A stretch of DNA of 64,000 nucleotides from a virus: IMG/VR virus record IMGVR_UViG_3300002092_000035, positions 1 through 64,000 of that record. One strand, written 5' to 3'. Shown here piece after piece: positions 1 through 64,000 of this stretch. The notes under the pieces are model-generated. The model worked only from the letters and a program-made list of their open reading frames with translations, made no database searches and was not told the DNA's origin. How positions within the stretch are numbered: position 1 is the stretch's first letter; each line of letters opens with the position of its first letter. The position numbers and the translations under genes were made by a program.

Positions 1-1
1 A

Positions 2-307
2 GGAGGCGGCGGCCGAACCGGTGGAGGTAACGGCGGCAGTGGAGGCGGCGGCTACGGCGGCGGCGAGCTTCAGCCAAGTTTAAATGGTCAAAATGGAACC
101 CCCAACACAGGCAGCGGCGGCGGCGGCTATAATTGGAGCACCGGAACTGCTGCTGGATCAGGAGGTAACGGTGTTGTAATTCTTCGTTACCTCAGCACTA
201 GAGTGATTTCTATAGGCGTTGGATTGACTTACAGCACTGCTTCAGCCGGCGGTGATACCGTTGTAACATTTACGGCAGGCACCGGTACTGTTTCTTGGAT
301 TTCATGA
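2..307 (+). CDS. 3' end of glycine-rich virion/tail protein (partial)
   Basis: Open frame 2 to TGA305-307: GGGGRTGGGNGGSGGG...GSGGNGVVILRY...VVTFTAGTGTVSWIS. Confidence 0.75.
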   Translation, partial: GGGGRTGGGNGGSGGGGYGGGELQPSLNGQNGTPNTGSGGGGYNWSTGTAAGSGGNGVVILRYLSTRVISIGVGLTYSTASAGGDTVVTFTAGTGTVSWIS

Positions 308-353
308 CGGATATTCAAATATAGATAAATAATACAATAGATGAGAAAACAAT

Positions 354-1097
354 ATGGCATTATTTCCGGCATCACCGACTAACGGTCAAACAACAGTTGT
401 TAACGGGATAACCTATACCTATAATAGCAGTCAGACTGCTTGGATCAGGACAGGCACTACCATTACTCAGGGTGACCTATCGGTAAATGGAAACATAATT
501 GCTACCGGAAACGTATCTGCTAACTATTTTACGGGTAATGGTAGTCAATTAACTGGTATTACTGCGTCCGCAGGTAATTCTATCGTCAACGGCACATCAA
601 ATGTCAAGATTAACACATCGGGTGGAAATGTAACTACATCAGTCGGCGGCACTTCTAATGTACTCGTGATCACTGGTACCGGCGCCAATGTCACTGGTAC
701 CTTCAATGTTTCTGGTATATCTACCTTAGGACCAAATTCTAACGTAAATATTACTGGCGGTACTGCAAACTATGCATTAATTACAGACGGTTTAGGTAAT
801 CTATCTTGGTCAAATCCAGCATCTCAGAGGGTAAGAACAGTAACAACAAGTAACACTCTATTGGCAACAGATCAAGTAGTACTTGTAAATAGTGCAAATT
901 CGGTAACAATAACATTGCCACTTGCAACAGCAACACTAGGCAACACCTTTGCTATCAAGAACATCGGAACAGGACAAGTAACTGTCCAATGTTCTGGTGC
1001 AGATACGCTTGATGGTGCAGCAAACATAATAATAAGATTCCAATACTCAGCATTTGATGCATATAGTGTTTCTGCTGGAATATACAGTATATTTTAA
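354..1097 (+). CDS. tail fibre-like protein
   Basis: N-terminal FPASPTNGQ motif, G/N/T-rich repeats, C-terminal VTITLP..IKNIG domain; upstream TAAATA. Confidence 0.7.
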   Translation: MALFPASPTNGQTTVVNGITYTYNSSQTAWIRTGTTITQGDLSVNGNIIATGNVSANYFTGNGSQLTGITASAGNSIVNGTSNVKINTSGGNVTTSVGGTSNVLVITGTGANVTGTFNVSGISTLGPNSNVNITGGTANYALITDGLGNLSWSNPASQRVRTVTTSNTLLATDQVVLVNSANSVTITLPLATATLGNTFAIKNIGTGQVTVQCSGADTLDGAANIIIRFQYSAFDAYSVSAGIYSIF

Positions 1098-1106
1098 GGA
1101 AAAACA

Positions 1107-2663
1107 ATGGCATATTTTGAAACGATAACACTACAAGATGGAATATCACTCTTTACTGGTAGCATCACTCCTATATCGTTGAGCGGCGCGTCTTGCAGCG
1201 GAACAACATTAACGACAACGGGGTCTCCGGCATTAACAACAGGCATGACAATATACGCACAGGGTGCCGTAGGTCAATTCAGCCTTGGTACTATCGTAAG
1301 CGGTTCAGTGAATACATGGACTGTCAGTATCGGCGGAACTATTGCTGCTCAGACAATGATTGCTATAATATTAGGTGCTGGTTCATCAATCAATACGACA
1401 AGCTATCCACTGGTTGTTATTCAAACAACGACAACAAGTACATTATCACTAAACATTGAAGGCTCAAACGACGGTACAAACTGGTTCCAATTATTCCTCT
1501 CTTCACCAAATGAACCATCTATTCTAGATAACATTTCAAGCAGTGGGTTGTACTCATTAAAGACATCATCGCTTTACATTCGTTACAACCTATTAGAATA
1601 CAACGGTAATACTGCAATCACGCTCAATATACAGGGAAGAAGCGGATCAGGTCTCCCGGGCGGCGCAGATAATCTTACATTAGCACTTGATGCTAAGAAT
1701 GTTACACCAATTTATGTATCATATCAACCGGGGCAAAGCGGCGTCAAGCAAGATGCTCAGAACGCATTTGTATTGAGTGATGCTCCTGCTCCGGTAGTTG
1801 TCAACGCTCAGGTAGGTCAAACAACGATCATTGATACACAAGGGTATCAAACATTACAACTTACAACTGGTACGACATTTGCTGCTTCAGGTGGTTTTCA
1901 AGTATCAAACGACGGCATAACATTTGCACTCAACCAAGATGCTCTTTCCTCAGCAGCCGGCGGGCAGATGTCTACGGCAATTGTAGCTTCTGTCACTTAT
2001 ACTTTTAACTGCACGGCTCGTTATGTTCGCATCGTACCTACGACTGCGGGAGCATTTACATATTTCTTAAGAAATGGTGTCACTGGCATTGTAGCACAAA
2101 ACTTAACAGCAATTGGTGGTACAGCAGTTTCTGCTGCTACTGCTCAACTCGGTATCAACGTAGTGCAGTGGGGAGCAGGTGCTGTTGTTAACGGCGGTCT
2201 TGCAGGTACAGTCGGCGTTGGTGGTGGTACGGCGATAACAACGGCAGGTACGGCGCCCACAGTCAACCCTGTTCCAGCTGGCATCATTGATACATCAGGC
2301 TTTGGACGCAGAACATTAGGAGATATCGGTGGTCGTACTTTCGTTACTGGATACAACGTCAACACTCCGGTTTCAACCGCTGCTTCTGCTTCTACTACAG
2401 CGGCACAGCAGACCAACGCTGCTTTCGCAGTTGGTGCTTTATTAAATACGTTTGCAGGGACAGCAGCACTGAACGTGCAAGACACTACCCAATTTGAAGG
2501 ACAGTCAATTATAGAAATGCTCTTTCAGATGCTGCTAGAACTTAGGATCGCTAATCAACAGCGATATGAGATGCCATGGTTGCTAAATAATGGCATAATA
2601 AATGGTATGGATCCACCAGAAAACTTCCGTCAGGATCCGACAGCCTTCACTTTACAGTCGTAA
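1107..2663 (+). CDS. virion structural/tail protein
   Basis: 518 aa, T/G/S/A-rich beta-type composition, AGGA RBS. Confidence 0.6.
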   Translation: MAYFETITLQDGISLFTGSITPISLSGASCSGTTLTTTGSPALTTGMTIYAQGAVGQFSLGTIVSGSVNTWTVSIGGTIAAQTMIAIILGAGSSINTTSYPLVVIQTTTTSTLSLNIEGSNDGTNWFQLFLSSPNEPSILDNISSSGLYSLKTSSLYIRYNLLEYNGNTAITLNIQGRSGSGLPGGADNLTLALDAKNVTPIYVSYQPGQSGVKQDAQNAFVLSDAPAPVVVNAQVGQTTIIDTQGYQTLQLTTGTTFAASGGFQVSNDGITFALNQDALSSAAGGQMSTAIVASVTYTFNCTARYVRIVPTTAGAFTYFLRNGVTGIVAQNLTAIGGTAVSAATAQLGINVVQWGAGAVVNGGLAGTVGVGGGTAITTAGTAPTVNPVPAGIIDTSGFGRRTLGDIGGRTFVTGYNVNTPVSTAASASTTAAQQTNAAFAVGALLNTFAGTAALNVQDTTQFEGQSIIEMLFQMLLELRIANQQRYEMPWLLNNGIINGMDPPENFRQDPTAFTLQS

Positions 2664-2718
2664 AGTATAATTTTACAGTCACAAAGTATAAATACATTAA
2701 CAACAGGAGATTTTATAA

Positions 2719-3360
2719 ATGTTAACACAAGGACAAGTAGGACCAGTTACAGCAACTTCATCAATTGGTTCTGGTACTCTAACCCCAACTCGCTTAGGCA
2801 ACATGGGCGACGCCATCGTTTCAGAACTACACGGACGTTATTATGAAGCCAATTACCGTAGAAACAAGTTCTACGGTTCAAACGGTGCTACACCCTCTGT
2901 AACCACACTCGCATTAGCTACAACATACACTGGACTGTGTCTCTATAATCCAGCAGGTTCCACAGTCAACCTTGTCATTGATAAGGTTGGTTACAGCTTT
3001 CTAGTTGCATTTGCTGCTGCATCAACTATCGGACTAATGGTTGGATATTCTGCTGCTGGTATCGTCACTGCTACTGCTGCTGCTTCTCCAGGTGCATCTA
3101 GCTTCGTTGGTGTTGGTGCAACTGGTCAGGGCAAGGTCGCATTATCTGCAACTCTAGTTGGTACTCCTACCCTACATACAGTGTTCGGTCAGGGTCTAAC
3201 TGGTGCTATTACAACAGTCCCTGCAATTCAGAACACAATCTATGACTTTGAAGGTTCGGTAATTTTGCCACCAGGTGCATATGCAGCCATCTATACATCA
3301 ACTGTATCTGGTGCGGCTTCACTGGCAGCATCATTTCAGTGGGAAGAAGTTCCACTCTAA
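2719..3360 (+). CDS. virion structural protein
   Basis: 213 aa A/G/T-rich; TATAAATA and AGGAG upstream. Confidence 0.6.
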   Translation: MLTQGQVGPVTATSSIGSGTLTPTRLGNMGDAIVSELHGRYYEANYRRNKFYGSNGATPSVTTLALATTYTGLCLYNPAGSTVNLVIDKVGYSFLVAFAAASTIGLMVGYSAAGIVTATAAASPGASSFVGVGATGQGKVALSATLVGTPTLHTVFGQGLTGAITTVPAIQNTIYDFEGSVILPPGAYAAIYTSTVSGAASLAASFQWEEVPL

Positions 3361-3386
3361 GATTAATATTACTACTGGTAACAACT

Positions 3387-3420
3387 GGCCCTTACAGCAA
3401 TGTGAGGGCCTATTTGTTTT
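3387..3420 (+). terminator. intrinsic terminator
   Basis: GGCCCTTACA-GCAA-TGTGAGGGCC followed by TATTTGTTTT. Confidence 0.75.
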
Positions 3421-3454
3421 ATATCACATATAACCAACGAAGATAAGTACAAAT

Positions 3455-3898
3455 GTGCTTAATATATTCCTATTAGATTTTTATACTCGCCTCAAAGCCT
3501 GGCATCAACTCAAAGAAGACCTTACTGGGGCAGACATAGAAACAATCTGCATTGAGGTTGATAGATTCTGGCAAAAGACGCCACTAAGTACAAGGTATCT
3601 TCACCATGACGAGATTGAATCTTGGCCTGATCCCTGGAATCTACTGAATGACAACACATATTGCCTCTACGGACGGGCATTAGGAATGATCTATACACTG
3701 ATGTTATTGGGTATGAAAGACATTGACTTTGTTGACGGAATAGATGATAATGATGAGAGTGTCGTATTAGTATTAGTGGATAACGCAAAATATATCATGA
3801 ATTGGTGCCCTGAGTCGGTGTTAAATACTAATCTATCAGCATTCAAGAACATTAGGTATTTGGATACCGATCCATTGGTAAAGAAAACAGGCAAATGA
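3455..3898 (+). CDS. hypothetical protein
   Basis: 147 aa ORF overlapping the nrdA start (ATGA). Confidence 0.65.
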   Translation: MLNIFLLDFYTRLKAWHQLKEDLTGADIETICIEVDRFWQKTPLSTRYLHHDEIESWPDPWNLLNDNTYCLYGRALGMIYTLMLLGMKDIDFVDGIDDNDESVVLVLVDNAKYIMNWCPESVLNTNLSAFKNIRYLDTDPLVKKTGK

Positions 3899-5547
3899 AG
3901 ATTAATGTAGTAAAAAGATCCGGCGGCGCAGAACAACTTGATCTAGCGAAGTGGCAAGCGCAAATCACTAAAATTTGCAATGGCACATCTGATATCAGTC
4001 AGTCAATGATTGAGATCAAAGCAAGTCCGCACTTCTATGACGGCATCACCACACGGGAGATTGACGAGATCACACTGCGGGCGGTCGTTGATCTTATTGA
4101 TGTTGAATCTAATCCAACAGTTGGTCATACAAATTATCAATATGTCGCTGGTAAGCAGCGACTATCTATGCTCCGTAAAGATGTATTTGGTCAATATACG
4201 CCTCCCCATCTCTATGACATCGTGAAGAAGAATGTTGAGACGGGCCTATATACAGCAGAACTACTAGAATGGTATTCCGAAGATGATTGGAATCGTATGG
4301 ATGAGATCGTTGATCATTCTAAGGATGAGACTTATTCTTATGCAGCGATTGCACAACTCATTGAGAAATATCTAGTAAGAAACAGATCAACGAAAGAAAT
4401 CTATGAAACTCCTCAAATTAGGTATATGGTGGCAGCAGCTACCGTCTTCCACGGTGAAGACCCTAGCAAGCGCCTTAAGTTCATTAAAGAATATTATAAC
4501 GCTGCCAGTGATGGTCTTTTCACTCTGGCTACTCCTGTACTTGCAGGTCTTGGGACCCCTACGAAACAATTTAGTAGTTGTGTTCTTATCCGTAGTGATG
4601 ACGATTTGGACTCAATATTTGCATCGGGAGAAATGATGGCAAAGTATGCTAGCAAACGTGCTGGCATTGGTCTAGAAATTGGCAGACTTCGTTCTCTCGG
4701 TTCGCCTATTCGAGGGGGCGAAATCATGCACACTGGTATGATTCCGTTTCTAAAGAAGTGGTTTGGTGATCTGCGCAGTTGTAGTCAAGGAGGCATCCGT
4801 AATGCTAGTGCTACTGTCTTTTACCCTATCTGGCACCATCAGTTTGATGATTTGATCGTATTGAAGAACAATCAGGGCACGGAAGAGACTCGTGTCCGTC
4901 ATATGGATTATGGTGTCGTTCTGTCTGCATTCTTTTGGCGTCGTTTCAAGAATAAAGAGAACATCACATTCTTTGATCCAAACGAAGTGCCGGACTTGTA
5001 TGAAGCATTCTACAAGAATACACAAAAGTTTGAAGAACTCTATGTAAAGTATGAGAAGCGTAAGGACTTGCGTAAGAAGACCATGAGTGCTGAAGAAGTA
5101 TTCAAGGGCGGCATTCTCAAAGAACGCACAGATACTGGTCGCATCTATCTTGTATTCATTGACAATGTAATGAACCAAGGCCCGTTTGATCCCGAATATC
5201 ATACGATCTATCAATCTAATCTTTGTTGCGTAACTGGTGATACCCGAGTTACTTTCCAACACGAGAACGGAACTATTGAGCAAATTTCTATGTCTAGTGC
5301 AGTTGAAAGATTTGAGTTAGGTGGTTTAACCACTTCAAAAATCAAAAGTTTTAATAACGGTCAAGTATCTTGGGAAAATGTTTCTGCCGCAATCAAAACA
5401 AAGACAGTAACCGAACTATATGAAATTGAAGATGAGAACGGTAATGTGCTGCGATGCACCGGGGATCACCTGATTTTTACTAAGAATAAAGGATATATCA
5501 GGGCAGATGAATTGACAGAAACCGACGAGTTATGTATTAAATTATGA
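3895..5547 (+). CDS. nrdA: class Ia ribonucleotide reductase alpha, N-part fused to split intein N-half
   Basis: ATP cone (VVKRSG), ATPVLAG, FSSC, SQGGIR, ..QSNLC then intein block A CVTGDT (5227) and LRCTGDH block B. Confidence 0.95.
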   Translation: MKINVVKRSGGAEQLDLAKWQAQITKICNGTSDISQSMIEIKASPHFYDGITTREIDEITLRAVVDLIDVESNPTVGHTNYQYVAGKQRLSMLRKDVFGQYTPPHLYDIVKKNVETGLYTAELLEWYSEDDWNRMDEIVDHSKDETYSYAAIAQLIEKYLVRNRSTKEIYETPQIRYMVAAATVFHGEDPSKRLKFIKEYYNAASDGLFTLATPVLAGLGTPTKQFSSCVLIRSDDDLDSIFASGEMMAKYASKRAGIGLEIGRLRSLGSPIRGGEIMHTGMIPFLKKWFGDLRSCSQGGIRNASATVFYPIWHHQFDDLIVLKNNQGTEETRVRHMDYGVVLSAFFWRRFKNKENITFFDPNEVPDLYEAFYKNTQKFEELYVKYEKRKDLRKKTMSAEEVFKGGILKERTDTGRIYLVFIDNVMNQGPFDPEYHTIYQSNLCCVTGDTRVTFQHENGTIEQISMSSAVERFELGGLTTSKIKSFNNGQVSWENVSAAIKTKTVTELYEIEDENGNVLRCTGDHLIFTKNKGYIRADELTETDELCIKL

Positions 5548-5645
5548 TTAAAATTAGAAAAATAACAGTAGAACCCACTGACGTTTATGATATATCTGTT
5601 CCTGAAACAGAGTGCTTCTTTGCAGACAATATCCTTGTCCACAAT
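5227..5645 (+). mobile_element. naturally split intein (IntN 106 aa 5227-5544; IntC 34 aa 5544-5645)
   Basis: Starts with Cys1, has TxDH, ends VYDISV...ILVHN followed by Cys+1; halves in different frames with ATGA overlap. Confidence 0.92.
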
Positions 5646-6623
5646 TGCGAGATCCTTCTTCCTACAAAGTCGTTCAAGCGGTTAGATGACGCTTCCGGCC
5701 GGATAGCCCTCTGCACCTTGGGGTCGGTAAATTGGGGAGCATTCCGCAATCCAGAAGATATGCGCCGTGTTTGTCGCATTCTACAGCGTAGTCTATGTAA
5801 CATCCTAGATTATCAAGATTTCTTGAGCATTCAGAGCAAGTTGAGCAATGATGAGATTCAACCGTTGGGTATCGGAATCACTAATCTCGCTTACTGGCAT
5901 GCGAAGCGTAACTATAAGTATGGTGAGCAAGATGCTCTACAAGATGTAAAGACATGGATGGAGCATCAGGCATTCTATCTCACCGAAGCGACAGTAGAAC
6001 TCGCAAAAGAACGCGGCGCCTGTTTGCATTCGGATAAAACAAGATACGGTCAAGGAATCTTCCCTTGGGAACTCAGAGCAACCGGAGTTAATGAACTTGC
6101 AGACTTTGCTCCTGAATTAGATTGGGAAACGCTACGTACTGACATGAAGCAGTACGGTGTTCGCAACGCGACATTGATGGCAGTTGCACCAGTTGAATCT
6201 TCATCTGTAGTCATCAACTCTACGAACGGTATTGAGATGCCGATGTCTCTGATCTCTGTGAAGGAATCAAAGGCTGGCTCATTCATTCAAGTTGTTCCGG
6301 AATATCACAAGCTGAAGAATAAGTATCAGATGATGTGGGAGCAGATAGATTGTGCAGGATATCTCAAGACTGCTGCTGTTCTCGCAGTATATGTTGATCA
6401 GTCAATATCTACAAATACTTTCTACAATCCAGCCCACTTCCCTGGTCGTAAGGTACCTACTACACTCATCGCTAAGAACTTGATGCAGGCTCATTTGTGG
6501 GGAATCAAGACTTTCTACTACTCACTAATCAACAAGCAAGGTAGTAAAGAGGAAGAAGAAGCACCGCTAGAGATAATTGACTTTGATGATGAAGATGAGT
6601 CCTGCGAATCTTGCAAGCTGTAG
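5544..6623 (+). CDS. nrdA: split intein C-half fused to ribonucleotide reductase alpha C-part
   Basis: HN/CEILLP, IALCTLGS, APVESSS, DQSISTN, KTFYY, C-terminal CESCKL. Confidence 0.95.
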   Translation: MIKIRKITVEPTDVYDISVPETECFFADNILVHNCEILLPTKSFKRLDDASGRIALCTLGSVNWGAFRNPEDMRRVCRILQRSLCNILDYQDFLSIQSKLSNDEIQPLGIGITNLAYWHAKRNYKYGEQDALQDVKTWMEHQAFYLTEATVELAKERGACLHSDKTRYGQGIFPWELRATGVNELADFAPELDWETLRTDMKQYGVRNATLMAVAPVESSSVVINSTNGIEMPMSLISVKESKAGSFIQVVPEYHKLKNKYQMMWEQIDCAGYLKTAAVLAVYVDQSISTNTFYNPAHFPGRKVPTTLIAKNLMQAHLWGIKTFYYSLINKQGSKEEEEAPLEIIDFDDEDESCESCKL

Positions 6624-6677
6624 CTTGTAAACTGTAAAAGCCTGTAAACTATGATAAATAGATTACAGGAGATACAA

Positions 6678-7355
6678 ATGGATTATCAGCGCATATATGA
6701 CAGGTTGATTGAACGAGGGAAGAATAGAATGTTAAGTGAATACACCGAAAAGCATCATGTTCATCCTAAGTGTTTAGGAGGCACAGACGATAATTATAAT
6801 CTAGTGGAGCTAACACCGGAAGAACACTATCTATGTCATCAACTCTTGGTTAAGATTTATCCTAATAATCCTAAGCTACTTAATGCTGCACTTTTTATGA
6901 CTGCGAATGGCATGGGGAGACGCAGTAACAAGGTATATGGTTGGCTGAAGCGGAAATATTCTGAATATATGCGAGGTCCAAACAACCCCAGTAAAATTAC
7001 AGGACCGTGGAATAAAGGCAAAACCGGATATAAGGTTACGGTGAATTTTTCAGATGAGTTTTTGAAGCAAACGTCTGAACGAATGAAGATTAATAACCCT
7101 AACTCAGGTATCAAGCCATGGAATCATCCTAGAGCAACTGACTATTCTAAATCAGTATGGAAACAGGCTGAATTATTATATGAGTTGTGGGTTAATAACT
7201 CATATCCATCTTACTCTAAACTCTATTACCTTGCTAATGGAAAGTGTTATACTACTGAAAGCAAAGTTATAGGTCCTTATATGAATATGATAAAATATTT
7301 TAGAAATGGTTGGATTCCAACTCAAGACACAGAATGGAAGAGTTGCAAGCTATGA
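6678..7355 (+). CDS. HNH homing endonuclease
   Basis: EKHHVHPKCLGG..NLVELTPEEHYLCH; likely start 6678 after AGGAG. Confidence 0.85.
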   Translation: MDYQRIYDRLIERGKNRMLSEYTEKHHVHPKCLGGTDDNYNLVELTPEEHYLCHQLLVKIYPNNPKLLNAALFMTANGMGRRSNKVYGWLKRKYSEYMRGPNNPSKITGPWNKGKTGYKVTVNFSDEFLKQTSERMKINNPNSGIKPWNHPRATDYSKSVWKQAELLYELWVNNSYPSYSKLYYLANGKCYTTESKVIGPYMNMIKYFRNGWIPTQDTEWKSCKL

Positions 7356-7729
7356 GAAAGACAGTATTATCAATATGGATTGGCGTAATGGTTCTCTTTG
7401 GAGGATACGTTACCGTTGACTATTATGGCAAAGTATACAAGTCTGCTGAAAAGCCTTCAGAAGCTGTTGCATCTGCTATGGCACCGACTGAGGAAGCATC
7501 GGCGGACCAGGATATGCAGGCCCCGCCTTCAGAGGCAAAGACGGAAGAATCCCCTACGCCAGTTCCTGTCCCTGAAGAGAAGCCTATGACTATGAATGTG
7601 AAAACTCCTATTGCTTCTTTTGACTTAACAGCGTATAATAGCATGGGATGGGCATTCATCGCAAAACTACTAACACTAATTCTAGTCACATACGGTGGAA
7701 TTAGATTTATCAATAAGAAGATGGCATGA
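7352..7729 (+). CDS. membrane protein
   Basis: Two hydrophobic segments flanking a P/E/A-rich linker. Confidence 0.65.
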   Translation: MRKTVLSIWIGVMVLFGGYVTVDYYGKVYKSAEKPSEAVASAMAPTEEASADQDMQAPPSEAKTEESPTPVPVPEEKPMTMNVKTPIASFDLTAYNSMGWAFIAKLLTLILVTYGGIRFINKKMA

Positions 7730-7799
7730 GCAAAGAACAACACAACCTAAACACCAAGACAAACTGCATTGGTCACGCGATGTCTAAAGGACCACATTC

Positions 7800-8420
7800 A
7801 TGTTAGAAACAATTTGTGATATTTTAGTAGACGCCTACAAGCGTAACTGGATTACTAGTCGTGATGGAAACATCTCCATTAGGCACCATGAGCGTGACCA
7901 CTTTTACATTACCCCGAGCGGCGTTCGTAAGCAGACTCTCCAACCCGACCAGTTTAAGAAGATTGGAATTAAAGGAGAAATCTGGTATGAACTCCCCTAC
8001 ACTGACATCAGCAAGAATCTCACTCCTAGCGGTGAGATTCCTTTGCATTTTGGTTTGCAACGAGCTATGGGCCAACATGCAGATGACGTAAGAGTCATCG
8101 TGCATCTTCATCCTACTTATTGCGTAGCAGCGATGCATGCCGGAATTGAACTCAATGAACTCGTAAAGAGTTTTCCGGAACTCAGCCGATATACGAATGT
8201 AGGAAAGAACGTAGGAGACGTTCCTCCTATCAGCCAGCAACTCGCTGATGAATGTTTTAAATCCTTTAATCTTGACAGTCAAGGTAACATAGACTATGAT
8301 ATAATAGGGATCAAGGGTCACGGAGTTGTTTCCGTATCCACATCACCTTGGAGAGCATATGAACATGTGGAACGCCTTGAACATATTTGTAAGATCGTTC
8401 TCGCATCAGGAAACTATTAA
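7800..8420 (+). CDS. class II aldolase/adducin family protein (FucA/MtnB-like)
   Basis: GNISIR, TPSG, PSGE..LH, VHLHP, GHGV motifs. Confidence 0.85.
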   Translation: MLETICDILVDAYKRNWITSRDGNISIRHHERDHFYITPSGVRKQTLQPDQFKKIGIKGEIWYELPYTDISKNLTPSGEIPLHFGLQRAMGQHADDVRVIVHLHPTYCVAAMHAGIELNELVKSFPELSRYTNVGKNVGDVPPISQQLADECFKSFNLDSQGNIDYDIIGIKGHGVVSVSTSPWRAYEHVERLEHICKIVLASGNY

Positions 8421-9520
8421 TGTCTAAAGCACAATACAATCTACATACTAAAACGGACTATCTTAGTCGCAAGATGTTCCTTGATCCTGCAGGTCCGGTA
8501 ACTATTCAAAGGTTTGAAGAAGTCAAGTATCAGAAGTTACAGAAGTTTGACCAGACTGCTCGCGGATACTACTGGACTCCGGAAGAAATTTCTCTCACTA
8601 AAGATTCTCCGGACTTCAAAGATGCTAGTGATACAGTGCAGCACATCTTCACGGGTAACATACTAAGACAAACTGCATTGGACAGTTTGCAGGGCAGGGC
8701 CCCGGCGCAAGTATTCACTCCAGTTTGTTCTATCCCTGAACTTGAAGCTATTATGAGTAACTGGAGCTTCTTTGAGACTAACATTCACTCTCGGTCGTAT
8801 TCACACATTATCCGTAATATCTACAATGTGCCAAAAGAAGTGTTCAACACGATTCACGACACTAAAGAGATCATTGACATGGCCTCTAGCATCGGTAACT
8901 ATTATGATGCCCTTCATACGCTAAACTGTAAGAAGGAATTAGGAATAGCAGTATCAGAACACGAACACATCAAAGCCATCTGGTTAGCACTCCATGCATC
9001 ATACGCACTTGAAGCATTTCGTTTTATGGTGTCGTTTGCTACTTCTCTCGCGATGGTCGAGAACAAGATTTTCATGGGGAACGGTAATATCATCAGTCTC
9101 ATTCTACAAGACGAACTCTTGCACAAAGAATGGACTGCTTGGATCATCAATCAAGTCATCAAGGAAGATTCTCGTTTCGCCAAGGTCAAAGACGAATGTG
9201 AAAACGAAGTGCGTCAGATTTACGAAGATGTGATCCGCGAAGAAAAGGAATGGGCTGACTATCTATTCAAGAAGGGCCCGGTCATTGGTCTCAATGCTAA
9301 CATCCTTAAGGATTTTGTAGATTACACTGCGGTGGATTCTCTCAAACAGATTGGCTTGAAGTATTGGAATCTAGCACCAAAGACTACTCCTATCCCTTGG
9401 TTCAACAAGCACACTGATACAAGCAAGAAGCAAACTGCTTTACAAGAGTCCGAGAGCACTTCGTATGTAATCGGAATCCTCACTGATCACTTAGACTATG
9501 ATGAGCTACCTAATCTATGA
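8420..9520 (+). CDS. nrdB: ribonucleotide reductase beta subunit
   Basis: WTPEEI, DSLQGR, ETNIHSRSY, LEAFRF, DELLH, ALQESE. Confidence 0.95.
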   Translation: MSKAQYNLHTKTDYLSRKMFLDPAGPVTIQRFEEVKYQKLQKFDQTARGYYWTPEEISLTKDSPDFKDASDTVQHIFTGNILRQTALDSLQGRAPAQVFTPVCSIPELEAIMSNWSFFETNIHSRSYSHIIRNIYNVPKEVFNTIHDTKEIIDMASSIGNYYDALHTLNCKKELGIAVSEHEHIKAIWLALHASYALEAFRFMVSFATSLAMVENKIFMGNGNIISLILQDELLHKEWTAWIINQVIKEDSRFAKVKDECENEVRQIYEDVIREEKEWADYLFKKGPVIGLNANILKDFVDYTAVDSLKQIGLKYWNLAPKTTPIPWFNKHTDTSKKQTALQESESTSYVIGILTDHLDYDELPNL

Positions 9521-9734
9521 AAAGTCTTTCGTATGGCAAAGTAGGCAATTGGAATCTTAAAGGTAAGAAATCTAAAGCATTCATGGCTGGAAAATATGTT
9601 GAGGATGTTGTTCAGAACTTCAAAGAAGCCGAACGCAAGAAAGAAGATCGCAAAGAGATTCAAAAGATACTGGGCTACTCTAGAATTGGCAATAGCAGCA
9701 ACAAATACTAATAAACAAAGATAAGGAGATAACT

Positions 9735-9968
9735 ATGCAAAAAGCAATCGTATGGAGTAAGGACAACTGTAGCTTTTGCCTATCGGCAAAGAACCTGCTG
9801 ACAGCAAGAGGTATTGAGTTTGAAGAACGCAAGATTGGTCACGGCTACACTAAGGAACAGCTCCTAGAAGCAGTACCTAATGCAAAAACAGTCCCGCAGA
9901 TTTTTCTTGACGGAGAATATGTAGGTGGCTACACAGAACTAAAAGAAAAACTGATAGAAGCAGCATAA
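9735..9968 (+). CDS. glutaredoxin
   Basis: CSFC, TVPQIF, GG motifs. Confidence 0.9.
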   Translation: MQKAIVWSKDNCSFCLSAKNLLTARGIEFEERKIGHGYTKEQLLEAVPNAKTVPQIFLDGEYVGGYTELKEKLIEAA

Positions 9969-10655
9969 TCACTTAAACTTACAACGTTCACCGTGTGATC
10001 TAGAAAAGTTGCGTATGTCCACCTCTTTATTACAGTGTGGGCATACCTTTTTAGGAACAAGCTTACCGTACATTGGATTTTTTTCCCCGGGACTGCCATA
10101 TTTTATACTACGTTCTTTTTCTGAATATAGTTTGGATAATGGAATGCCCTTGTTCCATGCCGGGTAACCTTTGTTAGCGTTGGATATCCTGCGCCGAGTT
10201 TCTTCTGTTTGTATTCTGCCGGTTGCTTTTTCTCGGATGAGTTCTATGGTACTTTCTTTGTGCGTTTTTCCGTACAAAGGATGGTTCTCTCCTTGATTCC
10301 ATCCTTCTGGCATTTTTCTTCCCTTAAGAGCGATGCTGCGTCTGTGATTGGATTCAGGTGTTTGTATAGCGCCTGATTGTCCTTCGCCACCATCCGTTCT
10401 ATTAAGGAGAATACCAGTACTAATATCCTTGCGACCATACCACCTAATGTATCTTCGCTCTAATGCAAATGCTCCTACTTGAGTCAAGCTTCTTTCAAGG
10501 AATACGATTTTGGATCTATCTTTGGGAACACTAACTGTGTGATTCGGATCATACGCCCGTTTGTCTTTACCTTTTCCAATATAATAAGGTGTTCCGGCTT
10601 TAGCAGTTTTAGAATCTTTTGTTCTTAGATAGGCATACACGTAATAAATAGTCAT
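9969..10655 (-). CDS. GIY-YIG-like homing endonuclease with NUMOD3 repeats
   Basis: [25 protein letters not shown]; likely start 10655. Confidence 0.85.
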
Positions 10656-10740
10656 GCTGATTGCTCCTTTAAGCATTAGAGTAGTTGGGTGTTTCCGCAC
10701 CGCGAACTACAACTTTATTTATCATTAAGGAATAATAATA

Positions 10741-11040
10741 ATGACTATTACTATAGGCGAAGTTTGGACGTTCAAATTAACATCAGGTGAAGAGGTTTTA
10801 GGAAAAGTTACTGCAATTGACGAACATCTTATATCACTAAAAGACCCAGTATCAGTTGCCCCTGGGCCACAGGGATTAGGATTGATGCAGAGTATGTTTA
10901 CCGCAGACCCCAAAGATCCTGCAAGACTGAATATTAATAACGTAACTATCTATGCGCTAACCGACGAATCCGTGAAAGCTAAATACATAGAAGCGACAAC
11001 TGGACTTGCAGTCCCAACTAAGAAGTTGATCCTAGGATAA
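10741..11040 (+). CDS. hypothetical phage protein (Sm-like)
   Basis: TFKLTSGEEVLGK motif. Confidence 0.6.
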   Translation: MTITIGEVWTFKLTSGEEVLGKVTAIDEHLISLKDPVSVAPGPQGLGLMQSMFTADPKDPARLNINNVTIYALTDESVKAKYIEATTGLAVPTKKLILG

Positions 11041-11043
11041 CGA

Positions 11044-11310
11044 ATGGCAAAGTTAAGCAGAAAAGGTGATAAGGATTCCGGTGGCGGCAAGATCGTCAGG
11101 GGAGCCAGCACCGTTTTTGCTAACGGCATTGCAGTAGGATTACATGTGAGTGATATAACTCCACATGGTGGCGGCCCGCACAAATCAGCAAAGACAACAT
11201 CAGCGAGTTCTACTGTTTTTGCTGAAGGGGTAGCTGTTCTTAAGGTTGGATCTGGTAACTCGTGCGGACATCCCATCACTGATGGTAGTCCTGATGTATT
11301 CGTACCTTAA
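11044..11310 (+). CDS. PAAR spike-tip protein (gp5.4-like)
   Basis: SRKGD, GASTVFANG, SCGH, GSPDVFV. Confidence 0.85.
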   Translation: MAKLSRKGDKDSGGGKIVRGASTVFANGIAVGLHVSDITPHGGGPHKSAKTTSASSTVFAEGVAVLKVGSGNSCGHPITDGSPDVFVP

Positions 11311-11319
11311 AGGATAATC

Positions 11320-13830
11320 ATGGCAGATTCAGGCGTTCAGAGTCCATTAGGAATCAATGTATTAGGGTCGGTGTTAAACAACACTGGCCTAAACATCAAC
11401 TCAGTATCTGCTGGTTATATGGGATCAAGCAAGACTAATGCAGATTATACATTTGGTAGTCTAGTTAACGACACTGTTTTGTATAATGTAACCCGTGCCA
11501 TTAATGCAGGTTATGGAGTTCTATCTGACGCGACTTACAACAATCTTATCTCTATCGGTGCAAATACTATCCCTGCATTAGGCAACTCTATTCCGCCTAC
11601 TTATCTTGCACAGGATCCTGCAGGAGTTTGGACTGATACTGCCCAAGCTATTGCTACTCAGCATAGCGTTACTCCGGCGATGGCTGCACCAGCTACATCA
11701 GGATATCCTATATCATATGGTAATACTGGTCAAGGACAAGATGCTTCATGGTTGCCTTATAACACGACGAATCCAAACAAAGCAGTAACTCAATGGGGTT
11801 ATATTAGACTACATGCATTACAAGCATGGAATGAATTCAACTGGAATGGGAATGCAGTAGATCAATCTACGCCTGAATATAAAGAGTTTTGCTCATCATT
11901 TCTGTCTTACAACTCAGCCGCATCCTCCTCTAATAAGTCTATCATATCTATTGGCAACTCTGACACTTTTATGCAGGGTGTTTATAGTAACATGAACGAT
12001 CTTATTACTGCTGATATAGCAGGGGTAAGCTTATCTACACTTGATTTCGGGAATGACCTGATTAATCAGGGAAAGATTATCAATCTAAAGAACATTGAGA
12101 CTTTCGGGTTACCCTCCAATCTACTTGCTACTTTAGGGCAAAACTATGCGATGACAGAAGACCTCATCCTTGCACTGTTGTCAGCAGGATTAACTAGAAA
12201 TGATATCACTTCAATATCAACCGGCAGTGCGTCTAACGTAAATGCACTCATAGAACAACAGATTTACGGGGCATTCTTGATCATTGTAGGAGAGAATCTA
12301 ACAAACATTCTCGCTATACTGCAATGCAATCTCCCTAATATCACTACGCTTGCAGACTTGTTGAATCTACGACTACTATTCCCTACTAGCTACGCATCTT
12401 TGACCGTGCCTATCTACAATGCTAATCCCGGACCTACTAATAGCAAGACATACTATCTTATCTATCAGGATGGAGGAGTAAATACCTCTCTGAGTGCTCC
12501 TGCTATTCAGAGTTACGTGGGAACTATAATTCCTTCAGGAACTCCTCCGACTAGAGACACTGCATTATCCCCGCAGAACTATTCGGAGTTGCCAATCGGA
12601 TTCAATTCATATTTAATAGGCATTCTTCCAAATGAGCAAGCAGTAGCAGCCGGCGCCTTCTCATACACGATGCAGCAGATCAAAAACATTAGAAACGTAG
12701 ACATCCTTAAGTTGGCTAAGGTCGCTCAAGGAATAGAGACTACTCTAGATTTGCCCCTAGTAGCAGGAACTGATAAACCTACAGCCCAATCAGCAACAGA
12801 TTACGGTAAGCAAGTATGTTCGTTAGGAAGCGGGCCTTCAGGGTCGTATACCCTTTCGGACTTCTTTGGTTGTATGTCTGGTTTACCTTATCCTTGGCAA
12901 CTCATACAACAGAGAATCAACCAACTTGCTACGAGCAACCTGTATAGCATCTATGAGCAACTGTACAACGCAGTGATAACATCAGGTTCAGTGCAGACTT
13001 ATATTGATCAAGCTAATTCAGAGATCGCTGCTATCAAAGAATCTAACCCAAACATCTCGCTCCATCTTAATACATATTGGAATATATGTGGAGATCAGTT
13101 GGCTAGAGAGCAAAGAGCAAGGTACACGAATCTCCCGCCAGTTTCTATTCCTAAAGATTATTTTCAGAATCAGTATCCAGCATCGCTATCTAACTTTGTA
13201 GACTCGGTCCCTACCTTTTCTACTGACACTAGACCACATATGGCTGCTCAAACGCTAGAAGCGATCAGTGATCTTAATGATCTAGGTGGCCAGAGCCTTG
13301 TTGCTATGATGAGACAAGAAAGAAATCAAGTCAGGCTCAGTAATTTAGGAATTGAGCCAGACAACAATATAGATGATCAACTAACACCTGTCCAAATTAA
13401 GACTGTGACGACTAACGGAACAATTGATGGAGCAACCAGCGGAATTCCTAGTTGTGGTAACGAGTATACTCTACCTGCCTGGCCAGGAAATGATCAAACC
13501 GGTAATGTTGTTACACCAGTACCATTAGGTATCTATGATTCTTCTATTGGCTTTCAATCAATCCCTACTAATATAGCAGGAGATATAACACAAATCTTAG
13601 ATTGTAATCCTAATCCGGTAGCAAACCCAGTAGTGCCAGCCGGTCCAGTAAATAGCGGACCTGCTATTAGCATTGTCATCATCGCTCCACCGTCTGAATA
13701 CGATCCTACTAATCTGCCACCTAATCTAAATCCTAACTTTATTAGTAGCACGTTACTTCCTGCAAGTCCTAGTGTATCTGCTGCCATTGAGCATGTGATC
13801 ACTTGTAACTGTGATTGCTGGGTGCATTAA
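11320..13830 (+). CDS. large virion-associated hypothetical protein
   Basis: 836 aa, follows PAAR, ends TCNCDCW. Confidence 0.6.
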   Translation: MADSGVQSPLGINVLGSVLNNTGLNINSVSAGYMGSSKTNADYTFGSLVNDTVLYNVTRAINAGYGVLSDATYNNLISIGANTIPALGNSIPPTYLAQDPAGVWTDTAQAIATQHSVTPAMAAPATSGYPISYGNTGQGQDASWLPYNTTNPNKAVTQWGYIRLHALQAWNEFNWNGNAVDQSTPEYKEFCSSFLSYNSAASSSNKSIISIGNSDTFMQGVYSNMNDLITADIAGVSLSTLDFGNDLINQGKIINLKNIETFGLPSNLLATLGQNYAMTEDLILALLSAGLTRNDITSISTGSASNVNALIEQQIYGAFLIIVGENLTNILAILQCNLPNITTLADLLNLRLLFPTSYASLTVPIYNANPGPTNSKTYYLIYQDGGVNTSLSAPAIQSYVGTIIPSGTPPTRDTALSPQNYSELPIGFNSYLIGILPNEQAVAAGAFSYTMQQIKNIRNVDILKLAKVAQGIETTLDLPLVAGTDKPTAQSATDYGKQVCSLGSGPSGSYTLSDFFGCMSGLPYPWQLIQQRINQLATSNLYSIYEQLYNAVITSGSVQTYIDQANSEIAAIKESNPNISLHLNTYWNICGDQLAREQRARYTNLPPVSIPKDYFQNQYPASLSNFVDSVPTFSTDTRPHMAAQTLEAISDLNDLGGQSLVAMMRQERNQVRLSNLGIEPDNNIDDQLTPVQIKTVTTNGTIDGATSGIPSCGNEYTLPAWPGNDQTGNVVTPVPLGIYDSSIGFQSIPTNIAGDITQILDCNPNPVANPVVPAGPVNSGPAISIVIIAPPSEYDPTNLPPNLNPNFISSTLLPASPSVSAAIEHVITCNCDCWVH

Positions 13831-13877
13831 ATATTACCTCTGAGTCTTTAGAGCATACATAATATAGAGGAGTATCC

Positions 13878-14981
13878 ATGACATATTTATTTACAAGCGA
13901 GTCCGTGAGCGAAGGTCATCCGGACAAGGTCGCCGATGCAATCAGCGACGGTATCCTAGACATGTTTATGTCGCATCGTGATCCATTTATGAGATGCGCC
14001 TGTGAAACACTAGTTACAACAAATCAAGTCATTATTGCAGGAGAATACAAAGGTCCGGTAATTGACAACCTAGATTTGGAGTATTTGATTCGCAAGGTCG
14101 TTAAGAATATCGGATACGAACAAGAAGGTTTTCATTGGCAAAACTTACAAATTTCTAATCTTATGCATGGACAAAGTGACGACATTGCATTAGGCACCGA
14201 TAACTTTGGTGCAGGTGATCAAGGATTGATGTTCGGATATGCATGTGATGAGACGCCAAACTTTATGCCGGCTCCTCTCTACTACAGTCATACTATCGTA
14301 GAAGCATTATCACATTGGCGAAAGAACAAAAATGTTCTTTGGTTAGGTCCTGATGCAAAAAGTCAAATTACGATGGAATACAATGATGATGCTACTGTCA
14401 ATCGCATTGATAAGATCGTCTGTTCAACGCAGCATCATCCAGATGTGAGTATTGAGGATGTGAGATCGGGTGTAGAAACTATCATTCGGGCTGCCCTTCC
14501 TGAAAATCTCGTTGACGACAACACGCAATTTCTTATCAACCCAACTGGAAGATTTGTGATCGGTGGTCCAGATGGTGATACTGGTTTGACTGGCCGCAAG
14601 ATCATTGTTGACACATATGGTGGCATGGCACCGCATGGTGGTGGAGCATTCTCTGGTAAAGATCCTACTAAGGTTGATCGGTCAGCATCATACATGGCTC
14701 GTTATCTTGCAAAGAATATTGTTGCATCGGGTCAGGCAAAATGGGCTCAAATTCAGTTGAGTTATGCGATTGGAATGCGAGATCCAACAAGCGTGTATGT
14801 TGAGAGCGACGGTGACAGCAGAGAGTTAACTAAGTGGATTATTGACAATGTTGATCTCACTCCGACTGGTATTATCAATCGTTTCAACTTATTCTCTCCT
14901 ATCTATAGCTCAACTACTAACTACGGTCATTTCGGTAAAGATTATCTACCTTGGGAAAAAGTGGATCTTTTTAAACAATGA
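13878..14981 (+). CDS. metK: S-adenosylmethionine synthetase
   Basis: FTSESVSEGHPDK, GAGDQG, GGGAFSGKDPTKVDRS. Confidence 0.97.
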   Translation: MTYLFTSESVSEGHPDKVADAISDGILDMFMSHRDPFMRCACETLVTTNQVIIAGEYKGPVIDNLDLEYLIRKVVKNIGYEQEGFHWQNLQISNLMHGQSDDIALGTDNFGAGDQGLMFGYACDETPNFMPAPLYYSHTIVEALSHWRKNKNVLWLGPDAKSQITMEYNDDATVNRIDKIVCSTQHHPDVSIEDVRSGVETIIRAALPENLVDDNTQFLINPTGRFVIGGPDGDTGLTGRKIIVDTYGGMAPHGGGAFSGKDPTKVDRSASYMARYLAKNIVASGQAKWAQIQLSYAIGMRDPTSVYVESDGDSRELTKWIIDNVDLTPTGIINRFNLFSPIYSSTTNYGHFGKDYLPWEKVDLFKQ

Positions 14982-15919
14982 TAACAGAGTGGTTTGACGG
15001 CAAAGACGGTTTTATGAGGAAAACTGTTGAGAAAGATCCTGACGGAAAAAATCATAAATTTACCCTAGAAATCCTAGAAAAAGAAATCTCTGAAAATCTC
15101 TCTTTTGACGAGATTATGCAAGATCATGTAAGTCATAGACAGACAAAAACAGTAGAAGTCTTATATAGCGGAGGAATTGATAGCGAGGGCATTTTGAATA
15201 GCCTTCACACGAGCGGGGTGCCAGTAACTGCGATCACGATGAGATTAATGGCAAACGGATATCCTATCAATACACATGACTTGTATTACAGTGAAAAATT
15301 CTGCCGTGAAAATGGAATTACTCAAAAAATCATTGATTTAGATGTAAAAACTTTTTACGAGAGTGGTAAATTTTTAGATTATATAGAACCTTATACTATA
15401 AGGATGCCGCACGTAGCTACTCATTTTTGGCTATTTGAACAGACGACTGGTTTTCCTGTATTAGGAGGCTGCTATTTTTGGCCATGGACTCGCGACATTG
15501 AAGGGGTACCTACTAAAATTATAAGTCCAAATAGATATGACTATACTTGCTACCAGATATTCTTGAGAGACAATGGAATCCATGGCATAGGGGATATGCT
15601 AGGTTGGAGCTTAGAAAGCAACATCATTCAAATCAAGGCTCATAACGAAGTCGTAAAAAAGGGAATATATCATGCTGGTACCGGCAGTTCTTTCCCTAAT
15701 TTTAAATGTAGCTTGCAACATGAATTGGGATTTACTAGATGCGAACCCCGTATGAAAAATTATGGGTATGAGTTCGTGGATACTAGCATATTAGATATTG
15801 CTACTATTAGACAACAGACTACAAACCTATTAGGTGAAGTTAGCAGTAAAATCGTTTGGTCAAAACAGATTGCAGATGTCTTAGGTGGAGCTCCGGGATC
15901 CAATGATAGGTATAAATGA
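14978..15919 (+). CDS. PP-loop (SGGIDS) adenine-nucleotide-binding protein
   Basis: VLYSGGIDSE motif. Confidence 0.6.
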   Translation: MITEWFDGKDGFMRKTVEKDPDGKNHKFTLEILEKEISENLSFDEIMQDHVSHRQTKTVEVLYSGGIDSEGILNSLHTSGVPVTAITMRLMANGYPINTHDLYYSEKFCRENGITQKIIDLDVKTFYESGKFLDYIEPYTIRMPHVATHFWLFEQTTGFPVLGGCYFWPWTRDIEGVPTKIISPNRYDYTCYQIFLRDNGIHGIGDMLGWSLESNIIQIKAHNEVVKKGIYHAGTGSSFPNFKCSLQHELGFTRCEPRMKNYGYEFVDTSILDIATIRQQTTNLLGEVSSKIVWSKQIADVLGGAPGSNDRYK

Positions 15920-16010
15920 AAGATTTAAATTTTTGGTGATTTTGTAGTTGACAATTCTGCCTAACTTTGATATTATTACTATACTAAATTAACGTAAGGT
16001 TCCAAGGTCA

Positions 16011-16346
16011 ATGTTATTTTCCCCTACGCAAAATGGTTGGCACGTTGATCGCGGAGGAACCAAACAATGGTATCTGAACGGCAAACTTCACCGAGAAGAT
16101 GGCCCGGCAGTTGAACATGCAGATGGCTCCAAAGAATGGTATCTGAACGGCAAAATTCACCGAGAAGATGGCCCGGCATTTGAAGGTGCAGATGGCACCA
16201 AAGAATGGTATCTGAACGGCAACCCTCACCGAGAAGATGGACCGGCATTTGAATATGCAGATGGCACCAAAGTTTGGTATCTGAACGGCACAGAAATAGA
16301 TCAACTCGTCTATTGGGTAACTACAAAAGAAAGACAGATGGCATAA
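16011..16346 (+). CDS. MORN-like repeat protein (WYLNGKLHREDGPA)
   Basis: 22-aa repeats. Confidence 0.8.
   Translation: MLFSPTQNGWHVDRGGTKQWYLNGKLHREDGPAVEHADGSKEWYLNGKIHREDGPAFEGADGTKEWYLNGNPHREDGPAFEYADGTKVWYLNGTEIDQLVYWVTTKERQMA
16059..16290 (+). repeat. 66-bp coding tandem repeat, about 3.5 copies
   Basis: TGGTATCTGAACGGCA...CACCGAGAAGATGG recurs every 66 bp. Confidence 0.85.
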
Positions 16347-16349
16347 TAT

Positions 16350-16388
16350 CGGTTGACATCACCTACCCGTTTTGCTATATTGAATCAT
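16350..16388 (+). promoter_or_regulatory. phage early sigma70-type promoter
   Basis: CGGTTGACA..TACCCGTTTTGCTATATTGAATCAT; near-identical motifs at ~22175, ~39195, ~52378 and ~63705-63742 (minus). Confidence 0.7.
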
Positions 16389-16410
16389 GGACATTAAGAG
16401 AGAAAACACA

Positions 16411-16683
16411 ATGTGGACAATCGCTAAGGTTCTTGACGGTTTCGCTGATCTTCCTAATGAACGTTTTCATACCTTTGCTGTCAAGTATGACGGCGAGATT
16501 GTTGGAAAGCTCCGCTATGATCGCGGTCGGTGGAAATCAGCAGGTGGTCCCGCTTGGCAAGGAACTCTGTTCAAGACCTCGCTTCACGGACGCAACGATC
16601 CGTCAGGCTATGTCGGCGTCGGTTACTACAACAAAGACAAGAGCAAGGTTCTTGCTTGGTTCAAGACCGGAGAGTATGATTAA
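16411..16683 (+). CDS. hypothetical early protein
   Basis: ORF downstream of early promoter. Confidence 0.6.
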   Translation: MWTIAKVLDGFADLPNERFHTFAVKYDGEIVGKLRYDRGRWKSAGGPAWQGTLFKTSLHGRNDPSGYVGVGYYNKDKSKVLAWFKTGEYD

Positions 16684-16685
16684 GG

Positions 16686-16880
16686 ATGAGTGCCGCTGCT
16701 TGTAAAATATGCGGAAAACTATCAGAAAGGGAATGGCATCATTTTCCTAAACGCAAGCCGCCCTACGATGTCCCGTATGAAGCTACCCTGTATCATCGTG
16801 ATCCTTTTTGGGGCGCCGGCGACCTAGAAGAATATTGCGGGCCAACTTGTTCTACACAAGCTTACCTTAACAAAGAGTAG
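16686..16880 (+). CDS. small Cys-containing protein
   Basis: CxxC...CxxxC. Confidence 0.55.
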   Translation: MSAAACKICGKLSEREWHHFPKRKPPYDVPYEATLYHRDPFWGAGDLEEYCGPTCSTQAYLNKE

Positions 16881-16898
16881 ACAAGGAAAAGAAATATC

Positions 16899-17429
16899 AT
16901 GGTGTCTAAAAGTCCTCAGAGGAACACTTTTCAGCGAGACAGTTATATCCAACGAAAAGCCAAAGAAGGCAAGACTCCTGAGAACGATGAGAGTGTTAAG
17001 GCTATGGTAGCATATTATGACAGTTGGAACGCAGAGGCTGAAAGGCGGGCAGAAGATCCTGAATGGCAGAAGGACAACATGGAATACGATCTTCGTTCCA
17101 CTGATTGGATTCTAGAAAAGGCTCGTGCTTCTGACGGATATGCTCAAAACCTTTATGCCGCTATGTGTAATAATGAGTTCATCAAGAATGATGTGTGGCC
17201 TATTCTACAAGAAAAAACCTGGAGTGCAAGCTGGCGTTATGCTGGTGGCATCATCGCCGATATGCTAGGCAAAGGTGATTACATGGATTGGTACTGTAGC
17301 GGCATCGGCAGCGGTCTGGGTAATGGCGATGAAGACGGTAGTCTAGGGTATGTAGCAGAAAGGGTAGTCACTGATGAGATTCGTGAAGACCTAATTAAAT
17401 TAGGGTGGATTGTCGCCGACAATAAATAG
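16899..17429 (+). CDS. hypothetical protein
   Basis: 176 aa, AGGA RBS. Confidence 0.7.
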   Translation: MVSKSPQRNTFQRDSYIQRKAKEGKTPENDESVKAMVAYYDSWNAEAERRAEDPEWQKDNMEYDLRSTDWILEKARASDGYAQNLYAAMCNNEFIKNDVWPILQEKTWSASWRYAGGIIADMLGKGDYMDWYCSGIGSGLGNGDEDGSLGYVAERVVTDEIREDLIKLGWIVADNK

Positions 17430-17696
17430 TATTGAGAGGTACACCCATGAATCTTAATAATCTAGGAGCAGGCAAGAAACTGATAAATCATGTCATTGCT
17501 CAGGGCAAGACAAAAAATCGTATTAGTCAGCAAGTGAAGATGCAAAAGAATTCATTTAATGCGAAGACCCGCCCGACTAAATGAAGAATTAATTAATCAA
17601 ATGTGTTTATAAGATTGAAAGCCTTGCCAGGGGTAACAAGGATGATGCCCGAAATAGTTGATTAATACTAAAATTAGTAGTATTATAAGAAACAAT

Positions 17697-17771
17697 GCGT
17701 TTGAGGCTAAATGGCATAGCAAGGGTCTCTAAAGCCCGAGATAGCAGGTTCAAATCCTGTCAGACGCGCCA
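17697..17771 (+). tRNA. amber suppressor tRNA (anticodon CTA)
   Basis: GCGTTTG/CAGACGC-GCCA, loop CT-CTA-AA, T loop GGTTCAAATCC. Confidence 0.85.
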
Positions 17772-17810
17772 ATTTTAGGAAATATTATGCAAGATTTTAG
17801 GAGAAATGTC

Positions 17811-18170
17811 ATGCATTCGGTTAAGATTAATCGGTTAGAACTATTAAAGATTGTGCAGACTAACAGACAAAAGCATATCACGGACTTCAACGAAGCAGTT
17901 GAAGATTATAAGAAGGCTGCTATCAAGCTAGCCGAAGCAAATCTTGAACTAGCACAGACTGGCGACGTAGAAAGCATCATTAAGATGAGGGCCGCCCCTT
18001 CTCGTCCAGTTAGCTACGAAAAGGAATATGGTCGTGGTATCCGCATGCTGGAACTCAGCGTTGAGGAAGTCATTGATGTTACCGAAGATGTGTTTAACCA
18101 ACTTGTACTTGATGAGTGGGCCTGGAAGAACGCATTTACTGCTACTTCTGCATCTTACAAGAGTTATTAA
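17811..18170 (+). CDS. hypothetical protein
   Basis: Helical ORF with AGGAG RBS. Confidence 0.7.
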   Translation: MHSVKINRLELLKIVQTNRQKHITDFNEAVEDYKKAAIKLAEANLELAQTGDVESIIKMRAAPSRPVSYEKEYGRGIRMLELSVEEVIDVTEDVFNQLVLDEWAWKNAFTATSASYKSY

Positions 18171-18319
18171 GAAGCAAAGTACGAAAAGACGAACGTTATA
18201 GATTTGGATGCTGAATTTGATGAGGAGGACGAAGATGATGATGATGATTGATACCCAAAACAGTTGAAAATACTATACAGGTTGATATAATGATCATACT
18301 TAGACTTTAAGGAGATAAT

Positions 18320-18853
18320 ATGAGTGCAGAGTTACCCGCTGTCGTTCCGGCAGTCGTCTTTAAGACCCGAGTCCGCGATGAAAGCATTGAAGGACCTAAT
18401 CCCTATCGCTGGCAAGACGTAAATTCTTACGACTACTTTGCAGGCAAGCGAGTTGTTCTCTTCTCTCTTCCGGGAGCATTTACCCCTACCTGTTCAACCT
18501 ATCAACTTCCTGGCTTTGAAGAAAGCTTTCAAGCCTTTAAGGACCTAGGAATTGATGAGATTTATTGTATCTCAGTCAATGATGCATTCGTCATGAACAA
18601 GTGGGCAGAAGATCAAAATATTCAGAATGTCAAGGTTATCCCTGATGGTTCCGGGCTGTTCACTGCTAGCATGAATATGCTTGTTCAGAAAGACAATCTT
18701 GGTTTTGGTGTCCGTTCTTGGCGATACGCTGTTGTCGTTAATAACGGAACGATTGAGAAGTGGTTCATTGAGCCGGGAATTGAGCATAACTGTGAGACTG
18801 ACCCATACGGTGAGTCTTCTCCCGCAAACATCTTGTCCTATCTGAATAACTGA
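18320..18853 (+). CDS. peroxiredoxin (Prx5/redoxin family)
   Basis: FSLPGAFTPTCS, SVNDAFVM, RSWRY. Confidence 0.92.
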   Translation: MSAELPAVVPAVVFKTRVRDESIEGPNPYRWQDVNSYDYFAGKRVVLFSLPGAFTPTCSTYQLPGFEESFQAFKDLGIDEIYCISVNDAFVMNKWAEDQNIQNVKVIPDGSGLFTASMNMLVQKDNLGFGVRSWRYAVVVNNGTIEKWFIEPGIEHNCETDPYGESSPANILSYLNN

Positions 18854-18864
18854 TAAATATAAGC

Positions 18865-19077
18865 ATGTATGAGAGCGATCCAGATGCGGCTAAACCTGAA
18901 ATCAAGTTACCTAAAGGTAATCCTGATAAGAAGGTAGCCACTCTGGAAGCCAAAATAACTGCACTGTCAGACAGGCTCTCGCGAGTGATAGCGGACAATG
19001 AGCAGCTACGACGCGATATAAAGCGGAATGCTCAAGACATTCAGCTACTAACCAATGCAGTTGCAAAAAGGAAATAG
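18865..19077 (+). CDS. small coiled-coil protein
   Basis: Heptad pattern; TAAATA upstream. Confidence 0.55.
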   Translation: MYESDPDAAKPEIKLPKGNPDKKVATLEAKITALSDRLSRVIADNEQLRRDIKRNAQDIQLLTNAVAKRK

Positions 19078-19078
19078 A

Positions 19079-19354
19079 ATGAAAATTAAAATTGATGACG
19101 ATATGGCTGACAAGATCGTTATTGCTAGGCTTAGTGAATCTGCCCGGTATATCAAGGATGATATAAACAATCTTATCTCCAAAGGTGAACTCCAGCCATA
19201 TCAAAGAGAAGACCTAAAGAATCATATTAGCGACCTAGCAGCTTTGAATCGGGTTTTAGAATACTTCGGCGGCGAGCAGATTGATTGGACTGGATATGTT
19301 CAGATTGAAAAACGCTTTACTGAGGCAATGATCGCCTTTGAGGAACAATCATGA
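19079..19354 (+). CDS. hypothetical protein
   Basis: ORF in operon. Confidence 0.6.
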   Translation: MKIKIDDDMADKIVIARLSESARYIKDDINNLISKGELQPYQREDLKNHISDLAALNRVLEYFGGEQIDWTGYVQIEKRFTEAMIAFEEQS

Positions 19355-19839
19355 GTTGGGTAGATGCTGTTACCCGTAGCATTCCTCCATATGCTATTGA
19401 CATTAAAACTAACCTAGAACTTGCGATGAAGCATAGCAGTCTTAGTGAAATAGATGCACATGCTTGTGCATTGGCTGCGGCCTGTGCGATGAGCAACGGT
19501 GGTCTAGCATTTGAGATTTCCATGAGCGGTCCATTGATCGGGAAAGATGAAAGGGACATTGCCAAGACTGCCGCTGTATCAGTAGCGATGCTTGACACCT
19601 ACTATTCTTTTGCTAATAGCGTAGTAGACCCGTCTACTCCTGCTATCACCGTTGCATACACCGGAACAGACAAGACTAAGTTCGTGATGTATTCGCTTTC
19701 AGCCGCAGTAACATTAAAGAGTAGTTATACCGAACTCTATTTTGACCAGCTGCTATTTGATGGCCTCTCTGAAAAGGAAGTACAGGATATTGCGAAGATT
19801 GCAGCAGTGATTGCTGCGGTTAACAAGATCGTTACTTGA
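19351..19839 (+). CDS. AhpD-like (carboxymuconolactone decarboxylase family) protein
   Basis: IPPYAIDIKTNL N-terminus and ..IAAVIAAV end; CxxC appears lost. Confidence 0.65.
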   Translation: MSWVDAVTRSIPPYAIDIKTNLELAMKHSSLSEIDAHACALAAACAMSNGGLAFEISMSGPLIGKDERDIAKTAAVSVAMLDTYYSFANSVVDPSTPAITVAYTGTDKTKFVMYSLSAAVTLKSSYTELYFDQLLFDGLSEKEVQDIAKIAAVIAAVNKIVT

Positions 19840-20389
19840 TTCCGATAATCATAAATCTATCATACCCGTTATCACGATATCTGATCTCTTTGAGATCGCA
19901 AAATAGATATTCTGACAGCGGGTATTTTGCTTTTAGCTGCCCCAGAGAACGGTTAGGGTTCACACATTTCCAGATGTCATCATCTGCCGTTTGAACATTA
20001 CTTGATTGAATGCACACCATCGTGCCTTCTTCAATATTTTCAAACCATTGATTGCTTTCCATATGCTCGGGGGAACAATTGATCACCAGGTCGTAGCCTG
20101 ACAGATTTTCAAGGGCTGCATCTGCTATCTTGTTCTCGACCTTGCTATCTTTACCTATCCGCCATGCTTCGGTTATTCTGTCAGCAATCTCTTTCGTCTC
20201 AGGATCCTTATCAATACCTAAAATGTATTGATATCGGTTTGAGTTCCGCGTAAGAAGCATGAATGACAAAACATTGTACCAGCTACCTAAAATAACAATC
20301 TTTATGTTAGCGTGAATGAATCTTTCAAGTTCTTCACATAACCATAGCTTACTAGATATCTGTCCGTGAGAGAACGCATCAAAATTCAT
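19832..20389 (-). CDS. class I SAM-dependent methyltransferase-like protein
   Basis: ILGSWY..IDKDP..DLVINCSPEH. Confidence 0.65.
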   Translation of the reverse strand: MNFDAFSHGQISSKLWLCEELERFIHANIKIVILGSWYNVLSFMLLTRNSNRYQYILGIDKDPETKEIADRITEAWRIGKDSKVENKIADAALENLSGYDLVINCSPEHMESNQWFENIEEGTMVCIQSSNVQTADDDIWKCVNPNRSLGQLKAKYPLSEYLFCDLKEIRYRDNGYDRFMIIGIK

Positions 20390-20940
20390 ACTAGATAGTC
20401 AGCAAACAATTCCTTGGCACCTGCCATCGTAAAACGCTTCCTGTCAGCGTCCTTGAAGATTAACGATATGCAAAAACGATCTTCATCTGCATTCGTGACA
20501 TTATGAGGAGTTCCAGCTTGTATTACATATGAAGACCCGTCCAATAAAGGTGCAGCTTCAATCAATGTTACTTCATTTGGTTCATAAGCAAGATACTTAG
20601 TGTTAATGACAGTTAGCGACGGCTCTTTGTTTTTTGCAAAATCTTTCACGCTATACCAGTTCATGGTACTGCCCCTTCCACCGTAGATATAATTCAATTT
20701 GGTATAATCTCCACCGTGTTCATCAATATGAATTGGAGTCTCGCGACCCGGCGGCGTATGAAAACATTCTGCCCAGACCATGATTAGATGGTGTTTCTCG
20801 CAGAAATCCAATATCCCAGGGCTCAAGAGATCAAATGAAACTTTGGTCTGCCTGAATTGTCCGGTCCTTCGCTCTTCCATATCAAATGCGTCGGTCAAGG
20901 GGTTGATGTTGAGGTTTACTTGTAGATGATGAGTGTCCAT
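20386..20940 (-). CDS. cupin/2OG-Fe(II)-like protein
   Basis: HID...PHNV...R motif. Confidence 0.55.
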   Translation of the reverse strand: MDTHHLQVNLNINPLTDAFDMEERRTGQFRQTKVSFDLLSPGILDFCEKHHLIMVWAECFHTPPGRETPIHIDEHGGDYTKLNYIYGGRGSTMNWYSVKDFAKNKEPSLTVINTKYLAYEPNEVTLIEAAPLLDGSSYVIQAGTPHNVTNADEDRFCISLIFKDADRKRFTMAGAKELFADYLV

Positions 20941-21052
20941 AACAATATTTAGTCATGTAAATCTTTTTTTAATTTTTCGGTTAACACAACGTCATTCGCT
21001 ACTTTGTAGTAATGATGCAGTAGCGCCGCTAAATATAAAATAGGAGTCTGAC

Positions 21053-22153
21053 ATGAATAATTATTTTCTAGGGCCTGACCGTACTATTGAAAAACGATTA
21101 GCGCCGCATCGGAATTTGACAACTCGACCAACCGACAAAAATTATATATACATTGAGTTTTTTGCAGACTATTCTCTTGTTGATGTGCATAAGTGTTTAA
21201 CGGATGATGAGTTAAAGCAGATTCGTGATGGGAATACTATTCTTGTGCTATCCAATACATATGAAGCTTTTCATCATATTGTTGAACCTATCTATAATGA
21301 GGTGGTGATCAAATTAAGTATACCCCCCGGAAATATCATATTAATGAGCGAGTCCGCAGACATTGATCAGGAAGTAAATCGAATTGCAGCAAAATATAAT
21401 CTACCTGAATTGCAATGCGAATGGTCCAGAATATATGAATACTACATTACCAAATATCGAGCGACAGGTAATTTTCCAATGTTAATTCATAAGCCATATG
21501 AAAAGAAATTTCTCAATTTCAATCGTCGCTGGAGACCGCATAGACCAGTGTTCGTCTCCTTGCTTAAGCTGCATGGCCTCCTAGATTCCGGTTATGTAAG
21601 CTTCGCGTCCGGACAGGACGAACCTGGCGATTGGAATAGAATCTGGGATGGAATTGTAACCATGGAACCATCATTAATTCCTCACAAAAACGAAATTGTG
21701 AATATGCCTCCGCTATACCTAGATTCTACAGATTTAGGAGAGCTTCTGATGTTTTTAACACCTGCAACTGAAGAATATTATGCAAACACTTACTTCAGTG
21801 TAGTAAGTGAAACAAACTTTTATGCTGAGTTAGGTCCAGGCTTATTTGCAAGCGAGAAAACATTTAAACCTATCATGATGAAACATCCGTTTATCCTGCT
21901 GAGTCGGCCACATTCGTTAGATATGCTACGAAAGATCGGCTATCAAACATTTGACGGTATCATTGATGAATCGTATGATCAGGAAGAAAATGATCAGAAA
22001 CGCATGATGATGGTTTTAGAAGAAACTAAACGATTGTCGTCATTGAATACCGAAGAACTCACTGACTTCCTCAACAATGCCAAAATCATATGTGAGCATA
22101 ATTACCAAACCTTACATGCTAAAACAGACTGGGTTACTAAAAAAGATCGATAA
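21053..22153 (+). CDS. glycosyltransferase-like protein
   Basis: NRRWRPHR, SVVSET, SEKTFKP, GYQTF..IDESYD; paralog of 33745. Confidence 0.6.
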   Translation: MNNYFLGPDRTIEKRLAPHRNLTTRPTDKNYIYIEFFADYSLVDVHKCLTDDELKQIRDGNTILVLSNTYEAFHHIVEPIYNEVVIKLSIPPGNIILMSESADIDQEVNRIAAKYNLPELQCEWSRIYEYYITKYRATGNFPMLIHKPYEKKFLNFNRRWRPHRPVFVSLLKLHGLLDSGYVSFASGQDEPGDWNRIWDGIVTMEPSLIPHKNEIVNMPPLYLDSTDLGELLMFLTPATEEYYANTYFSVVSETNFYAELGPGLFASEKTFKPIMMKHPFILLSRPHSLDMLRKIGYQTFDGIIDESYDQEENDQKRMMMVLEETKRLSSLNTEELTDFLNNAKIICEHNYQTLHAKTDWVTKKDR

Positions 22154-22240
22154 ATGCTAAATTCTGTAATTAGGGGTTGACAATGGTTACCCGTTTTGTT
22201 ATAGTGAATCATAGAGATTGAAACAAAGAAAGTTTGCATC

Positions 22241-22465
22241 ATGAACCGCTTTCAGATGATCAGCAACAACGGCAGCGTGTTTAAGGAAGCCACTGTCACC
22301 CTGTCTACCGTAGAAATGCCCCGATGGCCTGGAATCGACCTGGGATACACCTACGAATCCTGCTTGTTTAGTTCCGAAGAGTCCGAGGTTCTAGCCCGGT
22401 ACCATGATCGTAGCGAAGCGATTGCCGGACATGTTGAACTGGAAAAAAAGTTCAACTTGCAATAA
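22241..22465 (+). CDS. hypothetical early protein
   Basis: ORF after early promoter. Confidence 0.55.
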   Translation: MNRFQMISNNGSVFKEATVTLSTVEMPRWPGIDLGYTYESCLFSSEESEVLARYHDRSEAIAGHVELEKKFNLQ

Positions 22466-22473
22466 GTTTTCGG

Positions 22474-22502
22474 TTGACATTAGCATAAAGCAGTGCTAAG
22501 AT
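22474..22502 (+). promoter_or_regulatory. sigma70 promoter for leader/tRNA array
   Basis: TTGACA-N17-TAAGAT. Confidence 0.65.
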
Positions 22503-22576
22503 ACAAATAAGCTGAAGAAAGCGAAAAAACAGTAGTTAATTCAGCATAAAAATTTACAGGACTAAATACACTTACT

Positions 22577-22714
22577 ATGATGAACACTACTTGTCAGATA
22601 TCGCAGCAACATGGCCTCTGGGTAAGAGAAACCTCTATGGCATCAGTATTGCCAGCGTATCCAACAAGTATTCGCGGAGACTTTAATCAAACAAAAGGTC
22701 CGGGGATTAAGTAA
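22577..22714 (+). CDS. putative 45-aa leader peptide of tRNA operon
   Basis: MMNTTCQISQQHGLWVRETSMASVLPAYPTSIRGDFNQTKGPGIK; all 20 aa; directly before a terminator. Confidence 0.55.
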   Translation: MMNTTCQISQQHGLWVRETSMASVLPAYPTSIRGDFNQTKGPGIK

Positions 22715-22741
22715 ACAAGTCATCATAACTTAGTTTATTTA

Positions 22742-22780
22742 GGCCCTGGGAATCGCGAGACTCTCAGGGTTTTCCAGTTT
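22742..22780 (+). terminator. terminator/attenuator hairpin
   Basis: GGCCCTGGGA...TCTCAGGGTT followed by TT CCAG TTT. Confidence 0.6.
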
Positions 22781-23068
22781 AAAGTGCAAGTCGGAACGAG
22801 GCTGCAAAGCACTATAAAAAATGAACGGGCGGTGTTAGGGATGAAATCTGCGGAGGTAACGCAGAGAGTAAAAACTTTCAGTGAGGGACAATGTGATCCC
22901 TCGCAAGCGGGAAAGTCCGAAATGCTGGACAACATAATCTCGCTTGTCAACAAAAGGCTAACCTATATCATTTGACAACATCGTTGATCTAAACGACAGC
23001 CCCTAGACTTTTGAACTTTCTGGAAAAAGCACATCATCGGTGTTTTCAAATGCTATATACTTCTTTAT

Positions 23069-23142
23069 TGAGGGATCGTCTAAAGGTAAGACATTCGTTT
23101 TTGGTGCGAATTATCTGGGTTCGAGTCCTAGTCCCTCAGCCA
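23069..23142 (+). tRNA. tRNA-Gln(TTG)
   Basis: Cloverleaf, CCA. Confidence 0.9.
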
Positions 23143-23150
23143 ATTAATAT

Positions 23151-23226
23151 GCCGTCTTAGCTCAGTTGGTAGAGCGTCACACTAGTAATGTGAATGTCAG
23201 GGGTTCGAATCCTCTAGACGGCACCA
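23151..23226 (+). tRNA. tRNA-Thr(AGT)
   Basis: TCACA-CTAGTAA-TGTGA, CCA. Confidence 0.9.
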
Positions 23227-23240
23227 TAACTCCTTAACAT

Positions 23241-23318
23241 GCATCTGTATGCCGCCTGTCTTCGAAACAGGAGAAAGCTAATGGACACATGTAGGTTCGA
23301 GTCCTACCAGATGCGCCA
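23241..23318 (+). tRNA. atypical D-armless tRNA-Arg(TCG)
   Basis: Perfect acceptor, anticodon and T arms, no D arm, long variable region. Confidence 0.65.
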
Positions 23319-23337
23319 CATATTCCTTTCAAATAAC

Positions 23338-23412
23338 GGGTGATTAGCTCAGAGGCAGAGCAACGGGCCCTTAACCCGTAGGTCGAGATTTCGAAATTCT
23401 CATCACCCTCCA
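23338..23412 (+). tRNA. tRNA-Lys(CTT), C33
   Basis: ACGGG-CCCTTAA-CCCGT. Confidence 0.85.
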
Positions 23413-23420
23413 ATCTATAT

Positions 23421-23495
23421 TGAGGAATCGTCTAACTGGTAGGACGTGAGACCCTGAATCTCAAGACCTAGGTTCGAACCCTAGTTCCTCATCCA
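23421..23495 (+). tRNA. tRNA-Gln(CTG), C33
   Basis: TGAGA-CCCTGAA-TCTCA. Confidence 0.88.
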
Positions 23496-23584
23496 AATAT
23501 ATACTGATAATCGGTCGCAACGGGGTGATGTGAGTGTTGCGTGATTGAGGACGACCATCCTTCCTCTCCCACAGAAAGTTTCAT

Positions 23585-23658
23585 GTACGCTAAGTGTTAC
23601 GGTAGCACTCCTGGTTCCAACCCAGGCAGCGTGGGTTCAACTCCTACAGCGTATGCCA
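23585..23658 (+). tRNA. tRNA-Trp(CCA)
   Basis: CCTGG-TTCCAAC-CCAGG, G73. Confidence 0.85.
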
Positions 23659-23665
23659 ATTTCAT

Positions 23666-23743
23666 GCACCCGTAGCTCAGATGGATTAGAGCATACCGCT
23701 ACGAACGGTAAGGTCGGGAGTTCAAGTCTCTCCGGGTGTGCCA
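23666..23743 (+). tRNA. tRNA-Arg(ACG)
   Basis: Cloverleaf, CCA. Confidence 0.92.
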
Positions 23744-23762
23744 ATTTAACAAAGGAAACACA

Positions 23763-24143
23763 ATGAGTTATCATCTATTTCTAGACGATGTGCGTATGCC
23801 AGGTGATGCATCTTGGGTCAGGTTACCTTCAGCCCGATATGACATCGTCCGCAACTATGATGAGTTTGTAGAGTTTATTCAAGAACGCGGTGTTCCTGAA
23901 TTCGTGTCATTTGACCATGATCTTGCTGATCAACACTATGTTGCTATGCTACTAGAGTCACAAGGTAAACACGCTGATTACGGTCCTGAGAAGTCAGGAT
24001 ATGATTGTGCTAAGTGGCTTGTGAATTTCTGTGACGATCAAGGCGTGAAATTTCCTGGATATGCAGTGCATTCTATGAATCCTGCAGGAGCAGAAAACAT
24101 TATCAATTATATAGAGAATGCTAAAAAGCATCTGGGTCTATAG
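23763..24143 (+). CDS. cyclic-phosphate-processing receiver-domain protein
   Basis: LFLDDVR, SFDHDL, SGYDCAKW, VHSMNPAG; the end overlaps tRNA-Val. Confidence 0.75.
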   Translation: MSYHLFLDDVRMPGDASWVRLPSARYDIVRNYDEFVEFIQERGVPEFVSFDHDLADQHYVAMLLESQGKHADYGPEKSGYDCAKWLVNFCDDQGVKFPGYAVHSMNPAGAENIINYIENAKKHLGL

Positions 24144-24208
24144 TTCATCGGTAGAACGCTTCCTTGACATGGAAGAGGTGGTAGGTTCAATTCCTACTAG
24201 ACCCACCA
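24134..24208 (+). tRNA. tRNA-Val(GAC)
   Basis: Cloverleaf, CCA. Confidence 0.9.
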
Positions 24209-24291
24209 AAGTTTATGGCCCTGCATCTTAATAATGTTATATTCCAACCATAGCATCGTTTTGATAGAAAAACTCGGGGTCGCCAATTCAA

Positions 24292-24384
24292 GGAAGCGTG
24301 GCAGAGTGGCTTAATGCACCGGGCCGGAAACTCGGAATACCTGTAACAACGGGTGTCGTGAGTTCAAATCTCACCGCTTCCGCC
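24292..24384 (+). tRNA. tRNA-Ser(GGA), C33
   Basis: Class II, CCGGG-CCGGAAA-CTCGG. Confidence 0.88.
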
Positions 24385-24416
24385 AAAAGATATTTTACGC
24401 TGAGGTCATTTTTCGG

Positions 24417-24490
24417 TTGACTTTGGGCAGAGTATCATATACATTAAGAAAATAGAGAGAGCAGCGATGTTCTCTCGTTCTTTGACATCG
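24417..24490 (+). promoter_or_regulatory. promoter plus boxB/boxA antitermination-like site
   Basis: TTGACT-N17-TACATT; GAGAGAGCA-GCGA-TGTTCTCTC; GTTCTTTGACATCG. Confidence 0.65.
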
Positions 24491-24575
24491 TTAGAAAATA
24501 ATAAGTCTTACGGTGCTTGTGTCGTTTCCAGGTGCACAAGATTAAAGACGAAGCCGGTTCTCTCCGTCGCCGTTT

Positions 24576-24708
24576 AGACTTATTAAGTGAATGCATCACT
24601 ACGGAGATGTGACCCCGTAGCTCGTTCGTCTAGTTGGCTAGGACACCTGTCACATAGGAGAGATGAGTTCAAAGCTCATACGACACGATGCATTCTCTTA
24701 ATAAGTCT
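24576..24708 (+). ncRNA. long-stem cassette A enclosing a degenerate tRNA-Asp
   Basis: AGACTTATTAAGTGAATGCATC/GATGCATTCTCTTAATAAGTCT. Confidence 0.55.
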
Positions 24709-24935
24709 TGTATGATCTGGTGTTTTTAGGAAGGGAGTTCCTAGTGGCGAATTCTGTCGTTCTGACTAGTGACAGAGAGGATAGGTCAGTATCCTAGGGA
24801 AGTGCAATTCTTCCAAACTCTCTTCTTAAGAACATCATTAGTTGCTGGATTACTATTCTTCGGTGTCCATGGTCTGAAGAGGTGCGTACCAGTAGAGGAT
24901 CCCGGCACCTCTATAAAAACGAGGAAGAATTTACT

Positions 24936-25010
24936 GCTTAAGTAGCTCAGTGGTAGAGCGCGATCCTGAAGAGTTCGGCGTCGGTGGTTCGATCCCATCC
25001 TTAGGCACCA
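24936..25010 (+). tRNA. tRNA-Phe(GAA)
   Basis: Cloverleaf, CCA. Confidence 0.85.
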
Positions 25011-25017
25011 TTACAAT

Positions 25018-25041
25018 GCGAGTATGGCGAAATTGGTAGAC
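25018..25041 (+). pseudogene. 5' remnant of disrupted tRNA-Leu
   Basis: GCGAGTA-TGGCGAAATTGGTAGAC; acceptor partner at 25865-25875. Confidence 0.7.
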
Positions 25042-25084
25042 TAAATGATAAATAAGTGTGTCACCCAATTAAGGATACACTATT

Positions 25085-25756
25085 ATGAATAAAACAGGTC
25101 CCAAAAAAGCAGAACCAATTGTAACAACTGATCTATGTGAATACGGTTGTAACAATACTGCGGCATACAAAAACAAGTCAGGTAAATTGATGTGCGGTCC
25201 GAATGCTGCGTCTTGCCCTGAGATTAAAGAGAAAAATTCAGCAGGCGGCAAAAAAGCATATGCGTCTGCACTCAGACCATCTGCAACAGAAGCATATGAA
25301 ATGTTAAGCGACGATGCCAAATTGAACATGAAATGGAATGCGGGAAAAAGATTCGCAGACTTTTCATATCAAGGCAAAGGTCAGCATAAAAATGCATTAA
25401 TAGCAGAACGCGGATATAAGTGCGAAGGATGCGAACTCACTGAATGGAGAGGTAAACCAATAACATTGGAACTTGAGCACAAAAATGCTGATAGAAAAGA
25501 TAATACAAGAGAAAATCTTGAACTATTATGTCCTAACTGTCATGCTCAAACACCTACTTGGAGACGAGGGTTACAAGGATTGACAAAAGGTTTCAAGAAA
25601 AAAAGATACTCAGATGAAATCATGATTGATGCAATAAAGTCATCGCATACACTTAATGCTGTTTTAGAAAAATTGGATCTACGATATGGTTCAGCTAAGA
25701 CCATAGTTGATCTAATTTCAAAACATAATCTTTCCTTCATGAAAAAAGACGAATAA
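25085..25756 (+). CDS. HNH homing endonuclease
   Basis: CEGC..LELEHKN..N..NLELLCPNCH; paralog of 36962. Confidence 0.88.
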   Translation: MNKTGPKKAEPIVTTDLCEYGCNNTAAYKNKSGKLMCGPNAASCPEIKEKNSAGGKKAYASALRPSATEAYEMLSDDAKLNMKWNAGKRFADFSYQGKGQHKNALIAERGYKCEGCELTEWRGKPITLELEHKNADRKDNTRENLELLCPNCHAQTPTWRRGLQGLTKGFKKKRYSDEIMIDAIKSSHTLNAVLEKLDLRYGSAKTIVDLISKHNLSFMKKDE

Positions 25757-25761
25757 ATTTA

Positions 25762-25846
25762 GGGCATCTGCTGTAATGGTAGCCAGGCTGGTTTTAGAAA
25801 CCAGTGATGTAATGTCGTCTCGGTTCGAGTCCGAGGATGCCCACCA
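25762..25846 (+). tRNA. tRNA-Leu(TAG)
   Basis: Class II cloverleaf, CCA. Confidence 0.9.
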
Positions 25847-25854
25847 AATAAATG

Positions 25855-25875
25855 CGAGTCCCTCTACTCGCACCA
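25855..25875 (+). pseudogene. 3' remnant of disrupted tRNA-Leu
   Basis: CGAGTCCCTC-TACTCGC-ACCA pairs with 25018-25024. Confidence 0.7.
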
Positions 25876-25880
25876 AATAT

Positions 25881-25992
25881 GTCAGAGTAGCCCAAAGTTT
25901 AGACTGTTTCTTAAATATAAGAGGTTTTCTAACAGATAGAGGCAACCGGTATAAAGGTTCCAGTGAAGGTTTGAGTCCTTCCTCTGACACCA
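25881..25992 (+). ncRNA. tRNA-like RNA (Leu-like body, expanded D loop, no canonical anticodon arm)
   Basis: GTCAGAG/CTCTGAC-ACCA, T arm GAAGG-TTTGAGT-CCTTC. Confidence 0.55.
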
Positions 25993-26079
25993 AAATATCC
26001 ACTCGGTTCGAGTCCGAGCTAGGCATGGGGATGGCCTCCTATTGTTGAAGTGCTCACCGGGAGCGGATACTAAATCTAT

Positions 26080-26157
26080 GCCACTCTAGTGTTAGCGGTT
26101 AAAGCACACAAGTTTGTGGAACTTGGCGGGTAGGTTCGAATCCTACGAGTGGTACCA
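26080..26157 (+). tRNA. tRNA-His(GTG), no G-1, A73
   Basis: GCCACTC/GAGTGGT-ACCA preceded by T. Confidence 0.88.
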
Positions 26158-26158
26158 A

Positions 26159-26770
26159 TCAAAGTCTCATCTCAATGAGATGAGGATACTTTTTAGATAG
26201 AGCATCTAGGGTGATGCCTATGAAAGATAATGAAAATATAGAACGAACAGTCTCGATGTTTTCCACACTGTGGTATTGTTTGACATCTAGCCCATACCAT
26301 GATTGATCATTCATTTGGTAGATGCGATCTATCTCAGAACCGGCATATTTCATTTCTCCTGCAGCTAATGCATATCCTTCTTTATCATACTGATTATAAG
26401 TGATAGTCCTTACTTCGGTTCCTCCAGGAGAGAGTATGTAATTCAAAGTAGTGATCCTATACTGATCGGTGTGAGGGGGATATCTTGCTACAATAGAGGT
26501 ATCCTCATTTATTAAGCTTATTCCTCCAACATGTACGGTTTCTTCGAACAGATGACCGTACTCTTTTCTTCCTAACTCAGTCAATTCGCTGCTGCCTAGA
26601 TATGAACAAAATGCTAAGTTTTTTTCATTAGGATAATTACTATAAACCCAATGTCTGACATTGTTTATATAAACCATATCTTCTTCGGTTTTTGGTCTGT
26701 TGGCTATTTGGTTAAGTGACTCAAGTATTTCTTCACTAGGTTTAGGAAGATTCAATTTTAAATAGTTCAT
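26159..26770 (-). CDS. cupin/2OG-Fe(II)-like protein
   Basis: PHTD...HSVEN..R; likely start 26770; similar to 20386. Confidence 0.6.
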   Translation of the reverse strand: MNYLKLNLPKPSEEILESLNQIANRPKTEEDMVYINNVRHWVYSNYPNEKNLAFCSYLGSSELTELGRKEYGHLFEETVHVGGISLINEDTSIVARYPPHTDQYRITTLNYILSPGGTEVRTITYNQYDKEGYALAAGEMKYAGSEIDRIYQMNDQSWYGLDVKQYHSVENIETVRSIFSLSFIGITLDALSKKYPHLIEMRL

Positions 26771-26782
26771 ACAAGTATTTAT

Positions 26783-26866
26783 GCCCCGGTGGTGAAATGG
26801 GAGACACAGCAGACTCAAAATCTGCCGCTGCAAGGCGTGTTGGTTCGAGTCCGACCCGGGGCACCA
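26783..26866 (+). tRNA. tRNA-Leu(CAA)
   Basis: Class II cloverleaf. Confidence 0.92.
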
Positions 26867-26875
26867 AAAGTTTAC

Positions 26876-26910
26876 GGTCCTGTAGCTCAACGGTAGTGCG
26901 GTGTCCTTAA
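26876..26910 (+). pseudogene. 5' half of a truncated tRNA (ends in anticodon loop CTTA)
   Basis: GGTCCTG-TAGCTCAACGGTAGTGC-GGTGTC-CTTAA with no 3' half. Confidence 0.65.
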
Positions 26911-26949
26911 TTCTAATCTAAGATAAATAATCATAGCAGGAGAAATGCC

Positions 26950-27597
26950 ATGATTAGAACAAAATTGCTTTGTGAGAAATGCAACATTGAAATTAGTAAA
27001 TCAAATTTCAAGAAGCATGATTTATCATGCGATGGTCCTAAAATAAAAAAGATTAGAGGAATTGATTTTGATCCTAATCATGGATATAAGAACGGAACAA
27101 GAAAGGCATGGAACTTTGGTCTTACGGATGAAACTGATAAGAGAGTAAAAAGCCTTAACGACAAAGTGAGAGAGACAAAATCCAAGAATGATTATTCGGG
27201 ATGGAATCATTCTGATAAAACAAAAGAAACTCTTTCAATACTAGCTTGTTCTAGGTTAGCAAAGCATTCAAAATATTCTAAGAATGTTGAGTATAAACCA
27301 GGTATAATATTAGAATCTTCTTATGAAGTGAGTGTTGCAGAAATTTTAGATGAATTGAACATAGTGTGGGAAAAAGTAAGGCAAGGATATGTATGGAATG
27401 ATAACGGTAAACGCCGTAGATATATCCCAGATTTTTATATTCCAAAATACAATGTGTTTCTAGACCCAAAAAATGATTACCTGATCAACAAAGATAAGGT
27501 CAAAATAGAAAGTGCAATGGCTATGAATAATATAGTGGTTCACGTTCTATCAGCATCTCAAATTAATCGCGAATACATATCAAGTTTATTTCTGTAG
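26950..27597 (+). CDS. PD-(D/E)XK-type homing endonuclease
   Basis: N-terminal CxxC..H..C, NUMOD-like, ESSYE..YIPDFY..LDPK. Confidence 0.8.
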   Translation: MIRTKLLCEKCNIEISKSNFKKHDLSCDGPKIKKIRGIDFDPNHGYKNGTRKAWNFGLTDETDKRVKSLNDKVRETKSKNDYSGWNHSDKTKETLSILACSRLAKHSKYSKNVEYKPGIILESSYEVSVAEILDELNIVWEKVRQGYVWNDNGKRRRYIPDFYIPKYNVFLDPKNDYLINKDKVKIESAMAMNNIVVHVLSASQINREYISSLFL

Positions 27598-27615
27598 TTT
27601 AACAGTAACGATTTT

Positions 27616-27707
27616 GGACGGGCATCTGGTGGTGGCAAGGGTCTTATAATCCCTTTGGTCAGCTGATTACTGATTTGCTGAGAGTTCGATCCTCTCCCTG
27701 TCTACCA
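27616..27707 (+). tRNA. tRNA-Ile(TAT) with long variable arm
   Basis: GGACGGG/CCTGTCT-ACCA; AGGGT-CTTATAA-TCCCT. Confidence 0.75.
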
Positions 27708-27815
27708 ACATTCACGCTGCCCTGACTGCGAAGAGGGGAACTCGCTACCCGCAAGGGAAAAGTTGGAACAAGACAGCGGGTCCAACAGCGTGACACTATT
27801 TTAGAAAGAGGAAAA

Positions 27816-28046
27816 ATGTCTAGAAAAGCTGATCTAAAGGATGATCTGAATAAGCATACACTGACATATGTCAAGCATACAGTTGAAGAGATTAAAAGGT
27901 TGCGACACTGGTTTGCCGGATTCCAAGCAGCAGGTGGCACCCTTCCGGCATGTGAACAGAGTTTTAGTGCGTTGCACAAAGCACACATTCTGTTAGACGA
28001 CTATGCAAGTTTGATAGAAAAACACAGAAAGCTTGATAAAGACTAG
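27816..28046 (+). CDS. hypothetical protein
   Basis: GAGG RBS. Confidence 0.55.
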   Translation: MSRKADLKDDLNKHTLTYVKHTVEEIKRLRHWFAGFQAAGGTLPACEQSFSALHKAHILLDDYASLIEKHRKLDKD

Positions 28047-28114
28047 CCGATCATCGTTGATCGTGGCATAAATAGTGTCATAGGTTTTGCCTATAACACA
28101 CAGAGAGTCACCCA

Positions 28115-28483
28115 ATGAAAAAAATATTCGTAGCACTAGCAGTGCTATTGTCCATATGGACACCGTCTGTATCCTTTGCTAATCCTAATGAAGGAGTTGA
28201 CAGATATGTTTTCTTACAAAAAACGATTGAACGCAAAGATGTTCGTATAATAGTAGTAACATACAAATCATACGGCGAACTTGAAGCAGCAGTAAGGTCG
28301 CACATCGGTGCTGACCCAAAATATAGTGCTATCAGGGCTCATAGAGTCCAAGCATTCAGCGTCCTTCAGAAGCCCAACTACGATGTATGTACTATTCACA
28401 TGATTGACCCTATCATCTCATATGAGCCTGAATATATAGGACACGAGTTGATGCACTGTGTATACGGTGAATTTCACAAATAA
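28115..28483 (+). CDS. secreted HExxH-containing protein
   Basis: Signal peptide; GHELMHC. Confidence 0.65.
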   Translation: MKKIFVALAVLLSIWTPSVSFANPNEGVDRYVFLQKTIERKDVRIIVVTYKSYGELEAAVRSHIGADPKYSAIRAHRVQAFSVLQKPNYDVCTIHMIDPIISYEPEYIGHELMHCVYGEFHK

Positions 28484-28487
28484 TTAC

Positions 28488-28782
28488 GCGCCGATAGCTC
28501 AATTGGTTAGAGCCGACCGCTTACTGTAATATGTGGGCCTCTATGATGGAAACATTATAGATGTAAGTGATCAAATTCGGGGAACCCTTTCAAATGGCGA
28601 TCCCGAGCCAAGCCCTGCAAAGGGAAGGTGTAGAGACTAGACGGTCACCATCTAAGTCGTAAGATATGATGAAGGTATAGTCCAGACCACAAATCGGTCG
28701 TCTTTTATATGACCGAGTAACGAAAGCTATAGTGGTAAGCATAACGGTCTGGTTGGGGGTTCGAGTCCCTCTCGGCGCACCA
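28488..28782 (+). tRNA. tRNA(CAT), Ile2-like, interrupted by group I intron
   Basis: GCGCCGA/TCGGCGC-ACCA; spliced arm GACCG-CT^CATAA-CGGTC. Confidence 0.85.
28522..28739 (+). mobile_element. group I intron (IC3-like, about 218 nt, no ORF)
   Basis: P AAATTCGGGGAA, Q ATCCCGAGCC, R GTAGAGACTAGACG, S AAGGTATAGTCC, terminal G. Confidence 0.85.
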
Positions 28783-28888
28783 AATATATATACATATGCA
28801 TTTAAGCATAAGTATATATGGGATTTGCTTCCTAATAGGCACGAGATGGGTCACGGTTAGCCCATCACCCTTTAAAAGGATAACAGTA

Positions 28889-29086
28889 ATGAAACAGATT
28901 GACAAAAGTTTTGGATACGGAATCTATCATAACCGAGTAGCGGTCATCCAAGAGAATGGTGACAAATATTTTGTTGATCTGTATCTAGATGAGATCCTTC
29001 ATAGAACAGTTGATGTTTCTGATAGGTCGCTTCGGTATGCAGAAGATACTGCGGAAAATTGGACTACAGGAATAATCAAAGACTAG
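28889..29086 (+). CDS. hypothetical protein
   Basis: AGGA RBS. Confidence 0.55.
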   Translation: MKQIDKSFGYGIYHNRVAVIQENGDKYFVDLYLDEILHRTVDVSDRSLRYAEDTAENWTTGIIKD

Positions 29087-29107
29087 ACACAGAAAACAGG
29101 AGTAATC

Positions 29108-29671
29108 ATGCCCGTATTGGCTTTAGATATCTCAGGTATACCCCGGACTTGGGTTTCACACGATGACGCAATCACCTATCACGCGAAGAATTTAGTAGCT
29201 TGGTCTCTAGGCGATGTAGTTGCTAGATACCGGGGAGGAGTTCAAAAGAATGGTACCCAGAGTTATCTTGAAACTCCGAGCATCATCGCTGTAAAAGGCA
29301 TCGGTTTTGATTTCCGCAAACACAACAGGGTCATATTGACCAACAAGACGCTATTTGCTAGAGATCGTAGCGTCTGTGCTTACTGTGGCAAACATCATTC
29401 TAATCACGCTGGATTGAGTCGCGATCATATCATACCTAGATATCATGGCGGCACAGATGAGTGGATGAATGTTGTTACTTCGTGTAAGCCTTGTAATCAA
29501 AAGAAAGGATGTCTGACGCTGAAACAAGCGAAGATGGAACTGATCTATGTTCCATACGAGCCTAATCACTACGAACATCTGCTCTTACAGAATAGACATG
29601 TTCTCGCTGATCAAATGGATTATCTGCTTGCAGGTGTGCCTAAGCACAGCAGAATTATTTCTATGAACTAG
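29108..29671 (+). CDS. HNH nuclease (McrA-like family)
   Basis: LFARD..CAYCG..DHIIP..GG..W.NVVTSCKPCN.KKG. Confidence 0.88.
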   Translation: MPVLALDISGIPRTWVSHDDAITYHAKNLVAWSLGDVVARYRGGVQKNGTQSYLETPSIIAVKGIGFDFRKHNRVILTNKTLFARDRSVCAYCGKHHSNHAGLSRDHIIPRYHGGTDEWMNVVTSCKPCNQKKGCLTLKQAKMELIYVPYEPNHYEHLLLQNRHVLADQMDYLLAGVPKHSRIISMN

Positions 29672-29696
29672 ATTACTTGATTAAATATCTCTATGA

Positions 29697-29771
29697 TGGA
29701 CAATAGTTCAATGGTAGAATCCCGCACTGTTAATGCGGTTGTTGTAGGTTCGAGTCCTACTTGTCCAGCCA
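29697..29771 (+). tRNA. tRNA-Asn(GTT)
   Basis: Cloverleaf. Confidence 0.9.
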
Positions 29772-29775
29772 ATTT

Positions 29776-30093
29776 TTACTTTCTGCTTTGTAGAAGTTTA
29801 TGTATGTCGTTATGAAGGTCTTTGATTTCTGTTAATTCTTGCATGATCATCCGATGATCTTCTTCTGCTCTTTTTTCAGATTTCTCACTATTCACTGATT
29901 GACCTACCATGATTATGCTTAGTAGAACTAGTTGTAAGAATGTCTGAGCTATCCATGTGATGAGTGTTGCTACTCCCCCGTGGATAGCTGCAGGCAGACT
30001 TACCATCGCTAGTAGCGTAAATGCATAGGCACACCACATTGTTCCGACAATGTTGGTAACGATAGTAGCAAGTTTTTTATTGAAGTTTTCCAT
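29776..30093 (-). CDS. small membrane protein (DUF1003-like)
   Basis: VGTMWCAY..QLVLLSIIMVGQ. Confidence 0.7.
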   Translation of the reverse strand: MENFNKKLATIVTNIVGTMWCAYAFTLLAMVSLPAAIHGGVATLITWIAQTFLQLVLLSIIMVGQSVNSEKSEKRAEEDHRMIMQELTEIKDLHNDIHKLLQSRK

Positions 30094-30143
30094 ATGTATC
30101 TCACTTTTTAATATTTATCATGCAGTGAGATATATACTAGTAT

Positions 30144-30219
30144 GCCCGTATGGCACAGCTGGTAGCGCGCCACACTTGTAATGTGGAGGTCCGGGGTTCG
30201 AACCCTCGTGCGGGCACCA
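30144..30219 (+). tRNA. tRNA-Thr(TGT)
   Basis: Cloverleaf. Confidence 0.92.
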
Positions 30220-30222
30220 TAC

Positions 30223-30298
30223 GTCTCCATAGCTCAGTGGATAGAGCAACAGCCTTCTAAGCTGTGGGTCGCAGGTTCGAATCCTGCTGGGGATGCCA
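30223..30298 (+). tRNA. tRNA-Arg(TCT)
   Basis: Cloverleaf. Confidence 0.92.
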
Positions 30299-30349
30299 GT
30301 TTATATTTCGTGATGCTGTTGCATCGCTAAATATCTTGTAAAGTTTAAC

Positions 30350-30425
30350 GGGGAATTAGCTCATTTGGTAGAGCGTCTGATTTGCATTCAGAAGGTGAGC
30401 GGTTCGATCCCGCTATTCTCCACCA
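30350..30425 (+). tRNA. tRNA-Ala(TGC)
   Basis: Cloverleaf, G3-U70. Confidence 0.92.
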
Positions 30426-30435
30426 AACATTATAT

Positions 30436-30513
30436 CGGGGATTAGCTCAGTCTGGCCAGAGCATTCCGTTTGGGACGGAAGGGTCGTAGGTTCGAATCCT
30501 ACATTCCCGACCA
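30436..30513 (+). tRNA. tRNA-Pro(TGG)
   Basis: Cloverleaf. Confidence 0.92.
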
Positions 30514-30575
30514 TTTATTAGATACCGACCAAATTTAAGAATTAGCACACTGCTTGGATATAGTATAAATAAATC

Positions 30576-32504
30576 ATGCAAAAGAAAAAACTGACCTTTG
30601 TCAACCCTAATTTTCAACAAGGCCCAAGAGAATTTAATGCGTATTATCTTCCTTATACGACCGGCGTGTTGTGGAGCTATGCGATACAATTTGAAAATAT
30701 CAGAGATAATTACTCCTTAGGTGGGTTCATCTGGCGACGCGATGATATACAAACTGTAATAGAATCTCTCATGGATAGCGATATTGTTGTGCTATCTACA
30801 TACATATGGAATAGGTCTTACAATCATGTTGTCGGTAGAGAATTAAAAAAAGCCAATCCTAACGTGTTTATAATGGCAGGAGGTCCGGAACCGCCGGTAT
30901 CCGATCCCAACTTCTTTGAGCGGTTTCCGTATATAGATGTCTGTGGGGTCCAGGAAGGGGAACGGTCTTTCACTGCGGTCCTAGAAGAACATCTTAAAGA
31001 GAATCCTGATTATACTCATATCAAAGGATTGTTGGTAAATGATAACGGCAAGACGATCAACACTGGACCCGCTGTAAGAATAGAAAAGTTAGATGACATT
31101 CCTAGCCCGTACCTTACAGGAATTTTTGATGATCTTGTCAGAGAAAATCCAGATATCAACTGGAACGTTACTGTAGAAACGAATCGCGGATGTCCCTATA
31201 TGTGCACCTTTTGTGACTGGGGAAGTCTGACCTATAGTAAAGTAAAGAAGTTTGACATAGAACGGGTGTTTAAGGAACTAGATTGGGCGGGCCAACAGGA
31301 ATGTGACTATTTACATTTTACTGATGCTAACTTCGGCATCTTTCCTGAACGTGACATGTCTATTGCAAAGAAACTCGTAGCTGTTCAGAAAGAATACAAT
31401 AATCCTAAGACATATGGCATGGCTTGGGCAAAAAACCAGAAGAAAGAAGTCGTTGATATCGTCAGAGTGTTGATGAATGAAGGCGGCAACAAGATTGGTC
31501 TCAATCTTTCAGTACAGACAATGGATGAGAACACCCTAGATATCATTAAACGAAAAAATCTGGGAATGAACCAAATTGAAGAAGTATTCCAACTGTGTGA
31601 AGAGAATGGTATTCCTTTATTTACTGAATTGATTTTGGGCCTGCCAGGGGAAACACTTGAAACTTGGAAGAATAACTTCTACGCATTGTATAAAGCAGGT
31701 AACCATACTGGTATTACTGTATATCAAGCACAGTTGCTTGAGAATGCAGAGATGAACCTTACCCAGAAGCAAGAGTATGATCTAAAGGGGCAAATTGTAT
31801 ATGATTATCTAGTAGGAACGTACAACGAACACGAACTGCGTGAAGGCGTTGAAGTAGTAGTATCTACTAGGGACCTTACTCCCGAGAAGATGAATCAAGC
31901 ACAGGTTCATTCTTGGTATCAGAATACTTTTCATATTGACGGTATCACCAATTACATCAGTCGTGCATTATATAAACTGTATGGAATAGAATACGCTGAT
32001 TTCTATGAAGGACTATTTGAACATATCAAAACTGATTTCTGGCTAAATTCAGAAGTAGAACGTATCTCAAAGTATTTTCGAGGATGGGGAGAACAAGGTG
32101 CTATCAATCACCCTCCTATTCAAGGCATTGAGATTCACGGACACAACCTGATCTATTCAACAATCATCAACATCAGTAGCCAAAATAAACATGACCACAT
32201 CTTAGATGTAGTAGAGTCTTATCTTCGTAAAACTTTCGTCATTGAAGAATCGCTATTACAAGATATGATGACCCTGCAACGAAACTATCTGATAGACCAT
32301 GTTAATATCAAATCCTATCCTAAAATAATTAAGTTTAAACATGATATAGTAGGGTATGTACAAGGACAATGTGATATTGATACTCCTGCTGAATATGAAT
32401 TTGATTTTCCAGAAGACAAAGACATGAATCTAAAAAGATTCTGTGAACAACTTTTCTTCGCTCGCCGCAGGAATTTTGGTAAAGCGTGGTTAACTAAGTT
32501 GTAA
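30576..32504 (+). CDS. B12-binding radical SAM protein
   Basis: STYIWN, GGPE, ETNRGCPYMCTFC, DANFG. Confidence 0.88.
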   Translation: MQKKKLTFVNPNFQQGPREFNAYYLPYTTGVLWSYAIQFENIRDNYSLGGFIWRRDDIQTVIESLMDSDIVVLSTYIWNRSYNHVVGRELKKANPNVFIMAGGPEPPVSDPNFFERFPYIDVCGVQEGERSFTAVLEEHLKENPDYTHIKGLLVNDNGKTINTGPAVRIEKLDDIPSPYLTGIFDDLVRENPDINWNVTVETNRGCPYMCTFCDWGSLTYSKVKKFDIERVFKELDWAGQQECDYLHFTDANFGIFPERDMSIAKKLVAVQKEYNNPKTYGMAWAKNQKKEVVDIVRVLMNEGGNKIGLNLSVQTMDENTLDIIKRKNLGMNQIEEVFQLCEENGIPLFTELILGLPGETLETWKNNFYALYKAGNHTGITVYQAQLLENAEMNLTQKQEYDLKGQIVYDYLVGTYNEHELREGVEVVVSTRDLTPEKMNQAQVHSWYQNTFHIDGITNYISRALYKLYGIEYADFYEGLFEHIKTDFWLNSEVERISKYFRGWGEQGAINHPPIQGIEIHGHNLIYSTIINISSQNKHDHILDVVESYLRKTFVIEESLLQDMMTLQRNYLIDHVNIKSYPKIIKFKHDIVGYVQGQCDIDTPAEYEFDFPEDKDMNLKRFCEQLFFARRRNFGKAWLTKL

Positions 32505-32525
32505 GTAAAATATCTTCACCGGCAA

Positions 32526-32753
32526 ATGGCAATACAGATACGACAGCTTAAAGAATGGAAAGGATACAATTCCTTTACCGTTCCCATTGTATTTGGAATT
32601 CCTATCCCTGACCAAAACGATGTAAATCTATTGAAATCTCAGTATCCAGGAAACTATCATGTTCTGCTGACAACAATCGGAAATTCCTTTGAGAATTGTA
32701 TCGTGTTTGATGATCCAACAGAAGAATCGTTTTTTATATTGAAGTATCTATAG
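32526..32753 (+). CDS. small protein related to the 48.6-50.5 kb paralog family
   Basis: C-terminus VFDDPTEESFFILKYL. Confidence 0.55.
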   Translation: MAIQIRQLKEWKGYNSFTVPIVFGIPIPDQNDVNLLKSQYPGNYHVLLTTIGNSFENCIVFDDPTEESFFILKYL

Positions 32754-32768
32754 ACGATAAGTATTATC

Positions 32769-33755
32769 ATGACTAAAAGAATATTGGTATGCGGGGCCGG
32801 TGGATTTATCGGAACACATTTAGTAGAGAGCCTTAAGGCACAAGGTCACTATGTGGTAGGTGCAGATTTAAAAAAGCCACAATACACTACTTCATCAGCA
32901 GATAGATTTTATCAATCATGTGATCTCCGTGACAAGTATTATGTAGAGAAGCTGTTTATACAAGAATCTTTTGATGAGATTTATCAGTTGGCGGCAGATA
33001 TGGGTGGCGCTGGATATGTTTTCACTGGAAAACATGATGCAGATATCATGCACAACTCAGCGTCTATCAATCTAAACATCGTATCTGCGATGATAGCACA
33101 CAATGTAAAGAAAGTGTTTTATAGCTCGTCTGCGTGTATTTATCCTGAATACAAACAACTGGATCCAGATAATGTCTGCCTAGAAGAATCAGCAGCATAC
33201 CCAGCAGCCCCGGACAGCGAATACGGTTGGGAGAAGTTATTCTCTGAGAGATTGTATATGAATTATGCTAAGAACTACGGCATAGATGCCCGTATAGCAC
33301 GATTTCATAATGTATTTGGACCTAAAGGTTCTTGGAATAATGGCAAAGAGAAGTCTCCTGCTGCACTGTGCCGAAAGGTAGCAATGGCAAACGAAGGGGA
33401 TGAAATAGAAGTCTGGGGTAACGGAACTCAGTCTAGATCATTCCTTTACATAGACGAGTGTATTGAAGGCATACACAGAATTATGGAAAGCGACTATGCG
33501 TCGCCGCTAAATTTAGGAAGCGAACGCCAGGTATCTATCAATGAACTTGTGGGCATAATATCTAGGGCAGCAAACAAAAAAGTAAAAATCAATAATGTTC
33601 CTGGACCGACGGGTGTCATGGGTAGAACATCAGACAATAATCTTCTGCGTAAAACATTAGACTGGACCCCTGATGAAGATTTAGAAGGGGGCATATTAAA
33701 GACTTATCGTTGGATCGCCGAACAAATAGCACAAGGGAAATCAGATGAAAATTAA
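32769..33755 (+). CDS. NAD-dependent epimerase (GDP-mannose 3,5-epimerase-like)
   Basis: GAGGFIG, LAADMGG, YSSSACIYP, YGWEK. Confidence 0.9.
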   Translation: MTKRILVCGAGGFIGTHLVESLKAQGHYVVGADLKKPQYTTSSADRFYQSCDLRDKYYVEKLFIQESFDEIYQLAADMGGAGYVFTGKHDADIMHNSASINLNIVSAMIAHNVKKVFYSSSACIYPEYKQLDPDNVCLEESAAYPAAPDSEYGWEKLFSERLYMNYAKNYGIDARIARFHNVFGPKGSWNNGKEKSPAALCRKVAMANEGDEIEVWGNGTQSRSFLYIDECIEGIHRIMESDYASPLNLGSERQVSINELVGIISRAANKKVKINNVPGPTGVMGRTSDNNLLRKTLDWTPDEDLEGGILKTYRWIAEQIAQGKSDEN

Positions 33756-35055
33756 AGTAGTTTACAACTGGATCGGTCCTGCTGGTCCCACTGATAACAA
33801 CTATCTTCCTAATGTGCTGAGTTTTGCACAGGCATTTGATGAAAATAATCATATTCCTCCTCAATGGAATGCAGATTGGACTTGGCAGCAGTTTTTCTCT
33901 CACGGGAATGAACATTTTGAGATTTGTCCTTCAGTAGCAATTAGTGAGAACGATGATAGTCTGTTTGTTTTTCCAGTCGCATTGTCTTGGAGAAATATTA
34001 TTCCAACTTATTATCTCAAAAATTTAGGCATCTTAGAGGCTTCGCGTATCCCAGCGAATATTTTAAACTGTATCAAACATCATAATGGTTATTTCGTTAT
34101 TGATTTTTCAGGGGAAGGTCACGGAATACGGGATACAGACTTTGATCATATGCATTCTTATTTTACTCATCTCAAAATCCCCTTGAGAAAAATTATATAT
34201 ATCACTGGATCATCAAACAGTGCAGATTTGTATGCCAAATACTGTTCAGGTAGAGGTATCTCTGCTACTGATAGGATGAACTTAGTGACTTATGTCAGGG
34301 GAACAGTGCATGTAGTCTCTAAAAGCATAAGTGAACCTGATTATGATAGTGAAACCGTTCCTAAAAAACTTTTCTTGTCTTGGAACAAAAGAACAAGAAA
34401 GCATCGCTTTGATATAGCATTACTGTTAGAGAAGCATGATCTAGTGGATAGAAGCTATCTGAGTTTTCATAATGAAGAGACCGGAATAGGATTCAAAGAA
34501 ACTTATCGTAATATAGGGGGAATTACCGATACGACTTTGGGCATAACACCTAAGGTAATAGATAGATTTGCTTCTAAATTGCCATTAGTGTTAGACGGTG
34601 AAACCAATCTCTATAAGATACTGTTTACTAATTTAGAGGTTACAACTAGACCGTTTTATCAAAATAGTCTGATCAGTCTTATAACAGAGACCCATTTCTA
34701 CGAAGAACATACATGTTTAACCGAAAAGTCATTCAAACAAGCCAAAGAGAAACACCCCTTTATTATCGTAGGCGGCGTAGGATCTCTCAAGTATCTGCGT
34801 GAATTAGGTTTTAAAACCTTTAGTGATTTCTGGGATGAATCTTATGATGATTGTAAGGATCCGGTAGAAAGAATGCAACGCATAGATTCTCTGATCAAAA
34901 ATATCGGTGAATGGACTCCGGAACAACTTCTAGATTTCAGACGAAAGGTCAAACCTATAGTAGAGCATAACTTCAAGGTGTTTGATACCGAAATGGTGAA
35001 AAATGCACTGAGGCTATCATTAAACAAAATCAATGATATAGTTACTGCTGTATAA
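33745..35055 (+). CDS. glycosyltransferase-like protein
   Basis: ITET..TEKSFK..HPF..GFKTF..WDESYD; paralog of 21053. Confidence 0.6.
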   Translation: MKIKVVYNWIGPAGPTDNNYLPNVLSFAQAFDENNHIPPQWNADWTWQQFFSHGNEHFEICPSVAISENDDSLFVFPVALSWRNIIPTYYLKNLGILEASRIPANILNCIKHHNGYFVIDFSGEGHGIRDTDFDHMHSYFTHLKIPLRKIIYITGSSNSADLYAKYCSGRGISATDRMNLVTYVRGTVHVVSKSISEPDYDSETVPKKLFLSWNKRTRKHRFDIALLLEKHDLVDRSYLSFHNEETGIGFKETYRNIGGITDTTLGITPKVIDRFASKLPLVLDGETNLYKILFTNLEVTTRPFYQNSLISLITETHFYEEHTCLTEKSFKQAKEKHPFIIVGGVGSLKYLRELGFKTFSDFWDESYDDCKDPVERMQRIDSLIKNIGEWTPEQLLDFRRKVKPIVEHNFKVFDTEMVKNALRLSLNKINDIVTAV

Positions 35056-35114
35056 AAATATATTGATCAGGCTGTTTGAGCGTAAATATCAATACAAACT
35101 TAATGAGAGGCTAA

Positions 35115-36299
35115 ATGAAAAAAATTGCGATGATTGGTGTTGGTAAGCTAGGCCAAGACTGTGCTGAAATGATGGCAGAGAAGCATGATGTAGTTGGGTA
35201 CGATGTATCACCGAGAAATCCAACTTTTCCAATGAAGGATACCATTAGAGAAGCAGTGGAAGGTAGAGAATTAATCTTTATCGCAGCTCCTACTCCACAC
35301 GATCCTGTCTATGGTGGCGAGACTCCTACGAGTCATCTTCCTAACAAGGACTTTGACTATACGATTGTTAGAGAGATTCTAGCCGAAGTCAACAAGTATG
35401 TTAACCCGACACAACTCGTCGTACTGATCAGCACTGTTCTTCCTGGAACAATTCGCAGAGAACTCCGCCCGGAAATCACCAACGCACGATTCATCTACAA
35501 TCCTTATCTCATCGCAATGGGAACTATCAAGTGGGACATGGTGAATCCTGAAATGGTAATTGTCGGTACTGATGACGGTTCTATCACAGGTGATGCGAAG
35601 GAACTGATTGACTTCTACAAGACATTCATGCAGAACGATCCAAGATACGAAGTTGGTACTTGGGATGAAGCAGAAGCTATCAAGATTTTTTATAACACCT
35701 TCATCTCTGCCAAAGTTGGTATCGTCAACATGATTCAAGATGTCGCTGAAAAGAATGGCAACATGAATGTTGATGTTGTGACAGGAGCACTCGCTCGCTC
35801 AAATTACCGCATTACTGGTCCAGCATACATGCAAGCAGGTATGGGCGATGGCGGAGCCTGTCATCCGCGTGATAATATCGCGCTACGCTACATGGCAGAA
35901 CAACTTGATCTAGGATATGACTTGTTTGATAGCATCATGCGAGCAAGAGAAGTTCAAGCTGAGAACATGGCCATGACTGTTCTTAACTATGGAAAGAACA
36001 TTACAATTGTTGGCAAGGCTTATAAGCCCGGCGTGCATTACACGAATGGTTCTTCTTCTATGCTCGTAGCATATTACATTGAGGAACAAGGTGGAACCGT
36101 CAACTACTATGATGAACACACCGGTGACCTAGATTTTAAGAGTGACACTACTGATGTCTATCTCATTGGCTACTGGGATGATTATGTGAAGGCACTGAAC
36201 TTCCCTGCTAAGTCGGTCGTGATTGATCCTTGGCGAAAGATTGATGATACGCAGCATTCCGGTAAGATCGTTCATTACGGCAATACCCGATTGATGTAA
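35115..36299 (+). CDS. UDP-glucose/GDP-mannose dehydrogenase family
   Basis: GVGKLG, PTP, STVLPGT, AEAIK..N, GGACHPRD. Confidence 0.9.
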   Translation: MKKIAMIGVGKLGQDCAEMMAEKHDVVGYDVSPRNPTFPMKDTIREAVEGRELIFIAAPTPHDPVYGGETPTSHLPNKDFDYTIVREILAEVNKYVNPTQLVVLISTVLPGTIRRELRPEITNARFIYNPYLIAMGTIKWDMVNPEMVIVGTDDGSITGDAKELIDFYKTFMQNDPRYEVGTWDEAEAIKIFYNTFISAKVGIVNMIQDVAEKNGNMNVDVVTGALARSNYRITGPAYMQAGMGDGGACHPRDNIALRYMAEQLDLGYDLFDSIMRAREVQAENMAMTVLNYGKNITIVGKAYKPGVHYTNGSSSMLVAYYIEEQGGTVNYYDEHTGDLDFKSDTTDVYLIGYWDDYVKALNFPAKSVVIDPWRKIDDTQHSGKIVHYGNTRLM

Positions 36300-36307
36300 A
36301 ATATTAT

Positions 36308-36382
36308 GCCCGGTTAGCGCAGCGGTAGAGCGTCTGGTTTACATCCAGAATGTCGGCGGTTCAATCCCGTCACCGGGTACCA
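36308..36382 (+). tRNA. tRNA-Val(TAC)
   Basis: Cloverleaf. Confidence 0.92.
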
Positions 36383-36431
36383 TTTCTTTTAATATTAGCA
36401 TAAATATAATCTCTTACAGAAAGGTACTACA

Positions 36432-36824
36432 TTGGCTTTATTTCACAAACATCTCATCGTCCGTGCAGAAGTAAACGAACCAATCACGTGTCCTCAAACG
36501 GTATCTAAGATATGGATGCCAGCATTGATTGACCGTATTGGTATGAAGATTCTTATGGGACCTTATGCTGTTTATAGTGAGATGGAGGGCAATCGTGGAC
36601 TTACCTGTGCTACGATCATTGAAACTAGTCATATCGTGATGCACATCTGGGACGAGATTAGCCCTGCGACGGTTCAATTAGATGTCTATACTTGCGGTCC
36701 TTTAGACCCGTATGCTGTAGTAGAGTCACTCAAGGAAATGGACCCAGTCCACATTGACATGAAGTATCTTGATCGTGAACATGACCTGATCGACCTGCCT
36801 GTTCCTGTTGAGTTTGAAGATTAA
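36432..36824 (+). CDS. speD: S-adenosylmethionine decarboxylase proenzyme
   Basis: HLI, IIETSHIVMHIW, DVYTC. Confidence 0.8.
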   Translation: MALFHKHLIVRAEVNEPITCPQTVSKIWMPALIDRIGMKILMGPYAVYSEMEGNRGLTCATIIETSHIVMHIWDEISPATVQLDVYTCGPLDPYAVVESLKEMDPVHIDMKYLDREHDLIDLPVPVEFED

Positions 36825-36836
36825 TTAAAAAAAGAC

Positions 36837-36901
36837 TTGACATCCATTATATAATGTCGTAAGATGAGGACAGTTGAGAGATCAACTGTTCTTTGACATC
36901 G
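36837..36901 (+). promoter_or_regulatory. promoter plus boxB/boxA antitermination-like site
   Basis: TTGACA-N17-TAAGAT; ACAGTTGA-GAGA-TCAACTGT; GTTCTTTGACATCG. Confidence 0.7.
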
Positions 36902-36961
36902 TTAAATATTTTAACTGAAAAGTTTGTCTACCAAGCATAAATACATAATAGGAGAATTGTT

Positions 36962-37558
36962 ATGTATTGTGATTATGGCTGCGGACAGCCTTCTCAGTAT
37001 CTGCTTAAGAATGGTAAAAAATGCTGTTCTAAACGACCTTCAGGTTGCCCAGAGATAAAAAAGAAAAATTCTATTTCTACCAAAAAAGCATACGAAGTAG
37101 GGGCGAGACCATCTGCAAAAGATTCATACTTATTATTGAGTGAAAATGCTAAAGCTAGCATGAATTGGAATAAAGAAAATTATTCTTCAACTGAATTTGA
37201 ATACGGTGGACCAGGGAGTCACAAAAAAGCCTTGATCAAGGAACGAGGTCATAAATGTGAAGGTTGTGGATTGACCCGATGGCAGGAATCAATAATTCCT
37301 CTAGAATTAGAACACATCGACGGTGACAACAGAAATAACATAAAAGAAAACCTTAAGTTACTATGTTGTAATTGTCACGCTCTGACTTCTACCTGGCGAG
37401 GAAGAAATATTAATACAGGAAAAATTAAGGTCAGTGACGAAGAACTATTGACAGCATTAAAAGAGTGTAGTAGTATACGAAAGGCCCTACAAAAAGTAGG
37501 ACTTACTCCTAAAGGAGGAAATTATATTAGAGCGAATAAGTTAAAGATGCGCCTGTAG
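36962..37558 (+). CDS. HNH homing endonuclease
   Basis: LELEHIDG..N..NLKLLCCNCH; stop lies inside tRNA-Leu(TAA). Confidence 0.88.
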   Translation: MYCDYGCGQPSQYLLKNGKKCCSKRPSGCPEIKKKNSISTKKAYEVGARPSAKDSYLLLSENAKASMNWNKENYSSTEFEYGGPGSHKKALIKERGHKCEGCGLTRWQESIIPLELEHIDGDNRNNIKENLKLLCCNCHALTSTWRGRNINTGKIKVSDEELLTALKECSSIRKALQKVGLTPKGGNYIRANKLKMRL

Positions 37559-37625
37559 CCCAACCGGCAGAGGCCACAGACTTAAAATCTGTCAAGTATG
37601 AGTTCGAATCTCATCAGGCGCACCA
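37549..37625 (+). tRNA. tRNA-Leu(TAA), short variable arm
   Basis: ACAGA-CTTAAAA-TCTGT, 77 nt. Confidence 0.85.
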
Positions 37626-37666
37626 AACTTATTATACGACTTTGATCATTTAGACGAAAGGAAAAA

Positions 37667-37906
37667 ATGTTCTATGAAAAATGTGCTGAATTACTCGGCA
37701 CCACATATGAATGTAAACCTTTTCCCTACTGTCGACCTACTCGGTGGAACAATCGTTCTCCTGGGCAAGGTAGATATCCGGGCTTCGGTCAGATACGAAA
37801 ATTTGGTAACGGATTCTATGTCTCACTCAGACATCCAATCTCGCATCAAAAATACTATCGGCTAGAAGATGAAGTGTTTGCATTTCTCAGAGGTTTATCA
37901 TTGTGA
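37667..37906 (+). CDS. hypothetical protein
   Basis: AGGA RBS. Confidence 0.55.
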   Translation: MFYEKCAELLGTTYECKPFPYCRPTRWNNRSPGQGRYPGFGQIRKFGNGFYVSLRHPISHQKYYRLEDEVFAFLRGLSL

Positions 37907-37907
37907 T

Positions 37908-37997
37908 AAACTTATTAGATGAATACACTTACTTATATTTTAACGGCCCTACAAGGCACGGGCGTATAAGAGCAGAGTGTATTCTTCTAACAAGTTT
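37908..37997 (+). ncRNA. long-stem cassette B
   Basis: AAACTTATTAGATGAATACAC/GTGTATTCTTCTAACAAGTTT. Confidence 0.55.
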
Positions 37998-37999
37998 AT

Positions 38000-38076
38000 G
38001 GTCCCTTAGATTACGCTGGCTAGATCGCTACCCTTTCAAGGTAGAGGAACGGGATCGACACCCGTAGGGACTACCA
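38000..38076 (+). tRNA. tRNA-Glu(TTC)
   Basis: Cloverleaf. Confidence 0.88.
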
Positions 38077-38081
38077 ATAAC

Positions 38082-38165
38082 GGGGTAGAAGCATCAAGGT
38101 GATGCCGGGGACTGTAAATCCCCCGTCTTCGGACATGCCTGGTTCGATTCCAGGATACCCCACCA
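38082..38165 (+). tRNA. tRNA-Tyr(GTA)
   Basis: Class II cloverleaf. Confidence 0.88.
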
Positions 38166-38170
38166 ATTAT

Positions 38171-38286
38171 GTGTCATCCTTAGGGAAGTGAATACGATGT
38201 CAAAAATCCTGGCCGGATCGGAAGTGGCGCCCCACTTGGGTCTTGACATTAAGTAGCTTTTGTGGTAACGCACAAATGACACACCA
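38171..38286 (+). ncRNA. tRNA-like RNA with acceptor stem and CCA
   Basis: GTGTCAT/ATGACAC-ACCA with a long internal stem. Confidence 0.5.
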
Positions 38287-38299
38287 ATGATGCGATTTT

Positions 38300-38334
38300 G
38301 GACATGCCTGGTTCGATTCCAGGATACCCCACCA
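38300..38334 (+). repeat. exact 35-bp duplicate of the tRNA-Tyr 3' end
   Basis: Identical to 38131-38165. Confidence 0.9.
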
Positions 38335-38375
38335 TTTTTTTAAGAGTAACAGTAACAAAAACTAAATATCTATAT

Positions 38376-38465
38376 GGAGAGGTACTCAAGTGGTTTACGA
38401 GACTGGTCTTGAAAACCAGCGAGGATGAAAGTCCTCCGTGGGTTCGAATCCCACCCTCTCCGCCA
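38376..38465 (+). tRNA. tRNA-Ser(TGA)
   Basis: Class II cloverleaf. Confidence 0.92.
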
Positions 38466-38473
38466 ATGTTAAT

Positions 38474-38548
38474 GCGGGTATCGTATAGTGGTTATTACGT
38501 GGCCTTGCCAAGGCTAGGAGGAGGGTTCGATTCCCTCTACCCGCTCCA
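38474..38548 (+). tRNA. tRNA-Gly(GCC)
   Basis: Cloverleaf, U73. Confidence 0.92.
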
Positions 38549-38555
38549 ATTTTAT

Positions 38556-38647
38556 GGAGAGTTGCCAGAGTGGCCGAATGGGCTGGTTTGCTAAACCATT
38601 GTACCCCTCAAAGGGTACCGAGGGTTCGAATCCCTCACTCTCCGCCA
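38556..38647 (+). tRNA. tRNA-Ser(GCT)
   Basis: Class II cloverleaf. Confidence 0.92.
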
Positions 38648-38664
38648 ATACACAGGTTGACATT

Positions 38665-39009
38665 ATGAACTTTGAGATAGATCCGGAATTTATAACATCC
38701 ATCTCTGTAGTGACAGAGTATCATCGTGCTAAGGATCCTGCTAATCCAACCCCAGAAGAATTTATGGCCATCATAAAAGATGGACCCGTAAGAAGCACTT
38801 CTTACTCAACTGTAGATCATCCTGAATACGATAAGTTAAGGAATAATCTCGGAGACCTCGGTTATATAAAGATTGAGCGTATGTGGTGGAACGGCGATCG
38901 GGTCCTAAAAAGATTTACATTGAATGGAATCCCGTTCAAAAAGGATGATCAATTTAGCTGTGCTAGCGCGATGAAGCATCATCTAGAATACAAGAGAAAA
39001 TATAAATAG
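38665..39009 (+). CDS. hypothetical protein
   Basis: Likely start 38665. Confidence 0.6.
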   Translation: MNFEIDPEFITSISVVTEYHRAKDPANPTPEEFMAIIKDGPVRSTSYSTVDHPEYDKLRNNLGDLGYIKIERMWWNGDRVLKRFTLNGIPFKKDDQFSCASAMKHHLEYKRKYK

Positions 39010-39263
39010 ACACACTTACACAGAGGATACACACATGAATAAGTCACATTTACCAGCAATGCTGGCCACAAGTTTATTGCTATTCGTATTAGCATCAAAC
39101 GCATATGTCATCTATATGACATACAAACATCCTGATTGGATGGTTCTCACTTACACATTGCCTCCCATCACTTAATTTAAAAAAGGTCATTTTTCGGTTG
39201 ACTTCGGGTATTCGGTTTGCTATATTGAATCATAGACAGACACACACAAACGGAGTTACTCAG

Positions 39264-39611
39264 ATGGCTTATATGAATTCCGAAAAGAAGGCAATCATCG
39301 CTTCTAACTTGAAGCCTGTTCTTAAGAAGTTCGGTGTTAAAGGCAGCCTTTCAGTAGACCATCACTCAAGCATCGTGCTGACTCTCAAGTCCGGCAAGAT
39401 TGAGTTTGGCTCTGATCGTCAGCAAGTGAATCCTTACTGGTTCCACGAGCATTACGATGGTGTTGCTAAGGAGTTTCTGACCGAAGCATTTGCTGCTCTC
39501 AAGAGTGCAGGCTGGTACAACAATACTCGTTCAGAAATTGACTATTTTGACATCGCTTACTATGTTGACATCAACATCGGTAAGTGGAACAAGCCCTATC
39601 AATTTATTTAA
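39264..39611 (+). CDS. hypothetical early protein
   Basis: GGAG RBS after early promoter; NTRSEIDYFDIAYY motif. Confidence 0.7.
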   Translation: MAYMNSEKKAIIASNLKPVLKKFGVKGSLSVDHHSSIVLTLKSGKIEFGSDRQQVNPYWFHEHYDGVAKEFLTEAFAALKSAGWYNNTRSEIDYFDIAYYVDINIGKWNKPYQFI

Positions 39612-39626
39612 TTTAAGGAACATAAA

Positions 39627-39821
39627 ATGGGACTATCTACAGACTATCTCAATGCTGACCCTCTCTACAGACGGGCCCGGCAACTAGGTAACAGGCATGA
39701 CCGGCCTTCTTTTGAAATTCAGCCGGGCGGAAGGATACATCCTCTTGTCACTGTTGCTATTTGGGCAGTGATCGTTCTAAGCACTGGTATCGGTGCCGCG
39801 ATGTATGCCTCAAAACTTTAG
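39627..39821 (+). CDS. small membrane protein
   Basis: C-terminal hydrophobic helix. Confidence 0.5.
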   Translation: MGLSTDYLNADPLYRRARQLGNRHDRPSFEIQPGGRIHPLVTVAIWAVIVLSTGIGAAMYASKL

Positions 39822-39827
39822 AATAAT

Positions 39828-39909
39828 GCGCCGGTGGCAGATCGGTAATGCGGTGGACTGCAAATCCACTCCGAAAGGGTAGTAGGTTCAATTCCTATCC
39901 GGCGCTCCA
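39828..39909 (+). tRNA. tRNA-Cys(GCA)
   Basis: Cloverleaf with small extra arm, U73. Confidence 0.88.
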
Positions 39910-40007
39910 ACTATATATCGGTACCGATTGAAGTCACCTGATGACATAGGGCGGATCGGTTAAAAGAATGCATGTGTGACTGCCGATACCGTTGCATTGA
40001 AGATTAT

Positions 40008-40083
40008 ACCTGCGTAGCTCAGTGGTAGTAGCATCGTGCTGATAACACGAAGGTCGGTAGTTCAACTCTACCCGCAGGTACCA
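40008..40083 (+). tRNA. tRNA-Ile(GAT)
   Basis: Cloverleaf. Confidence 0.9.
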
Positions 40084-40090
40084 ATTCTAA

Positions 40091-40126
40091 GGGTTATAGG
40101 CTCTCCGGCTGAGCATACGACTTTAA
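40091..40126 (+). pseudogene. degenerate 5' half of a tRNA-Lys
   Basis: GGGTTAT..GCTC..GAGC-ATACGA-CTTTAA. Confidence 0.5.
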
Positions 40127-40175
40127 GTTAAATGCTCTAATAGGTATAAATATCAATGCACAACGGAGCATTGAT

Positions 40176-40751
40176 ATGGATAATAGAAAAAAACCCAAGA
40201 CTGAAAAATGGCTTAAGGCTATGGCAGATCGAAGGGGCAATGGAGCTAATCAATATACTAAAGCCAAAGCATTAGGAAACCCAAAACCAGAATTGACTGC
40301 CGAACAAATACAAAAAAGAAAAAACAGTCATACAGGAAAAACTCATACAGAAGAAACTAAAGATAAAATAAGAATCAGTCGTTTAGCATTCCTGCAAGAA
40401 AACCCACACATGGTTCCTTATAAGCTGAATCACTACTCAAAAGGAAGATCATATCCTGAAGAATACTGGAAAGCGGTGCTAGATTCAAACAACTTAATTT
40501 ACGAAGAACAATATCAGATAGGAATATATCAACTAGATTTTGCCTTTGTTGATTTGAAAATAGATTTAGAGATTGATGGCGATCAGCATTATTTAGATCA
40601 ACGGATAGCTGCTAGTGATATTAGAAGAACCAAATATCTTGAAGAATTGGGATGGAAAACGATAAGAGTAAGATGGTCAAACTATAAGAAACTAGCAGAT
40701 AAAAAACAGTTTGTTGATGAAATTGTAAAAGCATTGAGTATGGGCTCGTAG
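40176..40751 (+). CDS. DUF559/Vsr-like homing endonuclease with NUMOD3
   Basis: SYPE..YQLDFA..LEIDGDQH..D..R..L..LGW..IR; stop lies inside tRNA-Lys. Confidence 0.85.
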   Translation: MDNRKKPKTEKWLKAMADRRGNGANQYTKAKALGNPKPELTAEQIQKRKNSHTGKTHTEETKDKIRISRLAFLQENPHMVPYKLNHYSKGRSYPEEYWKAVLDSNNLIYEEQYQIGIYQLDFAFVDLKIDLEIDGDQHYLDQRIAASDIRRTKYLEELGWKTIRVRWSNYKKLADKKQFVDEIVKALSMGS

Positions 40752-40826
40752 GAGAATTGGTAAACCCAGCAGACTTTTAATCTGCCGCGAGAGCATCTGT
40801 CGGTTCGAGTCCGACCGAGCCCACCA
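40742..40826 (+). tRNA. tRNA-Lys(TTT) with class II-like body
   Basis: GCAGA-CTTTTAA-TCTGC plus extra arm. Confidence 0.85.
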
Positions 40827-40844
40827 AAAACTTAAAGGTGAACG

Positions 40845-41240
40845 ATGAAACATAAACTTTACTGTATTTTCGCAGACGAATCTGTTAAGAAAATGAACGG
40901 TATCAGGGGAAAAATGTGTACCCAGGCAGGCCACGCATATGTTCACTCAATATGGGATGCATTCGCACCAAGTTTCAACTTGATCAAAATGTTTCGTAAA
41001 ATCAAACAGGCGTATGCTTATAAACACAGTGAACGTGCATACAAAATCACGCTGAGGATATCCACTGTGGATGAGCTTAAAGCTCTCCAGGAAAAGTACC
41101 GAGACATTTGTGGTACCAGTCTGGTAACGGATGCAGGTTTCACCGTGTTTGCTGAGCCGACTACTACTTGTCTTGGAATTGGTCCAATACGAGAAGATAA
41201 AATCGGTGACGATCTAAAGGCACTAAAAACGTTTACTTAA
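40845..41240 (+). CDS. peptidyl-tRNA hydrolase, Pth2 family
   Basis: GKMCTQAGHA, KITL, DAGFT, TCLGIGP. Confidence 0.88.
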   Translation: MKHKLYCIFADESVKKMNGIRGKMCTQAGHAYVHSIWDAFAPSFNLIKMFRKIKQAYAYKHSERAYKITLRISTVDELKALQEKYRDICGTSLVTDAGFTVFAEPTTTCLGIGPIREDKIGDDLKALKTFT

Positions 41241-41241
41241 T

Positions 41242-41318
41242 GATGGGATAGCTCAGTTGGTCAGAGCGCAGGTCTCATACGCCTGATGTCGAAGGTTCAA
41301 ATCCTTCTCCCATCACCA
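41242..41318 (+). tRNA. tRNA-Met(CAT) elongator
   Basis: Cloverleaf with paired 1-72. Confidence 0.85.
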
Positions 41319-41326
41319 AACTATAT

Positions 41327-41403
41327 GGCTCCTGGGTCTGCATGGTGAAGACACCCGCCTGTCACGCGGGAGATGAGGGGATCGTTACCCCTAGGAGCCG
41401 CCA
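41327..41403 (+). tRNA. tRNA-Asp(GTC)
   Basis: Cloverleaf, G73. Confidence 0.88.
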
Positions 41404-41477
41404 ATTTTAATACCCAAAACAGTTTACTCTCATGAGAGAGTGTACTATAATAAGAAAATCAGAGATAAGGAAATCAC

Positions 41478-42044
41478 ATGAAGATCACTCTACGCAAGGC
41501 CAACGCAATTCAAGTAGCTGTCAACGATGCTATCAAGGGTCTTGACTTTAATTCTGTTGTTCACATCAATGAGTTTCAGACTCCTGATGCAGAGATCAAT
41601 GCACTTGCAACTAAGTTTGCAGATAATCTTGTTCGCCGGAATAGTTTGCTTGACGCCCTTTACGAGATTCGTAAGGCAGTCGCATCGGCAAATGATAGCA
41701 ACGGGATTGATGTTCGCCTAGCTGATGTCGCTCGTTTTGAGAAGGACTTACAGTTCTATAGCACCCACGCAAAGGGGTCTGTAATGACAGATTCTAATGT
41801 GATCGCTGGCAAGCTGGATAAGCTTCGTAACCGTAAGGAAGAATCTTATGGCTACGGACGAGACGCTACAATTGACACTTCAATCTTTACAACAGCACTA
41901 CTTGAATCCTTTAAGGGTATCGTCGTTGCTGCTAAGAAGGCAAAGCAGAAGTTACAGGATGAACTCCTTGAGTTGAACGTCCGCACTGAGATTGAGTTCT
42001 CGGCTGCTACAGTCGCGACACTCACAAAGGAAGGCATCCTTTAA
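41478..42044 (+). CDS. helical coiled-coil protein
   Basis: MKITLRKANAIQ...LQDELLELNVRTEI. Confidence 0.7.
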   Translation: MKITLRKANAIQVAVNDAIKGLDFNSVVHINEFQTPDAEINALATKFADNLVRRNSLLDALYEIRKAVASANDSNGIDVRLADVARFEKDLQFYSTHAKGSVMTDSNVIAGKLDKLRNRKEESYGYGRDATIDTSIFTTALLESFKGIVVAAKKAKQKLQDELLELNVRTEIEFSAATVATLTKEGIL

Positions 42045-42087
42045 AGTTTGGTAGTTAGACCCCTCGCAGTGGGGGTAAATTGCCCGG

Positions 42088-42318
42088 AAGAGAAAAGAGA
42101 GATTAGAATAGACACCCGTTCCAATTAAATTGGAACCAGCATCCGAAGCTCTTGAAAAGCTTCTCGCTAGTATGATCTAACCGTATTTTGTTGCATATTG
42201 TGGTTGAGAAATACACTGGCTTATTGTAGATTGTTCTTTGTTGATTGTTTGGTAGGTTGTTCTTGTACGAGACACCGATGCAGTTTGCACAGTCTATCAC
42301 TTGCTCTTTTCTTTTTCG
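42088..42318 (+). ncRNA. putative structured RNA with NTTGTNN heptamer repeats
   Basis: Purine arm GAAGAGAAAAGAG..ATAGAC pairs with GTCTAT..CTCTTTTCTTTTTC; internal repeats. Confidence 0.5.
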
Positions 42319-42349
42319 TAATTATTTTTAAAAAAGTTGAAAATAGTTC

Positions 42350-42420
42350 TTGACATTGGTATGAGGACTATATATAATAAGAAAATAAGAGATGAGAAAT
42401 CATCTTCGCTCTTTGAAATT
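42350..42420 (+). promoter_or_regulatory. promoter plus boxB/boxA antitermination-like site
   Basis: TTGACA-N17-TATAAT; AGATGA-GAAA-TCATCT; GCTCTTTGAAATT. Confidence 0.7.
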
Positions 42421-42430
42421 GTAGAATTTA

Positions 42431-42522
42431 TATTCTCATTAGATGAATACACAGGACGGACATAGCCCCCGTAACACGGGGCAGAATGGTGGTGACGACA
42501 GTGTGTTCTTCTAATGAGAATA
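42431..42522 (+). ncRNA. long-stem cassette C
   Basis: TATTCTCATTAGATGAATACAC/GTGTGTTCTTCTAATGAGAATA. Confidence 0.55.
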
Positions 42523-42611
42523 AGAATTGGGGGCATAGCCTCTTTAGGGTAGCAGGGAGTAATAAGTAGGTCGCAAGGCTAAAGGCATAAATACATTGAA
42601 GGAAACTTAAT

Positions 42612-43295
42612 ATGTATTATGTGTATATGCTTTTGGACCCACGTAAAGACAATATCCCTTTCTATATCGGAAAAGGTATCGGTGATAGATGGAAAGACCA
42701 TCTGAAAGAATCTGCTGATTCTACTATTAATGAGCGGAAGTTTTATACCATTCAAAAGATAGTTAAGTCGGGACTTGTAGTCGGCCACAAAATTGTCAAC
42801 TGGTTTGATGATGAAGAACAGGCATATGCGTTTGAAGAACAGTTGATTACTAAGTATGGTAGGAAGGGTTACGACCCAAATGGCATACTGACTAATATCT
42901 GTTTAGATTCTAGGCCTCCTAGGTGGCAAGAGGGACCTAAGCGAGACGAAATAATTCAAAAAATTAAAGCTACTAAAGCTAAAATGGATTTGTCTCACTC
43001 GCAACAGACCAAAGATGATATTGGAAATAAGTTGCGGGGCAAAAAAAAGCCGCCCCGATCAAAAGAACATTGTTTAGCGTTAAGTAACGCACTTAAAGGT
43101 AAACCGTTAACTAAGCCTTGCAAGGATGAAACAAGAAAGAAGCGTAGCGAGAATCAGCTAGGAAAGAAAGCAACTGCTGAAACTTGTGAGGCAATATCCA
43201 AAGCATTGACAGGCAGAACATTGACGGAAGAGCATATAGAAAAAATACGAGCCGCAAGGCTTGCTGCTATTGCTCGTAAAAAAGAACAGGATTAG
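42612..43295 (+). CDS. GIY-YIG (LEM-3-like) homing endonuclease with NUMOD3 repeats
   Basis: YYVYMLLDPR..PFYIGKG..R..H..E..LTN. Confidence 0.85.
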   Translation: MYYVYMLLDPRKDNIPFYIGKGIGDRWKDHLKESADSTINERKFYTIQKIVKSGLVVGHKIVNWFDDEEQAYAFEEQLITKYGRKGYDPNGILTNICLDSRPPRWQEGPKRDEIIQKIKATKAKMDLSHSQQTKDDIGNKLRGKKKPPRSKEHCLALSNALKGKPLTKPCKDETRKKRSENQLGKKATAETCEAISKALTGRTLTEEHIEKIRAARLAAIARKKEQD

Positions 43296-43323
43296 TTTCA
43301 GAAAAGAAAGTATAAATAATATT

Positions 43324-43448
43324 AGACTAGTTTGATGAATGCACTATGACCACATGAGCGGGGTAGCTCCCGGGAGAACTTAGCGGTTCTAAAACAAAAG
43401 TAGGAATGGATTGGTCTCTGTTCTGTAGTGCATTCTTCAAAATAGTTT
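43324..43448 (+). ncRNA. long-stem cassette D
   Basis: AGACTAGTTTGATGAATGCACTA/TAGTGCATTCTTCAAAATAGTTT. Confidence 0.55.
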
Positions 43449-43450
43449 AA

Positions 43451-43529
43451 AGCGGGATAGGGGAGTCGGGTCGTCCCCGCTGGTCTCATAAGCCGGAAAT
43501 CGGTGGTTCAAATCCATCTCCTGCACCCA
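43451..43529 (+). tRNA. tRNA-fMet-like (CAT)
   Basis: 1-72 mismatch, CT-CAT-AA loop. Confidence 0.8.
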
Positions 43530-43536
43530 ATTAGAT

Positions 43537-43610
43537 GCGGCTTTCGTATAATGGTATTATCACAGCCTTCCAAGCTGAGGACACGGGTTCAATTCCCGTA
43601 GGCCGCTCCA
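43537..43610 (+). tRNA. tRNA-Gly(TCC)
   Basis: Cloverleaf, U73. Confidence 0.92.
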
Positions 43611-43769
43611 AAGTTTAGACACACCATATGGAACATTCCGGGGCCGGCGTATGGTGTATATCTGATGAAAAGCTGACATTACGCAATCAATATTTAGTTT
43701 AAATCCATAGATGTCACATAAATAACTATGTAGATTATTAATCTATTAGAGACATCAAAGGAGACATTC

Positions 43770-43988
43770 ATGTCAGCTATTATCACTTTTCTAACTGGAA
43801 AGAAGACATATATCGTAGCACTCGTCGCCGCCCTCTTAGCCGGCGCACAAGCACTAGGTTATCATATTCCGGAATATGTGTATGTATTGCTTTCTGCTGC
43901 CGGCATCGGCTCATTCAGAGCAGCACTCAACACTATCAATGTTAGTGCCCCGGCTCCAACTGCCACAGCAACAAAGCCAAAGAAGTAA
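43770..43988 (+). CDS. holin-like small membrane protein
   Basis: GKKTYI, two TM segments, basic tail. Confidence 0.6.
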   Translation: MSAIITFLTGKKTYIVALVAALLAGAQALGYHIPEYVYVLLSAAGIGSFRAALNTINVSAPAPTATATKPKK

Positions 43989-44071
43989 CATTCTATCATA
44001 TACAGTGACTACAGGAGCCTAACGGCTCCTGTAACCATATGTAGATACCTTTTCCGGTAGATAAATACTAT

Positions 44072-44560
44072 ATGTTATTAATTTCATACCGCGGCATCTA
44101 TCAAGGTCAGAACTACGAGGATGCAAATAGCCCTGCTCAATTAAGGGATGCACTAAATCATGGCTTCTCTGTGTCAGTAGATACATGGAGAATAGATGGT
44201 GCTACTTATCTAGGAAATGATCAACCATTATATCTGATTGATGACAAATTCATACAAGGAAGCAGATTCTGGATTAATGCTAGGAATGCTGACATGGTAA
44301 CTTTCCTCTCATCACAGCCACCTAAGCTTTATCCAAACTGGTTCTACTATGATGATGATACTCCGCCCGCGTATGTGACGACTACGAGCGGTAAACTATG
44401 GACCTTCGGAACCGTGCCGATAGACAACACGAGTATAGTCGTTCTCCCGGAACTAGAAGATAGAGGGTTATTCAGCACCGTAAAACTGCGTTGCTATGGC
44501 ATATGCAGCACCTACCTGACTTTCATCAGAAGGATGCGTAATGAAGGCGAGTGGTATTAA
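44072..44560 (+). CDS. PLC-like/GDPD-like phosphodiesterase homolog
   Basis: ISYRG..NSP..VDTW..GICS (His of SHRG replaced). Confidence 0.55.
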   Translation: MLLISYRGIYQGQNYEDANSPAQLRDALNHGFSVSVDTWRIDGATYLGNDQPLYLIDDKFIQGSRFWINARNADMVTFLSSQPPKLYPNWFYYDDDTPPAYVTTTSGKLWTFGTVPIDNTSIVVLPELEDRGLFSTVKLRCYGICSTYLTFIRRMRNEGEWY

Positions 44561-44592
44561 TTTTATCCTATACTCAATAGTTAAATAATGTA

Positions 44593-45384
44593 ATGAGCAT
44601 TCTTGTAGCCATACTAACTAACCGTTTCCCCGATAAACTTGAACGGTGCATTGATTCTGTGAAATCGCAGACATCTGATATTGTTGTGGTCTGCAACACG
44701 CTTGACGTAGATTTTATACCCCGAGCCAGATATATTGCTGAATCTAATGATATTTCTTTTGTCATCACTGAATCAAATGGCACCCCGGCTAAAGGCAAGA
44801 ACTCAGTCCTAAATTATTTTACTAGAACCGACTATGAGTATCTATTCATCGTAGACGGTGATGATTTTCTAGGGAACAACGCGATTAGCAAGTTATCCAA
44901 AGTCATTGACGAGAATCCATGTGATGTGCTTACACTGGTATATGGCGAACAAGCATTAGTCGGTGATCAACGAATGTCAATCCTTGAATGGTCTACTACT
45001 GATGATTACAAACGAAAATTCACCACAAGAAAGACTGTTCGGAATATAAGACCGTTGTTGAAGATGAGAGAAGAATTGTATCGTATACTGCCATATAACA
45101 GATTCTTGCTCATATCTAAAAAAGCACTATCTTATTTTCAATTTGATGAGTCGTTGATTGGGTTGTCTGAGTATCACCTTTCTATAAAACTCTTGCACTA
45201 TACCAAAGATATCGTTTACAAAGGCTTATCTGCTAGCGACATCTATATATACGATGCTAATGATCCAGGCAACTATAGAAAGTTTATGGAAACGATTGAC
45301 GGAGAAGAGTTCGTCGGAAATCTATTACGTTCTTTAGATGAATACGACACCTCAGGAGGAATTGATGTCATTTCAGTTGGTTGA
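44593..45384 (+). CDS. glycosyltransferase family 2
   Basis: LERCIDSV, GKN, VDGDD. Confidence 0.8.
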   Translation: MSILVAILTNRFPDKLERCIDSVKSQTSDIVVVCNTLDVDFIPRARYIAESNDISFVITESNGTPAKGKNSVLNYFTRTDYEYLFIVDGDDFLGNNAISKLSKVIDENPCDVLTLVYGEQALVGDQRMSILEWSTTDDYKRKFTTRKTVRNIRPLLKMREELYRILPYNRFLLISKKALSYFQFDESLIGLSEYHLSIKLLHYTKDIVYKGLSASDIYIYDANDPGNYRKFMETIDGEEFVGNLLRSLDEYDTSGGIDVISVG

Positions 45385-45994
45385 TAGTAACGTAGCACTT
45401 GATTATATAGAACCGTTCTGCAAGGCAGCAGAGAATGATCCTTCCCCTGCTGCACAGAACATGATCATACCTAATTGGAAAAATTCTCCAGGATCTTTCC
45501 TCTATAAACTCTACGTTGACAAGATATACGACAAGGAAAACAAAGGTGGCTATCTGCTTCAAATTAAGGATGGCCAGATAATATCTGGATCCGGATTCAG
45601 CAGATGGAATGTAGATGAGAATGTATGTCTTTTATATTCTAGGACATACGTGCTGACTGAGCATAGAAACAATGGTGCACAAAGAGTAGGCAGATATAGC
45701 TGGGAACAACTCAAATACATGAGAGCATACCAGTATAAAGCAGGAATGATCACTTTCAATGAATACAATGCCCGACTCGTAGAACTTTTGAACGGGTATA
45801 ACTCTGCTGAACGGACCCACACTATAATAAACGGTGAATATTATAATCGTCACGGTAGAAAATTTGTACCTAGTATTACATACCCAAAAAAAGTAAACAT
45901 AAATCACACGAACCAGATAGTGGTATATTACTGTGATGATGCAAGTTATAAAGAAACTTTGTTAAATACGCTTAAGCAACATGAGATAGATTAG
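45365..45994 (+). CDS. GNAT-like protein
   Basis: RTYVLTEHRNNG motif A-like. Confidence 0.5.
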   Translation: MSFQLVDSNVALDYIEPFCKAAENDPSPAAQNMIIPNWKNSPGSFLYKLYVDKIYDKENKGGYLLQIKDGQIISGSGFSRWNVDENVCLLYSRTYVLTEHRNNGAQRVGRYSWEQLKYMRAYQYKAGMITFNEYNARLVELLNGYNSAERTHTIINGEYYNRHGRKFVPSITYPKKVNINHTNQIVVYYCDDASYKETLLNTLKQHEID

Positions 45995-46699
45995 GTGCTG
46001 TATCTTTTTACAATTTTAGGATGGATTTCTGTAGTAGCATTTGTTCCGATGTTGATGTATGCTACCTATTGGCAACTTGCTATCTGCGTATCAATGTATT
46101 TCATATACCAAACGTTCGGTGGAAACTTAGGTTATCATAGGCTTGCTAGTCATCGCTTATTCAACTGTCCTCGTTGGTTAGAACTCGTGTCAGTGACTAT
46201 AGGAGGATTGATGTTAAAATCTCCTGCAATCTATTGGGTAGCCCAGCATAATGCACATCACGCAAAGGCAGATACACTCGCTGATCCACACAGCATAGAG
46301 AGAAATGGATTCTTTAAAGCAGTCTTCATGATTCCAACCTGTTCAGATGGCATACAGATCAAGTATTATGCCCATCTCCTGCGTGACAAGTTTTACCTTT
46401 TTCAACGAGACTTCTATTGGTATATCATTGCGATTTATGTTTTGGTCCTCTATCTTATTGATCCTTTCTCGTTGGTCTATGCGTGGCTCGCCCCTTGTGG
46501 GCTCGTGCATATCGCTATGACGATGGCAGCGACATATTCACACCGCGGGGGTAAACCACACGATGACCCTATCTTTGCTCTATACAGCTTCGGTGAAGGT
46601 TGGCATAAGTTCCACCATGAGAACCCGAGAGAGTATAAGTTGCATCCCTCATTAGATATAACCGGAAACATTATTGATATGTTACGGGTCAAAAAATAA
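45995..46699 (+). CDS. acyl-CoA (delta-9-type) fatty acid desaturase
   Basis: His boxes HRLASH, HNAHH, GEGWHKFHH. Confidence 0.88.
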   Translation: MLYLFTILGWISVVAFVPMLMYATYWQLAICVSMYFIYQTFGGNLGYHRLASHRLFNCPRWLELVSVTIGGLMLKSPAIYWVAQHNAHHAKADTLADPHSIERNGFFKAVFMIPTCSDGIQIKYYAHLLRDKFYLFQRDFYWYIIAIYVLVLYLIDPFSLVYAWLAPCGLVHIAMTMAATYSHRGGKPHDDPIFALYSFGEGWHKFHHENPREYKLHPSLDITGNIIDMLRVKK

Positions 46700-46733
46700 T
46701 TGATTCTGCCTACAAATACTGTATAATGTAAAA

Positions 46734-47162
46734 ATGTCGGATGCATCTATTCCAAAAACATTAATATGCGAGAGCGTTAGAGAAGCCACAGTAGTCAACT
46801 GTGAAAAGTGCAGTGGGCTCGGATCAATTGAGTTGGTAGTAGAGAAAGATTATCATAAAAGATTATTTGAATCGGGTCGCTTTACCTGCGACACCTGTGA
46901 AGGTGACGGGCGGATGATATTGATTCAAGAACATTTCAAAATTGTTAGCATGCCTGAGCGGGAGTCAACAACAATTCCTTATCGTGGAAATGCATATACA
47001 CGCATTGATCCATTTCTAAAAGAATCTTGTCAAGTTGCATATACGATAGATCGCAGAGATTATAGCCTAGAAAATAAACATCCCGATCTAAAAGCACTAC
47101 CTTATGAAAATTATGATAAGCTAGCAGAGCAATACCGACTGGTAGGAATATTAAAGAAATAG
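46734..47162 (+). CDS. DnaJ-type zinc-finger protein
   Basis: CEKCSGLG, CDTCEGDG. Confidence 0.6.
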   Translation: MSDASIPKTLICESVREATVVNCEKCSGLGSIELVVEKDYHKRLFESGRFTCDTCEGDGRMILIQEHFKIVSMPERESTTIPYRGNAYTRIDPFLKESCQVAYTIDRRDYSLENKHPDLKALPYENYDKLAEQYRLVGILKK

Positions 47163-47223
47163 CATAAAAAGGCTTGACATTGCACTAGATATTTTGTAAT
47201 ATGATATTACAAAGGAGATCAAA

Positions 47224-47832
47224 ATGCCGTCAGTTTACCTCTATTCAGATCCGCACTTTGGCCACGCTGGCATCTGCCGGTTCATGGGTAAGGATGGTGT
47301 GACGAAGCTGCGTCCTTGGGATGATACCCAAGAGATGGATGATGAACTGGTCAGGCGATTCAACGACACGGTCAAGCCGAACGATAAGGTATATTTCTTA
47401 GGAGATGTAGCTATCAATCGTAAGGCTCTGGCTACAGTGCTGCGTCTGAATGGTGACAAGGTTCTGGTCCGCGGTAATCATGATATCTTCAAGGATAAGG
47501 ATTACACCGATGTTGGATTCCGATCACTGAGGTCTTATCATGTGATGAACGGCATGATCCTGAGTCACATACCCATTCATGATGCGAGTATGGGTCGTTT
47601 CGGAACTAACATTCACGGCCATCTGCATGACGGTCGGGTGAAGAAGGCTACCGGTGTCAATGTTGATACAGGTCAGGTTCTGTACGGTGACGATATTGAT
47701 CCGCGATACTTCTGTGTCTGCGTGGAGAATACCGACTTTGCCCCTATTCTGTTTGAAAATGCTATCAAGCGTATTGAAGCAGAAGGTGGAACAATCGGCT
47801 TTAAGAACGGCAACGGTCCATCAGCAATGTAA
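47224..47832 (+). CDS. calcineurin-like metallophosphoesterase
   Basis: DPH, GD, GNHD, H, GHLH. Confidence 0.9.
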   Translation: MPSVYLYSDPHFGHAGICRFMGKDGVTKLRPWDDTQEMDDELVRRFNDTVKPNDKVYFLGDVAINRKALATVLRLNGDKVLVRGNHDIFKDKDYTDVGFRSLRSYHVMNGMILSHIPIHDASMGRFGTNIHGHLHDGRVKKATGVNVDTGQVLYGDDIDPRYFCVCVENTDFAPILFENAIKRIEAEGGTIGFKNGNGPSAM

Positions 47833-47843
47833 AGGGTTGAGTA

Positions 47844-48260
47844 ATGGAAGAAATTCTAGACGCGGAATATATCCGCGATGAACTAAACAAATTCTTTGAA
47901 TATATCAAACCGAGCAAAAACGACATGCATTATCCTCTCTCTAACTATGAACAACTAAAACAACTAAGGTCAAAGACCGAAATCCTTGAAAAGGTTCTAG
48001 ATTACGCGATCAGGGCCCTTGAAAAGGGCATTACCCTTGATCAGTTATTGGCGAAAAACAAGACGGTCAGGACCTGGTATGACGCAGATATCCAATCTCG
48101 TGCAGCACAATCAGAGGCCGCAATAAAAGAGGCTGCTCGTGCAGCTAAGTTTGCTGAAAAGAAGCGATTAGCAGAGGAAGCCCGTGCTGCTGTTATGGCA
48201 AAAATGACGCCGGAAGAAATTGAGGCATTTGGCCTAAACAAGAAGCGAGCAAAGAAGTGA
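47844..48260 (+). CDS. hypothetical protein
   Basis: Helical ORF. Confidence 0.6.
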   Translation: MEEILDAEYIRDELNKFFEYIKPSKNDMHYPLSNYEQLKQLRSKTEILEKVLDYAIRALEKGITLDQLLAKNKTVRTWYDADIQSRAAQSEAAIKEAARAAKFAEKKRLAEEARAAVMAKMTPEEIEAFGLNKKRAKK

Positions 48261-48583
48261 GCGAAGAACTAAACATTGAACCTGAAGTTTACGCAGAAAT
48301 CCTGCGTAACACTGACAAGAAGAACTATATGGCAGCAGTTGATCGTATCACCCGCAAGGTTATAGTTTCTTTGGTTAAGTCTGGCCATGCTTCCTTCTTA
48401 TTCCTTGCGGATGATGAGGTTCGCGAGTACTGGGCAAAGCTGGCTAAGAATGCTGCTACTACAGTCGCACGGCGTAAGAAAGCACGAGAAATGTATGCTA
48501 CCAAGATCAACGCTTGGAATCGCCTGAGCGAAGCGGATCGCAAGACTCTCGGTTTGCGAAAGCCGATCGCGCCTAGGGATTGA
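48257..48583 (+). CDS. hypothetical protein
   Basis: C-terminus resembles that of 47844 (LSEADRKTLGL vs MTPEEIEAFGL). Confidence 0.6.
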   Translation: MSEELNIEPEVYAEILRNTDKKNYMAAVDRITRKVIVSLVKSGHASFLFLADDEVREYWAKLAKNAATTVARRKKAREMYATKINAWNRLSEADRKTLGLRKPIAPRD

Positions 48584-48620
48584 CGCATAGACCGAAAATC
48601 CTAGCACAGGTGGTAAATAC

Positions 48621-48875
48621 ATGGAAGAGATAGAGACATCCTTAGATGATTATTACATCACTTCTGGAATGCAATTGGTCGCCGACCTGGTCGGTTGGAT
48701 CAAAGTCGGCACCCATTTGCCTACTGGTGAGGTTTTGTATCTGCTTAGGCCTGAAATTGCAAGGTGGGTAGAAACACACCCGGCTCATCTTTGGTCTAAG
48801 CAGTCTAAACGTTTTATTGCACCATATACGATCAACGAAGAATTGTTATCTTGGATGATTTTGAAATGGCGATAA
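48621..48875 (+). CDS. paralog array member 1
   Basis: Ends SWMILKWR. Confidence 0.65.
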   Translation: MEEIETSLDDYYITSGMQLVADLVGWIKVGTHLPTGEVLYLLRPEIARWVETHPAHLWSKQSKRFIAPYTINEELLSWMILKWR

Positions 48876-48878
48876 CAG

Positions 48879-49157
48879 GTGAAAAATGCAAAAATAAGAA
48901 GAGTAATGATTATGGATAGGTATAGCGAACCAAAGCTAGAATTTAGACCAGCATCTAATCACCCGTTGGCTTTGGAGTATGCACTAGCTTATTATCCGGG
49001 TTGTTTTACTCCTACTGGATTAAGCGACTATCATACAAAAGAAGTCAAACAATGGTGCAAAGACAATAATTGTGGGGCGGTTGATTATTCTTATCCATAC
49101 ACTATCACTTTTCGTGATGAAAAAGAATTGGTTTGGTTTCTGATGAGGTGGACATGA
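48879..49157 (+). CDS. paralog array member 2
   Basis: Ends FRDEKELVWFLMRWT. Confidence 0.7.
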   Translation: MKNAKIRRVMIMDRYSEPKLEFRPASNHPLALEYALAYYPGCFTPTGLSDYHTKEVKQWCKDNNCGAVDYSYPYTITFRDEKELVWFLMRWT

Positions 49158-49471
49158 GTATGACATTAAGTAGAAAGATTGCACTAAACTCTACCTTTGG
49201 TCGCTTGGCAGAACATGACGCACCAAAGTTTAGGTGGCGTGATGGACATCCTGCAGGATACACGGATGATCTTGGCATCATTGCGGACCGTAACCAATGG
49301 GTAGATGCAGTGTCTTCTGGGTGGGTTTCCAATATCCAGCTGCACCAGGTCGAACCAATCCGAGAATGGTGTACACAGAATCTAAAGCACGGTTGCTGGC
49401 AGGTCGGCTTCTACTCTATATTTCTGAAAAATGAAAAAGATGTCGCTTGGTTTCTGTTGAGGTGGTCATGA
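49154..49471 (+). CDS. paralog array member 3
   Basis: N-terminal RKIALNSTFG; ends EKDVAWFLLRWS. Confidence 0.7.
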   Translation: MSMTLSRKIALNSTFGRLAEHDAPKFRWRDGHPAGYTDDLGIIADRNQWVDAVSSGWVSNIQLHQVEPIREWCTQNLKHGCWQVGFYSIFLKNEKDVAWFLLRWS

Positions 49472-49677
49472 CAACCTTTAAGTCAAATGGATATATGATG
49501 ACTGTTCCGGTGCTTCATCGGGCATATTATTCACCTAAGGAAGATTGGACCGCCGTTTATAGATGGTGTAAAGAAAACTGTAAAGGTAGGTGCTATACTA
49601 GTCCAAGTTGGGCCGGATACTTTGTTGAGTTTGAAGACGATGAAGACATGGTATGGTTTGGATTGAGGTGGTCATGA
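49468..49677 (+). CDS. paralog array member 4
   Basis: Ends FEDDEDMVWFGLRWS. Confidence 0.7.
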   Translation: MTTFKSNGYMMTVPVLHRAYYSPKEDWTAVYRWCKENCKGRCYTSPSWAGYFVEFEDDEDMVWFGLRWS

Positions 49678-49928
49678 CCACCCTAATCGCATACAACGAC
49701 TCGTTTATTTTTGAACGCAAAAGGGTTCAACGCCGCAAAGGTGGTTGCAGGAACATGTATGTGATCTCACTCAAATCATTCAGCGTTGCATCTAGTGAAA
49801 GAGCAGAAATACGAAAGACCATAAAAACCTTAAAGGGAACATTCATACATTCAATGTACTGGTCTGCTTCATTTCGCAAGCGAGAAGATGCTGAAAAGGC
49901 ATGGGTGTATCTGGCTTTGAAGTGGTAA
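49674..49928 (+). CDS. paralog array member 5
   Basis: Ends AWVYLALKW. Confidence 0.65.
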   Translation: MTTLIAYNDSFIFERKRVQRRKGGCRNMYVISLKSFSVASSERAEIRKTIKTLKGTFIHSMYWSASFRKREDAEKAWVYLALKW

Positions 49929-50146
49929 TGGTGAAAATTCGTATCAACCTGCGAGAACGAATGCCGGTATATCTAGAAAATTGGACACTCGCACACAATA
50001 TCCATCACGCTAAGTGGAAATATGTGGTGAGCAAGTTCGCCGCAACCACAAATGGAAAAATAGAGGGGCCCTATGGTTCACCGATATATTATCTAGTTTT
50101 TGAGGACGATAAGGACGCAACCTGGTTTTTATTGAAATGGTCATGA
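49928..50146 (+). CDS. paralog array member 6
   Basis: Ends FEDDKDATWFLLKWS. Confidence 0.7.
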   Translation: MVKIRINLRERMPVYLENWTLAHNIHHAKWKYVVSKFAATTNGKIEGPYGSPIYYLVFEDDKDATWFLLKWS

Positions 50147-50487
50147 ACACGAACGCTAAAGTCATTATATCGTTAATCAAACGGACCAGTGCTGCATCGC
50201 TTGCAGCACAAATAGCAGGTGTGCAGCCCATGACTGGTCCAGTTGGGCAAATCTTTGGGCTAAGACCTAGTATCCGCCAGAGAATTAAACCAGAGTTTCT
50301 CTACAATTCATGTCCCCGTGCAGGATATTATTCTAAGGTTGATCCAGAAGACTTTGTGGGAATATACGATTGGTGCAATAAGAATTTTGAAAATGAATTT
50401 TGGAACACACTGATTGACGAACACGGATACGAGGTTTTCCTTCAGAACGAGAAGGATGTTACCTGGTTTCTGATGAGGTGGTTATGA
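50143..50487 (+). CDS. paralog array member 7 with capsid-like N-terminal peptide
   Basis: ISLIKR..QIAGVQPMTGPVGQIF; ends EKDVTWFLMRWL. Confidence 0.7.
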   Translation: MNTNAKVIISLIKRTSAASLAAQIAGVQPMTGPVGQIFGLRPSIRQRIKPEFLYNSCPRAGYYSKVDPEDFVGIYDWCNKNFENEFWNTLIDEHGYEVFLQNEKDVTWFLMRWL

Positions 50488-50781
50488 GAATCATAGATGC
50501 GTTTATCAATTGGAATGATCGCTATAATCCATTCTGTATTGTCGTAAATTGGATAACAAGAAAATTGTTATTGTAAAAACATACTTGACATTATGTTAAA
50601 AGTAGTATATTATTACGATAATGAGTAGAAACACTAAAGAAATTATACTACTACTATGGTTTCTAACGTTCGCTTTTTTGTTGTGGATATTTTTTCTGAC
50701 TGTGGTGCTTGTATCACGAATTCTATTCGCGATAGACAAAATGCTCATCACAAACAGAAAACTATTTAAGAGGATCAGACG

Positions 50782-51234
50782 ATGGATACGACCTGGACAT
50801 TGAGATTACAAGAAGATCCTGAGACCGGTGAGTCTATCGTAGAATTTCCTCCTGAACTACTAGAGAGCATGGGATGGAAAGAAGGCGACACCTTTGTCTG
50901 GGAGATAGGGGAAGAAGGAGAAATCATATTGAGCAAGACTGACGAAACCGAATGGGTTCTTGTTGAGACTCTTTCGCAGTTCAAGACTAGCTATCTAGTT
51001 GAAGTGCCTAAAGGCAAAACAGAATATGCACTTGATACAGTAACTATGGAAGATGCTAAAGAGTTTAGTTCAGAGCACCTGCGACCTACTGATATCGTCA
51101 TCAACCATCGTATCGTCACTAAAGAAGAAGCATTAGCATTGTGTGATGAACGCAATCCATACGGTGCTTCTTGGGACGAAGAGACTAAGTTCAAGAACTT
51201 TTTCACAACTTGGAAAGAACAAAGCAATGACTGA
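50782..51234 (+). CDS. AbrB/MazE-like domain protein
   Basis: FPPELLESMGWKEGD. Confidence 0.7.
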   Translation: MDTTWTLRLQEDPETGESIVEFPPELLESMGWKEGDTFVWEIGEEGEIILSKTDETEWVLVETLSQFKTSYLVEVPKGKTEYALDTVTMEDAKEFSSEHLRPTDIVINHRIVTKEEALALCDERNPYGASWDEETKFKNFFTTWKEQSND

Positions 51235-51538
51235 CGTAGCAGAATACGTTTATGATGATATGACTGATGATGAGTTGAAGCACTTCGGTCCGTGGCTAAA
51301 AGAGATGCTAAAGATGGGATCGGTCACTGTTACCTTTACTAAGAAGGATGGCACCGAGCGTGTTATGGAATGCACATTGCAGCCTGAACTATTGCCTCCT
51401 GTCGTAGTGACAGAAGACGTAGAGCCAAAGAGGCAGAAGGCTGCTAATGAAGATGTCATGGCTGTATATGATTTGGAATCAAAAGGCTGGCGTAGCTTCA
51501 CGGTTCGTTCAGTGAAGAGACTAGTTTTTGATCTTTAA
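51227..51538 (+). CDS. SH3/Sm-like (WYL_2-type) protein
   Basis: VTFTKKDGTERVMECTL..VYDL...WRSF. Confidence 0.75.
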   Translation: MTDVAEYVYDDMTDDELKHFGPWLKEMLKMGSVTVTFTKKDGTERVMECTLQPELLPPVVVTEDVEPKRQKAANEDVMAVYDLESKGWRSFTVRSVKRLVFDL

Positions 51539-51820
51539 TATAAGTATTTAATAACAAGTTCAATGAGATAAGTAATATGTTGGGCATGAGAAAACCCGAC
51601 AAAAGAACCAATATTTCGCAAGTTATATTGATTCTTTAATTAGCTGACTTTCAGTTAATTGCCACTCGGCTACCTATAGAAAGGTATTTAAGCCGTATCC
51701 TAGATACGGCTTTACCATTTGTAGCAATCTGAGCGGAAGAGCTACTCTAAAGATGGATAGGAGTTCTTCGGAACACTAACCCCCTATCAGATCGCAGGGC
51801 GGCCCAATTAAGGAAATAGG

Positions 51821-52372
51821 ATGGTTTCTCAACTATCGGCTGTTAATTCGGCCAAAACATGGAAAGTGCTGATTGCCGCACTTTTTGTGACACTACTATG
51901 GCAAACACCTACTAAAGCACAAGACACACAGACAGTAGAATATAGAAATGCTAAATTTTTATCAATCATTGATATTGGTGAAAAAATTGAATACAATGAA
52001 AAAGACTTGATGTGTCTGGCGAAAAATATATACTATGAAGCCGGTGCTGAGGCTCTAACAGGCAGACTCGCAGTTGCCCAAGTCACACTAAATCGTACGG
52101 TACATCCAAAATTTAAAGGAACCATTTGTTCGGTTGTGATGGCACCGCATCAATTCTCCTGGACAGCCGAAAAAAATAAACGACAACATGTTCCTACCGG
52201 CACCAAATGGGAGTTGAGCCTAGCCACTGCTCAACAATTTCTTAATGGCAGTAGAATCAACGGAATGGAAGAAGCTATCTATTTCCATGAAAAAAGGATA
52301 AATCCTAACTGGAAAAGATTAGTAAAAGTAGCACAGATAGGTGGTCACATCTTTTTTAAAGAAAATGGATAA
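51821..52372 (+). CDS. cell wall hydrolase (SleB/Hydrolase_2)
   Basis: CLAKNIYYEAG, AVAQVTLNR, QFSW, GGHIFF. Confidence 0.9.
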   Translation: MVSQLSAVNSAKTWKVLIAALFVTLLWQTPTKAQDTQTVEYRNAKFLSIIDIGEKIEYNEKDLMCLAKNIYYEAGAEALTGRLAVAQVTLNRTVHPKFKGTICSVVMAPHQFSWTAEKNKRQHVPTGTKWELSLATAQQFLNGSRINGMEEAIYFHEKRINPNWKRLVKVAQIGGHIFFKENG

Positions 52373-52623
52373 AAAAGGTTGACAACCATAACCCTATTTG
52401 CTATATTAATAATAGAGCAAGAATTGTCTTAGCTCATTTTTCGAGGACTTACTATGCACACTTGGTGGCTTTTGATTCGTAATGATTTTGGCTCTCCTAT
52501 GCGTATTACTGTGCAAGCAGATAACGCATACCTAGCTTATCAACAAGCTAGGGCTATCTACGGTGATCGGTTGATCACTGAAAATGCAAATAAGTGCTAA
52601 TTGGCTCAAATTAAGGAAACTGG

Positions 52624-52980
52624 ATGACTACGCAAACTTTTACGGTTGTTGGTATTACACTACATAACGGTAATTCTAAGGTCCGATTTACGGATGACAT
52701 GGTCCGGCGTGTGAAGCAATTTGCTAAGGGTGGCGCTTCCCGGATTGATTTTATCACCCTTCCGACAGCGATGACTAAGATTGATGCACTCAACTATATG
52801 ACAACGCATCCTTCTTTCCAGTCTCCTGATGATCAAGCGACGATCAGTGAAACTCTTTACGAGAAGGAAAAGGAATCTCGTAAGGGTGAAGTGAAGGTTA
52901 AGCCTTCTCTTGCTGATATCGCTGCTCGTGCCCGTAAGGATGTCACCGTTAATGATATTCTGGAAACCGTCAACAGCTAA
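52624..52980 (+). CDS. hypothetical protein
   Basis: AGGA RBS. Confidence 0.65.
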   Translation: MTTQTFTVVGITLHNGNSKVRFTDDMVRRVKQFAKGGASRIDFITLPTAMTKIDALNYMTTHPSFQSPDDQATISETLYEKEKESRKGEVKVKPSLADIAARARKDVTVNDILETVNS

Positions 52981-52990
52981 GGATGATTAG

Positions 52991-53016
52991 AAAAGAGCCC
53001 CTTTTGGGGCTCTTTT
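52991..53016. terminator. bidirectional terminator
   Basis: AAAAGAGCCCC-TTTT-GGGGCTCTTTT between convergent blocks. Confidence 0.85.
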
Positions 53017-53021
53017 CCATA

Positions 53022-53813
53022 TTAGGTCGGATTGCTGATTGTCTGGATTACCCAGAAGTCGCTACTCAGTTGTGGGTTTTGGATAATTCCATATGGCATA
53101 TAAAAGTATCCGTTATCTCCCCAAGACGGACCCCAGCTGTTACGAACAATGAATCTCTGCTTAGAGTCGTTGTATCCTACGATGCATACTGCGTGTCCGC
53201 CTAGTAGTTGTTCTCTATGCACATCGGGCATAGGCATGATTCCCATGCTAGAAACGGCCGGGCTCTCAAAGCTGCTGTAGACGCTAAACCCGATAACAAC
53301 AGGATATCCCGAAGCAAGTGCATCTTTCACCGCATTAAAATCGGCTGCATTTTGATACTTAGTGATCTTTCTTTTAGCAGCATCTGCTAATGCTTCTGCT
53401 GAAGGAGCAGTTTTGAATTTGTTGATATGATATGGCCATAGCTTTTCTAGTGGTGCACCGTATGTATATCCTACTTTGATACCGTCACGAATCTGTGCTC
53501 CGGCATCTTTATTAACGGTTCCTTCCATCAATCTCTCGTAGTAATATATGAAGAGCCGGCTAATTTCCGTCTTTGTCTTGTAATTCTTGCGGTCCATTAG
53601 TTCAATCGCACCTGCGATTGCATTACCGGTGCAGGAACCTAAGCTACCTTGGTCATCTACTGGACTAGCCCATTGACGGAGATCAACTACGGGAGGGAGT
53701 GGTTTACCGGCTAGTGTATACTTCAAGTCTCTCTTGTCTGGGGTGTCTTTTACCCAGTGATATTTTGGTCTCTTAAGCTCAACTAGCATATCTTCAGTTA
53801 GTTGTTCAATCAT
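53022..53813 (-). CDS. papain-family (C1A) cysteine peptidase
   Basis: DQGSLGSCT, GGHAV, VRNSWG. Confidence 0.92.
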   Translation of the reverse strand: MIEQLTEDMLVELKRPKYHWVKDTPDKRDLKYTLAGKPLPPVVDLRQWASPVDDQGSLGSCTGNAIAGAIELMDRKNYKTKTEISRLFIYYYERLMEGTVNKDAGAQIRDGIKVGYTYGAPLEKLWPYHINKFKTAPSAEALADAAKRKITKYQNAADFNAVKDALASGYPVVIGFSVYSSFESPAVSSMGIMPMPDVHREQLLGGHAVCIVGYNDSKQRFIVRNSWGPSWGDNGYFYMPYGIIQNPQLSSDFWVIQTISNPT

Positions 53814-53918
53814 ATTATTTCTCCATTTTCTCGTTATTATTTATTGAGAAGGGGAAGACTAAAATATACGATTAGTATGGAAATGGTTGCATAGCTGAAA
53901 TCATGATTTATTTTTTAA

Positions 53919-54572
53919 TCATAATGTACAGGCGTTGAAGCCGGTTGGTGTAGAATATGTGTTCTGTGACAACTTTCTGAACATCCCGTTCAAACTACAG
54001 CCACCGCTTGAAGCAGACATCAATATAAATTGTAGCGACCCGGTACCTGGGATAGCAGTACCAGCAGAACTTACAGGATCCAGATACCAGTTAGAATTTC
54101 TTCCTAACCAAAATGTGTTAGCAGTTGCATCGTATGCAACTCGCATGATGTCGCCTGGCGCAAAGCCTCCGAGACTGGCTCCGCCAGTCATCCCACCATA
54201 CCCGTCGCCATTAGCTAGGTAAATACTAGGAACATTTGCATATCCACCTGGACTACTACTTCTGCACATTCCATATAATGTATACGGTAACCCGCCGCCT
54301 ATGTATTCTACTTCAAAGTAAAAACTATTTCCTTCGGATAAAGCAATTGTTCTTGCACCGTCGCTGCCGCCTTGGATTCCACCATATACCATGTTCCATG
54401 CACCAGTTCCACCGTTCGTTATAGTAGTGTAATCGGTGCCGGTAGCCCAACCTTGCACTATATAGGCCGCGTCAGCGACAGGCACGATACCCGTTACTGC
54501 AGGGGTACCACTTTCAATTGATATTCCACCACCCGAAAAGTTTAGTCCGCCACCCGAGATTGTAATAGTCAT
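53919..54572 (-). CDS. SPRY/B30.2-like lectin-fold virion protein
   Basis: FYFEVE..GD..VAYD..FWLGRN..W, PTGF end. Confidence 0.65.
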   Translation of the reverse strand: MTITISGGGLNFSGGGISIESGTPAVTGIVPVADAAYIVQGWATGTDYTTITNGGTGAWNMVYGGIQGGSDGARTIALSEGNSFYFEVEYIGGGLPYTLYGMCRSSSPGGYANVPSIYLANGDGYGGMTGGASLGGFAPGDIMRVAYDATANTFWLGRNSNWYLDPVSSAGTAIPGTGSLQFILMSASSGGCSLNGMFRKLSQNTYSTPTGFNACTL

Positions 54573-54591
54573 GTTATTTCCTTTATATTAA

Positions 54592-55329
54592 TTATAGACC
54601 GAATCGTGCTTTATTGTTATTCCAGTTTGTTGTTACACCGGTTGATGATAAAGCACCTTGGTATATTTGTATAATGGACAGGTTACCGCCCCAGTATTCT
54701 GCATTATCCCAACGCCTCATTAAGTTGATTCCACCTTGACTTGATATCGGTGCACCTCCTACTGCTGTAGTCTGTCCAACCAATGTATTGTTGACATATA
54801 ATTTAACTGTTGTGCCATCAAAGGTGCCTACGATTTGATACCAATTTCCTGCTGTTAATGTATATCCGCCGGGGGTTATTTGAAACCCTCCATTGAAGTA
54901 TCCTGCTTCTAAATTAGTAGTACTACTATCTAAAGCACCCAAGAAGTAATTGATTTCTCCGGTACTACCAGGATATAATTCAGTAACGATGCAAGGGCTT
55001 GCTCCGGTATTAGTACCAGTATAATAATGCCATGCTTCAACTGACCATGTACTTAAGCTAGCCAAACTAGAAGAACATTGTGCATATTGTCCTGCTCCGG
55101 GATCAAAAACCAAACTACCGCCGTTGCCACTATTATATGTTGGGCTGTTAACGAGAGTGAATGGCATTGAACCAATCGTGTCAGTCCATGTTGCACCTGA
55201 TCCAGGATAGCTTGCAGGGTTTCCAGCATCTAAACTCAATACTAAGTTTGCAATTGGTCCGCCGCCGGACCCTATGCCGATACCGGGTCCTATTTGTATT
55301 CCTGGTCCTATTGTTAGTGGTGCTACCAT
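54592..55329 (-). CDS. LamG/concanavalin-like virion protein
   Basis: LDAGNPASYPGSG..W.D; WYQIVGTFDG..LYVN. Confidence 0.8.
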   Translation of the reverse strand: MVAPLTIGPGIQIGPGIGIGSGGGPIANLVLSLDAGNPASYPGSGATWTDTIGSMPFTLVNSPTYNSGNGGSLVFDPGAGQYAQCSSSLASLSTWSVEAWHYYTGTNTGASPCIVTELYPGSTGEINYFLGALDSSTTNLEAGYFNGGFQITPGGYTLTAGNWYQIVGTFDGTTVKLYVNNTLVGQTTAVGGAPISSQGGINLMRRWDNAEYWGGNLSIIQIYQGALSSTGVTTNWNNNKARFGL

Positions 55330-55350
55330 GTTTTTATTCCTTAAAAATAA

Positions 55351-56109
55351 TTATAGTCCGTATCTTGCTTTTACTGCAACAAAGTTTTGATTTATTTCAG
55401 CTGGGTTAAGGGCACGATTATATATTAACACTTGTCCTATATTGCCCCTTAAGTAATTTCCAAAGCCAGGAAAATCTACGCCAATAAGTACATCAGAATT
55501 ATTACCTAAGTAACCTGTGCCTATTGTTTGACTAATCTGTTGTACTCCGTTATACCAAATACTGCGAGTTGTAGTATCCCATTCAACTACTACGTTCATC
55601 CAGTTAGTGCTAGGACTGCTAGGGGTCCAAGATGTAGTAACTAAATCAGCAGGGTCACTAGGTTCACGAAACCAAGCATTAAACAAGTACCCTGTTGATG
55701 ATGCACCAAATGCATTGAGGTTGCGATAAGTAGGAGTGCTTCCTATGTTTACCATTGTAAGATTGTTGGCGCCGGGCCATCCTGTAGGAATTTGTACCCA
55801 AGTACTGATAGTATAAGGGTTAGAGCCAAAGGGAATATTTGTAGGGCTGGTTTTTTCAAAGTATCCAGTAGCCCCGGTGCTAAAGTAACCACCGCCTGAA
55901 TTGGTATATGAAATATCACCTGAGTTCTGCATAGCAACATTATTGCCGTTGCCTGAAAGATCATACCAGGTAGTACCTGATCCAGAGTAACTAGCGGCAT
56001 CCGCCGCGTCTAAGTATAATTGTAAATTAGTTGATACGATTGGCACTGCACCAAATGTAATGCCACCGCCTATGTTGATTCCTGGTCCTATTGTTAATGG
56101 TGCTGCCAT
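55351..56109 (-). CDS. LamG/concanavalin-like virion protein
   Basis: LDAADAASYSGSGTTWYDLSG..IYNRAL. Confidence 0.8.
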   Translation of the reverse strand: MAAPLTIGPGINIGGGITFGAVPIVSTNLQLYLDAADAASYSGSGTTWYDLSGNGNNVAMQNSGDISYTNSGGGYFSTGATGYFEKTSPTNIPFGSNPYTISTWVQIPTGWPGANNLTMVNIGSTPTYRNLNAFGASSTGYLFNAWFREPSDPADLVTTSWTPSSPSTNWMNVVVEWDTTTRSIWYNGVQQISQTIGTGYLGNNSDVLIGVDFPGFGNYLRGNIGQVLIYNRALNPAEINQNFVAVKARYGL

Positions 56110-56149
56110 ATTATATTTCCTTTATTTTATTTAGTCTATGATATAACTG

Positions 56150-58414
56150 TTAAAGTTTAGTATAGCCCCAGTTAACAACTGCTGCGTTACCGCTATTGTT
56201 AGTGATACCAAACGTAAATACATTAGCAGTTGTAGTTGAAACCACAGCATTACTAATATTGTTTACAGTTCCAACAAACTGCGTGGGTATCGATGTAAGT
56301 ACTAATGCATTTCCGGCTGCGTAATACCAACCATAACTACTACCTAGTACTGGTACGTTGTTGTTAGTCACAACTGCTGTAGCAGTATATGTAACAATAC
56401 CATTTGGAATATTTCCTCTAACCCATATTGAGTAAGTACCGTTTAACGGTACTGAAAGATTTACGGTATTGGTTCCCGCCGCCAGTGTCCAGTTACCTGT
56501 CTCTTGCGTAGCAACACTAGTAAGTTGACTACCGTCACCGACAAAAGAATTTGCTGACACAACATTGGCATTGCTGATGTTGCCGCCACCAACAAGGTCA
56601 ACGCTGCTACCTGCACGAGACAACTCTAATGCATTGTTGGCATCACTGATTCTACCGAAAATGTTAGCAGTTAAGAATCCGCCGGTACCGAAGATGATGT
56701 CTTTAGTTGTACCTTCAATGCCTGTTGCTAGGACTAGATTTCCACCACCTGTAGCAGGTGCTTGCCCCGGAGGGTATGCTTGAGTTATTACGTAACCGTC
56801 TCCTGTACCTGTGATAGTATAATTAGGGTCATTAAAGAATGAACTCGTGAAGCCCAGATCAACCCAACCACCGTTGTCGTCTCCGTGATGTCCTTGTGCC
56901 ACTACGTCCGCGGATCCGATATCTGATACATTGGTAATAACTGTCTGAATGAAAGTGTCACTGTTGCTACTTATTACAATAGTAGGATTACCGATATTGG
57001 CTGCTATTTCACTCGCGCCTGGTCCAAGAGTAATAACATTTCCATTAACGTCCAAATTGCCAGGAGCAGTTAAGTTGCCGCCACTGTCAAATTCCCAAGT
57101 CTTGCCACCAGTTTGAATGTTGACATAACCTTCATTTATTTGACCGTTAGCTGAACCACCACCCCAAATATTGACATTGCCGCCACGGACGTTATAACCA
57201 TAACCACCAGTGATGTTTGTGTCACCGCCTATAGTGTGTCCTTGGCCACCTCGTATATCTACATATCCACCCGTGCCAAGATAATTAATACCGGCGTTGA
57301 TATCAATATAACCCGGAGCACCACCGGTAGTTGCTGAATCACCTGCCTCAATGCGAATATAACCGCCGTCACCACCACTACCACCTGTAGTGTTAGCACC
57401 ACCTTGACCACCACGAATCTTGATGTCGCCACCTGAGCCACTACCATCGCCACCTCGACCGGCCCATAGATAAATGTCACCACCTTCGCCGTAATCATAA
57501 CCTTGCCCTGGATTGATTACTAGTCGTTGACTGTTTTCATTGCTAACAGTACCATCAGGAGTGCTGATGATTGCTTCTTGCGAATTATCACCAAACAACA
57601 ATGTTTGACCTGTGATTGTACCACTAGGATTGTCGCCACGCTGAACTGTTAATGTTGGGAATATTGTGCTACCATCACCATTAAATGTCCAAACACCACC
57701 TTGAGTATTAGTATTATTGTCCCAAGACTGTATATAAACATTGCCGTCCCAACTTGTCATTACATTAGATTGATTGTCTTTGCCTAATATAAGATTTGCA
57801 TTGGCGCTAGCGACGAGGTGAAGGTCTGGTCCAGATGTTAAGAAGATATCTAAGTACGAACCACTATTAGCAGGATTTGGTTGTAAATGTAAGTTGCCTG
57901 TGCCAATGACATTGATATTATTGAATGTAACATTTCCTGTATTACTGCTGCCGGTAGCAGCGGTTATCCAAGTACCGTTTCCTGATAACACCTGATTGAT
58001 GTTGCCATTAAGATTGATAGTAGCGATGTTGCCTAAGCCAGAGATATTTGCTATATTGAGATTAGTTAGAAAGTGTCCACTACCGTAGTAGAAGTTGGCA
58101 TTGACGATGTTTCCACCATTAGTATTTCCAGCACTTATATTGCCTAGAACACTCAGTCTAGTGAGTGTGCCGACTGATGTGATGTTTGGTTGCGCAGCGT
58201 TAGTGACAGTCTGTGCGAGAAAAGCTTGTGCTACTGGAGGAAAATATGAACCACCGGCTCCATTTAGGATTATATTGCCGATGATCTGCAAGTTAGCTTT
58301 ATCCGTAGTAGGAGTGCCCTGCATACTTACTACTGGAAATAGTGTTGTATAAGAGATAGCGTTGCCGATGTCCGCTAATGCTGTGATCTTAATGCTTGAT
58401 GGTGTCGCACTCAT
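56150..58414 (-). CDS. tail fibre protein
   Basis: AQPNITSVGTL, Gly-rich GG.I.I.GG repeats. Confidence 0.75.
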   Translation of the reverse strand: MSATPSSIKITALADIGNAISYTTLFPVVSMQGTPTTDKANLQIIGNIILNGAGGSYFPPVAQAFLAQTVTNAAQPNITSVGTLTRLSVLGNISAGNTNGGNIVNANFYYGSGHFLTNLNIANISGLGNIATINLNGNINQVLSGNGTWITAATGSSNTGNVTFNNINVIGTGNLHLQPNPANSGSYLDIFLTSGPDLHLVASANANLILGKDNQSNVMTSWDGNVYIQSWDNNTNTQGGVWTFNGDGSTIFPTLTVQRGDNPSGTITGQTLLFGDNSQEAIISTPDGTVSNENSQRLVINPGQGYDYGEGGDIYLWAGRGGDGSGSGGDIKIRGGQGGANTTGGSGGDGGYIRIEAGDSATTGGAPGYIDINAGINYLGTGGYVDIRGGQGHTIGGDTNITGGYGYNVRGGNVNIWGGGSANGQINEGYVNIQTGGKTWEFDSGGNLTAPGNLDVNGNVITLGPGASEIAANIGNPTIVISSNSDTFIQTVITNVSDIGSADVVAQGHHGDDNGGWVDLGFTSSFFNDPNYTITGTGDGYVITQAYPPGQAPATGGGNLVLATGIEGTTKDIIFGTGGFLTANIFGRISDANNALELSRAGSSVDLVGGGNISNANVVSANSFVGDGSQLTSVATQETGNWTLAAGTNTVNLSVPLNGTYSIWVRGNIPNGIVTYTATAVVTNNNVPVLGSSYGWYYAAGNALVLTSIPTQFVGTVNNISNAVVSTTTANVFTFGITNNSGNAAVVNWGYTKL

Positions 58415-58503
58415 ATTATAGTTCCCGCTGGCTGTAATTTACCGGAGCATATACTCCTTATGATGTATTTATCATATTGGGGGGAATTACAGAGTGTAGA
58501 GAG

Positions 58504-58833
58504 TTACTGGTCTTTGGGTTGGAAAGAGTCGCCGCAACCGCAAGATGACTTTGCATTAGGGTTGCTTATGACAAACTTAGAACCAGTTAGATCCTCTTTG
58601 AAGTCAACGATTGAACCTTGAAGATACGGTAACGAGATCGCATCTACGAGAACAGTAGTTTCTCCTGCTGGAACCTGAATATCATCTTCTGCTATCTCGT
58701 CATCAATAGCGAAACCATATGTCATTCCGGCACAGCCTTTGCCAGACACGAACATTCTCAACTTAGCCCCCGGACCCTCAGTGGAGAGTACCCTTATTAT
58801 CTTGTCTTGTGCTTCTTTTGTGATCATCAACAT
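58504..58833 (-). CDS. A-type Fe-S carrier (IscA/ErpA/HesB)
   Basis: GCAG..Y, NPNA..CGCG.SF. Confidence 0.9.
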   Translation of the reverse strand: MLMITKEAQDKIIRVLSTEGPGAKLRMFVSGKGCAGMTYGFAIDDEIAEDDIQVPAGETTVLVDAISLPYLQGSIVDFKEDLTGSKFVISNPNAKSSCGCGDSFQPKDQ

Positions 58834-58837
58834 GATA

Positions 58838-59584
58838 TTATTTAGTCCCTTCTGGTTCCCAGATCATATTTTTACTTTTGTTGAGTGGCTTGTAACCTTG
58901 TTTTCGGTAGAACTTGATTAGATTACCTTGCTTCACGGCACCCTTATCCCATGGATATAGTGTTAGTGTGATGCCGTCTTCTCGTGCTAAGTCCTGTAGT
59001 ATCTTCATGGCCTTGGTACCTGCACCTACTCGTAATGGATAGGCTTGAATCCATTTAATTTCTACTGCACCGCGTTTGCTAAAGCTAGGAGTAAGTTCAA
59101 AAAGTGCAAACTGCTGATCATCACCGGTTCCGCCCAACGGCATGACATGATTGTTTTGAAACTGTTGCGGGAACATGTCATATACTTTTTTAATCCATGC
59201 TTTAGCTGCTGAGTTGTCAGATAGTTTGATTCTGATAGGTTCATCATTCTCATCAAGCGAGTCAGGTAACTTGCTCACTAGTTCTGCTAGAGGAATAGAG
59301 TCTACCACTTCATACCCATACTTCTCATACTTCTCTGGTGGAATAGATGAGATGATGTTACCGTCATCTAGCACTGCATCACCGTGAACAATCATATTAG
59401 GCTTTCTGCCCCAGAAACGAATGGTAGCGTGTTCGGGATTGAGACGGGAGAGTTCCTGTCCTACATAAGAATAGCATGTGTTTTTTTCTGCGGAGCTACC
59501 GTGTAGGTATCCATCAATCATTTTGTTCAGGGCGTTATCTAAACTAGTGTTAGACCCCTCAACGATGAACTCTCTAGCTCTCAT
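58838..59584 (-). CDS. GNAT-fold-containing protein
   Basis: RVGAGTKAM..L..FYRKQGY. Confidence 0.6.
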   Translation of the reverse strand: MRAREFIVEGSNTSLDNALNKMIDGYLHGSSAEKNTCYSYVGQELSRLNPEHATIRFWGRKPNMIVHGDAVLDDGNIISSIPPEKYEKYGYEVVDSIPLAELVSKLPDSLDENDEPIRIKLSDNSAAKAWIKKVYDMFPQQFQNNHVMPLGGTGDDQQFALFELTPSFSKRGAVEIKWIQAYPLRVGAGTKAMKILQDLAREDGITLTLYPWDKGAVKQGNLIKFYRKQGYKPLNKSKNMIWEPEGTK

Positions 59585-60138
59585 AGCGACTTACCCCACC
59601 TAGTGGAAATCACATTCCAGTTGATGATCTTCCAAAGTTCTCTGAGATACTTCTTCTTATCGGATCCATAATCCAACAAAAACGCATGTTCCCACCAATC
59701 AACAAGTAGCAGAATATCGTCACGAACCTCATGATTCTTGATAGTCTTGATCTTACCATCGTATGCTAGATATACCCAGCCGGATCCTTCTATCTTCATA
59801 GCGATATCTTCTACGTCATCTTTGAAAGCGTCAAAACTACCGAAGTGTTTATTAATGAATCCTACCATTGGACCATTTGGCTTGTTGTTATTTCTCACTT
59901 CTCTGAACTGAGGGAACCACATGTTGTGAAGAAAGGCTCCTGCAAAGTTAAACTCAAGGTCACCTTCTTTATCGTTATAGCGTTGAGCATAACCTTTGGC
60001 TAGCTTGTTGTAATGCAATTCTAGGGTATCCTTACCCATGATCGGGGAGACCTCTCGCTCAGTAAAGTTGAGCGGAATAATCTCAATGTCAGCAGGTTTT
60101 GACTTTGATTCTAGAAGATTTAGTAGATCACGCATCAT
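59581..60138 (-). CDS. Fe/Mn superoxide dismutase
   Basis: LHY, FLHN, GSGW, DWWEHA. Confidence 0.85.
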   Translation of the reverse strand: MMRDLLNLLESKSKPADIEIIPLNFTEREVSPIMGKDTLELHYNKLAKGYAQRYNDKEGDLEFNFAGAFLHNMWFPQFREVRNNNKPNGPMVGFINKHFGSFDAFKDDVEDIAMKIEGSGWVYLAYDGKIKTIKNHEVRDDILLLVDWWEHAFLLDYGSDKKKYLRELWKIINWNVISTRWGKSL

Positions 60139-60150
60139 CTATTTATGCGT

Positions 60151-60366
60151 TTACTTGCGGCGAATAATCCTACCGCGAGTTATATCATATGGGCTGATCT
60201 CTACCTCAACCTTATCGCCCATTAGAATGCGTATCTCATATTGCCGCATTTTGCCAGCGATATAACTTATTACTTCTATTCCATTATCAAGTTTGACCTT
60301 GAAGGTCGCATTTGGTAACACATCTACAACCTCTCCTTCAAACTTGACTATATCTTCTTTAGACAT
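60151..60366 (-). CDS. infA: translation initiation factor IF-1
   Basis: [47 protein letters not shown]. Confidence 0.95.
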
Positions 60367-60368
60367 GC

Positions 60369-60848
60369 TTATTTCTTTAATAAGTCCCATACTGACTTCT
60401 TTTCAAGGACTTCTTCTGGGATGTTCTTCACCAGTTCGCGATAGCGATCCCCGAGTTCTTTGAGTTCTGTCCAGATTTCTTCAAGTTCCTCATTAGGATG
60501 AAGGATACCTAATCGCTGTTCAATCCTTTCAAGTGTATCTGTTAAACTCTTGCCCTTGATACTGATATCACCATCAAAAGTAGCGTCACCTTTAACACTA
60601 AATGGTTGAGGTGACGGTGTCACTGTTCCGGCCCAGGTCATTGAGTAATATGTCCCTCCGGCCGCACCTCCGACACCGCTTGACCCCACAGAGCCGCCAT
60701 GGCTAATGTTAGTGCCGCTCCCGCCTCCTGAAAAAATCATGTTCACGGGCGCCGTAGTAGATATACTAGTTACTCTTGTCGGTATGTTTGTAACAGATAA
60801 GTTACCAAGACCTGTAATAGATACACCATGATAATCGTCGTCTATCAT
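60369..60848 (-). CDS. hypothetical protein
   Basis: Low-complexity N-terminus; IEQRLGIL motif. Confidence 0.6.
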
Positions 60849-61033
60849 TTATTTGCTTTCTTTAAATATAATTTGCCCTTGTCATCAATGCCGATCTCTA
60901 CTTCATCGCCTTCTTTCCATCCTAGATCCTTTAACAGAGGAATAGGTATAGGAATGATGATATCATCTGAATCTGGGTCTTCTTGTGTGATTACCTCATA
61001 GCGAACGCCATGTTGCTTTGCTTGTTTAGCCAT
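60845..61033 (-). CDS. AbrB/MazE-like protein
   Basis: IPIPLLKDLGWKEGD. Confidence 0.75.
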   Translation of the reverse strand: MAKQAKQHGVRYEVITQEDPDSDDIIIPIPIPLLKDLGWKEGDEVEIGIDDKGKLYLKKANK

Positions 61034-61036
61034 ATG

Positions 61037-61225
61037 CTATTCTATGCGACCTAAGCGGTGAAGCAGTAGACCAATATGATGCAGGTCAGGATGTGCGTCA
61101 CGATCACTGTAACCTTCCATATCGTTACAGTATCTAAGATATACCTTCAAGGCTCGCTTGAGCAATGGGATATCCATCGGGGCCAAAACATTCTTTGCAC
61201 CGGATCTGGTAACTGTTGTGTTCAT
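61037..61225 (-). CDS. hypothetical protein
   Basis: TAAATA upstream. Confidence 0.5.
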   Translation of the reverse strand: MNTTVTRSGAKNVLAPMDIPLLKRALKVYLRYCNDMEGYSDRDAHPDLHHIGLLLHRLGRIE

Positions 61226-61260
61226 ATTAGTATTTATTCACTGTCATGGTTGATATTTTT

Positions 61261-61818
61261 TTACCAAGACCTGCATGACCAGTAGTTGGCTTTCCAACGG
61301 GGTCCTGGATTGTCGCAGTGATGTCTGGCTCTATAAGACTTACGGCGAGCCGGATTAGACTTCTTGATACGCATCGTCTTGTCTCCGAAGTTCACCTTAA
61401 CGACCTTGCCGTTTGGTTTTCGGACATAGACTTTACTTTTTTTAACATCACCCTGCATCTTCTTACCGAGAGGAACTTTGCGACCGTGATACTCGGCTTC
61501 ATCTACTGTTCCGCTTGAGGCAGCATCTCCGCCGCCACCGAGTTTCATATACTCTTCAAGGTCTTCCGACTCTACTAGAACACCATTGAAGTCAAGAAAC
61601 TCTATAGCATCTTCATCAAGGTGAATGATGATGCCATCTTCCATAAAGCCGACTACCCCTGTCTCAATGACAAAGTTCTCGCCGAGTTCTATTCCAAAAC
61701 TATCATGTAGTTGGATATAATTCTCGTTGCAGTCATCTTCCATTGCTCTTACGAGTTTATACAGGTCTCTAGTGTCCATCATAGTCTCCGATATGCTTCT
61801 ATTTATCTTTGAATACAC
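61261..61818 (-). CDS. hypothetical protein, acidic N-part and basic C-domain
   Basis: EAEYHGRKV..VKVNFGD..RKSYRARHHC..YWSC. Confidence 0.7.
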   Translation of the reverse strand: MYSKINRSISETMMDTRDLYKLVRAMEDDCNENYIQLHDSFGIELGENFVIETGVVGFMEDGIIIHLDEDAIEFLDFNGVLVESEDLEEYMKLGGGGDAASSGTVDEAEYHGRKVPLGKKMQGDVKKSKVYVRKPNGKVVKVNFGDKTMRIKKSNPARRKSYRARHHCDNPGPRWKANYWSCRSW

Positions 61819-62344
61819 GCTTTAGAGTGTTGATGACATCGCTGATCGGCTGTTCGTCAGCCTGATACTTGATTCCGATGCCACCTGCTTCTTGCCACTT
61901 CGTGATATTAGGAGTGTAATCGTCAATCAGGACATTAGGAGTGCCGTCTGGTTGGACAGCATACTTATACTTCTCGTGGTCAAATATCTCGCTGTCCGGC
62001 GATACATTCAGATGTTTCTTTAGCCACTCTCGCTTGCCCTTGATACTGCCCTCTTTATCAAAGTTTAGCGGGCTGCTAAGGATAGTGAATCCACCGGCAA
62101 CCTTTTTGATCAATCTCGCGAGTTGGTTAGTTGAAGAGAAGGGACTGATGTCTCGGAAGAGTTCATACGCATTAGAGTCCTTGAAGAATGTTTCCCATTG
62201 CTCTGGGGTCATACTCTTGTAGTGATCTACATCATAGATTTCAGCAGCATAGTTGTATAGATCAGCAATTACCCCATCCATATCAAGGAAAACCTTGGGT
62301 TTACTCTTGGTCTCTACGCCTTCAAGGAGTTCTTCTATTCTCAT
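61799..62344 (-). CDS. 5'(3')-deoxyribonucleotidase (HAD)
   Basis: LDMDGVIAD, LSSP, K..W, LIDD. Confidence 0.88.
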   Translation of the reverse strand: MRIEELLEGVETKSKPKVFLDMDGVIADLYNYAAEIYDVDHYKSMTPEQWETFFKDSNAYELFRDISPFSSTNQLARLIKKVAGGFTILSSPLNFDKEGSIKGKREWLKKHLNVSPDSEIFDHEKYKYAVQPDGTPNVLIDDYTPNITKWQEAGGIGIKYQADEQPISDVINTLKRVFKDK

Positions 62345-62365
62345 AATCTAATCATAGCATGACTA

Positions 62366-62632
62366 CTATTCAATGTCAACTTGTTTATGTTTGGGCCTTC
62401 GTTCAGGTTCATAGTCACGGCCCGGAATTGGAGTAAGATCAGGCACGATATGGCTGAACTCTATGATATCGCTACCATAACGCAATGTAAACAGTGATGT
62501 GACCTTATCATCAGAGAACCCTAATAGGAGATGCTTCTGAAAAGCGACCTTGAAGCGAACCTTGTTGTTCTTCGCATCCTGTAGGATATCAGCAAACTTA
62601 TTTGATTCGCGATTAAAGAGTAGATATTTCAT
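62366..62632 (-). CDS. hypothetical protein
   Basis: ORF in operon. Confidence 0.55.
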   Translation of the reverse strand: MKYLLFNRESNKFADILQDAKNNKVRFKVAFQKHLLLGFSDDKVTSLFTLRYGSDIIEFSHIVPDLTPIPGRDYEPERRPKHKQVDIE

Positions 62633-62832
62633 CAAGTTTTCCACAATAAAAAGTTAACATAATCTCTTTCAGTCTCAAAGAGGAACACAAAACTATTCCA
62701 TTGATCACGATGATCTTCTGTGTATTTCCAGTCAGACTGGCAATTCCTCACGCACCAATCTACGACAGATTGTAACTCACCATACTTCGTAGTGACAGTA
62801 GCCTTAAAGGCTGTCTGGGTATTGATGGACAT
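62632..62832 (-). CDS. small protein related to paralog family
   Basis: WC..NC..W..FLFETERDYVNFLLW. Confidence 0.6.
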   Translation of the reverse strand: MSINTQTAFKATVTTKYGELQSVVDWCVRNCQSDWKYTEDHRDQWNSFVFLFETERDYVNFLLWKT

Positions 62833-63322
62833 TAACTCCGCTTATCATCAAAAACTTTATTCCAGCGTCATCACGATACTGGTTCTTATAGTATATAGTC
62901 GTGATTCCAGACTGAAAAATAAGTTTAGCACAGTCCATACAAGGAGCATGTGTGCAGAACATAGTAGCACCTTCGCTTGACTCTGTGCTTCTCGCGACCT
63001 TGAGAATGGCGTTGCTTTCGGAGTGGAGTACCTCTGGACGAGTTTTTAACGCATATTGTCTACCGTCACTTTCAATTAATGGAAATATTTCAGTCCATGG
63101 GCGGAAAGACATTGGGTCTATCTCTCCTCGAAAGCTGTCTAATTTATATTCTTTGTGTTCACAGTTGTTATCCCATCCGCTAGGCATTCCATTATATCCA
63201 GTAGCGATGATCTGACTATCACCTTTAACGATGACGGCTCCGACCTTCAATCGTTTGGCATAACTAAGGCTGGCCGTTAACTCAGCAAAGTCCATGAAGT
63301 ATTTGATAAACTTAGGTTTCAT
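62804..63322 (-). CDS. dCMP deaminase
   Basis: KVGAVIV, GYNG, HSESNAI, PCMDC. Confidence 0.92.
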   Translation of the reverse strand: MKPKFIKYFMDFAELTASLSYAKRLKVGAVIVKGDSQIIATGYNGMPSGWDNNCEHKEYKLDSFRGEIDPMSFRPWTEIFPLIESDGRQYALKTRPEVLHSESNAILKVARSTESSEGATMFCTHAPCMDCAKLIFQSGITTIYYKNQYRDDAGIKFLMISGVNVHQYPDSL

Positions 63323-63349
63323 GGCTCATCTCCTTCGTAACATTTTCTA

Positions 63350-63682
63350 TCATATCTTAATCCAATCACGATGAGGTGGAAGGAGTTTCGTCTCCTCAAC
63401 ATATTTAGCGTGCCATGATCCGCAGTTGTTGACTTCTTCAAGAGTTCCGTAGACAAACTCGCTCATCTCGCCGCACAGACCATAGTATTGACTGTATCCA
63501 TCATACTCTCCGAGAGCATAAGTGTAAACGCCATCTCGCCAAAAAACTAGACTAGCCCAATATCCACCGTCAGAATCTTGATTAGCTTCTGCATCAAGCT
63601 TCTTTTGAGCAAATTTCTCAAGATCAACATCATCGCCAATCTCAATCCATTCGTCCTCATACATAGTCCAATAAGTTGCCAT
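63350..63682 (-). CDS. hypothetical early protein
   Basis: Follows minus-strand early promoter at ~63705-63742. Confidence 0.6.
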   Translation of the reverse strand: MATYWTMYEDEWIEIGDDVDLEKFAQKKLDAEANQDSDGGYWASLVFWRDGVYTYALGEYDGYSQYYGLCGEMSEFVYGTLEEVNNCGSWHAKYVEETKLLPPHRDWIKI

Positions 63683-64000
63683 CTTTATCTATTTCCTGTG
63701 TCTATGACTCAGTATATCAAAACGGGTAACAGATGTCAACCGAAAAGGTCTCACGATTCTTTTACTATCTTGGCCCAGTCTAAATACGAATCATCCTCAC
63801 CAAAATCGGATTCTTCTTCTGCATGTTCTTGGCAAAACGGATGATTACCCGAAAACTGAGTATACCTTATCCAGACTGCTGGTTCATCGCATATAATGCA
63901 AAGTTCATTTTCATCGTTCATTGCTCATCTCCCTCATTTGCTTTAGAATATTTTCCAATGGTTCCTGTAGCATAACTCTACTATTTTTATCCTTTATGTG

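Follow-up and report, generated by a model that had tools for sequence, protein, structure and literature searches.

A putative attenuator with a leader ORF using all 20 amino acids at the head of giant-phage tRNA arrays

Why phages carry large sets of tRNA genes, and how they express them, is an old open question. According to current ideas, such sets may provide codon compensation, replace host tRNAs that have been degraded, or help the phage to evade defences that cleave tRNAs (PMC10264068, PMC11555353). The locus described here raises the question of expression in a specific form: could a short leader ORF that uses every amino acid control transcription into a tRNA array that serves every amino acid? 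The stretch of DNA analysed (hereafter, the window) covers the initial 64 kb of an IMG/VR virus record of 91 kb, for which CheckV estimates a completeness of 25%, indicating a giant phage as the source. Its tRNA array (23069-43610, + strand) comprises 31 tRNAs found by ARAGORN, representing all 20 isotypes and interspersed with homing-endonuclease and other genes. The leader ORF lies upstream on the same strand (22577-22714) and has an ATG start and 45 codons followed by TAA. The encoded peptide, MMNTTCQISQQHGLWVRETSMASVLPAYPTSIRGDFNQTKGPGIK (45 aa), contains 20/20 amino acids, specified by 36 distinct codons. The original prediction, which described a promoter, this ORF, a terminator-like hairpin, a TCCGGGG stretch able to pair with it and an all-20 tRNA array as a putative attenuator, was confirmed for each of these elements at the positions given. 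Its statement that the array comes directly after the terminator failed, as about 295 nt, including a structured RNA and a promoter-like site, separate the terminator from the first tRNA, which starts at 23069. The interpretation as an attenuator is now supported by comparison with relatives, not by experiment.

By itself, a single ORF with all 20 amino acids is unremarkable. Among random 45-mers, 1.9-2.6% have such content, as do 15 of 801 45-residue segments taken from long ORFs and 2 of the 123 ORFs of 40-50 aa in the window. All-20 content being common in random 45-codon ORFs had been named as a finding that would refute the prediction; the level is about 2%, and because random 45-mers match at this rate a lone instance means little. 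Further all-20 ORFs of 35-60 aa are present in the window at 52454, 62381 and 63751; they are unrelated to the leader and not near tRNAs. At least 36 distinct codons are found in 0.2% of 45-codon gene segments. The match between leader codons and phage tRNAs is not distinctive, since 27 of the 45 codons have a Watson-Crick cognate among the phage tRNAs, compared with 55% in genes. It is conservation across relatives that lifts the leader above chance.

A blastn search with positions 22200-23100 returned no match among deposited phage genomes. An invariant 25-mer from the non-coding block downstream retrieved 29 metagenome contigs and several viral contigs, and the small ORF was present in all of these that reach far enough upstream. 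A profile built from the peptides then matched 80 database proteins, all unnamed or annotated as hypothetical, among them a distant subfamily whose alignment led to another 60 viral loci, the longest contig being 525 kb. At least 85 related loci from freshwater giant phages share the ORF, the switch and their position. Among the 60 further loci, a same-strand tRNA array starts 260-1537 nt 3' of the ORF in 55, and in the other five the contig stops no more than about 600 nt from the ORF; 58 have no tRNAs in the 6 kb upstream. A separate automated measurement of spacings was noisy and gave rough ranges only. With the exception of the five truncated contigs, the leader ORF always heads a same-strand tRNA array.

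The surroundings of the leader were less informative. Pfam and PHROG contain no family for the leader peptide or its neighbours, the 366-aa gene upstream has no relatives among the viral contigs, and loci retrieved through the cREC_REC gene of the array told us nothing about the leader. The 74-aa gene that adjoins the leader upstream (22241-22465) has 80% identical relatives in L032-L034, where they sit after the tRNA array and not before it. Homology to these loci stops at about position 22474 of the window. The presence of this gene on the other side of the array in close relatives indicates that the array borders have been rearranged.

Comparison of the relatives provides clear evidence for a conserved reading frame. 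Frame 1 is free of stop codons in all 65 distinct DNA versions, and frames 2 and 3 are open in none. As had been predicted, the length of the ORF is conserved (43-48 codons). Insertions and deletions inside the ORF are all multiples of three (3, 6 or 9 nt), whereas past the stop codon they are of arbitrary length. Divergence at codon positions 1, 2 and 3 is 0.27, 0.27 and 0.34, respectively, with a pN/pS of about 0.6. The frame is strictly kept and residue identity only weakly constrained. Translation of the ORF remains an inference.

The all-20 content itself is also retained, as anticipated. All 20 amino acids occur in 108 of 129 distinct peptides (43-50 residues), the figure for random 45-mers being about 2%. 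Rare residues are mostly present as a single copy, and this copy relocates: across the alignment it occupies 9 different columns for Asp, 8 for Glu, 12 for internal Met, 9 for Val and 6 for Lys, and Phe has shifted place between subfamilies. Just one peptide lacks an internal Met. We searched for statistical support by permuting residues column by column between lineage representatives. Nine of 10 representatives were all-20 compared with 3.9 +/- 1.3 under the null (none of 3000 shuffles reached 9; P < 1/3000), and with 14 representatives sharing less than 62% identity, 9 were all-20 compared with 3.3 +/- 1.4 (P = 0.0002). These permutations leave some shared ancestry unremoved. A sister-pair test for loss of amino acids was not significant (6 observed versus 8.5 +/- 1.5 expected, P = 0.09); the 34 sister pairs included 10 complete relocations and 9 presence/absence differences. 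The invariant residues are largely of one- or two-codon types (Trp, His, Tyr, Phe and nearly Cys), which, as far as can be inferred, fits a rule that at least one of each is kept. Codon diversity, which had also been expected to persist, does so only as a weak trend. Given their peptides, the leaders use a mean of 35.5 distinct codons, compared with 32.8 expected from phage usage and 33.8 from uniform usage; 94% of versions exceed the usage-based expectation, and the versions are not independent.

Composition is not the only property under constraint. In 24 members of the distant subfamily the motif YPTSIRG is invariant while its codons vary synonymously, and this conservation at the amino-acid level implies some constraint on the peptide itself, which a pure composition sensor does not explain.

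Some leaders deviate from the all-20 pattern. A degenerate leader in L132 (6001-6210) has 17 residue types, lacking Cys, Asp and Val, together with a C.A mismatch in the antiterminator, and is possibly a decaying copy. A clade with Cys-less leaders (L046, L073 and proteins P0039, P0042-P0044, P0046 and P0048) carries GGGTTAACC in place of the U-tract after the hairpin and has a diverged downstream RNA. For L073 the contig includes 9 kb of array, too little to compare its tRNA roster with the leader. Arrays downstream of leaders without Asp (G005, G006) nonetheless include tRNA-Asp, so that matching between leader composition and tRNA roster is unsupported.

The RNA around the end of the ORF can adopt two alternative structures (all + strand). 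One is the terminator-like hairpin at 22744-22773, in which arm B (CCCTGGGA, 22744-22751) is followed by a GCGA loop region, arm C (TCTCAGGG, 22762-22769) and UUUU. The other is an antiterminator with two tiers. Its outer stem is formed by region A (TCCGGGG, 22699-22705, codons 41-43), which is complementary to CCCTGGG, and its inner tier is an A/U-rich hairpin with the stop codon inside (22708-22741), identified from covariation and folding. The predicted covariation was found for both structures. Pairing is kept in 97.2% of cells of the terminator helix, and compensatory change occurs at three pairs, with a C-G/U-A split of 13:51 at one and a C-G/A-U split of 29:28 at another; the loop is variable (GCGA, GCAA, GAAA or longer). 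The U-tract, flagged as short in the original prediction, indeed has 4 U in the window; most relatives, including the distant subfamily, have 5-6 U, and it is absent from the L046/L073 clade.

For the antiterminator, each of 67 distinct versions was folded without the 3' arm, mimicking nascent RNA, and arm B paired with region A in 67/67, the outer A:B stem stacking on the inner hairpin. The antiterminator is slightly more stable than the terminator (mean energies of -20.4 and -17.0 kcal/mol over the 67 versions) and is much more stable than with a shuffled sequence upstream in all 19 representatives (z from -1.8 to -6.9). Minimum-energy folds of the full-length versions gave the terminator in 34 and the antiterminator in 33, a model prediction that is as expected of a switch. 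Compensatory changes support the outer stem. A G->A change in arm B is matched by C->U in region A in four of five sequences, from three lineages, where an arm CCCUGAG (instead of CCCUGGG) accompanies a region A CUCGGGG (instead of CCCGGGG) in L111/L122, L123 and L125, a substitution that turns a Pro codon into a Ser codon. In L130 and L042, A-U replaces G-U in the same pairing, and the sole exception to A:B compensation is L132. The inner hairpin covaries as well (pair 52-87: G-C in 35, A-U in 19), and the two-tier architecture persists even in the most divergent member, L069, whose sequence differs.

The geometry of these elements suggests how a ribosome could choose between them. The distance from the end of region A to the stop codon (22712) is 6 nt; the stop codon itself lies inside the inner stem, and the terminator stem begins 29 nt after the stop codon, so that a terminating ribosome would not block the terminator. 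A ribosome at the end of the ORF would cover region A and open the inner hairpin, freeing arm B. This argument is one of geometry only and rests on the known bacterial ribosome footprint and on the distance dependence described in PMC4824070; the effect on termination, and with it the dependence of read-through on ribosome position, is inferred. A protector hairpin equivalent to trp 1:2 could not be convincingly identified; RNAalifold proposes a helix inside the ORF, with mixed support. In the absence of a protector hairpin, and since the antiterminator should form without translation, read-through is predicted to be the default.

Upstream of the ORF, promoter P1 (22474-22502, + strand) consists of TTGACA (22474-22479), a 17-nt spacer and a TG-extended TAAGAT (22497-22502), with 10/12 matches. 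Its position about 100 nt upstream of the ATG is conserved across the family, as TTGACA-N17-TATACT or TATAAG, and the version in L076 (TTGACA-17-TATACT) reaches 11/12. Between promoter and ORF we read from the sequence a possible 5'-UTR hairpin (GCTGAA ... TTCAGC, 22511-22545, + strand); relatives have a hairpin at this site with other sequences (GGTGTAAA...TTTACAC), for which covariation was not formally counted. The alignment also revealed a nearly invariant CAGGACTAAATA before the start codon (22557-22568, + strand), containing a distant Shine-Dalgarno-like AGGA and/or a TAAATA promoter-like motif. The AGGA starts at -17, compared with -13 to -10 in other genes of the phage (4-6 nt further). 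It is possible that CAGGACTAAATA is a promoter-like motif rather than a Shine-Dalgarno sequence. The motif RMTAAATA occurs at 27 sites in the window, versus 16.4 +/- 4.1 expected, often 5-30 nt upstream of start codons (e.g. 324, 21028, 22561, 25047, 26922 and 44060), and may be a phage-specific promoter element that recalls the T4 late TATAAATA.

Additional promoters downstream of the terminator limit what the switch can control. Most relatives have a second promoter separating the switch from the tRNAs, and the window has a weaker candidate there. In the window, a promoter-like site (TTGTCA-N16-TATCAT, 22944-22971, + strand; 10/12 matches) precedes the first tRNA, and in relatives its -35 part is conserved while the -10 part is variable but TA-rich. 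In the distant subfamily, TTGACA-17-TACAAT (11/12) lies about 20 nt after the terminator (L076:6218-6246), and the order is terminator, promoter, second small ORF, RNA core and tRNAs. That second conserved ORF (L076 ~6284-6390; about 35 codons, xTxEQ..LIExKLER...) is not all-20 and ends where the structured RNA begins. Given these promoters, the array does not depend on read-through alone, and we infer that the switch can govern part of its transcription at most. That the tRNA array is the output of the switch is also inferred.

In about 75 of 83 loci (e.g. L076:6400-6460), a conserved structured RNA separates the switch from the first tRNA. In the window, where it is single-copy, it spans 22781-22981 (+ strand) and comprises a hairpin AGTC/GGCT with the loop GGAACGA (22789-22803), then GAACGGGCGG (22823-22832), then covarying hairpins. 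The stem of the first hairpin covaries freely (AGUC/GGCU, UAGA/UCUA, AGGA/UCCU, AGAG/CUCU) around a fixed loop AACGAG(G), and is followed by an A-rich stretch and an invariant AACGGGCGG. A pseudoknot would result from a second pairing in the distant subfamily (for example, CUAC...GUAG or AUAC...GUAU). In the subfamily of the window it starts within 10-55 nt after the terminator; no promoter-like site was found between the two, and the structured RNA therefore seems to need terminator read-through.

We could not assign this RNA to a known family. The 603-nt intergenic region has no Rfam family even at E <= 10. A tmRNA was rejected, as neither ARAGORN nor Rfam detected one. RNase P RNA was considered on account of GGGAAAGTCCG ... 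ACAAAAGGCTAA and rejected: the supposed P4 helix (AGUCC/GGCU) is refuted by GUCC covarying with a local GGAC (GUCC/GGAC, GUCU/AGAC, UCCU/AGGA), GGCU itself being invariant. The element is also too short for RNase P RNA, and Rfam gave no match. A preQ1-I riboswitch was considered in view of the H-type pseudoknot and its A-rich tail, and was dropped for lack of Rfam support.

The array and its vicinity contain several other genes. Among the tRNAs are a cREC_REC gene (23736-24143; PF20274, E = 4e-20) with relatives in 30 other viral contigs, a group I intron match (28513-28698; Rfam RF00028, 61.4 bits), and homing-endonuclease genes of the HNH (25085 and 29108) and DUF559 (40176) types. cREC_REC is a cyclic-phosphate-processing receiver domain of a family linked to RNA repair systems. 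A tRNA with a CTA anticodon, amber-reading and called Pyl by ARAGORN, lies outside the array at 17697-17771, 5 kb upstream of the leader; the close relatives L133 and L134 also carry one tRNA upstream.

Our preferred reading is that the locus is a ribosome-mediated attenuator with a leader that samples every amino acid, allowing more transcription to enter the tRNA region when decoding falters. The evidence tips the balance towards this reading without settling it, as it is inferred from sequence alone, with no RNA or ribosome data. Part of the reading is that selection keeps every amino acid, over many codons, in the leader ORF. Transcription would begin at P1. Region A and the stop-codon hairpin would then pair with the 5' arm of the terminator to form the two-tier antiterminator, which, being transcribed first and slightly more stable, would favour default read-through into the structured RNA and the array. 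A ribosome that keeps pace would reach the end of the ORF and mask region A, so that the terminator forms and transcription stops. If instead the ribosome were delayed at an earlier codon, because any one charged tRNA is short, the antiterminator would stay intact and more phage tRNAs would be made.

A bolder version regards the leader as a gauge of decoding for every amino acid, in which any shortage of charged tRNA, whether from starvation, host shut-off or tRNA-cleaving defences, leads to read-through into a complete tRNA set. In this version the YPTSIRG motif might, as a speculation, hold the ribosome at the stop codon and so secure termination when decoding is healthy. We see as much reason to doubt this version as to accept it, and the link to host anticodon nucleases is speculation only. 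The position of some residues argues against it. The all-20 set is complete without the last five codons in 100 of the 129 peptides, and most versions need residues 6-9 codons before the stop, mostly the sole Glu. This Glu is often 5-7 codons before the stop, and a ribosome stalled there should already mask region A, contrary to what a pan-sensor requires. In the leader of the window, Lys is encoded at positions 40 and 45 and nowhere else.

We weighed three rival explanations against the attenuator. The closest to it accepts a real translation-dependent switch and assigns it an output other than the tRNA array, which would be driven by its own promoter; the switch could then set the level of the structured RNA, yield a small RNA in the form of the terminated leader, or protect the downstream promoter against transcription arriving from upstream. 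In its favour are the strong promoter directly after the terminator in the distant subfamily, the promoter-like site at 22944-22971 in the window, and the structured RNA that is always located between leader and tRNAs. However, the ORF is seen only at the heads of tRNA arrays, the all-20 leader matches an array of all 20 isotypes, and no other function is suggested for the structured RNA, so that we regard this alternative as unlikely. It also seems unlikely that the locus is an ordinary small protein gene whose all-20 content is a by-product. Such a gene would have its own promoter and terminator, as is observed, gene callers list these ORFs as hypothetical proteins, and the invariance of Trp, His and, across synonymous codons in 24 distant members, YPTSIRG would be natural for it. 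In contrast, a pN/pS of about 0.6 and the lack of a Pfam or PHROG match speak against it, retention of all 20 residues with relocation is unexpected for a 45-residue protein, and a simple gene end would have no use for covariation between the end of the ORF and a terminator arm.

The remaining possibility, that the open frame is incidental and the whole stretch is a non-coding structured leader RNA, gains some support from the structured and conserved RNA around it and from the badly spaced Shine-Dalgarno-like motif. We consider it very unlikely, as frame 1 is open in 65/65 versions and the other frames in none, indels in the ORF are multiples of three, and peptide motifs survive synonymous changes.

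If the attenuator reading is true, the supply of phage tRNAs would be regulated by direct feedback from the ribosome, and textbook attenuation would be extended from one amino acid to overall decoding capacity. It would also illustrate how selection can act on the amino-acid composition of a peptide in place of its sequence. In the bolder version, the locus would be the first attenuator reporting global translation capacity and the first described for tRNA genes. Such a small natural sensor of how well a cell translates might also be of use as a reporter part.

In the full-text literature that we searched, we found no account of attenuation before tRNA arrays, nor of an all-20 leader. The nearest published case there is the trn operon of Anabaena sp. 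PCC 7120, a long tRNA array (> 20 genes) induced under translational stress (PMC8421152) and repressed by TrcR (PMC10272220). Both systems involve an accessory tRNA array, and in Anabaena its expression rises when translation is impaired. The Anabaena operon, however, has promoter repeats and a repressor and no leader, whereas the phage has a candidate leader with a terminator and an antiterminator; the words attenuation and leader are absent from the Anabaena trn operon paper. With T-box elements the phage leader would share the choice between terminator and antiterminator in a leader RNA that reports on tRNA charging, as proposed here. A T-box senses a single specific uncharged tRNA by direct binding, with no translation involved, and its targets are aminoacyl-tRNA synthetase or amino-acid genes; no T-box or other Rfam match was found at the leader region. 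TnaC and SecM are regulatory nascent peptides, and the likeness to them goes no further than a Trp and a short motif, both conserved, upstream of the presumed ribosome position, with no sequence similarity shown.

Leader-peptide attenuators of enterobacteria include trpL, hisL, leuL, pheL and the multivalent thrL and ilvGMEDA leaders, and in leaders of the trpL/hisL type the position of the ribosome on the ORF decides which structure forms. The phage locus shares with this type a short ORF in the 5' leader (its translation here being inferred), an intrinsic terminator, and a mutually exclusive antiterminator that uses the 5' arm of the terminator and overlaps the end of the ORF. Unlike the trp type, it has no clear 1:2 protector hairpin, and the regulatory codon runs that are the hallmark of classical attenuators are missing from its leader. 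In leaders of the trpL/hisL type such runs specify between one and three amino acids, and the genes controlled are biosynthetic; in the phage leader each of the 20 amino acids appears about once, and the genes that follow are viral tRNA genes.

What the first reader, a model, noticed from the sequence alone, without database searches (positions are those of the whole stretch)
24417..42420. Three tRNA-operon promoters carry rRNA-type boxB/boxA antitermination sites
Seen at 24417, 36837 and 42350: a sigma70 promoter with 17-nt spacer, then a GNRA-capped hairpin (GCGA, GAGA, GAAA), then GTTCTTTGACATCG, GTTCTTTGACATCG or GCTCTTTGAAATT. Known: boxB-then-boxA is the rrn leader order that loads NusB/E/A/G-SuhB; lambda nut has the reverse order. 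Inference: the phage hijacks host rrn antitermination to transcribe long untranslated tRNA arrays past Rho. This complements the attenuator on the first operon.
Basis: partly seen in the sequence, partly recalled or inferred. Interest (0 to 1): 0.72.

Follow-up and report, generated by a model that had tools for sequence, protein, structure and literature searches.

The report
Ribosomal-type antitermination leaders on phage tRNA genes
Three early promoters in the tRNA region of an uncultured freshwater T4-like phage are each followed by a small RNA hairpin and a copy of the "boxA" signal that bacteria use to keep RNA polymerase transcribing ribosomal RNA, so the phage probably borrows the host's rRNA antitermination machinery to express its untranslated tRNA and small-RNA genes.

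Summary
At 24417, 36837 and 42350 (+ strand) a sigma70-type promoter with a 17-nt spacer is followed by a 7-9 bp hairpin with a GNRA loop. Then, -1 to 1 nt on, comes G(T/C)TCTTTGA(C/A)AT. A covariance model finds only these three sites in the 91-kb contig, and the ~17 strong promoters that lead straight into ORFs lack the module.

The module recurs in 25 further instances in related uncultured phages. Every one has an upstream promoter. The stems covary (7/7 pairs, with G·U wobbles), and 26 of all 28 have same-strand tRNA genes within 1.5 kb.

The boxA plus its 3' flank matches real rRNA-operon leaders of Sphingomonadales at 17-18 of 19 nt. It has G at position 8, as do 31/31 alphaproteobacterial leaders, whereas 16/16 Burkholderiales leaders have A. 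Some relatives carry the Burkholderiales type, so the phage boxA appears to follow the host.

Best reading (0.72): an rrn-type NusB/NusE loading site that protects untranslated phage RNA genes from Rho. Binding and antitermination are inferred, not shown. The regular GNRA hairpin is a phage feature, not a copy of host boxB.

I found no published account. I rate it a new variant of a known kind.

The parts
24417..24445 (+). Site 1 promoter, TTGACT-17 nt-TACATT (9/12 to consensus). It lies 31 nt after tRNA-Ser.
   Evidence: The promoter is kept in the orthologous loci L064, L076, L196 and L197.
24455..24476 (+). Site 1 leader hairpin, 9 bp including one G.U, GCGA tetraloop. Its 3' end abuts boxA (gap 0).
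24477..24495 (+). Site 1 boxA plus flank, GTTCTTTGACATCGTTAGA.
   Evidence: Matches an Erythrobacter rrn leader at 18/19 nt.
24496..24935 (+). Site 1 first cargo: a highly structured untranslated stretch of long stems enclosing a tRNA-like element. tRNA-Phe follows at 24936-25010.
   Evidence: the fold of 24452-24940 gives z = -5.5. for the tRNA.
36837..36865 (+). Site 2 promoter, TTGACA-17 nt-TAAGAT (10/12), preceded by an A-tract.
36871..36888 (+). Site 2 leader hairpin, 7 bp, GAGA tetraloop. It starts about at the predicted transcript 5' end. Its last G is also boxA G.
36888..36906 (+). Site 2 boxA plus flank, GTTCTTTGACATCGTTAAA.
36962..37558 (+). HNH homing-endonuclease ORF lying between the site 2 leader and tRNA-Leu(taa) at 37549-37625. 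It is absent from the ortholog L157, where tRNA-Leu starts 28 nt after the module, so it is a secondary insertion.
   Evidence: PHROG HNH endonuclease, 1.8e-29.
42350..42378 (+). Site 3 promoter, TTGACA-17 nt-TATAAT (12/12), preceded by an A-tract.
42389..42406 (+). Site 3 leader hairpin, 7 bp including one G.U, GAAA tetraloop; 1 nt gap to boxA.
42408..42426 (+). Site 3 boxA plus flank, GCTCTTTGAAATTGTAGAA.
   Evidence: Matches Sphingomonadales and other alphaproteobacterial rrn leaders at 17/19 nt.
42431..42611 (+). Site 3 first cargo: a long hairpin RNA (42431-42522), then the 5' part of a conserved RNA that starts GGGGGCATAGCC. The GIY-YIG ORF (42612-43295), tRNA-Met (43451-43529) and tRNA-Gly (43537-43610) follow.
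   Evidence: the fold of 42385-42615 gives z = -5.7..

Best explanation
Each site is a compact, rRNA-operon-type leader for the host Nus-factor antitermination machinery, placed at phage early promoters that drive untranslated RNA genes.

Proposed mechanism:
1. Host sigma70 RNA polymerase starts at the promoter.
2. The first ~20-25 nt of the transcript fold into a stable GNRA-capped hairpin.
3. The next 12 nt are a boxA with the residues that matter for NusB/NusE (S10) binding: G2, C5 and U6.
4. Host NusB-NusE binds boxA. [quoted passage not shown]
5. With NusA and NusG (and possibly SuhB/S4) this converts the polymerase into the processive form used on rRNA operons. That form resists Rho and assists RNA folding.
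6. The polymerase can then run through tRNA genes, small structured RNAs and interspersed ORFs without ribosome cover.

Shown here:
- The sequence architecture and its restriction to these promoters.
- Its conservation, with covarying stems, in related phages.
- Its linkage to tRNA/ncRNA genes.
- Its near-identity to real alphaproteobacterial rrn leader boxA.

Inferred: Nus-factor binding, antitermination, and the identity of the host (probably an alphaproteobacterium of the Sphingomonadales type).
For: Architecture and statistics.

Restriction within the contig:
- Only three hits of model R1 in 91 kb.
- None of the other strong promoters has the module; about 17 of them lead directly into RBS+ATG.

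Conservation:
- 28 modules were examined in the window and related IMG/VR contigs. All have an upstream sigma70-like promoter.
- 26 of 28 have same-strand tRNAs within 1.5 kb, and several have the first tRNA 16-70 nt after boxA.

The hairpin is an RNA element:
- 7/7 pairs show compensatory changes and 91% of cells are paired; 0 of 500 shuffles reach this.
- Slid controls give 17-48% paired.
- G.U wobbles are present.

boxA:
- It is nearly invariant (G Y T C T T T R A) across the modules.
- It keeps G2, C5 and U6, the positions reported as critical for NusB-NusE binding (PMC3177189).
- It fits the published consensus GYTCTTTAANA except for G at position 8 (PMC5725501).
- Position 8 is G in 31/31 alphaproteobacterial rrn leaders sampled here and A in 16/16 Burkholderiales leaders.
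- The window's three sites match Sphingomonadales rrn leaders at 17-18 of 19 nt.

Host tracking: relatives L033 and L045 carry the Burkholderiales type at 16/19. This includes the rare T5-to-A variant, seen in a Rhodoferax leader.

Spacing: the hairpin-to-boxA gap is -1 to 4 nt in the 13 tetraloop modules with stems of at least 5 bp. [quoted passage not shown]

Precedent: B. subtilis rrn transcripts are reported to begin with a small 5' hairpin immediately followed by a boxA-like sequence that binds NusB (PMC13753749).

Other phage lineages: the exact 17-mer GTTCTTTGACATCGTTA lies inside same-strand tRNA arrays in 15 of 30 IMG/VR loci that contain it.
Against: - There is no experimental or expression evidence; no RNA run holding this DNA was listed.
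- The host is unknown, so 'host boxA' is an inference from sequence matching.
- The first and largest tRNA cluster (from 23069) is driven by a promoter without the module. boxA is therefore not required for every tRNA unit.
- The units contain translated ORFs, so they are not long purely untranslated arrays.
- One orthologous module (L155/L156) has A in place of the critical G2. At site 2, G2 is paired in the stem.
- No clear boxC was found.
- In E. coli, boxB contributes little to rrn antitermination (PMC12360218), and the bacterial leaders sampled show no regular GNRA hairpin next to boxA. The strict conservation of the phage hairpin therefore needs an extra explanation.
- More distant large relatives carry only one module or none detectable with this model.
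Confidence: 0.72

Rival explanations
1. A phage-specific nut-like site. boxA recruits host NusB/E, while the strictly kept GNRA hairpin (consensus ..GA-GARA-UC..) is bound by a phage-encoded N-like or other RNA-binding protein that supplies or tunes antitermination. This would be a hybrid of the lambda and rrn systems, not plain mimicry of the rrn leader.
For: - The loop and its closing A-U pair are almost invariant while the rest of the stem covaries freely.
- 13 of about 17 distinct tetraloop-type hairpins are GNRA, mostly GAGA or GAAA.
- Bacterial rrn leaders sampled here have no such regular hairpin.
- boxB matters little for rrn antitermination in E. coli.
- In lambda a GNRA-like boxB loop is the N-binding element (PMC3177189).
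Against: - No candidate protein was identified, and the contig is only about 25% of the genome.
- The boxB-boxA order is the rrn order, not the lambda order.
- Some modules have non-GNRA loops (TAAA, AACTA, 6-8 nt loops) or no hairpin at all.
- GNRA loops are simply very stable.
- A sequence-independent dsRNA dock on NusB-NusE would explain a stem without any phage factor.
Confidence: 0.13
2. The hairpin is mainly a 5'-terminal stabiliser or processing signal (protection from 5'-end-dependent RNase attack, or a defined end for processing). The boxA-like run has a role other than Nus loading, for example pairing with a trailer to make a processing stem.
For: - The hairpin starts 0-4 nt from the predicted transcript start.
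- At site 3 the minimum-energy fold pairs boxA with a downstream segment.
- Long stems flank the downstream RNAs.
Against: - The same 12-19 nt sequence is kept in front of unrelated downstream sequences, so it cannot be maintained by pairing with them.
- It equals the rrn leader boxA of real bacteria and switches type in step with bacterial clades.
Confidence: 0.07
3. A Nus-dependent negative control element of the suhB type: boxA-bound Nus factors repress translation of the next ORF (the homing endonucleases) and thereby promote Rho termination.
For: boxA can stimulate Rho termination in some contexts (PMC5725501; PMC12360218). At site 2 the HNH ORF starts 62 nt after boxA.
Against: In most relatives no ORF follows the module; tRNA or ncRNA genes do. 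The HNH ORF is absent from the ortholog L157.
Confidence: 0.03
4. A DNA-level operator (an inverted repeat bound by a repressor) next to a chance or inherited sequence remnant of a captured host rrn leader, with no RNA function.
For: The inverted repeats lie just downstream of the promoters.
Against: - The stems differ between sites in one genome.
- G.U wobbles keep RNA pairing but not DNA symmetry.
- The motif is conserved across many diverged phages and in several copies.
Confidence: 0.03

Closest known systems
rRNA operon (rrn) leader antitermination site: boxB-boxA-boxC with NusB/NusE/NusA/NusG/SuhB/S4
   Same: - Same order of parts: promoter, hairpin, then boxA within a few nucleotides. 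In E. coli rrnH a repeat GCGAC..GTCGC ends 4 nt before TGCTCTTTAACAA.
- boxA sequence identical or nearly identical to alphaproteobacterial rrn leaders.
- The cargo is untranslated structured RNA, partly enclosed in long stems.
   Different: - It sits on a phage and drives tRNA/small-RNA genes mixed with ORFs.
- The leader is compressed. boxA starts about 15-25 nt from the predicted start, against 100 nt or more of leader before boxA in the Erythrobacter operon.
- The hairpin has a conserved GNRA loop.
- No boxC was recognised.
- The segment between the -10 element and the start is A/T-rich.
Bacillus subtilis rrn leaders (small 5'-terminal hairpin immediately followed by boxA-like AUGAUCUUUGAAA; PMC13753749)
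   Same: A 5'-terminal small hairpin directly abutting boxA. The G-at-position-8 type of boxA (..CUUUGA..). One phage relative (L017) even has GATCTTTGACAAT.
   Different: It is a bacterial rRNA operon of a different phylum. No GNRA regularity is reported for it.
Lambda nut sites (boxA-spacer-boxB with N protein)
   Same: A phage uses host NusB/E through boxA, and a GNRA-type hairpin is part of the site.
   Different: The order is reversed. No N-like protein is known here. The phage is T4-like rather than lambdoid. The cargo is RNA genes rather than delayed-early mRNAs.
BoxA leaders of bacterial CRISPR arrays (Stringer et al. 2020, eLife; cited in PMC13753749, paper itself not held here)
   Same: The same logic: a boxA placed before a long untranslated multi-gene RNA array to prevent Rho termination.
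   Different: Cellular CRISPR arrays rather than phage tRNA/ncRNA genes. I could not read the paper, so the comparison rests on its title and on my own knowledge.
HK022 put RNA
   Same: A promoter-proximal phage RNA element that makes the polymerase termination-resistant (PMC12360218).
   Different: put acts directly on the polymerase without Nus factors, and it has a two-hairpin structure with no boxA.

Membership tests
rrn-type Nus-factor antitermination leader | boxA matching the NusB/NusE consensus, including G2, C5 and U6 | tested here: met
   All three sites read G-Y-U-C-U-U-U-G-A. Published consensus GYTCTTTAANA. Critical positions as given. Position 8 is G, as in 31/31 alphaproteobacterial rrn leaders.
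rrn-type Nus-factor antitermination leader | The sequence equals the boxA actually used in rRNA operon leaders of a plausible host group | tested here: met
   18/19, 17/19 and 17/19 identity to Sphingomonadales rrn leaders lying 180-260 nt before the 16S gene, against 13/19 to Burkholderiales. The host itself is unknown.
rrn-type Nus-factor antitermination leader | Lies on the sense strand in the transcribed leader just after a promoter | tested here: met
   Predicted sigma70 promoters at 9-12 of 12 with 17-nt spacers; 22-31 nt separate the -10 element from boxA. The promoter is kept in all 28 modules. The promoters are predicted, not mapped.
rrn-type Nus-factor antitermination leader | Hairpin (boxB position) 5' of boxA | tested here: met
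   Covariation in 7/7 pairs. The gap to boxA is -1 to 4 nt wherever the called stem is at least 5 bp.
rrn-type Nus-factor antitermination leader | boxC element downstream of boxA | tested here: inconclusive
   No shared G/U-rich element was seen after the three sites by eye. The sequences downstream are unrelated to each other.
rrn-type Nus-factor antitermination leader | Cargo is untranslated structural RNA | tested here: met
   tRNA or ncRNA genes follow in 26 of 28 modules. In the window, homing-endonuclease ORFs are interposed at sites 2 and 3.
rrn-type Nus-factor antitermination leader | Binds NusB-NusE and suppresses Rho-dependent termination | not testable with these tools
   Needs binding assays and reporter assays.
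Lambda-type nut site | Order boxA-spacer-boxB | tested here: not met
   The hairpin precedes boxA at all sites.
Lambda-type nut site | Phage N-like arginine-rich antiterminator binding the hairpin loop | not tested
   No search for such a protein was made. The contig is about 25% of the genome.
suhB-type BoxA repression element | boxA within about 50 nt upstream of the start codon of the regulated gene | tested here: not met
   At sites 1 and 3 no ORF starts within 190 nt. At site 2 the HNH ORF starts 62 nt on, but the ortholog L157 lacks it.

The most novel reading that the evidence does not exclude
The invariant GNRA hairpin is the docking site of a so-far unidentified phage protein, an N-like antiterminator or a regulator. 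These modules would then be compact nut sites in rrn order that let a T4-like phage switch Nus-dependent antitermination of its RNA genes on or off. In parallel, the boxA part is host-matched closely enough to serve as a host-prediction marker for uncultured tRNA-rich phages.
Probability: 0.13. Interest if true: 0.8.

Novelty: new variant of a known kind. Interest (0 to 1): 0.62.

Why it matters
- Use of Nus factors by phages is textbook for lambdoid phages, where it needs the phage N protein. Cellular boxA was long thought to serve rRNA only, and was later extended to suhB, ribosomal-protein genes and CRISPR arrays.
- A conserved rrn-like leader at the RNA-gene promoters of a large clade of uncultured T4-like phages would show a second, N-independent way in which phages tap this machinery.
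- It would also explain how phage tRNA and small-RNA clusters, which have no ribosome cover, might escape Rho.
- The phage boxA switches between the alphaproteobacterial (G8) and the Burkholderiales (A8) type, and copies the 3' flank of host leaders. It could therefore become a simple sequence marker for assigning hosts to tRNA-rich metagenomic phages.
- The module is small (about 35 nt) and easy to test in reporters.

Tried and rejected
- Rfam, at E-value threshold over 16000-46000, gave no family for the leaders or the downstream structured RNAs. It found only tRNAs and one group I intron.
- Cultured relatives. Megablast of 8 kb against GenBank phages found only tRNA-Ser pieces. tblastn with two phage ORFs found no cultured relative. 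The NAMPT gene gives at best 62% identity, to freshwater Synechococcus phages B3/B23, and B3 has no module.
- RNAalifold on unanchored 49-mers gave no structure because MAFFT misaligned stems of different lengths. I then anchored on the loop. That choice favours pairing, so the slid controls and wobble pairs matter more than the shuffle count.
- The genome-wide scan for the 17-mer in 185,579 species gave 72 hits, about the chance number. Only a few of them are rrn leaders.
- A 14-mer count over 301 alphaproteobacterial genomes was only weakly enriched, 18 against 8 control hits. Draft genomes often lack rRNA operons, so I fetched leaders through 16S matches instead.
- Locus L267 belongs to an unpublished genome (G044).
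- GYTCTTTRAMA in T4, T5, KVP40, Sphingomonas phage PAU and Caulobacter phage phiCbK occurs at background level and never near tRNAs.
- No NusB or S10 gene was found in the contig (the contig is about 25% complete).
- No RNA holder was listed among sequencing runs, so no reads were laid.
- A promoter reading of the TTGACA inside boxA was rejected: no -10 element lies at the right spacing at any site.

Full report
**What is there**

The window is the first 64 kb of a 91,154-bp viral contig with 42% G+C, estimated about 25% complete. Sequencing runs that hold it are mostly freshwater and lake metagenomes. It carries 32 tRNA genes between 17.7 and 43.6 kb, all on the + strand. Interspersed with them are HNH, GIY-YIG and DUF559 homing endonucleases and auxiliary genes: radical SAM, sugar-nucleotide enzymes, AdoMet decarboxylase, PTH2.

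Each has three parts:
- A sigma70-type promoter with a 17-nt spacer, scoring 9/12, 10/12 and 12/12 to consensus.
- A 7-9 bp hairpin capped by GCGA, GAGA or GAAA. It begins 0-4 nt from the predicted transcript start.
- G(T/C)TCTTTGA(C/A)AT, lying -1 to 1 nt after the stem.

**Is it more than chance?**

- The exact 12-mer pattern occurs three times against 0.11 expected. With one mismatch allowed it is not significant.
- A >=6-bp stem with a GNRA tetraloop is found in 0.125% of random 30-nt windows of this genome, yet at all three sites.
- A covariance model of hairpin plus boxA (R1), run without filters on the whole contig, finds only these three sites at 33.6-46.7 bits. The next hit scores 15.9 bits, E 0.13, in coding sequence.
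- Among 55 promoter-like sites scoring at least 10/12, none of the others carries the module; about 17 of them run directly into a ribosome-binding site and ATG.

**Conservation**

- Loci around homologues of two neighbouring ORFs, and loci containing the 17-mer, were fetched from IMG/VR.
- Twenty-eight modules were examined, three in the window and 25 in relatives. Every one has a sigma70-like promoter upstream.
- Twenty-six of the 28 have same-strand tRNA genes within 1.5 kb. In L008, L160, L157, L201, L200, L005 and L041 the first tRNA starts 16-70 nt after boxA.
- Most relatives have no ORF of 60 codons or more starting within 600 nt.
- The ortholog of site 2 in L157 has tRNA-Leu(taa) 28 nt after the module. 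In the window the same tRNA is 649 nt away, and the difference is the HNH ORF. The endonuclease is therefore a later insertion into an RNA-gene leader.
- At site 3 the relatives show boxA followed directly by a conserved RNA that starts GGGGGCATAGCC. In the window a long hairpin has been inserted before it, and its 3' part is replaced by the GIY-YIG gene.

**The hairpin acts as RNA**

Fifteen hairpins were aligned on their loops. All seven stem pairs show compensatory changes and 91% of cells are paired. Sliding the partner by one to three columns drops pairing to 17-48%. Several pairs are G.U. I chose the register by maximising pairing, which inflates the shuffle statistic. The wobble pairs and the different stems within one genome still argue for RNA structure and against a DNA operator.

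Loops are GAGA, GAAA, GCGA or GCAA in 13 of about 17 distinct tetraloop hairpins, with an almost invariant A-U closing pair. The exceptions are TAAA, AACTA, longer loops, and one module with no hairpin.

**boxA is an authentic rrn boxA**

- The published gammaproteobacterial consensus is GYTCTTTAANA (PMC5725501). G2, C5 and U6 are the residues whose change abolishes NusB-NusE binding (PMC3177189). The phage sites keep all of these and differ only by G at position 8.
- A scan of one genome per species for the 17-mer GTTCTTTGACATCGTTA gave a chance-level number of hits. Two of them, in Erythrobacter and Qipengyuania, are rRNA-operon leaders with the 16S gene 254 nt downstream. A Novosphingobium leader reads GCTCTTTGACATTGTAG, one mismatch from site 3 over 17 nt.
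- I then collected leaders through 16S matches. Position 8 is G in 31/31 leaders from Sphingomonadales and other Alphaproteobacteria, and A in 16/16 leaders from Burkholderiales.
- Over 19 nt (boxA plus flank) the three window sites match Sphingomonadales leaders at 18, 17 and 17 positions. They match Burkholderiales leaders at 13.
- Relatives L010 and L200 match other alphaproteobacterial leaders at 18/19.
- L033 and L045 match Burkholderiales leaders at 16/19. L033's rare GTTCATTAAAAAT variant is also seen in a Rhodoferax leader.
- The phage boxA therefore appears to follow the host. The window phage probably infects an alphaproteobacterium. This is an inference.

**Mechanism**

A boxA in the nascent RNA recruits NusB-NusE. 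With NusA, NusG and further factors this makes the polymerase processive and Rho-resistant on rRNA operons and at lambda nut sites (PMC12360218).

[quoted passage not shown] That fits a stem ending -1 to 4 nt before boxA. B. subtilis rrn transcripts are reported to start with a small hairpin immediately followed by a NusB-binding boxA-like sequence (PMC13753749).

The E. coli rrnH leader fetched here has the same order: promoter, inverted repeat, 4 nt, boxA.

The downstream regions at sites 1 and 3 are strongly structured and untranslated (z = -5.5 and -5.7). This is the kind of RNA that lacks ribosome protection.

I therefore read the modules as portable rrn-type antitermination leaders for phage RNA genes. 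No NusB or S10 gene is present in the contig, so host factors are assumed.

**What does not fit neatly**

- The first tRNA cluster has a promoter without the module.
- ORFs are mixed into the units.
- One ortholog has A at G2 (L155).
- No boxC was recognised.
- Bacterial leaders show no regular GNRA hairpin next to boxA, and boxB is reported to matter little for E. coli rrn antitermination.
- The phage-specific, sequence-conserved hairpin is thus the least explained part. It leaves room for a phage factor (rival 1) or a 5'-end stabilising role (rival 2).

**Distribution and novelty**

- The exact 17-mer lies inside same-strand tRNA arrays in 15 of 30 IMG/VR loci that contain it. In several other phage lineages it sits 1-5 nt after a tRNA 3' end.
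- T4, T5, KVP40, Sphingomonas phage PAU and Caulobacter phage phiCbK show no such motif near their tRNA genes.
- Full-text searches for boxA together with phage tRNA genes, tRNA operons or phage-encoded tRNAs returned nothing relevant.
- The nearest published parallel is boxA before CRISPR arrays (Stringer et al. 2020, cited; the paper was not readable here).
- I rate this a new variant of a known kind. It is well supported at sequence level and untested functionally.

**Earlier notes of this scan**

They told me that the contig is a T4-like giant phage with many metagenomic relatives. They also noted a leader-peptide element before the first tRNA cluster, small RNAs with handle stems, and endonuclease-tRNA cassettes in this stretch. 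I used them as leads only.

Noticed in passing
L212 / L215 (Escherichia phage T5, NC_005859, - strand 4978-4988 and 116509-116519, terminal repeats): A hairpin GGCGG..CCGCC is followed 2 nt later by GCTCTTTAAAAAT, a perfect match to GYTCTTTAANA. It lies on the - strand, the strand of the annotated dmp gene (124-858), in the first-step-transfer (pre-early) region, with no tRNA genes nearby. This may be a boxB/boxA-type leader in T5.
   Followed up: no
window 42541-42611; L006, L010-L012, L017, L025, L195: A conserved RNA of 100 nt or more, starting GGGGGCATAGCC, follows the module directly in relatives (alignment A4, some compensatory pairs). In the window only its 5' part survives. The rest is replaced by the GIY-YIG endonuclease gene, and the 3' half is not found elsewhere in the window.
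   Followed up: partly
L059, L061, L073, L074, L080 (IMG/VR contigs of other phage lineages): The exact 17-mer GTTCTTTGACATCGTTA sits between tRNA genes, 1-5 nt after a tRNA 3' end and about 14 nt before the next tRNA, without promoter or hairpin. The arrangement resembles the spacer boxA of rRNA operons.
   Followed up: partly
L033, L045, L041 versus the window; rrn leaders L220-L290: The phage boxA type follows bacterial clades. Position 8 is G in Alphaproteobacteria and A in Burkholderiales, and rare variants such as GTTCATT and GATCTTT occur in both phage modules and bacterial rrn leaders. This suggests a possible host-prediction marker.
   Followed up: partly
window 28513-28698: Group I intron (Rfam RF00028, 61.4 bits, above the gathering score) between two short ORFs, next to an HNH endonuclease gene.
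   Followed up: no
window 17697-17771 and 23241-23315: A tRNA with a CUA (amber-reading) anticodon lies upstream of the main cluster. A further tRNA at 23241-23315 was found by Rfam (40.8 bits) but not by ARAGORN.
   Followed up: no
L106, L110, L120, L141 (four Streptomyces genomes): A conserved TTGACA-containing stretch is followed about 30 nt later by GTTCTTTGACATCGTTA in all four. It may be a boxA leader of a conserved actinobacterial transcription unit.
   Followed up: no
L275, L287 (Burkholderiales rrn leaders): The 3' end of a tRNA gene lies immediately before the rrn leader boxA, so a tRNA-then-boxA arrangement also exists in bacteria.
   Followed up: no
window 24494-24712, 42431-42522, 43322-43450: Long stems with similar arm sequences (..AGATGAATRC.. 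pairing with ..GYATTCT..) enclose unrelated interiors after sites 1 and 3 and before tRNA-Met. They look like processing stems around small RNAs, as in rRNA precursors.
   Followed up: partly
window 42408-42415 with about 42550-42560: In the minimum-energy fold, the boxA of site 3 pairs with a segment of the downstream conserved RNA. This may be chance or a leader-trailer type helix.
   Followed up: no

What the first reader, a model, noticed from the sequence alone, without database searches (positions are those of the whole stretch)
25018..40826. Endonuclease plus replacement-tRNA cassettes that destroy the resident isoacceptor
Seen three times as remnant-nuclease-intact tRNA. (i) Leu-type 5' piece 25018-25041, HNH, tRNA-Leu(TAG), then the matching 3' piece 25855-25875 (GCGAGTA/TACTCGC-ACCA). 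(ii) A 5' half ending CTTA at 26876, PD-(D/E)XK nuclease, tRNA-Ile(TAT). (iii) A Lys-like 5' half ending CTTT at 40091, DUF559 nuclease, tRNA-Lys(TTT). A fourth HNH (36962) has its stop inside tRNA-Leu(TAA). Three passenger tRNAs have swapped architecture (long-arm Ile and Lys, short-arm Leu), and two nuclease ORFs overlap their tRNA. Inference: intron-less homing in which the nuclease cuts the canonical tRNA gene and supplies a cleavage-immune substitute, which would explain the spread of odd phage tRNAs. Known parallel: T4 SegB homing in the tRNA region.
Basis: partly seen in the sequence, partly recalled or inferred. Interest (0 to 1): 0.8.

Follow-up and report, generated by a model that had tools for sequence, protein, structure and literature searches.

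The report
Homing nucleases that replace phage tRNA genes
In the tRNA gene row of a giant T4-like phage, selfish nuclease genes have landed inside single tRNA genes, each leaving the front piece of the old gene and sitting just before a complete, different copy of the same tRNA; the layout recurs in related phages and shows how such nucleases can invade a gene the phage needs without costing it that tRNA.

Summary
Three times the window shows a truncated tRNA 5' piece, a late-promoter-like ATAAATA leader, an intact nuclease gene (HNH, PD-(D/E)XK, DUF559), then a complete tRNA with the same anticodon.

Relatives without the nuclease carry an intact canonical tRNA at each site: Leu(TAG) after Phe, Ile(TAT) after Leu(CAA), Lys(TTT) after Ile(GAT).

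I found the same layout in 8 more places in related viral contigs. It involves four nuclease families and also Ile(GAT), Met/Ile(CAT) and probably Pro(TGG). Each family has its own junction position in the tRNA.

For DUF559 the nuclease and its long-arm Lys(TTT) move as one unit: the tRNA is 91% identical between two contigs whose flanks are unrelated. For the HNH and PD-(D/E)XK families the nuclease lineage keeps to one isoacceptor, but the downstream tRNA sequence is not co-inherited.

The "swapped architecture" idea is weak:
- Long-arm Ile(TAT) is the norm in this clade.
- Short-arm Leu and long-arm Lys occur without nucleases.
- 30 of 36 odd tRNAs are not next to a nuclease gene.
- The fourth HNH has no remnant.

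Cleavage of the old gene and immunity of the new one are inferred, not shown. I rate this a new variant of intronless homing (T4 SegB). I found no published account of this layout.

The parts
25018..25041 (+). 5' remnant (acceptor strand through D-loop) of the resident canonical tRNA-Leu(TAG)
   Evidence: 24/24 identical to the start of Leu(TAG) of L044 and Leu(TAA) of L020/L031. It lies in the Leu(TAG) slot after Phe(GAA), as in G006 and G009. G008 has the same left junction GGTAGAC|TAAATGATAAATA.
25042..25756 (+). Leader with GATAAATA (late-promoter-like) and HNH homing endonuclease ORF 25085-25756
   Evidence: Pfam HNH/HNH_3. Homologue in G008 at the same junction, 73% nt by BLAST, 67% by global alignment. 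Absent from G010, which keeps the same tRNA and remnants.
25762..25846 (+). Complete divergent tRNA-Leu(TAG)' (85 nt) nested between the two remnants
   Evidence: ARAGORN; Rfam 50.5 bits; 98% identical in G010, L090 and L091; only 42% identical to the remnant over the 5' part.
25853..25875 (+). 3' remnant (T-loop, T-stem 3' strand, acceptor 3' strand, CCA) of the old tRNA-Leu(TAG)
   Evidence: 21/23 identical to the end of Leu(TAG) of L044; TACTCGC pairs with GCGAGTA of the 5' piece. Also present in G010.
26876..26909 (+). 5' half of the resident tRNA-Ile(TAT), broken inside the anticodon after CTTA
   Evidence: Best matches are Ile(TAT) of L044, G008 and G009. L086 has a near-identical remnant and the same break.
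26910..27597 (+). Leader with GATAAATA and PD-(D/E)XK homing endonuclease ORF 26950-27597 (N-terminal Cys/His finger)
   Evidence: PHROG endonuclease and resolvase families at 1e-9 to 1e-11. Invariant PDF...DP motif. AF2 plus Foldseek best hit I-Bth0305I. Homologues lie before Ile(TAT) in L086, L087 and L088.
27616..27707 (+). Complete but atypical long-arm tRNA-Ile(TAT)'
   Evidence: Cloverleaf with long variable arm in the MFE fold, z-score not significant. Not called by ARAGORN; Rfam 25.9 bits. 97% identical copy in L090/L091. Its strands do not pair with the remnant.
36962..37558 (+). Free-standing HNH endonuclease ORF; no tRNA remnant upstream
   Evidence: PHROG HNH 1.8e-29. 77% aa homologue in G008/L025 with a homologous upstream region, before a canonical 87-nt Leu(TAA).
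37549..37625 (+). Short-arm (77 nt) tRNA-Leu(TAA); its T8-A9-G10 is the HNH stop codon
   Evidence: ARAGORN and Rfam 61 bits. Orthologues in G010 (79%) and L077, the latter without a nuclease.
40091..40124 (+). Degenerate 5' half of the resident canonical tRNA-Lys(TTT), broken in the anticodon after CTTT
   Evidence: Same spacer ATTCTAA and first bases GGGT as intact Lys(TTT) after Ile(GAT) in G010. The Ile(GAT)-Lys(TTT) pair is in G008, G009 and G010. Same junction as the Lys remnants of L077 and L078. Sequence similarity itself is weak.
40125..40826 (+). Mobile unit: leader with TATAAATA, DUF559/NUMOD3 endonuclease ORF 40176-40751, and long-arm tRNA-Lys(TTT)' 40742-40826
   Evidence: Pfam DUF559 3e-11. 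WIN against L077: leader 57%, ORF 76%, tRNA' 91%, remnant 47%, downstream 28%, different neighbours.

Best explanation
These are free-standing homing endonuclease genes, each specialised on one tRNA gene of the phage's own tRNA array.

**Inferred mechanism**
1. In a co-infection, the nuclease cuts the canonical tRNA gene of a phage that lacks it. The cut is in the D-loop for the HNH family and in the anticodon loop for the PD-(D/E)XK and DUF559 families.
2. The break is repaired from the invaded genome.
3. The invading 3' end keeps the recipient's own 5' part of the tRNA gene.
4. Synthesis then copies the leader, the nuclease gene and the complete tRNA behind it.
5. Sometimes the old 3' end also survives behind the new tRNA.

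**Result.** The layout is old 5' piece, ATAAATA leader, nuclease, full tRNA of the same anticodon. The phage never loses that decoding capacity, which makes a non-splicing insertion into a needed gene tolerable.

**Shown**
- The anatomy.
- Its recurrence in four nuclease families.
- Presence or absence of the nuclease among relatives.
- Family-specific junction positions.
- Co-mobility of DUF559 with its Lys(TTT).

**Inferred**
- Where each enzyme cuts.
- That the downstream tRNA escapes cutting.
- That the short tRNA pieces serve as homology for repair.
For: **1. Same-isoacceptor nesting in the window, three times**.

**2. Empty sites.**
- G006 and G009 have Phe then intact Leu(TAG).
- G006, G008 and G009 have Leu(CAA)...Ile(TAT).
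- G008, G009 and G010 have Ile(GAT) then intact Lys(TTT).

**3. The layout recurs elsewhere.**
- L077, L078 and L079: DUF559 with Lys(TTT).
- L086: PD-(D/E)XK with Ile(TAT).
- G010: a distant PD-(D/E)XK with an Ile(GAT) 5' half and Ile(GAT)'.
- L089: a Pro-like 5' half with Pro(TGG)'.
- L026, L031 and L032: GIY-YIG with Met(CAT).
- G008: HNH with Leu(TAG).
- Sources.

**4. Junctions are constant within a family.**
- CTT(T)|AGTT in four DUF559 loci.
- CTTA| in two PD-(D/E)XK loci.
- GGTAGAC|TAAATG in two HNH loci.
- End of the anticodon stem |TAAGTTT in the GIY-YIG loci.

**5. The remnants are local, the unit is mobile.** The DUF559 remnants differ between genomes and the contexts differ (after Ile(GAT), Val(TAC), Leu(TAA)). 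Yet HEG plus tRNA' are conserved, with tRNA' at 91%.

**6. Old 3' ends survive** in WIN (i), G008, G010 and L077 (GCGAGATCACCA pairs with the L077 remnant).

**7. No ribozyme in the cassettes.** The only group I intron hit in 17-45 kb is at 28513-28698.

**8. Precedent.** T4 SegB cuts tRNA genes and spreads itself together with neighbouring tRNA genes (PMC2330249). segB is enriched next to tRNAs (PMC13096335).
Against: - No cleavage data; the cut sites are inferred from junctions only.
- The downstream tRNA is not co-inherited with the HNH and PD-(D/E)XK nucleases.
- WIN's Ile(TAT)' exists in L090/L091 without the nuclease or the remnant. It could be a resident gene, with the remnant plus nuclease arriving beside it.
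- The WIN and L086 Ile remnants are more alike (about 88% by eye; 74%, whose L086 offsets were slightly off) than their nucleases (66%). That fits a remnant travelling with the nuclease, the reverse of the DUF559 pattern.
- The L078 tRNA' is 80% identical to its remnant in the 5' half, so nothing obvious predicts immunity.
- SegB cuts T4's own tRNA genes in vitro (PMC2330249), so immunity may not be required.
- Ile(TAT)' is a poor tRNA by ARAGORN and Rfam.
- DUF559 relatives in cultured T4-like phages (Mizar, AB-Navy1, RHph_TM) lie between tRNAs without a visible remnant.
Confidence: 0.7

Rival explanations
1. Collateral debris. Nuclease genes simply land between tRNA genes in a recombination-prone array, and deletions truncate whichever tRNA lies upstream. 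Same-isoacceptor pairs then reflect pre-existing adjacent isoacceptors such as Leu-Leu or Lys-Lys. They do not reflect targeting of that gene.
For: - The arrays are full of fragments and chimeras unrelated to any present nuclease: the His/Leu chimera and Leu(CAA) 3' piece in G010, the Tyr 3'-end duplicate at 38300-38334, the tRNA-like 25881-25992.
- Relatives do have Lys(TTT) followed by a long-arm Lys(CTT).
- L090/L091 pair a Trp remnant with Leu(TAG)' after a secondary deletion.
Against: - In eight of ten cassettes the remnant's best or tied-best match is the exact anticodon of the next tRNA, not just the amino acid.
- Junction positions are constant within a nuclease family across unrelated contexts.
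- Nuclease-less relatives carry one copy at the site, not tandem copies.
- DUF559 relatives sit next to Lys(TTT) in eight of the nine related contigs (L077-L084; L085, at 34% identity, does not).
Confidence: 0.12
2. Anti-defence tRNA turnover. Nuclease-induced breaks drive local duplication and exchange of tRNA genes, as SegB does for tRNA-Tyr. Selection by host tRNA-cutting defences (PARIS or PrrC on Lys(UUU), Septu on Tyr) then keeps divergent or oddly built copies. On this view the remnants are scars of amplification and collapse. The odd architectures are adaptations to host nucleases, not to the homing nuclease.
For: - SegB-dependent tandem amplification of a segB+tRNA-Tyr unit under Septu pressure, with junctions by microhomology at the tRNA 5' end (PMC13096335).
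- A phage tRNA-Lys variant neutralises PARIS (PMC11464382).
- Long-arm Lys(TTT) or Lys(CTT) occurs in many relatives without a nuclease.
- cREC_REC (cyclic-phosphate processing) genes sit in the arrays.
Against: - Remnant and downstream tRNA are only 35-65% identical in five of six cassettes, so they are not recent duplicates of one gene.
- The remnant matches the orthologous resident gene of relatives, not the new copy.
- This rival explains the odd tRNAs better than it explains the nested layout, and it can be true alongside the main explanation.
Confidence: 0.13
3. Decayed intron-split tRNA genes. Each 5' half would be the 5' exon of a tRNA that once carried a group I intron with a nuclease ORF in its anticodon loop, as in the intron-bearing tRNA(CAT) of this same window.
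For: - Two breaks lie in the anticodon loop, the classic tRNA intron site.
- A real group I intron interrupts tRNA(CAT) at 28522-28739.
- In relatives the same tRNA(CAT) is instead hit by a GIY-YIG cassette.
Against: - No ribozyme hit in any cassette at E<=1.
- There is no room for one: the ORFs run into the next tRNA.
- No matching 3' exon. The acceptor and anticodon-stem strands of the remnant do not pair with the downstream tRNA.
- A whole tRNA follows, not a 3' half.
Confidence: 0.03

Closest known systems
T4 SegB (GIY-YIG) intronless homing in the T-even tRNA region (PMC2330249; PMC13096335)
   Same: - A free-standing nuclease gene inside a phage tRNA cluster.
- It cuts tRNA genes of phages that lack it.
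- It spreads itself with neighbouring tRNA genes, with loss of the recipient's markers.
- segB is widely co-located with tRNAs.
   Different: - SegB recognises the shared T-loop (GGTTCRANTCC) and cuts the 3' part of many tRNA genes.
- Here three other nuclease folds each keep to one isoacceptor.
- The junctions lie in the D or anticodon region.
- The target's 5' piece is retained.
- A full copy of the same isoacceptor follows directly. No such nested layout is described for SegB.
SegF, SegG, SegE and MobE intronless homing and marker exclusion in T4 (cited in PMC2330249; PMC2790892; PMC2988022)
   Same: - The nuclease gene lies beside its target gene.
- The donor allele differs from the cut allele and is co-converted.
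- Presence of the nuclease is sporadic among relatives.
   Different: - Those replace an allele by homologous flanks and leave no truncated copy.
- Here part of the old gene stays, and the replacement can differ by more than 50% and even in architecture.
Endonuclease ORFs in fungal mitochondria that arrive with a foreign end of the host gene (atp6 of Allomyces; recalled from memory, not checked here), and 'fractured genes' split by homing endonucleases (PMC2677866)
   Same: The mobile unit brings a working replacement for the part of the gene it disrupts. The displaced native piece remains as a pseudogene.
   Different: - Those involve protein genes, in-frame fusions or split proteins.
- Here a whole RNA gene is supplied and the displaced piece is the 5' part.
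Group I intron homing into tRNA anticodon loops (tRNA-Leu, tRNA-fMet with PD-(D/E)XK I-Ssp6803I, tRNA-Ile(CAU) of Azoarcus; review PMC3984707)
   Same: The insertion point is the anticodon loop of a tRNA gene. PD-(D/E)XK nucleases are used. One such intron is present in this window.
   Different: There is no ribozyme and no splicing. Function is kept by a second gene copy rather than by RNA splicing.

Membership tests
Free-standing homing endonuclease gene (intronless homing) | Encodes a nuclease of a homing-endonuclease family with an intact ORF | tested here: met
   - HNH.
- DUF559+NUMOD3 at 3e-11.
- PD-(D/E)XK by AF2/Foldseek to I-Bth0305I, with an invariant PDF...DP motif.
Free-standing homing endonuclease gene (intronless homing) | Sporadic presence or absence at an otherwise homologous locus in close relatives | tested here: met
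   - G010 lacks the HNH but keeps Phe and Leu(TAG)' at 94-98% identity.
- DUF559 is absent from all hydrolase-linked relatives L017-L049.
- The PD-(D/E)XK is absent from G006, G008 and G009 at the Ile(TAT) site.
Free-standing homing endonuclease gene (intronless homing) | The enzyme cuts the nuclease-less allele at or near the insertion site | not testable with these tools
   Only indirect evidence: family-specific, context-independent junction positions.
Free-standing homing endonuclease gene (intronless homing) | Flanking donor sequence is co-converted with the nuclease gene | tested here: inconclusive
   - Met for DUF559: tRNA' 91% against flanks of 28-47%.
- Not met for HNH and PD-(D/E)XK: tRNA' 38-57% against HEG 66-67%.
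Free-standing homing endonuclease gene (intronless homing) | Not embedded in a self-splicing intron or intein | tested here: met
   No Rfam intron hit in the cassettes. The ORFs have their own leaders and start codons.
SegB-type (GIY-YIG, T-loop-directed) tRNA-region nuclease | GIY-YIG catalytic domain | tested here: not met
   The three cassette nucleases are HNH, PD-(D/E)XK and DUF559. GIY-YIG cassettes exist only in relatives (L026, L031). WIN's GIY-YIG at 42612-43295 has no evident remnant.
SegB-type (GIY-YIG, T-loop-directed) tRNA-region nuclease | Target is the conserved T-loop at the 3' end of many tRNA genes | tested here: not met
   The left junctions lie in the D-loop or anticodon loop, and each lineage keeps to one isoacceptor. 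Cleavage itself was not assayed.
Group I intron-encoded endonuclease in a tRNA gene | Ribozyme core and a 3' exon that completes the 5' exon | tested here: not met
   No Intron_gpI hit in the cassettes. The remnant strands do not pair with the downstream tRNA.
Functional tRNA (for the downstream copies) | Cloverleaf with paired acceptor, anticodon loop and T-arm, recognised by tRNA finders | tested here: inconclusive
   - Leu(TAG)', Leu(TAA) and Lys(TTT)' are called by ARAGORN, score 50-61 bits in Rfam and fold better than shuffles.
- Ile(TAT)' is not called and its fold z-score is -0.15.
- Charging identity was not testable.

The most novel reading that the evidence does not exclude
The nuclease, its leader and a spare tRNA form a self-contained homing cassette. 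Its only homology requirement is the target tRNA itself: the retained 5' piece and the tRNA' or 3' piece act as portable arms. The cassette could therefore jump into that isoacceptor's gene in any phage, whatever the neighbours. Changes in tRNA build, such as gain or loss of the long variable arm or Leu-type D-arm modules grafted onto Lys and Asn tRNAs, would be selected because they move or remove the nuclease's site. That would make homing nucleases a driver of structural diversification of phage tRNAs.
Probability: 0.3. Interest if true: 0.8.

Novelty: new variant of a known kind. Interest (0 to 1): 0.62.

Why it matters
- **A third way to invade a needed gene.** Homing nucleases are known to survive in essential genes by hiding in self-splicing introns or inteins, or by sitting beside the gene. 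This layout is different: insert into the gene itself and bring, or keep, a second working copy.
- **It accounts for array features.** It explains many of the tRNA fragments and duplicated isoacceptors in large phage tRNA arrays.
- **It predicts testable pairs.** It gives nuclease-target pairs with single-isoacceptor specificity: four nuclease folds against Leu(TAG), Ile(TAT), Ile(GAT), Lys(TTT), Met/Ile(CAT) and Pro(TGG).
- **It links two fields.** It ties selfish-element dynamics to the current interest in phage tRNAs as counter-defence.
- **It supplies natural test objects.** The chimeric tRNAs, such as Lys or Asn anticodons on a Leu-like long-arm body, are useful for tRNA identity studies.

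Tried and rejected
- **Phage collection by DNA.** Megablast of 24900-28800 against the phage collection found nothing.
- **Relatives via the 642-aa protein (30576-32504).** They have no tRNAs nearby. That sugar-gene block sits inside the array only in this phage.
- **The minus-strand ORF 26159-26890** has no relatives in viral contigs.
- **Early reading dropped.** I first took the long-arm Lys(TTT)' to be the positional orthologue of the relatives' long-arm Lys(CTT) before the hydrolase. I gave this up when L077 showed a 91% identical tRNA' travelling with the DUF559 gene in another context.
- **Truncated-tRNA search with Rfam** on 40088-40128 gave no tRNA hit. The identity of remnant (iii) therefore rests on position and junction.
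- **PDB sequence search** with the 26950 ORF gave nothing useful. The fold search did.
- **Leader-motif scan** of viral contigs found only the three known DUF559 loci plus chance matches.
- **Search for discriminating positions.** Comparing canonical Lys(TTT) genes with nuclease-linked ones by eye, I found no position that separates them.
- **Remnant before G010's long-arm Asn(GTT).** I saw only a CTGTTAA-like string and did not count it.
- **Not attempted.** No sequencing-run look-up or complex prediction.

Full report
**What the window is.** It is the first 64 kb of a 91-kb IMG/VR viral contig, estimated at about a quarter of a roughly 360-kb phage. ARAGORN finds 32 tRNA genes, all on the + strand and all with encoded CCA. 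Six nuclease ORFs lie among them:
- HNH 25085-25756
- an unassigned ORF 26950-27597
- HNH_5 29108-29671
- HNH 36962-37558
- DUF559+NUMOD3 40176-40751
- GIY-YIG 42612-43295

I modelled the 26950 ORF from an alignment of seven homologues. Its C-terminal domain has pLDDT around 90. Its best structural match is the PD-(D/E)XK homing endonuclease I-Bth0305I, followed by Vsr, Bax1 and R2 endonuclease domains.

**The observation.** All three remnant-nuclease-tRNA groups are in the sequence.
- Site (i): 25018-25041 is the acceptor strand, D-stem and D-loop of a Leu tRNA. 25853-25875 is a T-loop, T-stem strand, matching acceptor strand and CCA. Between them lie the HNH gene and a complete 85-nt tRNA-Leu(TAG).
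- Site (ii): 26876-26909 is a clean 5' half ending CTTA. It is followed by the PD-(D/E)XK gene and a 92-nt Ile(TAT)-type tRNA at 27616-27707.
- Site (iii): 40091-40124 is a 5' half ending CTTT. It is followed by the DUF559 gene and an 85-nt tRNA-Lys(TTT).

The HNH at 36962 and the DUF559 ORF both end on T8-A9-G10 of the next tRNA. The Ile(TAT) tRNA is not called by ARAGORN and reaches only 25.9 bits in Rfam. It can fold as a long-arm cloverleaf, but no better than shuffled sequence.

**Relatives.** A small hydrolase gene (40845-41240) behind the Lys tRNA gave 33 related loci. From these I fetched four syntenic arrays: G006, G008, G009 (a complete 360-kb genome with terminal repeats) and G010.

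They share this order: Gln Thr Arg Arg Trp His Val Ser Phe Leu(TAG) Leu(CAA) [Lys(TTT)] Thr(CGT) Ile(TAT) Leu(GAG) Asn Thr Arg Ala Pro Val Trp Leu(TAA) Glu Tyr ... Ser Ser Cys Ile(GAT) Lys(TTT) Lys(CTT) hydrolase Met Asp.

Each remnant of the window therefore lies where nuclease-less relatives have one intact canonical gene of that isoacceptor.
- Remnant (i) is 24/24 and 21/23 identical to the two ends of Leu(TAG) of L044.
- Remnant (ii) best matches Ile(TAT) of L044, G008 and G009.
- Remnant (iii) is degenerate in sequence. It follows Ile(GAT) behind the same 7-nt spacer and first four bases as G010's intact Lys(TTT).

**The layout is general.** I searched viral contigs with each nuclease protein and searched all fetched loci for tRNA halves outside called genes.

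*DUF559 family*
- L077 (76% aa), L078 and L079 (61-62%) each have a Lys-type 5' half broken at CTT(T). Next come a conserved leader (AGTT..TGCTCTA..TATAAATA), the nuclease, and a Lys(TTT) gene that the ORF runs into.
- The neighbours differ: after Val(TAC) or Leu(TAA) rather than Ile(GAT). The remnants also differ from genome to genome.
- L077 further keeps the old 3' end (GCGAGATCACCA) behind the new tRNA.
- More distant members (L080-L084) also lie beside Lys(TTT).

*PD-(D/E)XK family*
- L086 has an Ile(TAT) 5' half broken at the same CTTA, the nuclease, and a 95-nt Ile(TAT).
- L087 and L088 have the nuclease directly before Ile(TAT).
- A 36% relative in G010 has an Ile(GAT) 5' half broken after CTGAT, the nuclease, and a complete Ile(GAT).
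- A 33% relative in L089 has a Pro-like 5' half and Pro(TGG).

*GIY-YIG family*
- L026, L031 and L032 have a Met/Ile(CAT) 5' piece cut at the end of the anticodon stem, a leader with CATAAATACAT, the nuclease, and a complete tRNA(CAT).

*HNH family of site (i)*
- G008 has the same left junction (GGTAGAC|TAAATGATAAATA), the nuclease (67-73% nt), a 78-nt Leu(TAG), and then the 3' end of the canonical Leu(TAG).
- G010 keeps seven bases of the 5' piece, the same Leu(TAG)' (98%) and the 3' piece, but has no nuclease. The simplest reading is loss of the nuclease.

All leaders carry (T)ATAAATA some 15-25 nt before the start codon. That string matches the T4 late-promoter consensus (from general knowledge).

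**What moves.** For DUF559 the answer is clear. Between the window and L077:

| Segment | Identity |
|---|---|
| Remnant | 47% |
| Leader | 57% |
| ORF | 76% |
| tRNA' | 91% |
| Downstream DNA | 28% |

The unit runs from the anticodon-loop junction to the 3' end of the tRNA.

For the other two families the picture differs. The nucleases are 66-67% identical at the DNA level, while the tRNAs behind them are only 38-57% identical. The window's odd Ile(TAT)' is found 97% identical in L090/L091, directly behind Leu(TAG)', without remnant or nuclease. The two Ile remnants (WIN, L086) are more alike than their nucleases.

So a nuclease plus passenger tRNA cassette is shown for one family. For the others, the supported statement is narrower: the nuclease lineage is tied to one isoacceptor and sits between a broken and a whole copy of it.

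**Mechanism.** The best-supported model is intronless homing into the tRNA gene itself. The constant, family-specific junctions in otherwise unrelated contexts point to a break in the D-loop (HNH) or the anticodon loop (PD-(D/E)XK, DUF559).

The locally different 5' remnants fit strand invasion by the recipient's own broken end. That end would pair imperfectly with the donor's remnant and then copy the leader, the nuclease and the tRNA'. The surviving 3' pieces fit re-annealing at the old gene's end.

These steps are inferred, and none could be tested here. I saw no position that separates nuclease-linked Lys(TTT) genes from canonical ones. The L078 tRNA' is 80% identical to its remnant. T4 SegB is reported to cut T4's own tRNA genes in vitro (PMC2330249).

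**Odd tRNA architecture.**
- Long-arm Ile(TAT), 91-95 nt, is the normal form in all relatives.
- Long-arm Lys(CTT) or Lys(TTT), short-arm Leu of all anticodons, long-arm Cys, Trp, Thr and Asn occur widely, mostly without an adjacent nuclease.
- The closest homologue of HNH 36962 sits before a canonical 87-nt Leu(TAA).
- Across 444 tRNAs, 6 of 24 nuclease-adjacent ones are odd against 30 of 420 others (odds ratio 4.3, p = 0.009). The loci are related and partly chosen through nuclease queries, so this is only a hint.

One lead stands out. G010 has an HNH directly before an 84-nt Asn(GTT). Its D-arm is 17/17 identical to that of the window's Lys(TTT)', and its T-arm is that of canonical Asn. This suggests module exchange between tRNA genes near breaks.

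Host tRNA-cutting defences are an equally good explanation for odd phage tRNAs (PMC11464382, PMC13096335).

**Comparison with the known.** T4 SegB is the nearest case: a nuclease inside the tRNA cluster that cuts tRNA genes and spreads with its neighbours (PMC2330249). It is widely co-located with tRNAs and can amplify a segB+tRNA-Tyr unit (PMC13096335).

The present cases differ in four ways:
- the nuclease fold;
- single-isoacceptor fidelity;
- junctions in the D or anticodon region rather than the T-loop;
- above all, the nested layout of retained target fragment plus full replacement.

Five literature searches found no description of that layout. It is not a decayed tRNA intron: there is no ribozyme and no matching 3' exon. 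I therefore rate it a new variant of a known kind.

Noticed in passing
window 28488-28782: A tRNA with anticodon CAT (Ile2 or Met type) is interrupted in its anticodon loop by a group I intron of about 218 nt (28522-28739; Rfam Intron_gpI 61 bits). L090/L091 and L027/L028 have the same split gene. G010 has a long-arm Ile(TAT) in this slot. In L026, L031 and L032 a tRNA(CAT) gene is instead hit by a GIY-YIG cassette.
   Followed up: partly
window 25881-25992 and 25995-26075: A 112-nt CCA-ending tRNA-like element has a 7-bp acceptor and a T-arm but an aberrant middle (Rfam tRNA 26.9 bits). It is followed by an element that starts with the T-arm of Leu(TAG)' and is 83% conserved in G008 behind Leu(CAA). 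Function unknown.
   Followed up: partly
window 23241-23318: A tRNA-like gene lies in the Arg(TCG) slot of relatives. It has loop CTTCGAA, a good acceptor and T-arm, no normal D-arm and a long extra region. Rfam gives 40.8 bits; ARAGORN does not call it.
   Followed up: no
window 38300-38334: An exact 35-nt copy of the 3' end of tRNA-Tyr (38082-38165) lies 134 nt downstream of that gene. It encloses a CCA-ending structured stretch.
   Followed up: no
window 17697-17771: A tRNA with anticodon CTA (an amber reader; ARAGORN labels it Pyl) stands apart from the main array. ORFs in the window read normally under table 11.
   Followed up: no
window 30576-36299: A block of sugar-nucleotide genes (epimerase, UDP-glucose dehydrogenase and others) sits inside the tRNA array between Pro(TGG) and Val(TAC). 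In the syntenic relatives these two tRNAs are 6-42 nt apart. Homologues of the 642-aa protein lie in tRNA-free regions of other phages.
   Followed up: partly
L070/L071 (G010), my coordinates 8594-8669, 12092-12254, 19480-19653: G010 has a His 5' part fused at the T-loop to a Leu 3' end. It also has Thr(TGT) and Ser(TGA) genes whose two halves are separated by about 90-100 nt, which could be short inserts or introns.
   Followed up: no
window 23736-24143 and relatives: cREC_REC (cyclic-phosphate processing receiver) domain genes are kept inside the tRNA arrays of this phage group. Their ORFs also end on T8-A9-G10 of the next tRNA (Val(GAC)).
   Followed up: no
window 39828-39909 and relatives: tRNA-Cys(GCA) has an extended variable region (82 nt here; 82-93 nt in relatives) without any adjacent nuclease gene.
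   Followed up: no
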